NCBI GenBank assembly: GCA_049512075.1
Contig: JBEKXL010000026.1
Location: 1 to 27,672 of the forward strand
DNA from: Candidatus Bathyarchaeia archaeon
GTDB taxonomy: Archaea; Thermoproteota; Bathyarchaeia; Bathyarchaeales; Bathycorpusculaceae
Length of the DNA: 27,672 nt
Direction: 5' to 3'
Shown here: one piece after another, positions 1-27,672 of the stretch
How positions within the stretch are numbered: position 1 is the first letter of the stretch
How the letters are laid out: every line of letters begins with the position of its first letter
Made by a program: the position numbers and the translations under genes
Notes under the pieces: model-generated
The model's input: the letters and a program-made list of their open reading frames with translations, nothing else
Told to the model about the DNA's origin: nothing
The model's database searches: none

Positions 1-83
1 GGACACGAAGTATTTGCGGCAAGCACCTGCGATTAGCAATTAATGGCGATTGAAAATTGGAGAGAAAAATATGAAGAACGGAC

Positions 84-422
84 GTGGGAAAATTGACTCT
101 TGTGAAAGTTGCTGAAACGTCAGAGATACCTCTGGGACAAATGAAGGTCTTCAAGTCTGCGGAAAAACAGGTTTTGATTGCCAACATAAATGGCGTTTAT
201 TACGCCATCGGAAACGTTTGCACGCATATGGGCGGGGACCTTTCGAAAGGGACATTAGAAGGAAGCACAGTGACCTGCCCACACCACAAAGCTAAATTTG
301 ATGTCACAACCGGCGCAGTAGTTTCGGCTCCAAAAGTTCTCTTCACGCACCCAAAAATCAATGCCGAGCCCACCTACGCGGTGAAAGTTGAAGGAAAAGA
401 CATCCTGCTTGAACGCGAGTAG
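84..422 (+). CDS. Rieske-type [2Fe-2S] ferredoxin (dioxygenase ferredoxin subunit-like)
   Basis: C-x-H (CTHMGG) and C-x-x-H (CPHH) Rieske ligand motifs plus FDVTTG; 112 aa; GTG start. Confidence 0.9.
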   Translation: MGKLTLVKVAETSEIPLGQMKVFKSAEKQVLIANINGVYYAIGNVCTHMGGDLSKGTLEGSTVTCPHHKAKFDVTTGAVVSAPKVLFTHPKINAEPTYAVKVEGKDILLERE

Positions 423-606
423 CGCGGATGCTTGTTCCTAAATCGGTTTTGAATGGTTTTGTTCTCTCTTTTATGATTTTGGGAAGTTTTGGGCTGGGCA
501 TCTGCTCTTGAATTCTTCACACTGTCTCGTCCCCTCGAACCTGCAGAAGCGTGCAGAAACGCAATTAAGACCATTTTTGACCATCTTCGGAACACGCATG
601 TGCGCG
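421..606. repeat. 186-bp element bounded by ~40-bp imperfect inverted arms (GCGCG-anchored TGTTCC arm family)
   Basis: Left arm AGCGCGG-ATGCT-TGTTCCTAAATCGGTTTTGAATGGT from 421; right arm (reverse complement from 606) CGCGCAC-ATGCG-TGTTCCGAAGATGGTCAAAAATGGT; related arms at 23432, 23564(-) and 27546. Confidence 0.75.
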
Positions 607-893
607 AAAACATTTATGTAACGTATCCTCACGCGCTGAGGATATCAGCAACGGGGCATGCTTGTGAGCGTATCTAAGAAGGTAACCAGAGCCAAGATTA
701 GCAGGAATGATAGGGAGGCTATTTTTAGGGTTTTGTGCATGTTATTCAACCCTTAATATCACACGCGCGTCGTCAAACTAGACATCTTGACCACACCAAC
801 AATAAGACAAAGCCAGGCTCGAAAACATAGGGCCTTGTTCAAGATTTTTTGACAACCTTGCGGGACATCCAAATATGATTTTGACAGAAAACG

Positions 894-1601
894 CTACTCA
901 ACCAGTTTTAGGAAGTCTTCTGAGATGTAATTTATGAACTCTTGAGTGGTGCTTTTGCTGAAGAGTGTCACGACGCAGTTCCTTGTGATGCCGACCATGA
1001 TTCCGCGCTTCTGGCTTTCGAAGACGACGTACCAGATTTTTCCATGTTCAAGATAATCATGGTACAGTTTCGTGTCAACAAGATTTGATCCTGCCAAGCA
1101 CAGCTTTTCGACTCCGGGGATGTCAACTTCATCGAACCATATCAGCTTCGTCGCCTGCGGGTTTGACTCGTGAAGCTGCCTGAGGGTCTCATGCGGTATC
1201 CTCACCTCCAGAATCCCCTGAGAATTGATGAAAAGCACTTTGCTGAGCTTGTTCGCAACGTAGTTTGTCAGCAGTTTCTTAACCCCGCGAGCCACGGATG
1301 GTGACGAGACCACTAGGAACGTCTTTTTCTTAGAGGACACTATCCAGAAGGGGGCTTCCTCTGTAGCGGGGGCTTCAACCAAGCTTCGCCTGTAGAATCG
1401 TCTGCGCATGAAATCCCTGCTGAAGACTCCTTCGACGAGGCCCTCCTTGGACTTCAAGTCCAGAATCTCCGTCACTAGACTCACGTTTTCACCGCTCTCA
1501 GTCTTGCAGGATTCCTCTTCCCGGAAATCCTTGAGCTTCCACAACATCAACCCAGGATCAACTTTCTCCTTAATCTCAAACACCTTAGCAGGCAGAACCA
1601 A
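894..1601 (-). CDS. Hypothetical protein (probably conserved in archaea), divergent from rps13
   Basis: 235-aa ORF with normal protein composition; TTG start; CTTTAAAG TATA-like box at 1635-1642; no recognisable motif. Confidence 0.75.
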   Translation of the reverse strand: MVLPAKVFEIKEKVDPGLMLWKLKDFREEESCKTESGENVSLVTEILDLKSKEGLVEGVFSRDFMRRRFYRRSLVEAPATEEAPFWIVSSKKKTFLVVSSPSVARGVKKLLTNYVANKLSKVLFINSQGILEVRIPHETLRQLHESNPQATKLIWFDEVDIPGVEKLCLAGSNLVDTKLYHDYLEHGKIWYVVFESQKRGIMVGITRNCVVTLFSKSTTQEFINYISEDFLKLVE

Positions 1602-1804
1602 TCATTACACCACAAAACAATTTCCACCACCTGACTTTAAAGCATTGCACCAGCTTAACACGAACTATTCATTGAAGGATCACACAAACCCCGCGCTAAC
1701 AAGAGAGCATCCTTAGACTCTCAAAACATGCCGTATGGCCAACGTCAGACCGTTCAGAAAGCGGAAATGAGAGAACTGTAAGTCTTGTTTGGAAACCGCT
1801 ATCC

Positions 1805-1816
1805 TTAAATAAAATA
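1805..1816 (+). promoter_or_regulatory. Putative TATA box of the rps13 operon
   Basis: TTAAATAAAATA about 50 bp upstream of the rps13 ATG. Confidence 0.45.
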
Positions 1817-1863
1817 TGCCTTATTTCGTAGTTAGCCTTGAACATTAACATGGATGGCGATAA

Positions 1864-2343
1864 ATGTCAGAAGAGTTCCGCCATAGACTTCGAATAATCG
1901 ATACTGATGTAGATGGCACTTTGAAGGTGTCCTATGCACTGGCAAAGATCAAGGGAGTCGGCCCCAGCTTGGCAGATGCGATGCTCAGGAAGGCAGGTAT
2001 AAGTTCTGACAAGAGGGCGGGTTTTCTGGCGGAAGCCGAGATTGACCGGTTGGAAGAGTTGATCAAGGATCCTGCGAAGGGCGGCTTGCCAAGCTGGCTT
2101 TTTAACAGGAGAAAAGAACAGGAGACTGGAAAAGACACTCACTTGATAAGCGCAGATCTGGTTCTTAGGACGAAGATGGATATAGAAAAGATGAAGGAAA
2201 TAAAATCTTGGCGCGGATATCGTCATGCTTACGGGTTGAAGGTGAGAGGCCAAAGAACCAAGACAACCGGCAGAGCAGGTAAAGCATTGGGTGTCAAGAA
2301 GAAAACGCTCATGCAGAGACCAGGCGCAACGGAGAACAAGTAG
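1864..2343 (+). CDS. rps13: 30S ribosomal protein S13 (uS13)
   Basis: ALAKIKGVG, PSWLFNRRK and SWRGYRHAYGLKVRGQRTKTTGR motifs. Confidence 0.98.
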   Translation: MSEEFRHRLRIIDTDVDGTLKVSYALAKIKGVGPSLADAMLRKAGISSDKRAGFLAEAEIDRLEELIKDPAKGGLPSWLFNRRKEQETGKDTHLISADLVLRTKMDIEKMKEIKSWRGYRHAYGLKVRGQRTKTTGRAGKALGVKKKTLMQRPGATENK

Positions 2344-2345
2344 CC

Positions 2346-2915
2346 ATGGGCGACCCGAAGAAACAGAGAAAGAAGTACGACACTCCCCGTTTTCCTTGGC
2401 GAACCGACATCATGCAGGGAGAGCTTAAACTCATCGGCGAGTACGGACTGCGAAACAAACATGAACTGTGGCGGCATGAAACACTGCTTTCAAAGTTCAG
2501 GGGGATAGCTCGCACACTCATAGGCGAAACACCTGAAGAACGCAAGAAGATGGAAAATGAGCTCTTAGCCCGCCTGAAAAAACTCGGCGTACTCGACGAA
2601 ACAGCAGTTTTGGACGACGTTTTAGACTTGACGATAGAGGATATTCTTGAGCGCAGATTCCAGACAATTGTTCTTCGCAAGGGTCTAGCAAAGACGATGC
2701 AACAGTCTCGTCAACTGATAGGCCATGGACACATGACGATAGGAAACCGAAGAGTCACGACTCCTGGCTATATAGTGCCGAGACCTGAGGAAGGTCAGAT
2801 AAGCTACACGCCCAAGAGTTCGCTCGCAAACCCGGCTCATCCACTGCGTCAAACAATAGCGGTAACGCCGGCGGCAGAAGCAAGATCGGCCAAACCACGG
2901 AGTGAAGGAGAATAA
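2346..2915 (+). CDS. rps4: 30S ribosomal protein S4 (uS4)
   Basis: [34 protein letters not shown] and [10 protein letters not shown] motifs; position in operon. Confidence 0.98.
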
Positions 2916-3316
2916 TGAGCTCAAGCAAGAGAACCGAAAGATGGGCAGTCGTCCACATATTCAGTTCCTATAACAACACCATAATACACATAACCGACAT
3001 TTCGGGCGCCGAAACGATAGCCCGAACGTCGGGGGGAATGGTTGTGAAAGCCAGTAGGATGGAGTCCTCACCCTATGCGGCGATGCGTGCGGCCTCGCTG
3101 GCCGCGGACGTTGCTAGGGATAAGGGAATAACCGCGATCCACATCAAGGTTAGGGCTCCTGGGGGAGCGGGGCCCAGAACACCCGGTCCCGGCGCGCAAG
3201 CTGCTATCAGAGCGTTGGCAAGGGCGGGGTTCAGGATTGAACGAATCGAAGAAGTAACGCCTGTACCGCATGATGGCACGAGGAGACCTGGCGGCAGAAG
3301 AGGAAGAAGAGTCTAG
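2915..3316 (+). CDS. rps11: 30S ribosomal protein S11 (uS11)
   Basis: [33 protein letters not shown] and [14 protein letters not shown]. Confidence 0.98.
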
Positions 3317-3420
3317 AAGGTAAGTACGATCCTTCTTCTGATAGAAAAATTGAAATAATGCACCAATGTTCTATTGAGCGGCACAGCAAGGTGGAACACT
3401 GTTATGGGGTGTCCTTACAA

Positions 3421-4242
3421 GTGGAAATAAAGGTGCTTGAGAAAGACGAAACAAACATGCGTTTGCTCGTTCGAGGAGCCGATGTCCCATTCATGAATGC
3501 GCTTAGAAGAATCGTGACCTCTGAAGTTCCGAGCATGGCTATAGACGAGATTGTAATCTTGGAGAACTCTTCCATACTTATGGACGAGACAATCGCCCAC
3601 AGACTGGGGCTTATTCCGCTAAGAACTGACTTGGACAGTTACAACCTGCCCGAGGAATGTCCGTGCAAGAGTGAATTCGGATGCAACCTCTGCCGAGTTA
3701 CATTCGCGTTGGACGTGGACGCCAAGGGAGAAGGAAGAACGGTCTACTCGGGTGACCTGGTTTCAGAGAATCCTAACGTCGTGCCAGTGAGCGACAGAAT
3801 TCCAATATTGAAACTGGCTAAGGAACAGAAAATAAAGCTTGAGGCTTACGCAAGGCTTGGAAAGGGCAAGAACCACGCGAAATGGGAACCAGTTTCAATG
3901 TGCACCTACAAGTATTATCCGAAAATAGAGATTACAAAACGCTGCAGCGTGTGCGGCAAATGCGTGGAGATGTGTCCTAGAAGAGTTCTGGTGAAAAAAG
4001 GCGACAGCATCGAAGTGAATGATGTGATTGCCTGTACGCTCTGCCAAGACTGCGCCAACGCTTGTCCAGAGAGTCCACCTGCAATACAAGTCTCGGGAGA
4101 AGAAAACGCATTTATATTCAATCTGGAATCTACGAGTGCGCTTCCTCCGGAAAGGATAATGGTCGAGGCCAGCAAAATACTGGACAAACATCTGAAGGAA
4201 CTTGAGGGCGAAATCAAGGTGAGAAAGAGTGAAAAAAGTTAA
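3421..4242 (+). CDS. rpoD: DNA-directed RNA polymerase subunit D (Rpo3) with ferredoxin-like domain
   Basis: NALRR, NSSILMDETIAHRLGLIPL and GKNHAKW; two CxxCxxCxxxCP motifs; start moved to the in-frame GTG at 3421 after a GGGGTG RBS-like motif (ORF track starts at 3358). Confidence 0.96.
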   Translation: MEIKVLEKDETNMRLLVRGADVPFMNALRRIVTSEVPSMAIDEIVILENSSILMDETIAHRLGLIPLRTDLDSYNLPEECPCKSEFGCNLCRVTFALDVDAKGEGRTVYSGDLVSENPNVVPVSDRIPILKLAKEQKIKLEAYARLGKGKNHAKWEPVSMCTYKYYPKIEITKRCSVCGKCVEMCPRRVLVKKGDSIEVNDVIACTLCQDCANACPESPPAIQVSGEENAFIFNLESTSALPPERIMVEASKILDKHLKELEGEIKVRKSEKS

Positions 4243-4591
4243 ACCGACGAACCCGGAACTTCTAGAACTCGCTAGTTCTCTCAAGAAGCAGAGCAGGGAA
4301 AGCAAGGCAGAAGTCTGGCGAGACATTGCTGAACGCTTGGTCAAATCTAGGAGAAGACGGATATCCGTGAACCTGAGCCGTCTGGACAGATACACTTCTA
4401 AGAACGAAACGGTGGCCGTTCCCGGCAAGGTGCTGGCTGCGGGCGAGATAACCCACCCCATAACCGTTGCTGCGTTCACTTTCTCGGGAAAAGCAGAAGA
4501 AAAAATAAAAGCTGCAAAAGGAAAATGCGTGTCTTTCTCTGATCTTGCCAAGAAGAACCCGAAAGGTTCAAACGTCAAAATTATCGGGTGA
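4229..4591 (+). CDS. rpl18e: 50S ribosomal protein L18e (eL18)
   Basis: TNPELL, VNLSRL, VPGKVL, VAAFTFS and NPKGSNVKIIG. Confidence 0.97.
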   Translation: MKKVKPTNPELLELASSLKKQSRESKAEVWRDIAERLVKSRRRRISVNLSRLDRYTSKNETVAVPGKVLAAGEITHPITVAAFTFSGKAEEKIKAAKGKCVSFSDLAKKNPKGSNVKIIG

Positions 4592-4595
4592 AAAA

Positions 4596-5039
4596 ATGGA
4601 GACCATGACCAAAACCGCCACTGTAATAGACGCTGACGGTCTTATTCTGGGCAGAATGGCAAGCAGCATTGCCAAGAGACTCTTAGAGGGCGAACATGTG
4701 ATGATTGTGAACGCTGAAAAAACTGTTCTTTCCGGGAAAAGAAGAAGCAAGGTGAACGAAGCAAAGGTGTTTCTCGAAGTTGGAGGAGTGGGAAGAGGGC
4801 CGTTCCACTACAGAAGGCCCGACAGAATAGTCAGAAAGGCCGTCAAGGGCATGCTTCCAATGAGGAAGCCGAAAGGCCTTCAAGCTTACAGAAGACTGCA
4901 AGCGTTCATAGGAGTCCCGGACAATCTTAAAGACCAGAAGATGGGCACTCTGGCGGATGCTCAAGCCAAGAAGTTGACCTGCCCATATTTCACGGTCGGC
5001 GAACTTGCGAAAGGAATAGGTTGGAATCAAGGAGAATAG
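4596..5039 (+). CDS. rpl13: 50S ribosomal protein L13 (uL13)
   Basis: IDADGLILGRMAS, VNAEK and RPDRIVRKAVKGMLP; ATG at 4596 after a GGTGA RBS. Confidence 0.97.
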   Translation: METMTKTATVIDADGLILGRMASSIAKRLLEGEHVMIVNAEKTVLSGKRRSKVNEAKVFLEVGGVGRGPFHYRRPDRIVRKAVKGMLPMRKPKGLQAYRRLQAFIGVPDNLKDQKMGTLADAQAKKLTCPYFTVGELAKGIGWNQGE

Positions 5040-5041
5040 GT

Positions 5042-5452
5042 ATGCCTGCCAAAAAGAGTTTAGTTGTTAGCGGAAAAAGAAAAACAGCCACCTCACGCGC
5101 CGTCGTGAGGACTGGAATCGGAAAGGTGCACATTAACAGAACTCCGGTGGAGATTTTTGAGCCGGAAATCGCGCGCGAGAAGATTATGGAACCACTCATA
5201 CAGGCTGGAGATGAGGTTCGCAACCAGTTGGACATAGACGTGAAGATGTCGGGCGGAGGTTACATGGGTCAAGCTGAGGCGGCTAGGATGGCGATTGCGA
5301 ACGCCATACTGAAATGGACGAAGAGTTCACATCTGCGCACGGTTTTTGCTGAATACGACAGAACGATGATTGCTGGAGACAACAGGAAGAAAGAACCCAA
5401 GAAGTTCGGAGGACCCGGAGCGCGGGCGAGGAATCAGAAGAGCTACAGATAA
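5042..5452 (+). CDS. rps9: 30S ribosomal protein S9 (uS9)
   Basis: GKRKTA, GGGYMGQAEAAR and KEPKKFGGPGARARNQKSYR. Confidence 0.98.
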   Translation: MPAKKSLVVSGKRKTATSRAVVRTGIGKVHINRTPVEIFEPEIAREKIMEPLIQAGDEVRNQLDIDVKMSGGGYMGQAEAARMAIANAILKWTKSSHLRTVFAEYDRTMIAGDNRKKEPKKFGGPGARARNQKSYR

Positions 5453-5467
5453 AGAGGTTTGGATCGG

Positions 5468-5695
5468 ATGATAATACCTGTTAGATGTTTTACTTGTGGT
5501 AAACTGGTTGGAGACAAATGGGAGGAGTTCGCTAGAAGGGTGAAGGCTGGAGAGGATGCTGGCGAAGTTTTGGACAGTCTGGCGGTCAAACGTTACTGTT
5601 GCAGGCGGATGCTTCTCTCGCACGTGGAAATATTCGATGAGGTGCTGCGGTTCTCCGAAGAGGCTGAAAAACGAAAAGAGGCCAGAAGCTACTAA
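5468..5695 (+). CDS. rpoN: DNA-directed RNA polymerase subunit N (Rpo10)
   Basis: [12 protein letters not shown] and [11 protein letters not shown]. Confidence 0.98.
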
Positions 5696-5718
5696 TAGGG
5701 CGATTGAAAGGGAAAACC

Positions 5719-6981
5719 ATGTCTACAATCATTGAAGACGTAATTGCGAGAAAGGTCTTCAACGGCCGGGGAGAAGAAACGGTCGAAGTTGATATCATCA
5801 CAACCTCGGGCTTCGGTAGGGTTGCAGCCCCCGCGGGGAAAAGCAGGGGAAAAGCAGAGGTCGTTTATTATCCGCAGGGCGGAGTGGAACAAGCGGTAAA
5901 AAAAGTTGAAGAACTCATAGCGCCGGAAATAGTGGGCTTGGGCGCTGATTGTCAAGAAGAGATCGATAAAACTTTGCATGACCTCGATGGTTCAAAGGAT
6001 TTTCGGGCAATCGGCGGCAACACCGCATTCGCCGTCTCATTAGCCTGTGCCGAAGCCGCCGCAAACTCTTCCGGGCTACTGCTCTTTCAGTACCTGGGCG
6101 GGCATGTCGCGCACGAACTTCCGTATCCGCTTGGCAACACGATAAGCGGCGGGCAGCACGCTCAAGGAAAGTCTCCTGACTTACAGGAGTTTCTGGTTCT
6201 GTCACATGGAGCCGAAACTTTCTTGGAGGCTGCGACGGCTAACATAATGGTTCACAGAAAAGTCGGAGAGACTCTGGTGAAGAAAGATAAGCTCTTCGGC
6301 CAGGGAAAAAGCGATGAGGGCGCGTGGGTTGCCAACGTGGGAACCGCGGAGGCCTTAGAGGTTATGGCACGGGCCTGTGAAAATGTCGGTGCGGAAATGG
6401 GTTTCGAGTGCGGGATGGGCGTTGACATCGCATCTTCTTCGCTGTGGAACGGCAAGACCAAGACTTACAACTATCAGAGGGAGAAGAAAACCAGAGACTC
6501 GGGGGAACAGCTGGAATTCATCCTTGAACTCATCAAGAAATATCATCTGACTTATGTCGAAGACCCATTCCACGAAGAGGACTTCGCAAGCTTCGCGGAG
6601 TTGACAAAGAAAGCCAAGAACTGCTTGATATGCGGCGACGACCTTTTCACGACAAACAGCGAAAGACTAAGTCGCGGGATAAAGTTGCACGCGGCCAACT
6701 CTATCATAATAAAGGTCAACCAGGTGGGCACGCTGACGGACGCCTGGGAAACCATCGAAATGGCGAAAAGAAATGGATACGTACCAGTGATGTCTCACCG
6801 TTCGGGTGACACATGCGACTGGCATATAGCACACTTGGCCGTGGCTTTCAAATGCCCCGTAATAAAGACGGGGGTTGTTGAAGGCTCTCGCATCGCGAAA
6901 ATAAACGAGTTAATAAGGATCGAGGAGTTTCTTGGGGACAGGGCCGTGATGGCCAGTCTTGATATGCTTCAAGGAGGATAG
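5719..6981 (+). CDS. eno: Enolase (phosphopyruvate hydratase)
   Basis: GGQHA, QEF, DEG, EDPF, GDDLF, IKVNQVGTL, SHRSG and IKTG catalytic/metal motifs. Confidence 0.96.
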   Translation: MSTIIEDVIARKVFNGRGEETVEVDIITTSGFGRVAAPAGKSRGKAEVVYYPQGGVEQAVKKVEELIAPEIVGLGADCQEEIDKTLHDLDGSKDFRAIGGNTAFAVSLACAEAAANSSGLLLFQYLGGHVAHELPYPLGNTISGGQHAQGKSPDLQEFLVLSHGAETFLEAATANIMVHRKVGETLVKKDKLFGQGKSDEGAWVANVGTAEALEVMARACENVGAEMGFECGMGVDIASSSLWNGKTKTYNYQREKKTRDSGEQLEFILELIKKYHLTYVEDPFHEEDFASFAELTKKAKNCLICGDDLFTTNSERLSRGIKLHAANSIIIKVNQVGTLTDAWETIEMAKRNGYVPVMSHRSGDTCDWHIAHLAVAFKCPVIKTGVVEGSRIAKINELIRIEEFLGDRAVMASLDMLQGG

Positions 6982-6985
6982 AAAC

Positions 6986-7747
6986 TTGTCTGAGGATGAT
7001 GGCAGCAAGGAGAATATCGAAGAAGAAACTGCGGAAGAAACCGAGGATGAAGAGACGATAGAGGAAGAGGTAAAACTGACGGAGGAAACCAAAGCGGAGG
7101 CAACAGAACCAAGCGTTGAAGCGGCTCCGGAAGAAGAACTTCTGATTCCGCGAGACACGTTGCTGTCCGCTGGAATACACATCGGAACCAGAATGAAAAC
7201 TGGAGACATGGAACAGTTCATATACCGCGTGAGGGCCGACGGCCTGTTTGTCTTGGACGTTAAGAAAACGGATGATCGCATAAGAGTTGCCGGCAAGTTC
7301 CTTGCACGATTTGAACCCGGAAAAGTTGCTGCTGCGGGGGCTAGACTTTACGCACAAGAACCGGTAACCAAATTCTGTCAATTAACCGGAGCAACTCCTG
7401 TGATCGGACGGTTCATTCCGGGACTCTTGTCAAATCCGTTGTATCCTAACCGCATCGAACCAGAGGTACTCCTAGTATCTGACCCGAGAGCTGACATCCA
7501 AGCCGTAAGAGAGGCGGCTTCCGTGGGGATACCTGTGGTGGCTCTATGCAGCACAGACAACGAGTTTAACGGGGTGGACCTCGTAATCCCAACGAACAAC
7601 AAAGGCCGACGCGCGTTGGCCGTCATCTACTGGCTCTTGGCAAAGCAGACACTGCGCGAGAGGGGCGAATTGGCGATGGACAAGGACCTGCCCCTGACAA
7701 TCGACGATTTTGAAGCGAAGATTGCGCGGGAGGAGGAGGAAACCTAA
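6986..7747 (+). CDS. rps2: 30S ribosomal protein S2 (uS2) with acidic N-terminal extension
   Basis: GIHIGT, GRFIPG, DPRADIQAVREA and IPTNNKGRRAL; TTG at 6986 after AGGAGG. Confidence 0.96.
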   Translation: MSEDDGSKENIEEETAEETEDEETIEEEVKLTEETKAEATEPSVEAAPEEELLIPRDTLLSAGIHIGTRMKTGDMEQFIYRVRADGLFVLDVKKTDDRIRVAGKFLARFEPGKVAAAGARLYAQEPVTKFCQLTGATPVIGRFIPGLLSNPLYPNRIEPEVLLVSDPRADIQAVREAASVGIPVVALCSTDNEFNGVDLVIPTNNKGRRALAVIYWLLAKQTLRERGELAMDKDLPLTIDDFEAKIAREEEET

Positions 7748-7751
7748 CCTA

Positions 7752-8603
7752 ATGGTGAAGGTTCGGCGTCCAACACAAGCCGGAGCCTTCTATGAAGGAA
7801 CCCCTGACGCGCTCAAGCGACAAATAGAGAAATGTTTCACGGACAAGCTCGGGCCAGGAAAGCTCCCTGAAGTCGCAAAGACTGATCCCACAAACGTGAT
7901 AGGGCTCATCTGTCCTCACGCAGGCTACATGTATTCGGGGCCTGTGGCTGCACACGCCTACTACGAGCTTGCCGTTGACGGCAAACCCGATGTTGTAGTC
8001 CTTCTCGGTCCAAACCACACTGGCCTTGGTAGCGGTCTGGCCGTCATGAATGAGGGTGTTTGGCGCACGCCTCTAGGCGACGTTGAGGTAGACCGCGAGA
8101 CGGCAAATGAAATCGTGCATGAGTCACGTATCGTGGACATTGACGATTCTGCTCATAATCATGAACATTCAATCGAGGTTCAACTTCCATTTCTCCAGTA
8201 CCTTTATGGCTCAGCATTCAAGATTGTGCCAATCTGCTTCCTCATGCAGGACTTGTCCTCAGCCAGAGAGGTTGGGCAGGCAGTGGCCAAAGTCTTGCTT
8301 GACAAGAAAGCCGTCATCATAGCCTCCTCAGACATGACTCATTATGAGCCTCAGGAAAGTGCGGAAAGGAAGGACAAGAAGGCTCTTGAAGCAATCGAAG
8401 CGATGGATGAGGTTCGCTTTCAATCAGCGATCGAAACCTACAACATCACTGCCTGCGGCCACGGTCCAATAGCAGCTTTGATTACCGCCACGAAGGTTTT
8501 GGGAGGAAGAGAGGCAAAATTATTATGCTATAAGACCAGTGGAGATGTGATTGGCGACCGCTCAAGCGTGGTTGGGTACGCCGCCGTGTGTTTCACGAAA
8601 TAG
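7752..8603 (+). CDS. MEMO1-family protein (AmmeMemoRadiSam protein B)
   Basis: AGAFY, PHAGYMYSG, GPNHTG, EHSIEVQLPFLQ, SSDMTHY, CGHGP and SVVGYAA. Confidence 0.93.
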   Translation: MVKVRRPTQAGAFYEGTPDALKRQIEKCFTDKLGPGKLPEVAKTDPTNVIGLICPHAGYMYSGPVAAHAYYELAVDGKPDVVVLLGPNHTGLGSGLAVMNEGVWRTPLGDVEVDRETANEIVHESRIVDIDDSAHNHEHSIEVQLPFLQYLYGSAFKIVPICFLMQDLSSAREVGQAVAKVLLDKKAVIIASSDMTHYEPQESAERKDKKALEAIEAMDEVRFQSAIETYNITACGHGPIAALITATKVLGGREAKLLCYKTSGDVIGDRSSVVGYAAVCFTK

Positions 8604-8612
8604 TGGTGCAGA

Positions 8613-9596
8613 ATGGGAGTCGTTGCCTCAGCTCCCGCGAAAGTTATACTCTTCGGAGAACACTTCGTAGTCTACGGTGAGCCCTCCATCGTTTTGGCCA
8701 TAGACAAACGCGCATACGCAACCGTCGATCGCCGCGACGACAAGCGCATCCATCTGCAGTCGACAAACCTGGGTTTCGCGGGCTTCTTCGAAGATGGAAA
8801 TTTCAAAGTTGAAAAGGGAGATGCGAAAGAAGCCAAGATGAAGTTCGAGGCAATCAAGCTGGCCGTAGAAAAAGTCATGAAAACGTGCGGGGAAGACGTT
8901 GGTCTGAATATTGAAATCAACTCAACCGTTCCTGTCGCAGCGGGGTTGGGCTCTTCCGCAGCCGTGATAGCCGCTGTAACAGCAGCAACCGGTTCCCTTC
9001 TCAAGGCAAAGATGTCAAAGGAAGATGTCTTCCGCATCGCTTGTGAAACCGAAAAGGTCGTACATGGTACCACCTCAGGGGTGGATCCTGCGATTTCAAC
9101 ATTCGGCGGCGCGCTCCTTTTTCAAATGGACACAGGATTCAAGCCTCTGGAAGTGAAGGCGGACATCCCCCTCGTCGTAGGAGACACGGGCGTCGAGAGA
9201 TCTACACGAGTTCAAGTTGAAAAAGTGCGAACCATGATGGAGAACTACCGGACCCTGTTCGAGCCTCTACAAAGAGCTGCCAGAGAAATCGTCCTTAGGG
9301 CCATCGACGCCTTCAAGGAGAACGATTTGGTTACTCTTGGAGAGCTGATGAACATCAATCACGCCTTGCTCTACGCCTTAGGAGTCTCCGACGAGTCACT
9401 CGAATGGCTGATAAACGCCTCACGCAAGGCAGGAGCCCTAGGCGCAAAACTGACAGGAGCCGGAGGCGGCGGATGCATGGTCGCATTAGCGAAAAACGAA
9501 AGGATAGAACAAGTCATGGACGCGATAATGACAGCGGGCGGAAGACCGTTCATAGCGAGAAAAACAGATGAAGGGGTCAAAGTTGAGCAAGCCTGA
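8613..9596 (+). CDS. mvk: Mevalonate kinase
   Basis: GHMP motifs PAKVILFGEHFVVYG, PVAAGLGSSAA, SGVD and KLTGAGGGG. Confidence 0.95.
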   Translation: MGVVASAPAKVILFGEHFVVYGEPSIVLAIDKRAYATVDRRDDKRIHLQSTNLGFAGFFEDGNFKVEKGDAKEAKMKFEAIKLAVEKVMKTCGEDVGLNIEINSTVPVAAGLGSSAAVIAAVTAATGSLLKAKMSKEDVFRIACETEKVVHGTTSGVDPAISTFGGALLFQMDTGFKPLEVKADIPLVVGDTGVERSTRVQVEKVRTMMENYRTLFEPLQRAAREIVLRAIDAFKENDLVTLGELMNINHALLYALGVSDESLEWLINASRKAGALGAKLTGAGGGGCMVALAKNERIEQVMDAIMTAGGRPFIARKTDEGVKVEQA

Positions 9597-10383
9597 GCTT
9601 ACGGTTTTGAAGATTGGCGGATCCGTCATCACGGACAAGAACGGCGAGCTGGCCCCTCGAACACATGAAATAGCCCGTTTGACGGAAGAAATACAGAAAT
9701 CCAACGTCAAAAGGTTGATAATCGTCCATGGAGGCGGAAGCTTCGGTCACCCCTCAGCCCAGAGATACGCGATAAAAGACGGGTTGAAGGAGGCTTCGCA
9801 GAAGATCGGGTTCTCAGAGACTCATCACGTCATGACCGTGCTCAACGGCTTGTTCATGGACTCTCTCATCTGGCACGAGGTTCCAGCGGTAAGCGTTACA
9901 CCGTCTTCTTGCATAATCACCGAAAGCGGAAGAATAAAACATTTTGAAGACGCAGCCATAAGAGCACTGCTGAACATGGGCTTCATTCCCGTCCTCTACG
10001 GAGATGCGGTCGTAGACTCAAAAATGGGCTTCACAATCCTTTCGGGCGATCAGCTCGTCTCAGCACTCGCCATGAGATTCAACGCAGAACGCATAGTATT
10101 CGGCGTCGACGTGGACGGCCTCTACGATGCCGATCCCAAGGTGGAGAAAACCGCCAGGATGTTCAAGCACTTGAATCCGGAAGAACTGAGGAAGCTTCAG
10201 AACAAGCTTTGCAAGCCGACGGCCCGCGACGTTACAGGCGGCATGTTCGGCAAAGTCGTGGAACTGTTGCCCGCCGTCGAACAGGGGATCCAGGTGACCA
10301 TAATGAACGCGTCGAAGCCAGGCAACGTCTGCAAGGTTCTTGAAGGAAGACCAGTAGAAGGCACAGTGATAAGGAAGGAATAG
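9583..10383 (+). CDS. ipk: Isopentenyl phosphate kinase
   Basis: LKIGGSVITDK, HGGGSFGH, GDAV, SGDQ and DVTGGM; lies between mvk and fni; probable TTG start at 9583. Confidence 0.93.
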   Translation: MSKPELTVLKIGGSVITDKNGELAPRTHEIARLTEEIQKSNVKRLIIVHGGGSFGHPSAQRYAIKDGLKEASQKIGFSETHHVMTVLNGLFMDSLIWHEVPAVSVTPSSCIITESGRIKHFEDAAIRALLNMGFIPVLYGDAVVDSKMGFTILSGDQLVSALAMRFNAERIVFGVDVDGLYDADPKVEKTARMFKHLNPEELRKLQNKLCKPTARDVTGGMFGKVVELLPAVEQGIQVTIMNASKPGNVCKVLEGRPVEGTVIRKE

Positions 10384-10386
10384 ATT

Positions 10387-11490
10387 TTGGCAGAGAGGAC
10401 GAGAAAACGGAAAGCAGAGCACATAAACATATCCTTGAATCACAACGTCCAGGCTAAAGAAGTGACAACAGGCTTTGAAGACGTGTTATTCATTCACAGG
10501 GCTTTGCCGGAAATCGACAAACAACAGATAGATTTGTCAACAACAGTTTTCGGTCACAAGTTTGCGGCACCTCTGATGGTGGGCGCCATAACCGGTGGAA
10601 CGCATGAAGCCACAAAGATCAACGCAACGATAGCCGAAGTCGTTGAAGAACTTGGCTTAGGAATGGGGGTGGGCAGTCAGCGCGCCGCGCTGGAAGACAG
10701 GAAGCTTGAAGAATCATTTGCCGTAGCAAGGAAGAAGGCGCCAACAGCCTTTCTCGTTGCGAACATCGGCGGGGTGCAACTGGTTAACGGAATAGGCTTC
10801 AAGAAGGTCAAAAAGACAATGGAAATGGTTGAAGCAGACGCGTTGGCCATACACCTGAACGCTTTGCAGGAGACAGCCCAACCTGAAGGACAGACGAACT
10901 TTGCAGGAATCCTCGAAAAGGTGGCTCGAATCGCTGAAGAACTGGACAAGCCTATCATCGTCAAGGAGACGGGCGCCGGAATGGCTGCTGAAGAGGCAAA
11001 GAAGCTGGAGGCCGCAGGAGTCAAGGGCATAGACGTGAGCGGGGCAGGCGGAACAAGTTGGGCTGCAGTTGAATACTACCGCGCAAGAGAACTCAGAGAT
11101 GCTTCCAGACAGAGACTTGGAAACCTCTTCTGGGACTGGGGGATTCCAACAGCGGTGAGCCTCGTTGAAGCTTCTCAGACAGTGAGCATTCCTGTAATCG
11201 CCTCGGGGGGAGTACGAAGTGGAGTGGACATGGCCAAGTCCTTGACCCTGGGTTCAAGCCTGACAAGCCTTTCCCAGCCAGTCCTTCGGACAGCGGTCAA
11301 GGGAACTCGGGAGACGAGGGATACGCTTTCGCTCCTGATGGACGAATTGCGAAACGTGATGTTTCTCATAGGCGCAGGATCAATCGAAGCTCTGCACAAT
11401 GCTCCAGTTGTCGTAGTGGGTAAGACAGCTGAGTGGCTGAGAACAAGAGGGTTCGGCGTCGAGTCCTACGCGAGAAGAGGAAGGAATTAA
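10387..11490 (+). CDS. fni: Type 2 (FMN-dependent) isopentenyl-diphosphate delta-isomerase
   Basis: RKAEH, ITGG, GSQR, HLNALQE, QPEG, KETGAG, GAGGTSW and WDWGIPT. Confidence 0.96.
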   Translation: MAERTRKRKAEHINISLNHNVQAKEVTTGFEDVLFIHRALPEIDKQQIDLSTTVFGHKFAAPLMVGAITGGTHEATKINATIAEVVEELGLGMGVGSQRAALEDRKLEESFAVARKKAPTAFLVANIGGVQLVNGIGFKKVKKTMEMVEADALAIHLNALQETAQPEGQTNFAGILEKVARIAEELDKPIIVKETGAGMAAEEAKKLEAAGVKGIDVSGAGGTSWAAVEYYRARELRDASRQRLGNLFWDWGIPTAVSLVEASQTVSIPVIASGGVRSGVDMAKSLTLGSSLTSLSQPVLRTAVKGTRETRDTLSLLMDELRNVMFLIGAGSIEALHNAPVVVVGKTAEWLRTRGFGVESYARRGRN

Positions 11491-11492
11491 CC

Positions 11493-12563
11493 TTGAGCTT
11501 TGACGAATTTCTCGAAAAGAATGCCTCAACGGTAAACAAGGCGATTGAGAAGTACATCCCGAGAACCCTGTCAAAAAAAGCCATTCTCTTCAGAGTCAGT
11601 GAACCACGATACGCCTACAACTTGGAGGCCCTGAACAAAACAATTGCTGATCCGATATGGGAATTTCTTGACAGGGGCGGAAAACGGTGGCGCCCAGCGC
11701 TGTTCCTGCTGATATGTGAAGCGCTCGGCAAGAAATCCGCTGGTTTCACCGATTTCGCGATCATTCCCGAGGTCGTGCACAACGGAACTCTGATGGTTGA
11801 CGACATAGAAGACAGCTCAGAATGTCGACGAGGCAAACCATGCACGTACAAAATATTCGGCCTGGACATAGCCATGAACGCTGGAAACGCGATGTACTAC
11901 TTGCCGCTTCTTCCACTGCTGGAAAACAGAAACAAGGTTTCTCCCAGAAAACTCTCTCTGGCCTACGGGGTCTACGCTCAGGAGATGATCAACCTGAGCC
12001 TCGGCCAGGCCACGGACATAGCATGGCACCGGGGCTTGGCAAACGCGGACGAAATAAGTGAAAAGGACTACTTGCAGATGTGCGCGTACAAGACTGGAAC
12101 CTTGGCGAGAATGGCCGCCAAGATTGCGGCTGTCCTGTGCGATGCGGATGAGCAGATGGTTGAAAAGCTCGCACACTTCGCCGAAAGCCTGGGCGTAGCT
12201 TTCCAGATGAAGGATGACGTTCTGGACCTGACTAGCGCGCAGTTCACAGAGAAAAAAGGCGGCCGCGGACAAGACATAACGGAAGGAAAGCGCAGCCTGC
12301 CGGTCATACACACCCTCAAGGTTTCAAACGCTACCGACAGGAAAAGACTCATCGAAATACTCAACATGCACACTTCGGAACAGAGGCTCAGAGACGAAGC
12401 CATCGCCATAATGGAGAAGTACGACTCGATAGAATACACCAAACGGTTTGCCAGAAGAGTCGTCAAAACAAGCTGGAAAGCGGCCGAGCAACTTCTGCCC
12501 AGTTCAGACGCAAAGGAAAAACTAAAAGCCTTCGCGGAATTCTTGACTGAGAGAAAAATCTAG
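11493..12563 (+). CDS. Trans-polyprenyl diphosphate synthase (GGPP synthase-like; chain length uncertain)
   Basis: GGKRWRP, FARM DDIED-x-RRG, GQ, KTG, SARM FQMKDDVLD and DITEGK; probable TTG start at 11493. Confidence 0.92.
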   Translation: MSFDEFLEKNASTVNKAIEKYIPRTLSKKAILFRVSEPRYAYNLEALNKTIADPIWEFLDRGGKRWRPALFLLICEALGKKSAGFTDFAIIPEVVHNGTLMVDDIEDSSECRRGKPCTYKIFGLDIAMNAGNAMYYLPLLPLLENRNKVSPRKLSLAYGVYAQEMINLSLGQATDIAWHRGLANADEISEKDYLQMCAYKTGTLARMAAKIAAVLCDADEQMVEKLAHFAESLGVAFQMKDDVLDLTSAQFTEKKGGRGQDITEGKRSLPVIHTLKVSNATDRKRLIEILNMHTSEQRLRDEAIAIMEKYDSIEYTKRFARRVVKTSWKAAEQLLPSSDAKEKLKAFAEFLTERKI

Positions 12564-12567
12564 ACAA

Positions 12568-14337
12568 TTGAGCGTAGAACCTGTGACGGACAAGATGAAC
12601 ACGGAGCTCAAGGAGTCCATTCGCAAGACGGCTCTGTTGAACGCGGTCAAACATGAGGGTAAGGCGCAGACCGGGCCTGTTGTCGGAAAGATACTGGGCG
12701 AAAAGCCCGAGTACAGGACCAAGGTCAGGGAAGTGTCAGACCTCGTTAACGAGGTCATTCAAGAAGTCAATGGTCTTTCGCTGCACGAACAACTGCACAT
12801 TATTGAGGAAAAATGGCCAGAGGCTCTCGTGAAGGAGAAGGTGCAGGAAGAGAGGCATCTGCCGCCTTTGGCGAACGCGGCGAACTATCAGCGAATCGTC
12901 ACGCGCTATTCGCCGAACCCCGACTGCGTGCTGCACTTGGGCTCTGCCCGGGCGATAGTGCTGAGCCATGAATACGCGCGCATGTACAAGGGCAAATTCA
13001 TACTTCGCTTCGAGGACACTGATCCTAAGCTGAAGAGGCCAGTTCTGGAGTTCTACGATTGCATCAGAGAGGACTTGGCTTGGCTTGAGTGTAGACCGGA
13101 TGAGGAGTACATCCAGAGCGACAGAATCCCGATATACTACGAGTATGCTGAAAAGCTGCTCAAGGACGGTAACGCTTATGTCTGCACATGTGAGCCTGAA
13201 CAGTTTCGAAAGAGAATTCTGGCTCAAAAGCCTTGCGAATGCCGAGATTGCCCAAGGGAAGAGCATCTCGCAAGGTGGCAGCGCATGCTTGAAGGAGGCT
13301 ACAGGGAGGGCGAGGCCGTAGTCCGCGTCAAAACAGACTTGAATCACCCCAACCCTGCGGTGCGCGATTGGCCCGCACTCCGCGTTCTTGACACTGAGAA
13401 GTATCCTCATCCGAGAGTCGGAAGCAAATATCGCGTGTGGCCACTTTACAACCTCGCAGCAGGGGTTGACGACCACCTCATGGGAATCACTCATATCATC
13501 CGCGGGAAGGAGCACCTCACGAACCAGGTTCGTCAGGAGTACATGTACCAGCACTTGGGCTGGAAGTATCCTGAAACCATACATTACGGCAGGTTGAAGA
13601 TCACAGGAGCTTCTCTGAGCAAGTCGAAGATTGTTCAAGGGATGAGGGAGGGGCTCTACGAGAACTGGGACGATCCGCGCTTGGCGACTTTCGCAGCTCT
13701 GCGCAGGCGTGGAATAAGTCCTGAGGCGATTAGACGGCTGATGATTGACATTGGACCCAAAACCTCAGACGTTATGCTGAGCTGGGAGAACCTGTACGCT
13801 CACAACCGCAAGATATTGGATCCAGTCTCTGACAGGTACTTCTTTGTGCAAAACCCGCTAGAGCTAACCGTGAAGCATGTTCCCCAAGAGTTTGTCGCTA
13901 GACTTCGCTTGCATCCTGACAATCCTGAAAGAGGTTTCAGGGAATACACGATAACGCCCAGGGGAAACGATGCTAGCGTGGCTTTTTGGGTTTCAAGAAA
14001 AGATGTAGACTCTTCAAAGATTGGGACGGTGCTCCGCCTGATGGAATTGTTCAACGTGAAAATCCTGAGCGCAAGCATCTACGCCGCTGAAGCCTCTTTC
14101 GAGAGTGAGTCCTACGAGCAGGCAAGGGATATTAAGGCGCAGTTGATTCACTGGGTTCCGGTGGGCGAGGACGTGCCCTGCCAGGTTGTGATGCCTGATG
14201 CAACTCTGGCGGAGGGTGTTGCGGAAGGCCTTTGTAAACGGTTGAAGAAGGACGATGTGGTACAGTTCGAACGGTTTGGCTTCGTGAGGATAGATCGGGT
14301 TGACAACAAGTTAACGGCCTACTACGCCCAAAAGTGA
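12568..14337 (+). CDS. gltX: Glutamate--tRNA ligase (archaeal type)
   Basis: PNPD, HIGH-like HLGS, LRFEDTDP, THIIRGKEH, KMSKS-like LSKSK, WDDPRL and QFERFGF. Confidence 0.96.
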   Translation: MSVEPVTDKMNTELKESIRKTALLNAVKHEGKAQTGPVVGKILGEKPEYRTKVREVSDLVNEVIQEVNGLSLHEQLHIIEEKWPEALVKEKVQEERHLPPLANAANYQRIVTRYSPNPDCVLHLGSARAIVLSHEYARMYKGKFILRFEDTDPKLKRPVLEFYDCIREDLAWLECRPDEEYIQSDRIPIYYEYAEKLLKDGNAYVCTCEPEQFRKRILAQKPCECRDCPREEHLARWQRMLEGGYREGEAVVRVKTDLNHPNPAVRDWPALRVLDTEKYPHPRVGSKYRVWPLYNLAAGVDDHLMGITHIIRGKEHLTNQVRQEYMYQHLGWKYPETIHYGRLKITGASLSKSKIVQGMREGLYENWDDPRLATFAALRRRGISPEAIRRLMIDIGPKTSDVMLSWENLYAHNRKILDPVSDRYFFVQNPLELTVKHVPQEFVARLRLHPDNPERGFREYTITPRGNDASVAFWVSRKDVDSSKIGTVLRLMELFNVKILSASIYAAEASFESESYEQARDIKAQLIHWVPVGEDVPCQVVMPDATLAEGVAEGLCKRLKKDDVVQFERFGFVRIDRVDNKLTAYYAQK

Positions 14338-14351
14338 CGGAGGAGAAAGGT

Positions 14352-14651
14352 GTGCGACAGCAGGATAAGATAATCATTTGGCCAGCTTACTTCGATTCAA
14401 CCAAAACGAGAAACGACGGAAGAAGAGTGTCAAGAAATCTGGCTGTATCTTCCCCCAAAATCATGGAGGTGAAGGAGGCCGCGGAGAAGCTTGGTCTAAC
14501 GCATGAGCTTGTTGCTGATGTTGGCTATGCTAAGACGCCGTGGCTGAAAACCGGCATGATCCTGGTTAAGAAAAAAGGTTCAAAAGGCCAAGTAGTTCTT
14601 CTCATCGCCAAACAGCTTATGAAAATCCGCAGTACTCCCAGTTTGAAGTGA
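14352..14651 (+). CDS. srp19: Signal recognition particle 19 kDa protein
   Basis: IIWPAYFDSTKTRNDGRRV, PW and K..V...IA pattern; GTG at 14352 after GGAG (alternative start 14334). Confidence 0.93.
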   Translation: MRQQDKIIIWPAYFDSTKTRNDGRRVSRNLAVSSPKIMEVKEAAEKLGLTHELVADVGYAKTPWLKTGMILVKKKGSKGQVVLLIAKQLMKIRSTPSLK

Positions 14652-14654
14652 CGC

Positions 14655-15050
14655 TTAGGTTTTTCCTTCTCCGGTCAGAACTGCGTTCAATATTCCGTGT
14701 TGTCCAGGCCGTGAAGTGATGCGTGCCTGGCCCAAAGGTGTCTCCACCACTGCGCCCTTCGTTATTACGCCTCTGCGGTCGTAGTCGATGTTTGCTGGGT
14801 TTTTTACGACTCGCACAACCTCGGTTTTCTCGGTCTTTCCAGTCTTAGGGTCGGTCACAGATACTTGTTTCTCGCTTAATATTTTGAGCTTGAGGTTTCC
14901 TCCTCTTCCTCTTGCAACCTTCCGTTTCTGTTCACCCATGAGAGTTTCTGCTGGAAACGTGCCTTGCTCGTATTTCCTCTTCTTTCTGTAGCCTTTTCTT
15001 CTGGCTCCAGACTGGGTTTTTTTGTGCTGGTCGCCGTGCCAAACGGACAT
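14655..15050 (-). CDS. rps8e: 30S ribosomal protein S8e
   Basis: RKKRKYEQG, RGRGGN, NPAN, RRGVITKGA and TSRPGQHG. Confidence 0.97.
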   Translation of the reverse strand: MSVWHGDQHKKTQSGARRKGYRKKRKYEQGTFPAETLMGEQKRKVARGRGGNLKLKILSEKQVSVTDPKTGKTEKTEVVRVVKNPANIDYDRRGVITKGAVVETPLGQARITSRPGQHGILNAVLTGEGKT

Positions 15051-15100
15051 GGTTTTCTCACTTGGTGCTAAATTTGGTGTTCACTATCACCATTTGTTAA

Positions 15101-15108
15101 AATATAAA
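15101..15108 (-). promoter_or_regulatory. Putative TATA box of rps8e
   Basis: TTTATATT on the minus strand about 50 bp upstream of the rps8e start. Confidence 0.45.
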
Positions 15109-15109
15109 C

Positions 15110-15721
15110 CTATCCGTTTTCAGTTCGAGGATCCTCCACTTTCGGAAAATTCTCAAAAACACGCTTTAACTCTCTCTTCATCGATGCTGTGTCTTGGCTT
15201 AGACCAAAGTAATCCGCAAAGTATTCAGTCGTCCTGAGAACCATGGAACGCCCGTTTCTTTCGCTGGCAATCAAGCCCATATCCTTCAGCTCTTTTATGT
15301 GACCATAGGCATGGTGACCGCGCACGTCAACGACTCTTTTCTGTACTACGGGTTGCCGGTAGGCTATGTACGAAAGTGTCTTCAATGGACCGACAGAGAG
15401 CAACGGTCTGTTGACGAATTTTCTGACGTGCGGCGTGAAATCGCTTTTTAACTGCATGACAAATCTCTCATCCTTTAGTTCCAGGATTTCGAGGGCGGTG
15501 TCCCTGTTCAGGTAGTCCTGTATCAGTTTTTCCACAACCTTTCTTGTCCGGGCTTTTGACCGTGTCTTCAGAACCCAGCACAACTCGTTCATGTCTAGCG
15601 GGTGTCCAGCAACGTACAATGCAGCTTCCACAAGTACTAGGTCATTCTGTGGCTTGCTTCTTTTTTCTTCTTGTCCAACTTCCACGTCGGAATTGACTGC
15701 CTGTTTCTCAGCTTCTTGCAA
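15110..15721 (-). CDS. scpB: SMC-Scp complex subunit ScpB (kite)
   Basis: VEAALY, TLSYIAYRQPV, VRG and TTEYFADYFGL. Confidence 0.94.
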   Translation of the reverse strand: MQEAEKQAVNSDVEVGQEEKRSKPQNDLVLVEAALYVAGHPLDMNELCWVLKTRSKARTRKVVEKLIQDYLNRDTALEILELKDERFVMQLKSDFTPHVRKFVNRPLLSVGPLKTLSYIAYRQPVVQKRVVDVRGHHAYGHIKELKDMGLIASERNGRSMVLRTTEYFADYFGLSQDTASMKRELKRVFENFPKVEDPRTENG

Positions 15722-16394
15722 GACTTAACTCTCCAACCGTGATGTAAATCTCCTCTGTCTCCTCGTTCTGCCACAGGTTTATCTTCCCCTCTTGGGCGAG
15801 AAAGAGCAGCAGGATGAACGTGCGGATGGCCTCCAGTCGTCCAACACCGTTTACGAGGGTTGAGAGCTCTATCAAACCTGCGCCTTTCACTCTCTCCGAC
15901 AGAGATGCGTAGAGTTTTTCCATCTGGAGCTCGATTTCCATCAGGTACAAGTCTAGCTGTGGAAGAATCTCTGACGGTGTTGGCAGAACGTTCTGTGCAA
16001 CCGTTTTTTCCAAGTGTATCAGTTTTTCGCCCTTCAAGACGTCATCCAGGACTTCCAGCAGGTTCTTTATCGTTGTTGAAGTCAGTTCGTGTCTAAGGGG
16101 CAGAAACAGGGGCGGAGGCAAGAAGTCCTGCGGTCCCTTGGGCGGTGGCGGTGGTTCTTCGAGCTTCAGCAGGAGCCTAGACTTCATGAGGTATATGAGA
16201 GCTGAAGAATCAAGGGCAACGCCGGAGGCTCTGAAATCGACCTGCCCTGTTTTCTCCATGCGCTCAAGGAATGACGTGAGCAAATAGGCAATGTTAACGT
16301 TCCAGGGTACAAGCTTCTCGAGTTTGTGAAACTCGAAGAGGATGTTCCATGGCGGAAGCAGATAGAACGGCTTTCTTGTGGCTGCAGAGGACAT
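15708..16394 (-). CDS. scpA: Segregation/condensation protein A (kleisin)
   Basis: PWNVNI...FL...DFRASG...LIYLMKS N-terminus and C-terminal FILLLFLAQEGKINLWQ winged helix; lies between smc and scpB. Confidence 0.88.
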   Translation of the reverse strand: MSSAATRKPFYLLPPWNILFEFHKLEKLVPWNVNIAYLLTSFLERMEKTGQVDFRASGVALDSSALIYLMKSRLLLKLEEPPPPPKGPQDFLPPPLFLPLRHELTSTTIKNLLEVLDDVLKGEKLIHLEKTVAQNVLPTPSEILPQLDLYLMEIELQMEKLYASLSERVKGAGLIELSTLVNGVGRLEAIRTFILLLFLAQEGKINLWQNEETEEIYITVGELSLARS

Positions 16395-19300
16395 CAGCCC
16401 TGCGCCTCCAGGAATTTTGCCGAAACAACGTTCGAGTTTCCGTCGCGCATGTAGACGCCGTAGACTTTCTGGGCTTTGTTCACCATTTCAGGCTTCAGTG
16501 TGATGACTATGAACTGGGTCTCGTCCGACTCTTCCAGGAGCAGATCAGCCAGTTTTGAAACGTGCAGTGCGTCTAGGTGTGCGTCTACCTCGTCGAGAAC
16601 GTAGAAGGATGCGGGTGTGAACTCTCTCAGGGCGAATATGAATGCGACGGCTGCCACTGAACGTTCGCCGCCGCTGGCTCCACCCACCACTATCGAGGGC
16701 TTGTTGGGAAATGTTACGATCATGTCTATTCCACCCTGGAACGGATCTTCAGCGTTTTCAAGCGTCAGCACAGCGTCGCCTCCTCCTGTGACCTTCGAGA
16801 AGTACTTGCGCAAGTTCTGGTTTATCTTGTCAAACGCTTCTGTGAAGACTCTGCATTTTTTGTGGTCAATTTCATCCATGAACTGCAGTATTGCCTGTTT
16901 TTCTTTTTCAAGCTCGTTCATTCTCATCGACAGTTCTTTGTAACGCGAAATCTGATCCGCGTAATGAGAAAGTGCAAGTTGGTTGACGGCGCCTATTCTT
17001 TCCAGTTCGAACTGCATCATTCTTATGGAGGTTTCGGCCTCTTCAACCTGTTTCGGCGCGACGGCCAGTGGTTGCTCATAGCCGAGGAGTTTGAGCTGGT
17101 TTCGGCGTTGTTCAAGCTGCAGCAGAGACGTTTGAACGTTCAGTTGAAGCTGGTTCAGCAGTCTGTCAACCTGTTCATATTCAGTGTCGAGTTTCTTGAG
17201 TTCCTTGTCTATGTCGTCAATTTGGGTCGTGAATTTTTTCGATTCTTCTCTCGCTGAGAAAACACTCTTTGAAAGCTCAACCCGGCTTTTCTCGAGTTCT
17301 CCCAATTCCTGCTTCAGTGATTCTCTATCTTTCAATGCTTCTTCGACTTCTTTCTCGACTCTTCCCTGTTGCTGATTGACTTTTGAAACTTGGATCTTGG
17401 AGTTTTGATATCCAACCCTTAACACATTGTCGAATTGCGACTGGAGTGTTGACGTTTCAGTCTGGGTGGCGCCGAGCTTCTGTCTTAGGGTGATTATTTC
17501 TTCGGCGAGTTTTTCTCTGTCAACTTCCATTTCCTGAATGTGTCCAGGGTCTGCCTTCCTTCTTAAGGACGCCAACTCGGTTTGGAGCTTCCGCAATTCC
17601 TTCTGGATTGTGCTTCTCTCAGCCCTGTGTATCCACATCTGCGATTTTTCATTCTCTATCTCTTTGTCGGTTCGCGTAACTAGGTGATCAATTCGTTTAA
17701 CGTTTGATCTTGTTCTTCTGATGTTTCTTTTGACTCTGGCTATCTCGCGTTCCAGGGTGGTGATGGCTTCTGACAGGCGGGCGATTTCGACGCGGGTCTT
17801 GGCGATTTCTTCTTCGAAACCTGTGATGTCGCTTCCTCTTCTTGAGAGGTGCTGTTGCAGCGCGTTGACTGCTTCGTCTAGGCTTTTGATGGCCAGTTCG
17901 CTTGGGATTATCGTGGAGAAGTCTATTGGAGCGCGGTAGTATCCGCTTTCAAACGCGCCGCCTACCTCGTAGACGTCTCCGTTGACAGTGACCGCGCGGC
18001 AGCCTTTGGCGGAGAGGGCGAAGGCGGTCTTGTCATCTGAAACGATGAGTGTGTCTCCGAAAACAAAGTTGATTGCGGGCTCGAAGTTTTTCTCGTATTT
18101 CATGAAGAGTGGAGCTGCCCCGCTTATTCCCTCTTTTTCCGGAACCTTTGCGGGTTTGACGTTTGTTGCTTCTTGAAGGGGGATTATCTTTACTCGTCCG
18201 AGCTTCATTCTTCTCAGTGCCTCAGTGCAGGTGAAGGCTGAATCAAGATCTTTTACGACGAGTGCGTCTAGCCATCCGGTGGCGGCTGCTTCTATTGCGC
18301 GCTGAAAGCTCTTGTCAATCTTTATCATGTTGCGCAGTCTACCATAGACGCCTTGGATTACGCCGAGTTCGCCCAGTTCTTCTATGCTCCTCAACGCTTT
18401 TTCTTCTGCTGCAACGGTTTCTGCAAGTTCTCTCTGAGTTACGAACTCCACGACTGCTTCGCGGGCTGAATTAGCGATTTTTCCTGCCTCTTCTATTTCC
18501 CTCTCCGCAGCCTCCCTCTGTGCCATTCGTCTTTCGCGGGTTCGTTCCAGGTTTTTCAGCTGTGTCTTCTGTTCTTTCTGGACTTTTTCCAGTTCAAGGA
18601 ATGACTTTTCCAGTTCACTCATCGTTCCAGAAAATCGCGTTTTTCGGTCTTGTATATCTTTAAGTCTTCTAGCATGCACTCTGATGGCCGTCTGGTTTTT
18701 CAGATACTCAGATCTCAGGAATGCGAGCCTCTTGTAGTCATCCTCCAGTTTAAGCTCGATTTCGCGAATTCTCTTGCTGTTTTCGCCGAGGTTCTCCCAA
18801 AGCTGAACAGTCTCCTGTGCGAGAACATCGTGTTCAGCCTGTTTCTGACTTGTCTGGTCGGAGATTCTGTCGTTTTCACTTCTCAACTGTCTGATTCTCA
18901 GACGATTTTCACGTATCTCTTTTTGAATTGACTGGTACTGTTCCAGGTTGTTTTCTCTTATCCGCTTCAGGCCTTCGAGGCTTGTTTTTCCAGAGCTTAT
19001 TTTTGAGGCCATTTCCGTTAGTTTTGACTTGAGTTCTCCGATTCTCACCTGGACTTTCAGTACCTGTGAGCCGCCTTCTTCTACTATTTCTGAGCTTAGT
19101 CTTCGCCATTCGCCTTCAACGGCTCTTCTTTTCGATCTCCGACCATCCCGCAGTTGTCTCAGTTTTTCGAGTCTGCCGCCGATTTTTTCGGCTTCCGAAG
19201 AAGTCTCCTCCACCTTTTTCTGCGTTTGCGCCATTTCATACGAGATTTTGACTGTTTCAAACTTTCTTATCTCGCCGTGAATGAAGTTGGCTCTCAACAG

Positions 19301-19945
19301 TTCATTGCGCTCTCTTTCTAGATCATCCAGCCTTTTCTGCACTTCATCTATTCTTCCCATAGCCGTGCGGATGGAGATGTCTGCTGCTCGCAACTTCTCT
19401 TCTGCTTGAGCTTTTTCGCTGTCGTATTGGCCTATTCCCACCAGATCTTCGATTATTTTTCGGCGTTCCATGGGTGAGATGTCTGTCAGCCGTGTTATCG
19501 TGCCTTGCAAGATTATGTTCTGGCTCGTGGAGCTGATTCCAGCCATGGAGAGAATCTCCAGGGAGTGCGCTCTTGAGATTCTTCTTCCATTAAGTCTGTA
19601 GACGCTCTGCCCGTTTCTGTAAACCTCCCGTGAAATCGTAACCGTGACGGTGTCAACTGGCATGCGTCCGTCTGAATTGTCAAATTGGATGACGACCTTG
19701 GCCATTTTTGCTCTTTCCAGGCCGGTCTTTTCAGATCCGTGAAATATAAGTTTGGCAGCGGTTTCTGCACGGAGTCTTCTCGTGCTTAATTCGCCGAGCG
19801 AGAACAAGAATGCGTCCAGAATGTTTGTTTTTCCGCTTCCGTTAGGGCCTGTGATGACTGTGAAACCTTTATCTAGAGATACCTTAACGCCCTGCGGTCC
19901 GAATGACTTGAAGCCCTTAAGCTCTATCTTCTTAATGTAGGGCAT
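16394..19945 (-). CDS. smc: Chromosome segregation protein SMC
   Basis: GFKSF, Walker A GPNGSGKTN, coiled coils, hinge GVYGRL, signature ASGGE, Walker B/D-loop LDEVDAHLD; 1183 aa. Confidence 0.97.
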   Translation of the reverse strand: MPYIKKIELKGFKSFGPQGVKVSLDKGFTVITGPNGSGKTNILDAFLFSLGELSTRRLRAETAAKLIFHGSEKTGLERAKMAKVVIQFDNSDGRMPVDTVTVTISREVYRNGQSVYRLNGRRISRAHSLEILSMAGISSTSQNIILQGTITRLTDISPMERRKIIEDLVGIGQYDSEKAQAEEKLRAADISIRTAMGRIDEVQKRLDDLERERNELLRANFIHGEIRKFETVKISYEMAQTQKKVEETSSEAEKIGGRLEKLRQLRDGRRSKRRAVEGEWRRLSSEIVEEGGSQVLKVQVRIGELKSKLTEMASKISSGKTSLEGLKRIRENNLEQYQSIQKEIRENRLRIRQLRSENDRISDQTSQKQAEHDVLAQETVQLWENLGENSKRIREIELKLEDDYKRLAFLRSEYLKNQTAIRVHARRLKDIQDRKTRFSGTMSELEKSFLELEKVQKEQKTQLKNLERTRERRMAQREAAEREIEEAGKIANSAREAVVEFVTQRELAETVAAEEKALRSIEELGELGVIQGVYGRLRNMIKIDKSFQRAIEAAATGWLDALVVKDLDSAFTCTEALRRMKLGRVKIIPLQEATNVKPAKVPEKEGISGAAPLFMKYEKNFEPAINFVFGDTLIVSDDKTAFALSAKGCRAVTVNGDVYEVGGAFESGYYRAPIDFSTIIPSELAIKSLDEAVNALQQHLSRRGSDITGFEEEIAKTRVEIARLSEAITTLEREIARVKRNIRRTRSNVKRIDHLVTRTDKEIENEKSQMWIHRAERSTIQKELRKLQTELASLRRKADPGHIQEMEVDREKLAEEIITLRQKLGATQTETSTLQSQFDNVLRVGYQNSKIQVSKVNQQQGRVEKEVEEALKDRESLKQELGELEKSRVELSKSVFSAREESKKFTTQIDDIDKELKKLDTEYEQVDRLLNQLQLNVQTSLLQLEQRRNQLKLLGYEQPLAVAPKQVEEAETSIRMMQFELERIGAVNQLALSHYADQISRYKELSMRMNELEKEKQAILQFMDEIDHKKCRVFTEAFDKINQNLRKYFSKVTGGGDAVLTLENAEDPFQGGIDMIVTFPNKPSIVVGGASGGERSVAAVAFIFALREFTPASFYVLDEVDAHLDALHVSKLADLLLEESDETQFIVITLKPEMVNKAQKVYGVYMRDGNSNVVSAKFLEAQG

Positions 19946-20008
19946 TCAGTTTAAGCCCTCACTTTCTCCGAAACATGCCCCTATCTCATCGTAGACATTT
20001 GTCTGATG

Positions 20009-20020
20009 TTTTTATAAAAA
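20009..20020 (-). promoter_or_regulatory. Putative TATA box of smc-scpAB
   Basis: TTTTTATAAAAA about 65 bp upstream of the smc ATG. Confidence 0.45.
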
Positions 20021-20059
20021 TGTTTACTGTGTCTCCAAGCTTTAACAGTTACGTACTTT

Positions 20060-20584
20060 TCAGTGTTCTTTTCCAGCCTTCGACTTGTACTTTGCAGCAA
20101 TTTTCTTGACAAAATCTTTCAAGACCGCGTCTGGTCCCAAAACAACCAGGTACTCGTCGTTTTGGACTTTGCACGAAAGATTCGATTCCTTTGCAAGAGC
20201 TTTCAGTTTTTCGAGGGACAACTCGTTTGAGGGTGTGAGGCGAATCCACTTCTGTTCTCCGGGCACGCCGGAAATGAACTTTGTTTCCTCTTCCTCTTCA
20301 TCCACGATTTTTCGGCCAGCTTCATCCGTCCGCTGAAGCCATTCATCAACGTATGCTTGGCCGAACCTTCTCTGTCCCTCAGAAATCAGGTAGGATTCTA
20401 CATTTGTAAGGTATCCGTCAATTTTCTGTGCGTTCTCCCCGCGGCTTGGGTCAGCTTTCAAAATCTTGATTATTGTCTTTGCGCTTTTCAAGTCGCCAAT
20501 TATGTCTGCTGGAACGGTTACTTCTTTTTTCTTGAAGTCGGTAACCATTTCTTCCAGCACCTTCCAAACGGCGAGGTATCCCAT
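20060..20584 (-). CDS. DUF2096-like archaeal protein
   Basis: W.VL..M..D...DL..AKT.I and VESYL..., F..GVP...WIR pattern recalled for this family; probable ATG at 20584. Confidence 0.65.
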   Translation of the reverse strand: MGYLAVWKVLEEMVTDFKKKEVTVPADIIGDLKSAKTIIKILKADPSRGENAQKIDGYLTNVESYLISEGQRRFGQAYVDEWLQRTDEAGRKIVDEEEEETKFISGVPGEQKWIRLTPSNELSLEKLKALAKESNLSCKVQNDEYLVVLGPDAVLKDFVKKIAAKYKSKAGKEH

Positions 20585-20678
20585 GGGCCAGTTCACTGTT
20601 CCATGTTTCTTTAGGCAATCGTATTTATTTAGGAATTGTCATGATAGGATGGAACAAATGAAAACTCTGGGAAATTGC

Positions 20679-21257
20679 TCAGAAACCAGATTGGGCTTGG
20701 ATGGGTAAGCGTTTTCCAAATCTCTCTTCATAGACTATTTGGCGAAGTTCTTTTCTTTCTTTTTTCAGAATGTCGTACTTGGCGTGCCCAATCGGGAGAA
20801 GCGTTATCACACGGTGGTTTTTCGGGATTTCCAGAATTTTTTTCACTTTGGCCTCAGCTGAGTTCTTCTGGTCTTTCAAGTCAAAGATGCCAATCCAAGC
20901 GGTTTGCAATCCCAGACTGTGAGCGGCGAGGGCCATGTTCTGTGTTGCTATGGCCCCGGCCTCTACAAAGTGGTACGGGTCTTCCTCAGTGTTAACGGTG
21001 ACTGCGATGCAAACTGGCGCTTCTCTTAGTCCCTGGACAAAAGCCGTGGGAACTACCTCGCTCAATTGTTCTTTCGTTTTCGGGTCTTTTATGATTGTGA
21101 AGTTCCAGGGCTGCTTGTTAAGCCAGGAAGGTGCCCACCGTCCAGCCTCAAGGACATCTTCAACCTTGCCCTGTTCCACACCGGTGCTTTCAAATCTGAG
21201 GGTTGTTCGTCTTTTCTTGATTACGTCCAAAACTGGGTTGTCCATAGGCTCATTCAT
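20679..21257 (-). CDS. Nitroreductase family protein
   Basis: IKKRRT.LRF, WAPSWLNKQPW, QNMALAAHSLGL and LPIGH; TTATAAAA box at 21284-21291. Confidence 0.92.
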   Translation of the reverse strand: MNEPMDNPVLDVIKKRRTTLRFESTGVEQGKVEDVLEAGRWAPSWLNKQPWNFTIIKDPKTKEQLSEVVPTAFVQGLREAPVCIAVTVNTEEDPYHFVEAGAIATQNMALAAHSLGLQTAWIGIFDLKDQKNSAEAKVKKILEIPKNHRVITLLPIGHAKYDILKKERKELRQIVYEERFGKRLPIQAQSGF

Positions 21258-21471
21258 CCTCTTAGTATCTGGTTAGAACCGTATTTTATAAGCTTTAACA
21301 CTTTTGATCACGCGGCTAAGACGGAGTCTTGTGTCCGTTGAGGGAATATCCCGTTTTGTGAAAAGAGGGATTTTGACATGTTTTTTGGGCCAATAGAGTG
21401 AATTTCCGATTCTGCTTTTGAATTCATAAACGTTTAATGTTTCAGAAAGTTAGTTGTGTCTGCAGGGTGAG

Positions 21472-21696
21472 TTGTCTTTGAACGAACAAATCCTTCAAGC
21501 TTGCAAAGAATTGGTTGACGACGCAAAGCAGGGTTGCGCTGATTTGGTTTTTAAAGAAGTCTGTCTCGAAATTCTATCAAGAGCAAGTCACGTTTTGACA
21601 GAACGCCAATTCAAACAGCTGGCTACGTACACGTCTGAAAGAATGAAAGGGAAAATGTCTCTTGAACTTCAACAGGAATTAGCTATGAACAGGTAG
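21472..21696 (+). CDS. Small helical hypothetical protein
   Basis: TTG at 21472 preceded by a GGTGAG RBS; 74 aa amphipathic helical sequence; fills the intergenic gap. Confidence 0.6.
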   Translation: MSLNEQILQACKELVDDAKQGCADLVFKEVCLEILSRASHVLTERQFKQLATYTSERMKGKMSLELQQELAMNR

Positions 21697-21852
21697 GGCA
21701 TAGCGTAGCTTCGCACGTTAATCGTCTCAGTATCATTAAGCGCATTTCAACTCTCGCTGAGGCTGTATCTCCGGTCGTCCTCACCCTGCCTTGCCTTTTT
21801 CGCAACATTTTTTTGTTACAGATACGACTTGAAACGGGTTACGTATCGGAGC

Positions 21853-22341
21853 TTAGCTGAGCTTGTAGCCTATTTTCCGCAGAAACTCCTTCCTCTCTTT
21901 GATGTCCAGCTCGGTTTCTATGCCCTTGCTCTTCGCCCCGTCGACTACGCCGACTATTCCTCTTCCTTGCTGTGTTTCTGCAATGATAATTTCTAGGGGG
22001 TTTGCTGTTGCGGCATAGATTGTGCAGACTTCTGGGACTCTCTTAACCTTGTCTAGGACGTTTATTGGGTAAGCGTTCTTCAAGAATATTATGAAACTGT
22101 GGCCGCAGCCGATTTCAAACGCAGTTTTTGCTGCGAGTTGCCTCAACTCTTCATCAGTTCCTTCATGCCTCACTAGGCATGGGCCTGAGCTTTCGCAGAA
22201 GCCTATACCGAACTTTATGTTGGGAACGGCGCTAACCAACGCTTCATACAGGTCTTCTACAGTTTTGATGAAATGCGCCATGCCCAGAATCACGTTGCAA
22301 CCTTCACGCGCTTCAACCCTGACAGTTTTGTACTCCAACAT
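21853..22341 (-). CDS. Adenosine-specific kinase family protein (AMP-binding, PF04008-like)
   Basis: [37 protein letters not shown] and [10 protein letters not shown]. Confidence 0.9.
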
Positions 22342-22414
22342 TAGGATTCCCCTGCTTGCTTGCTAGTGTATTACTTCTTAATCTACATTTTTGAGTTTGA
22401 ACTTTGCCACTTTC

Positions 22415-22832
22415 GCTGCGAGCGCGCGCGTTGCTAATCCAAGTATGCTGAAACACCTTTTGCATCATAGCCCAGCGAAGTCGCCCCCCTTTTTCACTTG
22501 TAATGTCAGATGTAATGTGTATGGTAACAAACCATGAAGAAAATCAGGCTGAACTACCGTTCAGAGTGGACTCGGCCCGTTTATTTGTAATGTCAGATGT
22601 AATTTTCATTGTAATAGTCAGGGATTTGGTAGTGTTGCCCGTGGTACAAAGCCAGAATGGTCAGGTCTGGCAGGCTTACTTCGCCGTTGCCGCCTACGTC
22701 GCGCGCGCCGAGTTTCTGGCTGAGAGAACGGGGCTGTTACATGAGGAATTCGCCGTTTTTTGTAGAAGGGCTTATCGTCTGCGCATATTTCTCCGTTTTC
22801 TTCATGTCTTTGAGTGTGCGCGCGTTCGCAGC
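22415..22832. repeat. 418-bp non-coding segment bounded by 15-bp imperfect inverted repeats
   Basis: GCTGCGAGCGCGCGC (22415-22429) versus GCGCGCGTTCGCAGC (22818-22832): 14/15 complementary. Confidence 0.55.
22498..22615. repeat. Two perfect 19-bp direct repeats built from TGTAAT units at 12-bp period
   Basis: TTGTAATGTCAGATGTAAT at 22498-22516 and 22585-22603; extra units at 22523 (GGTAAC) and 22610 (TGTAAT). Confidence 0.85.
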
Positions 22833-22919
22833 TTAGCCCTTTTTTTGGTTGTCGGTCGGAAAAAGTGCCCAATAGTCAGTACAGACCCGAATCCGCTTCG
22901 TCATCATTTCTACGACAAG

Positions 22920-22927
22920 TTTTATAA
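22920..22927 (+). promoter_or_regulatory. Putative BRE/TATA of the CxxC-x17-CxxC gene
   Basis: CGACAAG followed by TTTTATAA, about 80 bp upstream of the ATG at 23007. Confidence 0.45.
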
Positions 22928-23006
22928 GTCTCTGAGGCTTGTGATAACTGCGTCGTGCAAGAAGCGATTTTTGCACAAAACAAGCAAAAGGAGTTGAAAT
23001 CGTAAA

Positions 23007-23147
23007 ATGGCAGAGAAAGAGATGCACAAGGCAGTTTGCGCTGATTGTGGAAAGGAATGCGAAGTTCCCTTCAAGCCTGACACAAGCAGACCAGTATACT
23101 GCCGAGAGTGTTGGTCCAAGAAAAGAAACTCGAGAAGAAGATTCTAA
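23007..23147 (+). CDS. CxxC-x17-CxxC zinc-ribbon protein (46 aa; not in ORF track)
   Basis: Manual translation MAEKEMHKAVCADCGKECEVPFKPDTSRPVYCRECWSKKRNSRRRF; AGGAG upstream; T-rich tract downstream. Confidence 0.92.
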   Translation: MAEKEMHKAVCADCGKECEVPFKPDTSRPVYCRECWSKKRNSRRRF

Positions 23148-23355
23148 ATCAAGCTAATCGCTTTATAGAAACCGTCTTTATTCTCTCTTTTCTTTTTAAG
23201 TGCACACCATTCAGGTTGTGTTTCTAGTCCCTTCAATTTGCGCCAGAGACACGGCATGAGTTTCGGATTGAGGTTTTTGAGCCTCTGCCGTGGAAAGCGT
23301 GAGACCGAAAGCTCTAAATTTCTTGGCGTTCGTCTTTTGTAAAGCAAGTAAAGAC

Positions 23356-23432
23356 GGGCCGGTAGTTCAGTTGGTATGAACGCCTGACTTGCACTCAGGA
23401 GGTCTGGGGTTCAAATCCCCACCGGTCCACCA
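23356..23432 (+). tRNA. tRNA-Ala (anticodon UGC), intronless, CCA encoded
   Basis: Acceptor GGGCCGG/CCGGTCC with the G3:U70 Ala determinant; D stem GTTC/GAAC; anticodon arm CCTGA-CTTGCAC-TCAGG; T arm TGGGG-TTCAAAT-CCCCA; A73 then CCA. Confidence 0.97.
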
Positions 23433-23564
23433 GCGCGCATGCCTGTTCCTAAATTCATTTGCGGGCGATATATACTTCTTCATTCATGACACAGTCCCTT
23501 GCAGCGAGATACAACTCAAGCCTACTGCACCCAAAGAAGGAATTTAGGAACACCCTAGCGCGCT
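23432..23564. repeat. 133-bp inverted-repeat element directly after tRNA-Ala
   Basis: AGCGCGC-N5-TGTTCCTAAATTC at both ends in inverted orientation (7/7 and 13/13 perfect; N5 mismatched). Confidence 0.85.
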
Positions 23565-23735
23565 ACCAGCCTCCGAATCTCTGAGCCGGCGGAAACATGT
23601 CGAATGCACAGCTTGGCTGTTGTAGAAAGTGCGGTCGTAAAGGTCAGCTGGGAGAGGCTTGAGACAGATAGCACAGCAGGCGGCCTTCTGTTCCGCTACT
23701 GGAACACTTGGAACTCGTGGAACGCATGTTTCCAC
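23544..23735 (-). CDS. Putative small zinc-finger protein (CxxC...HxxC)
   Basis: CAICLKPL...VHSTCF ligand pattern; purine-rich leader; last codons and TAA stop lie inside the repeat arm. Confidence 0.45.
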   Translation of the reverse strand: METCVPRVPSVPVAEQKAACCAICLKPLPADLYDRTFYNSQAVHSTCFRRLRDSEAGSALGCS

Positions 23736-23783
23736 TCTCTTTTTTTCTCTCTCCTTAGCGCGCGCTGAACCAGAAAGCGACTC

Positions 23784-24152
23784 TTGGGAATTTCAGGCCT
23801 TTCAGGAAGGAACAGAACAAAAGATGATTTTTGGCATGACCGGAGAGAAAGCGTCAAAACGTCTCTCATAGACTTGGGCCTCTTTATAGAAGTGGCTGAA
23901 AAAGACCAGGTGAACCAAGTTTTGACTCAAGAAAACCTGACGCCTGTAGTCGAGGCACTTCTTTGGCATCCAGTGGTCGATCGAGCTGATCCGGACTTTG
24001 GAAGGGCTGAGATCGCTTAGCTATTCATTCAAGCGGGTTTCAATTACCTAAGTGCTATGAGGGCTAATAACATGACTCTTTCTCATAAGCGGACGATAGA
24101 GGAAGCCATTGATTTGAGTAGATATCTTATGGAATCCTTTAGCGCGCGCTAG
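23784..24152 (+). pseudogene. Fragment of an unknown gene with an internal TAG, bounded by GCGCGCGC palindromes
   Basis: 78-codon ORF, TAG at 24018-24020, then 43 more open codons in the same frame (LFIQAGFNYL...ESFSAR) ending at a TAG in the 24140 palindrome. Confidence 0.5.
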
Positions 24153-24577
24153 TAGAAGTACGTTGCTGTTATTATCGCAGATGCTCGACTGGCGTTTAGG
24201 TTGCCGACGGCGATTTCCACGGAAGCCGGCAGAATAGGAAAAGTCACGTTCGCCTCGTCTACTCCCGGGTTCACTCTGCGACTGTAGCTGAGGCCATTAG
24301 CATAGTAGGACACCTCTATGTATATGCTGGGAGATGCTGATTCCAATTGAACTGTAACATACCCTGCATAGCCAACCGAATAGGAATTATCAGCTTCCCC
24401 ATTGCTCTCAAAGATGAAATAATGCTGGTCAAGCAAAATCTGAGATTCGCACAGATCGACAATATTGCTGAGCCTATATACCCCACTCACCACAAACACC
24501 AGACCAACCACGAGTACCACGCATGAAATTCCAAGCACAATGGCGATGCCTCTACCGACGACTTTCTTTTCACTCAT
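24149..24577 (-). CDS. Membrane-anchored hypothetical protein (N-terminal TM helix, beta-rich extracellular domain)
   Basis: MSEKKVVGR plus a ~25-aa hydrophobic helix, then YAGYVTV and FPILP beta strands; stop TAG is part of TAGCGCGCGCTA. Confidence 0.75.
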   Translation of the reverse strand: MSEKKVVGRGIAIVLGISCVVLVVGLVFVVSGVYRLSNIVDLCESQILLDQHYFIFESNGEADNSYSVGYAGYVTVQLESASPSIYIEVSYYANGLSYSRRVNPGVDEANVTFPILPASVEIAVGNLNASRASAIITATYFY

Positions 24578-24665
24578 CGTGAAACCTCTGATTTACTGTG
24601 TGAGGCCGTGGAAAATAAAGATTAGCACACATTCCGCCAAGCGCGCGCTAAAGAGATAACACCCG

Positions 24666-24680
24666 TGAAACAATGTTTCA
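24666..24680. promoter_or_regulatory. Candidate operator TGAAACA-A-TGTTTCA upstream of the SBP promoter
   Basis: Perfect 7-bp inverted repeat directly upstream of an AACCTTTTATT BRE/TATA-like element. Confidence 0.45.
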
Positions 24681-24753
24681 GTAAACCTTTTATTCGCAAA
24701 AAACACACGTTTCCACTGCCGAAAATAATACAAATCGAAAGGAGAGAAAGGAA

Positions 24754-27183
24754 ATGAAGATTTTAGCTGTTGCAGCATGTATTGTTCTTACAATAATGAT
24801 GTTCGCACCGATTGCACCTGTCCACGCAATAGCACCGATAGCGGACGAACACATGAACACGATTCAGTACAGGTATTTTGACGGTCAAGACTCTCTGTTC
24901 ACTGCCCTGCTGACGCCAGACAGCGCCGGCGGAATCGACATCATGGGTTGGCCGATTACAAAAGCCGAATATAACTTGGAAATAAACAACACGGCCATAT
25001 GCGTCATGCCGTTCGTTGAGGCTGGCGAGTTTGAGATAGCCTTCAACAACAACTGGACTGACGGTGTCCACATGGACCGCAGAAGCCCAATGAACTTCAC
25101 CGACGTCAGGAACGCGCTGAACTGCCTGGTGAATAAGCCAGGAGTAATCGCCGGCCCAACCCTTCAGGGTTTCGCCACGAGAAGCGACACCCAGGTTCCC
25201 GACCCGCTCATGCACCAGTACGTGAACACAGCCGTTTCTTACCCCAACTACCCATGGGAATTCAACGAGACCAAAGCCATCCAGATCCTCTACACGGGTG
25301 GCTGGTACAACCACGCCTTCTACCCGACACTCCAGAGCGCCATCGACACAGTCAACAACGGCACGATGGCAAGCAACGGTGGCACAACTAAAGGTGTCGT
25401 GTACTCCGGCAATGACCCCCACGGTCAATGGGGCGGAGGCGACCCGAAAGCCACCGCAAACTCTGCAATCGCCAACACCCCACTCGCAACCCTGGTCGCA
25501 TATGTTCGAAGCGCAGACGCGCGAAAAGACCTGGGTGACATGTTCCAGGCCGAACTCACAAAGATAGGCATTCCCTCCGCAGAAAACTACAAGCCCTTCT
25601 ATGCTGCTATGAGACCCTACGTGCTGGACGCACAGCTATACGACTGGGCAACCCTAGGCTACAGCATGGGCTCGCCGCCAAACTGGTGGTACACCGAGCT
25701 CACGCCCGCAGGCATCTACTCCGGAGGTCCCAACCCCTACCTAGTTGACGACTCAAACACGACCAAATATGCGCTCGCGGCCTTTTCAGACAGTACTCCA
25801 GCCCAATACAACCTTGACCAGTTGACTGTTCAGTACAACCTGGTCATGGAGTCCTACTTGGTGCCCGGCTACTCCCCAGCAACCTACTGCGCCTACAAGA
25901 CAGGCATGTTGAGCATGCTGAACGAGCTGGGCTACGGCACACAAGGCCAAAACCAACTCCTGAACTGGATAATGTTGCACGCCAGAAAATCCAACATGGT
26001 GCTGTACTCTGGTCCTCCATCGGGTACGCCAGAAAGCAACATAATCTACTACGGCGTTTACAACCCGCCAGACATGCTAAACCCAATCTTCAGCGACGAG
26101 GTCTGTGACTTCCAAGTATTGGACGAAATGTTCACATATCCAATGGCTGCTAACCCGTACAATGACATCGTCCCAGGCAGCGCAATCACCGGCTTCCCAC
26201 AGGGCAGCGACCTGCCCTGGATGGCCTACGCCTGGAAGATTGAAACCATCACCGACTCAGCCACAGGACTGGTGGGCGACTCGAACGTCACGTTCTGGTT
26301 TAGGCACGACTTCTACTGGAGTGATGGCGTGCCTTTTGACGTGAACGACCTCAACTACACCATATACATAAACGCGTTCTACGGTGACTCTTGGACCAAC
26401 GCGGCAATGGTGTTCATGACCAACCAAACAAACGGCTACAAACCCTACTTCCAGAGATGGGACCAATGGACCTGCTCTGTCTGGGTCAGCACAGCGAGCT
26501 GGCTGAACCTGTACATGCCAAACGTTGAAATTGTACCGGAACACATCTACAAGTGGATACAGCCAAGCAACGCTACAGATGCCAATAATGGCGTATCGAA
26601 AGACGGTCTACACGGCCTATGGCCTGGCCAGGCCGCGGTCCTAGGCAACGTGCTGCCAGGCGCACCTTTCACGCTGTCGCAGCTCACCGACCCGAACCAC
26701 GGAATGGAAATCACGTGGGTTGGCACAGGCCCATTCACGTACCGACCGGGCACCACAAGTTCCGGAGGGTTCGTCGCAGGTGGAGGCGTAACCCTCGACC
26801 GCAACCCAGCCTTCCCGATAAACCCATTGATAGTTGAAATAGCCTTCAAGTACACGTGGCTCAACACTGCTCCTTCAGCGCAACCGTCGGGCGGATACTA
26901 CAAGATAGGCTTGGCGGACTTGGTTATGCTTGCTAACTCGTACCAAACCTACCGTGGAACACCGCCTGGAGCAGTGCCACTCATGCCAACAGGAGCCCAC
27001 TATTGGAACCCAGCAGCTGACGTGGCTGCACCTGCAGGCGTCATCAGCCTGACAGACCTGGTCACGTTAGCCTATTTCGCCGGCGTGTATGGATGGTACT
27101 GGGGCAACTACAGCTACAACATACCAACAAGCCAAATTTCGCCTTCGGAACTGGCATACGCAGCACAATACGGCTGGCCATAA
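24754..27183 (+). CDS. ABC transporter substrate-binding protein, family 5 (Opp/Dpp-like), circularly permuted, with C-terminal dockerin-like repeats
   Basis: Signal peptide ending VHA; VRNALN, FNETKA, LNPI, WSDGVPF..NDL and GTGPF motifs; C-terminal IGLADLVMLA...WNPAADV...ISLTDLVTLA. Confidence 0.85.
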   Translation: MKILAVAACIVLTIMMFAPIAPVHAIAPIADEHMNTIQYRYFDGQDSLFTALLTPDSAGGIDIMGWPITKAEYNLEINNTAICVMPFVEAGEFEIAFNNNWTDGVHMDRRSPMNFTDVRNALNCLVNKPGVIAGPTLQGFATRSDTQVPDPLMHQYVNTAVSYPNYPWEFNETKAIQILYTGGWYNHAFYPTLQSAIDTVNNGTMASNGGTTKGVVYSGNDPHGQWGGGDPKATANSAIANTPLATLVAYVRSADARKDLGDMFQAELTKIGIPSAENYKPFYAAMRPYVLDAQLYDWATLGYSMGSPPNWWYTELTPAGIYSGGPNPYLVDDSNTTKYALAAFSDSTPAQYNLDQLTVQYNLVMESYLVPGYSPATYCAYKTGMLSMLNELGYGTQGQNQLLNWIMLHARKSNMVLYSGPPSGTPESNIIYYGVYNPPDMLNPIFSDEVCDFQVLDEMFTYPMAANPYNDIVPGSAITGFPQGSDLPWMAYAWKIETITDSATGLVGDSNVTFWFRHDFYWSDGVPFDVNDLNYTIYINAFYGDSWTNAAMVFMTNQTNGYKPYFQRWDQWTCSVWVSTASWLNLYMPNVEIVPEHIYKWIQPSNATDANNGVSKDGLHGLWPGQAAVLGNVLPGAPFTLSQLTDPNHGMEITWVGTGPFTYRPGTTSSGGFVAGGGVTLDRNPAFPINPLIVEIAFKYTWLNTAPSAQPSGGYYKIGLADLVMLANSYQTYRGTPPGAVPLMPTGAHYWNPAADVAAPAGVISLTDLVTLAYFAGVYGWYWGNYSYNIPTSQISPSELAYAAQYGWP

Positions 27184-27200
27184 ACCAGCAAAAACACCAA

Positions 27201-27218
27201 CTCTCCCCCCCATTTTTC
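27201..27218 (+). terminator. Putative pyrimidine-tract terminator of the SBP gene
   Basis: CTCTCCCCCCCATTTTTC starting 18 bp after the stop codon. Confidence 0.45.
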
Positions 27219-27545
27219 TGTCGCTCGCGCGTAATGCTTGAACGTAACAAAACCACTCAGACCTGTCTATATTGGCAAAGCACTACGCCCAACACTACCC
27301 ATAACTCCCCTTTTCCATTGAGCAATCGCGGGCTAGCTGATCTTGAGAATGACCAGGTATTCATTGAAGGCTTCAGGGAGAAGTACAGGCTGGCCTAGAA
27401 GATCCGCAGGCGGTTCAAAGCCTCAAGCCTTTCTTTTTCTCTGTCTCAGGTCTTTTTTTGGCTCCATTTCTTTTCTGTTTTCGTCCTTTCGTCACTACCC
27501 CAACTACCACACAAGCCACAAGAAGTTGCCGAATGAAACCCATAA

Positions 27546-27653
27546 AGCGCGCTGGCTTGTCCCTAAAATGGTTAAAAATGGTTTTTATTCTTCTTTTGTC
27601 TTTTCGAGTTGGATATGGGCTTGTTTTCTGGGCAAATCTTGGCCGCGCGCTAA
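27546..27653 (+). repeat. Third locus of the GCGCGC-anchored TGTTCC arm, closed by another CG palindrome
   Basis: AGCGCGC-TGGCT-TGTCCCTAAAATGGTTAAAAATGGTTTT is 31/40 identical to 421-460; CGCGCGCTAA at 27644-27653. Confidence 0.7.
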
Positions 27654-27672
27654 GATGGCAAATCAACGGGTT

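Follow-up and report, generated by a model that had tools for sequence, protein, structure and literature searches.

GCGCGC palindromes as probable scars of an IS5/IS1182-like transposon family in a Bathyarchaeia genome

The window, the whole stretch of DNA analysed here, is an entire contig of 27,672 nucleotides from a 2.73-Mb Bathyarchaeia genome (G000). Ten GCGCGC(GC) positions had been listed in it by a first-pass annotation, and all ten were exact on re-checking. Overlapping GCGCGC matches numbered 22 in the window, compared to 7.1 ± 2.7 expected from dinucleotide shuffles, and none of 100 shuffles contained more than 15. Fifteen of the 22 matches lay between 22422 and 27650, and seven in the 2–22 kb core. 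At the left end, a lone arm of the type termed class A, with a decayed core (AGCGCGG-ATGCT-TGTTCCTAAA), occupied 421–445 on the plus strand. The Rieske-protein gene at 84–422 terminates on this arm's TAG, and the decayed arm was present in the same form in a related genome, G002.

A 287-bp repeated unit (22422–22708) carried GCGCGCGC at both ends (22422–22429 and 22701–22708) and had no inverted ends. Read on the minus strand, it consists of the last ~35 codons of a gene and a 143-bp repeat (22484–22626); its inward arms belong to families of 7 and 6 copies, its outward arms are unique, and dozens of copies of the unit occurred in G002 and G001. Its ORF gave no Pfam match, and a 'dockerin-like' label for the gene 3′ end was dropped for that reason. 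The adjoining segment between two palindromes (22709–22817, minus strand) had been described as a truncated gene and was confirmed as what is left of an M29 aminopeptidase gene at its 3′ end (the last ~28 codons); G003 and G021 hold an intact 368-aa version of this gene (Peptidase_M29). In G002, a single GCGCGC stood in place of this segment, the whole 110 bp being missing. The bare GCGCGC at 22818–22823 lies where G003, G004 and G021 hold ~1.1 kb (340 M29 codons plus upstream DNA), and is a derived deletion junction.

A tRNA-Ala(TGC) gene (23356–23432, plus strand) was followed at the very next base by a 131-bp class A miniature element, or MITE (23433–23563; GCGCGC-ATGCC-TGTTCCTAAATTC ... 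GAATTTAGGAACA-CCCTA-GCGCGC), so that a palindrome does begin directly after the tRNA's CCA, as had been claimed. The tRNA-Ala of G002 had no MITE behind it, and one contig of the metagenome run X7 held 9574 unrelated letters between the two hexamers of the window's MITE. Bare (GC)4 runs followed at 23758–23765 (TA flank on the left), 24142–24149 (TA on both sides) and 24641–24648 (TA flank on the right). The latter two enclose a gene-sized module with a 142-aa ORF (24149–24577, minus strand) that had no Pfam match; the right-hand TA of the 24142 site opens the CTA (24149–24151) that forms the minus-strand TAG stop of this ORF. Palindromes had been said to overlap the stop codons of four ORFs, and the overlap held for the TAG stops at the 421 and 24149 sites. 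The X7 contig ceased to fit the window at 24149; bins without X7 contig cover (e.g. 24152–24543) were left out of the evidence.

Towards the right end, a CGCGCG followed by a gene 3′-end fragment (27226–27299, plus strand) was of the same kind as 22628–22669. As a repeat, the proposed class C arm shared by these two places proved weak: an inverted match of 42 nt at ~71% identity, each copy being a fragment of the same kind of gene 3′ end. The window closed with the first 126 bp (27547–27672, plus strand) of a ~304-bp class A MITE of a TGTCCC variant, which runs off the contig end and has the 27645 GCGCGC in its interior. The same repeat occurred on contigs C16, C19 and C31 of G000, with a full copy at C31:18856-19160, and in metagenome runs many contigs started fitting the window at 27545–27548.

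Genome-wide, GCGCGC was the top hexamer of G000 by observed over expected count (1873 versus 1257 under a Markov-4 model). Under a crude ORF mask that labels 83% of the genome as coding, GCGCGC density was 2.76 per kb in non-coding and 0.275 per kb in coding DNA, and the roughly tenfold intergenic enrichment estimated from the window was thus borne out across the genome (10.0-fold). For GCGCGCGC the enrichment reached 14.8-fold, whereas 13 control GC-rich or palindromic hexamers gave non-coding/coding ratios of 0.56–1.27. The coding density of GCGCGC was ordinary, within or near the 0.08–0.33 per kb of the control hexamers. Runs of (GC)≥3 numbered 1227, of which 766 were non-coding; ~650 of the non-coding palindromes were bare (GC)3–5 runs with unique flanks. 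Among the 2454 arms of these runs, 2278 were unique, 144 belonged to families of at least three copies, and 116 belonged to the class A family.

The existence of this arm was confirmed, though with four copies in the window rather than the five reported (432, 23443, 23542 on the minus strand, and 27557, counted at no more than one mismatch in the decamer). Further copies were plentiful, with 107 decamer matches genome-wide having GCGC or CGCG just upstream. An IS5/IS1182-like DDE transposon and its MITEs have this arm as their terminal inverted repeat, with the form (TA)GCGCGC-N5-TGTYCCTAAA-WTGGTNAAAAATGGT and GCGCGC as its outermost hexamer. Inverted pairs of the arm numbered 44 in G000, and 40 of them spanned 100–1300 bp, mostly 131–306 bp. 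The short pairs among these have the attributes of MITEs: they lack a transposase gene, carry the ends of an autonomous element and exist in many copies (131–306 bp, plus a few of ~480 bp). Two class A pairs of ~1.1 kb, on contigs C15 and C32, held ORFs of 295 and 289 aa that matched DDE_Tnp_1 (PF01609, E = 4.3e-24 and 5.9e-17) together with PF05598 (DUF772). The transposase scored 143 bits against the NCBIfam IS1182 model (cut-off 270) and 104 bits against IS5_4 (cut-off 140); it is therefore related to the IS5/IS1182 group and not a member of a named family. Six full-length element copies from five genomes all ended in GCGCGC(GC). The transposase had 6 matches in G000 and homologues in all five genomes of the genus, plus G021. 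What had been proposed is not an undescribed system: class A belongs to a DDE transposon encoded elsewhere in the genome and to its MITEs.

The flanks of intact elements were also inspected. TA stood on both sides in about one third of the MITE pairs (counted by eye). In one IS type, all three independent insertions had TA before one end and C before the other, suggesting that the flank is not a duplication. An empty site with both flanks alignable was found for none of the 40 intact MITE pairs of G000 and none of the 10 of G002, and comparisons aligned on one flank gave mixed results. A regular-expression search for back-to-back elements sharing one hexamer returned none, two apparent cases being chance look-alikes.

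The bare palindromes carried little beyond the GC run itself. Their unit is 6–10 nt, flanked only by a weak, symmetric T-A on each side, and the class B arm reduces to this weak preference; neither position frequencies nor 6-mer counts revealed a longer motif around them. There was no excess of (GC)2, and runs of (GC)n with A..T flanks numbered 58, 95, 43 and 0 for n = 3 to 6, with a peak at (GC)4. Variants differing by a one-base transition were also enriched in non-coding DNA, and two-base differences in GC-run length were common between G000 and G002. Site density was 1.22, 1.57 and 1.95 per kb in divergent, tandem and convergent spacers, respectively, and no sharp distance to the starts or stops of genes emerged, 16 cases of TAG overlap excepted; a promoter or terminator signal was rejected on these grounds. 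Two hexamers lay 1–10 nt apart in 8 places, truncated class A repeats of 3–17 nt stood at shared flanks, and one MITE was truncated after 17 nt and followed directly by GCGCGCGC.

When G000 was set against 1.154 Mb of G002, 204 blocks totalling 732 kb aligned at 94% identity. Alignment blocks broke exactly at palindromes, as the first-pass annotation had anticipated for related genomes: 158 of 398 block ends (~40%) lay within 10 nt of a site, compared to 1–12 of 398 for ten control hexamers and 4.3% for random non-coding positions. At 47 block ends the site itself was shared and the DNA beyond it differed. Of 50 clean indels, 21 involved a site, and in 11 of these 21 the short allele had (GC)3–4 in place of 92–1018 bp whose ends lack the motif. 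Junctions of the derived deletions contained only (GC)3–4 plus 0–3 other bases. In at least four clean indels, a two-site module in one genome was matched in the other by just one site, which was sometimes decayed (window 22709–22817, C33:10344, C3:89808 and others). The motif-bearing allele was the derived deletion in all three informative cases (window 22818, C35:12302 and C16:27811), a count restricted to informative cases, with two further deletion events lacking a usable outgroup left out. Insertions of 10–13 nt holding (GC)3–5, one of them a 13-nt replacement, also appeared in otherwise collinear DNA; as to the polarity of such short GC-run insertions, three of four loci had no outgroup cover at the site and one was ambiguous. 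The G000 MITE at C12:23719-23943 was represented in G002 by only its two end pieces. It is the one clear case in which bases of both element ends were left behind, to which the 8 double-hexamer sites and the truncated ends may be added. Within aligned blocks, 78 of 153 non-coding sites were identical, compared to 60% of random non-coding 7-mers; the sites are no better conserved than neutral DNA, and their turnover is fast.

The distribution among relatives followed that of the elements. The exact class A repeat pattern was found in 8 of 41 related genomes (G000, 61 copies; G004, 27; G002, 24; G021, 19; G001, 5; G003, 3; G024, 3; G020, 1). Counts of TAGCGCGCGC, with those of the reversed control in brackets, were 231 (22) in G000, 188 (16) in G004, 166 (18) in G002, 142 (17) in G021, 129 (9) in G003 and 48 (6) in G001, and no more than 3 in most other related genomes. 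Sampled sites in G023 and G018 included related arms. Bare sites are restricted to lineages carrying the elements, an association among relatives and hence not a set of independent observations. Enolase gene neighbourhoods from 80 Bathyarchaeia relatives were uninformative; this core is tightly packed, and the window itself has no intergenic site there.

Taken together, we consider it probable that the bare palindromes are scars of the IS5/IS1182-like transposon family, and neither sites of a new recombination system nor protein-binding sites. Of the earlier proposal that they are targets or scars of a site-specific recombinase or a transposase, the transposase branch fits, and neither site-specific recombination nor integron-like cassette assembly is supported. 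The three outcomes that would have refuted the first-pass proposal did not occur: intergenic enrichment extended over the genome, class A had many further copies, and alignments with a relative broke at the palindromes. The DDE transposon family concerned is lineage-specific (~1.1 kb, 289–295-aa transposase), and GCGCGC forms the outer tip of its terminal inverted repeats. Such ends consist of alternating GC, which makes any two of them self-complementary. An element, alone or with neighbouring DNA, would be removed and the ends rejoined, leaving a short (GC)3–5 at the junction, so that most bare sites would descend from element ends. Slippage in two-base steps may afterwards alter the length of the runs, and point mutations may erode them. 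Seen in this way, the palindromes partition accessory DNA because they mark past insertions and deletions, not because anything reads them. As to chemistry, the transposase might cut inside the ends, followed by end joining, or microhomology or slippage might act at the palindromic tips. For the former, contig C16 of G000 encodes a LigD-PrimPol / Ku / ligase-plus-phosphoesterase operon in adjacent ORFs (PF21686; PF02735; PF01068 + PF04679 + PF13298), by domain content the predicted gene set of prokaryotic Ku-LigD end joining (Ku, ATP-dependent ligase, primase-polymerase and phosphoesterase).

Several observations count against the scar reading. A class A repeat prefix of at least 4 nt occurred in 7.4% of solo arms, compared to 5.0% of random non-coding DNA. 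Fused element ends should often show TA on both flanks, and only 25 of 650 bare sites did; the two flanks were statistically independent, with 21% TA each. A simple TA-(GC)n-TA footprint was therefore dropped as the main source of the sites, and a one-ended model in which TA marks the outer side was not supported, the TA not being oriented to the conserved side of block ends. The (GC)4 peak is not predicted by simple annealing of self-complementary overhangs, and the deletion of unique DNA leaving only (GC)3–4 needs at least two steps. The distribution of Ku likewise fits poorly: it was not found in palindrome-rich G021, G003 and G001, and G010, G020 and G040 have it with few palindromes. The lack of any intact MITE with a fully alignable empty site and the kinship of the genomes compared count on the same side.

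A bolder version of the transposon reading, possible but rather doubtful, makes the transposase a general cut-and-rejoin engine, working with the host's Ku-LigD or without it on any DNA between two tips and leaving one bare (GC)3–5 per junction. Units that have no inverted repeats, for example the 287-bp one at 22422–22708, would then be excised, deleted and moved as well, and so would whole genes.

We regard it as unlikely that GCGC or GCGCGC is instead a preferred insertion target, duplicated on insertion, with the bare sites representing empty or vacated targets. IS5 itself targets a 4-bp palindrome, every element copy here has the motif on both sides, and (GC)4 would equal two copies of a GCGC duplication, matching the length peak. 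The 9574 unrelated letters between the same two hexamers in the X7 contig, the two-site modules that are single sites in the other genome and the 47 shared sites with differing DNA beyond would also fit. However, the derived sites in all three polarised cases stand at junctions whose ancestral ends had no GCGC, the enrichment is confined to element-carrying genomes, and one IS type had TA at one end and C at the other in three independent insertions. Such a model also gives no source for the sites.

Transposon-independent filling, in which host Ku-LigD or another polymerase adds (GC)n at any rejoined double-strand break, appears less probable again. It draws on the complete end-joining operon of G000, on derived-deletion junctions with little besides (GC)3–4, on the 10–13 nt insertions in otherwise collinear DNA and on the MITE that passes after 17 nt directly into GCGCGCGC. 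However, Ku was not found in G021 (98% complete), G003 or G001, all rich in palindromes (142, 129 and 48 TAGCGCGCGC sites), and G010, G020 and G040 carry it with no more than 2 such sites each. It would have to be coincidence that all transposon subfamilies end in one and the same hexamer, and we know of no polymerase with such GC-run specificity.

Site-specific recombination, with the palindromes as crossover sites for a recombinase that inserts and excises gene-sized cassettes, is very improbable. Two-site modules matching one site in a relative, and the 287-bp unit without inverted ends that is bounded by (GC)4 in several copies, are what it would produce; however, the sites are only 6–10 nt without conserved arms, such arms as there are come from a DDE transposon, and new sites at deletion junctions with no ancestral site are not predicted by it. 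Least credible of all is a functional or methylation motif (chromatin or regulatory protein binding, Z-DNA, or a methylase-linked repair bias of the sort suggested for cyanobacterial HIP1), to which the genome's most over-represented hexamer and its symmetric T-A flanks might point, since conservation was no better than neutral (78/153 versus 60%), divergent, tandem and convergent spacers were alike in holding sites at no fixed position relative to gene starts and stops, coding density was not raised, and a search of G000, G001, G003, G004 and G021 turned up no C5 cytosine methylase (PF00145).

Among known systems, the closest is the IS5/IS1182 group of insertion sequences with its MITEs, which corresponds in prokaryotes to PIF/Harbinger and the Tourist MITEs. 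The likeness covers the DDE_Tnp_1 + DUF772 transposase, the ~1.1-kb element, terminal inverted repeats of ~20–35 bp, and many short non-coding derivatives with the same ends, mostly intergenic. The G000 family differs in its tips, which form a perfect GCGCGC palindrome, in its scores under the NCBIfam cut-offs, and in its bare tips, which outnumber intact ends about tenfold. In P element and Tc1/mariner excision, a few bases of each element end stay at the donor site after end joining, and the MITE reduced to two end pieces in a host with Ku-LigD genes resembles this. Unlike those eukaryotic footprints, most bare sites show neither a flanking duplication nor further bases outside the GC run, and many replace deleted unique DNA. 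To our knowledge, transposon footprints on this scale have not been described for a prokaryote: among the titles and opening parts of abstracts returned by a literature search, no report of such prokaryotic or archaeal footprints was found, and at the same depth no title concerned an intergenic GCGCGC motif or Bathyarchaeia transposons.

Other palindrome families resemble the sites only in part. The mobile GC clusters of yeast mitochondria are short GC-rich palindromes in AT-richer spacers, found at deletion hotspots; they measure some tens of bp and fall into defined classes, whereas the Bathyarchaeia unit is 6–10 nt and tied to a DDE transposon. REP/BIME elements, which go with RAYT (Y1) transposases, are imperfect, hairpin-forming palindromes of 20–40 nt with a conserved head and conserved position. 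Like the bare sites they are short intergenic palindromes in very high numbers, and REPs can be IS insertion sites; the bare sites differ in being 6–10 nt, armless and subject to fast turnover. Cyanobacterial HIP1 (GCGATCGC) is likewise a short GC-rich palindrome that is its genome's most over-represented word, but it is abundant inside genes too and linked to methylases, whereas GCGCGC has an ordinary coding density and PF00145 was not found in the five genomes examined. Integron attC sites, of 57–141 bp with paired inner and outer repeats beside an integron integrase, are far from armless sites of 6–10 nt. In Neisseria dRS3/NIME, a 20-bp conserved repeat flanks families of repeat units, whereas here no conserved sequence extends past the GC run and just 144 of 2454 arms fall in families of three or more.

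If the palindromes are scars, they form a dense, datable record of element insertion and departure in this genus, of a kind rare in prokaryotes, with ~770 non-coding sites of which roughly half differ between genomes of 94% identity. The share of an IS/MITE family in gene loss and accessory-genome turnover would then be measurable from sequence in an uncultured archaeal lineage, as would the question of whether archaeal Ku-LigD end joining repairs transposase breaks. In practice, the hexamer can point to variable modules, and to places where contigs probably break, in assembled genomes of these peat and wetland Bathyarchaeia. Should the cut-and-rejoin reading be true, the genome would be a readable record of hundreds of events in which gene-sized modules were shuffled by a mechanism undescribed for prokaryotic insertion sequences.

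The host genome (GCA_049512075.1, G000) comprises 2,725,246 bp in 86 contigs at 47.5% G+C, and the window is the entire contig C26. Its genes are archaeal housekeeping genes (enolase, a mevalonate kinase-type GHMP kinase, an FMN-dependent dehydrogenase, GluRS and SMC), and the nearest public relatives of the enolase are all Bathyarchaeia metagenome-assembled genomes. Among the other ORFs, the 235-aa ORF at 894-1601 (minus strand) has no Pfam match. The same holds for a 46-aa, zinc-ribbon-like small protein with two CxxC pairs at 23008-23148, and the DNA around it (22954-23112) is 76-87% identical to several other loci in the related genomes G001-G004 and G021. The 809-aa protein at 24754-27183, whose sole Pfam match is sub-threshold (solute-binding SBP_bac_5), has paralogues in G002 at about 69% DNA identity.

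Every GCGCGC position listed by the first-pass annotation proved exact, and its observation as a whole was confirmed. Overlapping matches in the window number 22, where 7.1 +/- 2.7 are expected. They concentrate at 22,400-24,650 and at both window ends; 2,000-22,000 is a tightly packed core. This conserved core, with enolase, the mevalonate-pathway genes, GluRS and SMC, has zero intergenic GCGCGC and aligns to G002 as a single 22-kb block at 96% identity. Genome-wide, 1873 GCGCGC were counted versus 1257 expected (Markov-4), the highest observed/expected ratio of all hexamers. With a crude ORF mask that assigns 83% of the genome to coding DNA, the density was 2.76 per kb in non-coding versus 0.275 in coding DNA, a 10.0-fold enrichment that agrees with the roughly tenfold estimated by eye. 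Under the same mask GCGCGCGC was 14.8 times denser in non-coding DNA, and the ratio for 13 control hexamers was 0.56-1.27. Merging of runs gave 1227 (GC)>=3 sites; 766 lie in non-coding DNA or at the edges of genes (6 nt, 362; 8 nt, 328; 10 nt, 74; 12 nt, 2), and their flanks show a weak T-A preference on each side and nothing more. Sites occupy divergent (1.22 per kb), tandem (1.57) and convergent (1.95) spacers, and no fixed spacing from gene starts or stops was found genome-wide; a promoter or terminator element is therefore excluded.

The class A arm, noted as recurrent in the window, has further copies across the genome: the decamer TGTTCCTAAA (<=1 mismatch) occurs 288 times, 107 of them with GCGC or CGCG immediately upstream, and the common form is (TA)GCGCGC-N5-TGTYCCTAAA-WTGGTNAAAAATGGT. 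The arms form 44 inverted pairs, 40 of which span 100-1300 bp (mostly 131-306 bp), including a 131-bp miniature element (MITE) at window 23433-23563. Inside the pairs at C15:7516-8641 and C32:7467-8577 lie ORFs of 295 and 289 aa, respectively, each with DDE_Tnp_1 and DUF772 domains; the nearest NCBIfam families are IS1182 and IS5, with scores under the family cut-offs. Full-length copies were found in G000, G021, G002, G004, G001 and G003, and every one terminates in GCGCGC or GCGCGCGC. Another MITE of this family (27547-27672) is cut by the window end, and the contig stops at 27672 because the same repeat lies at the ends of C16 and C19 and inside C31. In function the element resembles IS5/IS1182-group insertion sequences with MITEs, to which it is also related, but its score reaches that of no named family. 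The earlier interpretation is partly supported: transposase involvement stands; a new system does not, the arms being the ends of this transposon.

Among the 41 related genomes, the exact class A pattern was present in eight: each of the five genus members, and also G021, G024 and G020. TAGCGCGCGC was abundant (48-231 copies versus 6-22 for the reversed control) in the five genus genomes and G021, modest in G018, G023, G013, G024 and G019, and present in at most three copies in the remaining genomes. Transposase homologues occur in all five genus genomes and G021, and among the sites sampled in G023 and G018 are arms from related subfamilies that the exact pattern does not capture. As the compared genomes are relatives, the link between site enrichment and element presence is an association only, not a set of independent trials.

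When the 50 nt on either side of each site were taken as arms, 116 of 2454 clustered with class A, 28 fell into small families and 2278 were unique, leaving 650 non-coding sites without a repeated arm on either side. No further motif was found around these bare sites, (GC)3-5 runs with unique flanks. Transposon-repeat bases continue past the GC run (>=4-nt prefix) in 7.4% of bare-site arms versus 5.0% of random non-coding DNA, a slight excess. TA stands on both flanks at 25 of 650, left and right being independent. (GC)2 is not in excess, and among runs flanked by A..T the commonest length is (GC)4. Non-coding DNA is also enriched for variants of GCGCGCGC that differ by a single transition, which is what decay of the sites would produce.

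We compared G000 with a 1.154-Mb portion of G002 (~95% identical to the window), and one-to-one alignment covered 732 kb of it in 204 blocks that are 94% identical. Breakpoints at the palindromes, as the first-pass annotation had anticipated, were indeed observed: 158 of 398 internal block ends had a site within 10 nt in at least one of the two genomes, compared with 1-12 of 398 for ten control hexamers and 4.3% for random non-coding positions. TA showed no orientation toward the conserved side of block ends. Within aligned blocks, 78 of 153 non-coding sites were identical versus 60% of random non-coding 7-mers; the palindromes are therefore free of purifying selection, and their turnover is fast. 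Many differences were run lengths changed by two bases, and some were insertions of 10-12 nt that contain (GC)3-5, or in one case a replacement of 13 nt, within otherwise collinear DNA.

Sites were involved in 21 of 50 clean indels (one allele <=15 nt, the other >=40 nt). In at least four, a module with sites at both edges had as its counterpart in the other genome just one site, in some cases decayed; window 22709-22817 is such a module, replaced by one GCGCGC in G002. In 11, the short allele was (GC)3-4, often exactly GCGCGCGC, and the other genome carried 92-1018 bp with no motif at its ends, several of these segments being nearly whole ORFs. Polarity was set for three indels, and in all three the motif-bearing allele was the derived deletion. 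At window 22818-22823 (GCGCGC), G003, G004 and G021 have ~1.1 kb at the same place; in G003 and G021 the M29 peptidase gene at this place is intact (368 aa), and G000 has only its last ~28 codons left. At C35:12302 the long allele is in G001, and at C16:27811 a segment of matching length is in G004. Not every rearrangement carries GCGCGC, and some indels instead show direct repeats of 9-12 bp, of the ordinary kind, that come from other mobile elements. G000 insertions relative to G002 at C30:13482-19121 (5.6 kb), C18:31915-34890 (3.0 kb) and C12:45909-51930 (6.0 kb) are flanked by such repeats without GCGCGC and represent other mobile-element kinds. At C16:38288, a 575-bp deletion relative to G002 C3:72296-72871 makes (GC)4 with zero bases added, joining a natural ...GGCGC to a natural GCGCTT... 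with both GCGC copies kept, which suggests that breaks or joins favour pre-existing GCGC. Several indel boundaries are adjoined by a 143-bp repeat that lies at window 22484-22626, contains two direct copies of TTGTAATGTCAGATGTAAT and is found dozens of times in G002 and G001; it may be a further MITE, or an element of a 3' UTR or terminator.

Element remnants were also detected. Of the 224-bp MITE at C12:23719-23943, G002 keeps both end pieces alone, the interior gone, and a right-end mutation common to both genomes makes the insertion ancestral. Paired hexamers 1-10 nt apart occur at eight places in G000. The outer flank of an arm was matched to the corresponding position in the other genome in 32 comparisons; where the arm was absent, reading by eye gave ~8 cases in which the flank was followed by nothing, ~4 in which a bare site stood right at the boundary and ~6 in which an arm cut to 3-17 nt was present; one arm ends after 17 nt and passes directly into GCGCGCGC. 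No clean filled/empty allele pair for an intact MITE was found between G000 and G002. Contigs of four public metagenome runs (labelled wetland, peat and freshwater) were compared with window 21800-27672. One contig of 15,669 nt from run X7 matches 23045-23438 and 23558-24149, separated by 9574 letters of other sequence, and the two breaks fall exactly at the two hexamers bounding the MITE at 23433-23563; the contig's match ends at the distal edge of a further site (24149), followed by 5109 more letters. Loose contig ends accumulate at 22708 and 27545-27548.

The simplest reading is that GCGCGC is part of the transposon-family ends and that bare sites would be scars at junctions left by the family's activity, the GC runs afterwards slipping by two bases and decaying. 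Joining of transposase breaks would be feasible, since G000 encodes adjacent LigD primase-polymerase, Ku and an ATP-dependent ligase fused to a LigD 3'-phosphoesterase domain (C16:5124-8191; locus L185:2625-5692), a complete archaeal end-joining set, and self-complementary GC tips would allow any two ends to pair. Gene-sized scarred deletions could arise when two elements flanking a gene are excised together, or when insertion is accompanied by deletion and the element is then lost. Against this reading, double-TA flanks are few, TA is unoriented, a (GC)2 excess is missing beside the (GC)4 peak, Ku (present in only six of 41 related genomes) was not found in G021, G003 or G001, and a clean filled/empty pair is lacking. 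Because of these misfits three rivals are kept: a target-site model, which is unlikely; end-joining filler independent of the transposon, rather less likely again; and the recombinase originally proposed, for which we see very little probability. A functional or methylation-driven motif is the least credible, as the sites are not conserved and G000, G001, G003, G004 and G021 yielded no C5 methylase.

Among those features that could be tested, the bare sites fail the defining ones of REP/BIME, HIP1, attC and dRS3. Their closest functional counterpart would be the footprints that eukaryotic cut-and-paste transposons leave on excision. They also resemble yeast mitochondrial GC clusters, which are likewise short GC palindromes at deletion hotspots. 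What is worth following is how numerous and how sharp the proposed scars are, and how they form.

Follow-up and report, generated by a model that had tools for sequence, protein, structure and literature searches.

In the genome of a soil or peat Bathyarchaeon, a tRNA-Ala gene runs directly into a 133-nt unit whose two halves mirror each other, box, 5-nt spacer and box, much as the arms of an integron attC site do. What is this unit, and does it call for a recombination system of its own? The stretch of DNA analysed here (27,672 nt; 'the window') is the complete contig C26 of assembly G000, a Bathyarchaeia MAG of 2.73 Mb in 86 contigs with 47.5% G+C. An earlier note on this DNA had described the boxes, the 5-nt spacers, the 83-bp centre and the mirror arm following the tRNA CCA, and that description is exact base for base. 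The unit, its neighbour and its relatives in the window are as follows.

23356-23432, plus strand: tRNA-Ala(TGC) with encoded CCA (ARAGORN; Rfam RF00005, 69.9 bits)
23432-23564: MITE-like element of 133 nt (repeat search; sequence read directly)
23432-23459, plus strand: left terminal inverted repeat, consisting of A, the GCGCGC tip, ATGCC, a TGTTCC box and TAAATTC (family profile, nhmmer E 1.6e-7)
23537-23564, minus strand: right terminal inverted repeat of the same layout, with TAGGG replacing ATGCC (nhmmer E 5.9e-6)
421-606: second family copy, 186 nt (box-spacer-box pattern and end profile)
27546-27672, plus strand: left end of a third copy, of TGGCT/TGTCCC type, cut by the contig end (end profile)

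The left half of the element reads AGCGCGC (23432-23438), ATGCC and TGTTCCTAAATTC (23444-23456), followed by the 83-nt centre; the right half reads GAATTTAGGAACA (23540-23552), CCCTA and GCGCGCT (23558-23564). The final A of the tRNA CCA (23432) doubles as the first base of the left arm. The arms, 28 nt each with 77 nt between them, are 82% complementary, and their mismatches are concentrated in the two 5-nt segments; ATGCC and TAGGG match at one of five positions, which agrees with the four mismatches counted earlier. Six box-spacer-box patterns occur in the window where 0.73 are expected, and 0 of 100 shuffles reach six. The element has no transposase gene, the sole overlapping frame of at least 60 aa (23544-23735, minus strand) merely entering the right arm. 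The earlier proposal that this arm provides the stop codon of an incoming ORF holds to that extent, for an ORF of only 63 aa with a GTG start and no Pfam match.

Rfam at gathering thresholds reports nothing besides the tRNA in the whole window; intron-bearing tRNAs elsewhere in the genome help to place it in Bathyarchaeia. Homology between the window and G002 (99%), G003 and G004 (congeneric species) ends at the discriminator base of the tRNA-Ala, and in G002 and G003 the same tRNA has no encoded CCA and is followed, 3′ of the discriminator, by unrelated DNA. Together with a 99.15% identical strain that differs from the window right after CCA-GCGCGC, these breaks are in keeping with the earlier remark that tRNA 3′ ends are hotspots of integration.

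A family of ends with transposase-bearing members

The 25-nt left end, with up to six mismatches allowed, has 73 matches in the genome against a single one in its reversed sequence. A profile of the ends (nhmmer, E ≤ 1) detects 137 termini; 43 plus/minus pairs within 1600 nt delimit elements of 133–1333 nt, some of these pairs depending on weak ends (up to E 0.7); a further 51 termini have no partner. The paired copies that the earlier note had proposed to collect are thus present in number. Length classes of 133 nt (two copies) and 164 nt (six copies) are accompanied by others near 185, 214 and 305 nt. In the 83 good termini the GCGCGC tip is 97–100% identical; it is followed by five bases of few types (ATGCN, TAGSS, TGGCT-like), by a hexamer box (TGTTCC, TGTCCC or CGTTGC) and by TAAA. 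At least nine contig ends stop inside copies, six plus-strand termini lying 125–127 nt before contig ends and three minus-strand termini 106–128 nt from contig starts. Since contigs break ~125–128 nt into copies, the true copy number must be higher than that counted. Copies occupy different loci in different species and unrelated contexts within G000, where the search for paralogous empty sites found 0.

Two insertions coincide with the ends of genes. The TAG stop (420-422) of a Rieske-protein ORF (84-422) is composed of a flanking T and the AG of the left arm of the 421-606 copy, and at G000:C3:7466-7468 the same TAG stop again arises from a flanking T and the AG of an arm; the homologous gene of G004 is four codons longer.

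A scan of the genome for DDE_Tnp_1 gave matches at eight places, three of which lie inside ~1.11-kb elements with inverted ends of the family type. These are full-length insertion sequences (ISs).

C32:7468-8578: full-length IS, ORF of 289 aa, DUF772 and DDE_Tnp_1 above Pfam cut-offs
C39:6538-7654: full-length IS, ORF of 348 aa, DUF772 and DDE_Tnp_1 above Pfam cut-offs
C15:7516-8641: full-length IS containing a DDE_Tnp_1 match

The C32 and C39 ORFs score 46.4 and 62.5 bits against a Pfam cut-off of 23, and 35.5 and 26.5 bits against one of 23.1. ISs and short elements share one end architecture, GCGCGC, 5 nt, a YGTYSC box and TAAAT, and the profile made from the short elements had already caught one C32 and one C39 IS end (E 1.5e-4 and 5.4e-4). 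The left arm of the window copy is identical to the C32 IS end at 18 of the first 24 bases, with all differences but one in the 5-nt segment. The boxes of the IS ends are TGTCCC or CGTTGC, one or two bases off the TGTTCC of the window copy, and a search of G000 found no full-length IS with TGTTCC itself. Full-length copies are also present in G001, G003 and G004 at 84–89% identity, and GCGCGC tips are carried by IS copies at unrelated loci in the four species.

The full-length copies resemble ISs of the IS5 and IS1182 groups in length (~1.11 kb), in their inverted ends of 24–29 nt and in their single DUF772–DDE_Tnp_1 ORF. IS1182 (3e-24) and IS5 (3.6e-19) are also the best NCBIfam models for the ORFs; however, the scores are far below the equivalog cut-offs (85.8 versus 270 bits for IS1182, 69.2 versus 140 bits for IS5), and no direct repeats flank the copies. 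Two other candidate partners were rejected. TA flanks of the copies (see below) had prompted a search for an IS630/Tc1-type partner, and the sole DDE_3 match is on contig C58, which has no family ends and a different composition. C58 is 1927 nt long, with identical first and last 127 nt (circular or tandem) and the DDE_3 gene in its G+C-rich half; either contamination or a small circular element may explain it. The only TnpB-type match in the scan, at C1:12636, is unrelated to the family ends.

The 133-nt element has a twin in the genome, 98.5% identical (G000:C3:114692-114824), and members of its subfamily were located in G001, G002, G004 and G021, the last belonging to another genus; the subfamily is ~74–77% conserved across species and in the other genus, its interior included. 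The 5-nt segments, on which the attC analogy turned, follow the same lines of descent. In most family pairs the two arms have 5-nt segments of one type that differ at a single position; those of the 421-606 copy, ATGCT and ATGCG, match at four of five, just as the earlier note had reported that they pair. The ATGCC / TAG[C/G]G asymmetry occurs in nine pairs of one clade (two of 133 nt, six of 164 nt and one of 167 nt) and in the 133-nt subfamily copies of three other species (G001, G002 and G004), while the G021 copy has TAGCG-type segments in both arms. The recurrence of this asymmetry in nine clade copies and in other species indicates that the 5-nt segment is inherited with the subfamily. 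Within each subfamily the 5-nt segments are as conserved as the boxes; such conservation, seen here in nine copies and three species, is what the earlier note had named as the mark of a simple MITE terminal repeat, as opposed to an attC-like site.

Elements of ~483 nt (C35:463-945 and C2:161409-161892) are intermediate between the ISs and the short elements, with a single 124-aa gene between family ends and no transposase; the reading frame of the C2 copy has no evident start, and shorter elements contain remnants of the gene. In other Bathyarchaeia MAGs, family ends stand on both sides of the gene at six of eight loci, the remaining two being cut or degraded. The protein family comprises at least 252 metagenome clusters (E ≤ 0.001); almost all are ~124 aa long and many lie on contigs shorter than 2 kb, and a search for longer fused forms found none. 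An N-terminal winged helix is followed by a strongly conserved tail with four invariant cysteines, and the 14 invariant columns among 40 sequences 52–92% identical to the query indicate clear constraint. Within the ends of the ~483-nt elements, two TAAAWTGGT-like repeats lie beside a TTTTTAT stretch ~25 nt before the ATG, which suggests that the 124-aa protein may act on the ends of its own element.

We considered whether this protein might be a hidden transposase and rejected the idea: its AlphaFold model (pLDDT 73, with the C-terminus below 50) matches only regulators of the PadR/ArsR/MarR/HlyU type and has no catalytic domain, and its similarity to the IS transposase is not significant (E 0.59). 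A weak profile match to the Z-DNA-binding domain Zalpha (E 0.015–0.06), attractive in view of the (GC)n tips, was likewise discarded, as it ranks below archaeal regulators (Lrs14-like, 4e-7), and Zalpha is absent among the Foldseek matches listed for the protein.

A MITE/IS family is indicated by the end architecture held in common, by the dispersal of the copies, by relatives with a transposase gene and by the intermediate ~483-nt elements. We conclude that the window unit is very likely a non-autonomous MITE of a family that includes ~1.11-kb ISs with DUF772 and DDE_Tnp_1, of the IS5/IS1182 type. If so, the attC-like shape beside the tRNA consists of MITE ends, and no new recombination system need be invoked. 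The transposase of a full-length copy would bind each arm at its box and TAAAT part, and would cut at or beside the GCGCGC tip; transposition would then have moved a copy to the 3′ flank of the tRNA-Ala. The 5-nt difference between the arms would date from an ancestor of the subfamily with two different end types.

Evidence for a target-site duplication was sought at the flanks. TA adjoins 50 of the 83 good termini (58 have T at −1 and 63 have A at +1), farther positions being at background. Nevertheless, TA is present on both sides of only two of seven near-identical 164–167-nt copies, and the IS copies have it on one side at most and lack flanking direct repeats. No target-site duplication was found, and the dinucleotide may instead belong to the ends themselves. 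For six elements, the syntenic regions of G002, G003 and G004 yielded no clean filled/empty pair, and no clean empty site emerged when the elements in 378 kb of G002 were checked back in G000 or when the IS copies of G000 and three relatives were compared. Each filled/empty comparison met a rearrangement on one side or both in the other genome, and chimeric MAG assembly across repeats may account for part of this shortage of pairs and for some of the apparent breakpoints considered next.

GC runs and strain differences

GCGCGC is not confined to the family. It occurs 1873 times in the genome, where ~490 are expected from composition and the other six all-G+C palindromic hexamers number 203–482, so that it is 4–9 times commoner than these; CGCGCG, which overlaps it, occurs 1347 times. 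Alternating GC runs of 6–13 nt number 1227, and family termini account for only 118 of the GCGCGC occurrences. Open reading frames of at least 120 aa contain 354 of the 1227 runs (29%), though they cover 77.5% of the genome and 70–86% of the other palindromes lie inside ORFs. The runs occur in clusters, and of the 670 segments bounded by runs, 121 recur elsewhere. HIP1 (GCGATCGC), described as the highly iterated palindrome of cyanobacteria (PMC5861425, PMC4390886), is likewise a short G+C-rich palindrome far commoner than its peers; the excess given there for HIP1 is 15- to 300-fold, whereas that of GCGCGC is ~4- to 9-fold, and the GCGCGC runs are mostly intergenic and tied to the ends of a transposon family.

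The distribution of the 10-mer TAGCGCGCTA makes this tie plain. It is found 12 times in G000, 14 in G002, 9 in G004, 5 in G001 and 11 in G021, once in G003 and 0–2 times in each of 35 other genomes, the reversed control also giving 0–2; 36 of 41 related genomes are thus at control level. The rich genomes (G000, G001, G002, G004 and G021) are those in which subfamily copies were found. Since the 10-mer is frequent only there, the GC runs are tied to the elements, whichever role is assigned to them.

About seven GC runs, the two tips of the 133-nt element among them, punctuate the window between 22400 and 24700, in the company of the following features.

22424-22709: copy of a ~285-nt repeat unrelated to the family, with GC runs at its two ends, 22422-22430 and 22700-22708 (39 BLAST hits in G000)
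22709-22817: stretch homologous to the flank of a 342-aa ORF in G003 and G004 (339 aa in G004)
23758-23765: solo GCGCGCGC run
24142-24149: solo GCGCGCGC run at the stop of ORF 24149-24577 (minus strand)
24641-24648: solo GCGCGCGC run on the other side of ORF 24149-24577

Truncated copies of the 285-nt repeat are often capped by GC runs, at differing positions. The repeat has a more widespread core of ~130 nt (22484-22614), its full copies start and end with (GC)4 runs, and ORF 22503-22997, which overlaps it, has no Pfam match. A GC run at 22818-22824 stands where G003 and G004 keep the intact 342-aa gene; G002 also lacks the stretch 22709-22817, a single GC run joining the two sides. A further repeat family starts with TCATGNNTTGTTACCNCACAACATTACCACG right after a GCGCGC-type run (G000:C3:3299-3614, C11 near 10024 and G002:C1 near 204720).

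Comparison of near-identical strains places sharp breaks at these runs. A contig of sequencing run X5, from such a strain, aligns with window positions 23045-23438 and 23558-24149, has 9574 other letters in the gap between them and departs from the window at 24149; all three breakpoints are at GC runs. L085, an independent metagenome contig, shares 99.15% identity with window 15678-23438 over 7765 nt and diverges right after CCA-GCGCGCG. The remainder of L085 (7766-10897) is a strain-specific island encoding an 89-aa HTH protein, small unknown proteins and an HD-CE and TPR protein of at least 355 aa; the island was not found in the 41 related genomes, and the profile detects no family end at its start. 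A search of metagenomes with the tRNA-end pattern gave 18 matches, 15 of them chance matches in high-G+C bacterial coding DNA; L094 shares only ~50 nt of the tRNA end, and L088 is identical to the window.

Alignment of G000 with 378 kb of G002 reveals 30 colinear indels, and several of the short alleles are, or end in, a GC run. In G002:C4, the 10-nt string TAGCACGCGC (or TAGCACG+CGCGC) replaces 2551 nt (C1:38750-41302) and 313 nt (C1:94034-94348) of G000, and its presence at two sites looks like a recurrent deletion scar. At the G002 ortholog of C4:14725, a different repeat follows the same GCGCGC. A 1359-nt insertion in G002 (C14:19263-20621, relative to G000:C7:35818-35839) has a ~9–10 bp direct repeat and no GC-run ends, and is probably an IS of another family. 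Excision footprints were sought in 223 kb of aligned G000/G002 sequence: no GC-run indel of at least 6 nt was found, and one 5-nt CGCGC is present among 19 gaps of at least 5 nt.

These observations are the basis of the main rival explanation, that GCGCGC is not, or not only, a tip but a recombination or target core at which MITEs, the 285-nt repeat, cassettes and islands are inserted, swapped and deleted, the 133-nt unit being the current occupant of a slot. The intergenic excess of GC runs, most of them away from family termini, the breakpoints of X5 and L085, the short indel alleles, the capped repeat truncations and the exchanged repeat at the C4:14725 ortholog all fit this explanation. 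Moreover, an X5 slot with 9574 other letters is not what simple TA-targeted transposition predicts, and it counts against the MITE reading. We nonetheless regard the core as rather improbable. Transposon ends usually have an invariant tip with variable binding boxes behind it, and the tips are most simply taken as part of such ends, all the more as ISs at unrelated loci in four species carry them. The rarity of TAGCGCGCTA in most related genomes argues against a general host feature, the 223-kb alignment yielded no GC-run indels of the requisite size, and chimeric MAG assembly across repeats could produce some of the apparent breakpoints.

The scars may also be secondary to transposition. Palindromic tips are direct repeats as well, whether the two stand at the foot of one hairpin or belong to adjacent elements. 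Slippage or recombination between such repeats would produce solo runs, remove the DNA between elements and uncouple elements from their flanks. Such events would explain most of the GC-run pattern; they would not readily account for a 99% identical strain in which precisely the interior has been replaced, and for this reason the target or junction model is kept as the main rival. A more ambitious version, in which GCGCGC runs are active junctions that exchange, insert and lose blocks of any kind, leaving scars, and in which the 124-aa protein takes part by binding the ends, seems to us unlikely. If it were true, the junctions would amount to a cassette-like genome-shuffling system in Bathyarchaeia, built on transposon tips and not on an integron.

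Folding and the likeness to attC sites

As a single strand the window copy folds more stably than its shuffles (DNA, −21.6 kcal/mol, z −3.27; RNA, −39.5 kcal/mol, z −3.77). This stability, and the conservation of the subfamily into its interior, would be expected if the unit were kept for a function of its own as structured RNA or DNA, for example as a terminator or processing hairpin for tRNA-Ala transcripts. We consider this very improbable, as inverted ends alone produce such stability and the copies lie in unrelated contexts, with no Rfam match. Moreover, changes in one arm are uncompensated in the other throughout the subfamily alignment (for instance in the G001 copies L095 and L096), and there is therefore no sign of selection for a folded site. 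The capacity of the window copy to form a hairpin is incidental to its inverted ends, although the hairpin could affect read-through transcripts of the tRNA-Ala. The earlier suggestion of a folded or double-stranded site for a different recombinase can accordingly be narrowed: double-stranded ends recognized by a transposase are retained and the folded site is given up.

The resemblance to integron attC sites lies in the box/5-nt loop/box geometry, in a length within the attC range, in an imperfect hairpin with an internal unpaired stretch and in the occasional overlap with stop codons; 22 Phage_integrase matches in the genome might be thought to supply an integron-type tyrosine recombinase. 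However, attC sites have an RYYYAAC inverse core and a GTTRRRY core at their two ends, and the element, whose outer boxes are AGCGCGC and GCGCGCT, has neither, as the earlier note had itself pointed out. None of the integrase matches is within the window, which offers no integron integrase context. The spacers match at four of five positions in most family copies, and conservation is of sequence and not of structure. The family is dispersed, is defined by terminal inverted repeats and has full-length members with a DDE transposase gene. The attC analogy is therefore not supported, a folded site of an integron-type recombinase being extremely unlikely. An invertible promoter between inverted repeats, proposed on account of the TATA-like GATATATAC that is indeed present in the centre, is hardly credible either: that stretch is not conserved in the subfamily copies of other species, the unit is a copy of a dispersed family with no adjacent recombinase gene, and no strand-changing joint is listed at the element in the contigs of four runs, which drop rare variants.

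Relation to known mobile elements

The MITE reading places the element among familiar company. In common with prokaryotic MITEs it has small size, terminal inverted repeats, many dispersed and mostly intergenic copies, no transposase of its own, a capacity for hairpins in transcripts and partner ISs with the same ends; the alternating-hexamer GCGCGC tips and the presence of two different 5-nt segments in one clade set it apart. The Correia elements of Neisseria and the MITEs of Sulfolobus are cited as derived from or mobilised by ISs, and the archaeal MITEs listed in the same source are from Sulfolobus, Halobacterium, Haloquadratum and others, Bathyarchaeia not being in that list (PMC10969869). 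A literature search for MITEs in Bathyarchaeota or Bathyarchaeia found no paper.

Mobile insertion cassettes (MICs), of which there is an example in Bacillus cereus, have IS-type ends around a passenger gene and no transposase. The ~483-nt elements share this organization, and their distinguishing feature is the passenger, a predicted winged-helix, four-cysteine DNA-binding protein under clear constraint. The series from IS through gene-carrying cassette to MITE is a known pattern, and the element at the tRNA-Ala is an ordinary MITE in an under-described host. The family documents this series in Bathyarchaeia, which are abundant uncultured archaea. Its elements break assemblies and mark differences between close genomes, and so matter for binning, for synteny analysis and for the understanding of gene loss. 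At the level of the family, the points of note would be the GCGCGC tips, as putative landmarks of genome differences, and the small, presumptive DNA-binding gene between transposon ends.

A second conserved sequence lies just upstream of the tRNA-Ala. The stretch at ~22914-23166 is 77–88% conserved, with several copies per genome across many genera of this archaeal family. Rfam has no match for it, nor Pfam for its small frame (22922-23119, minus strand), and it could represent a small RNA or small gene family that is as yet undescribed.
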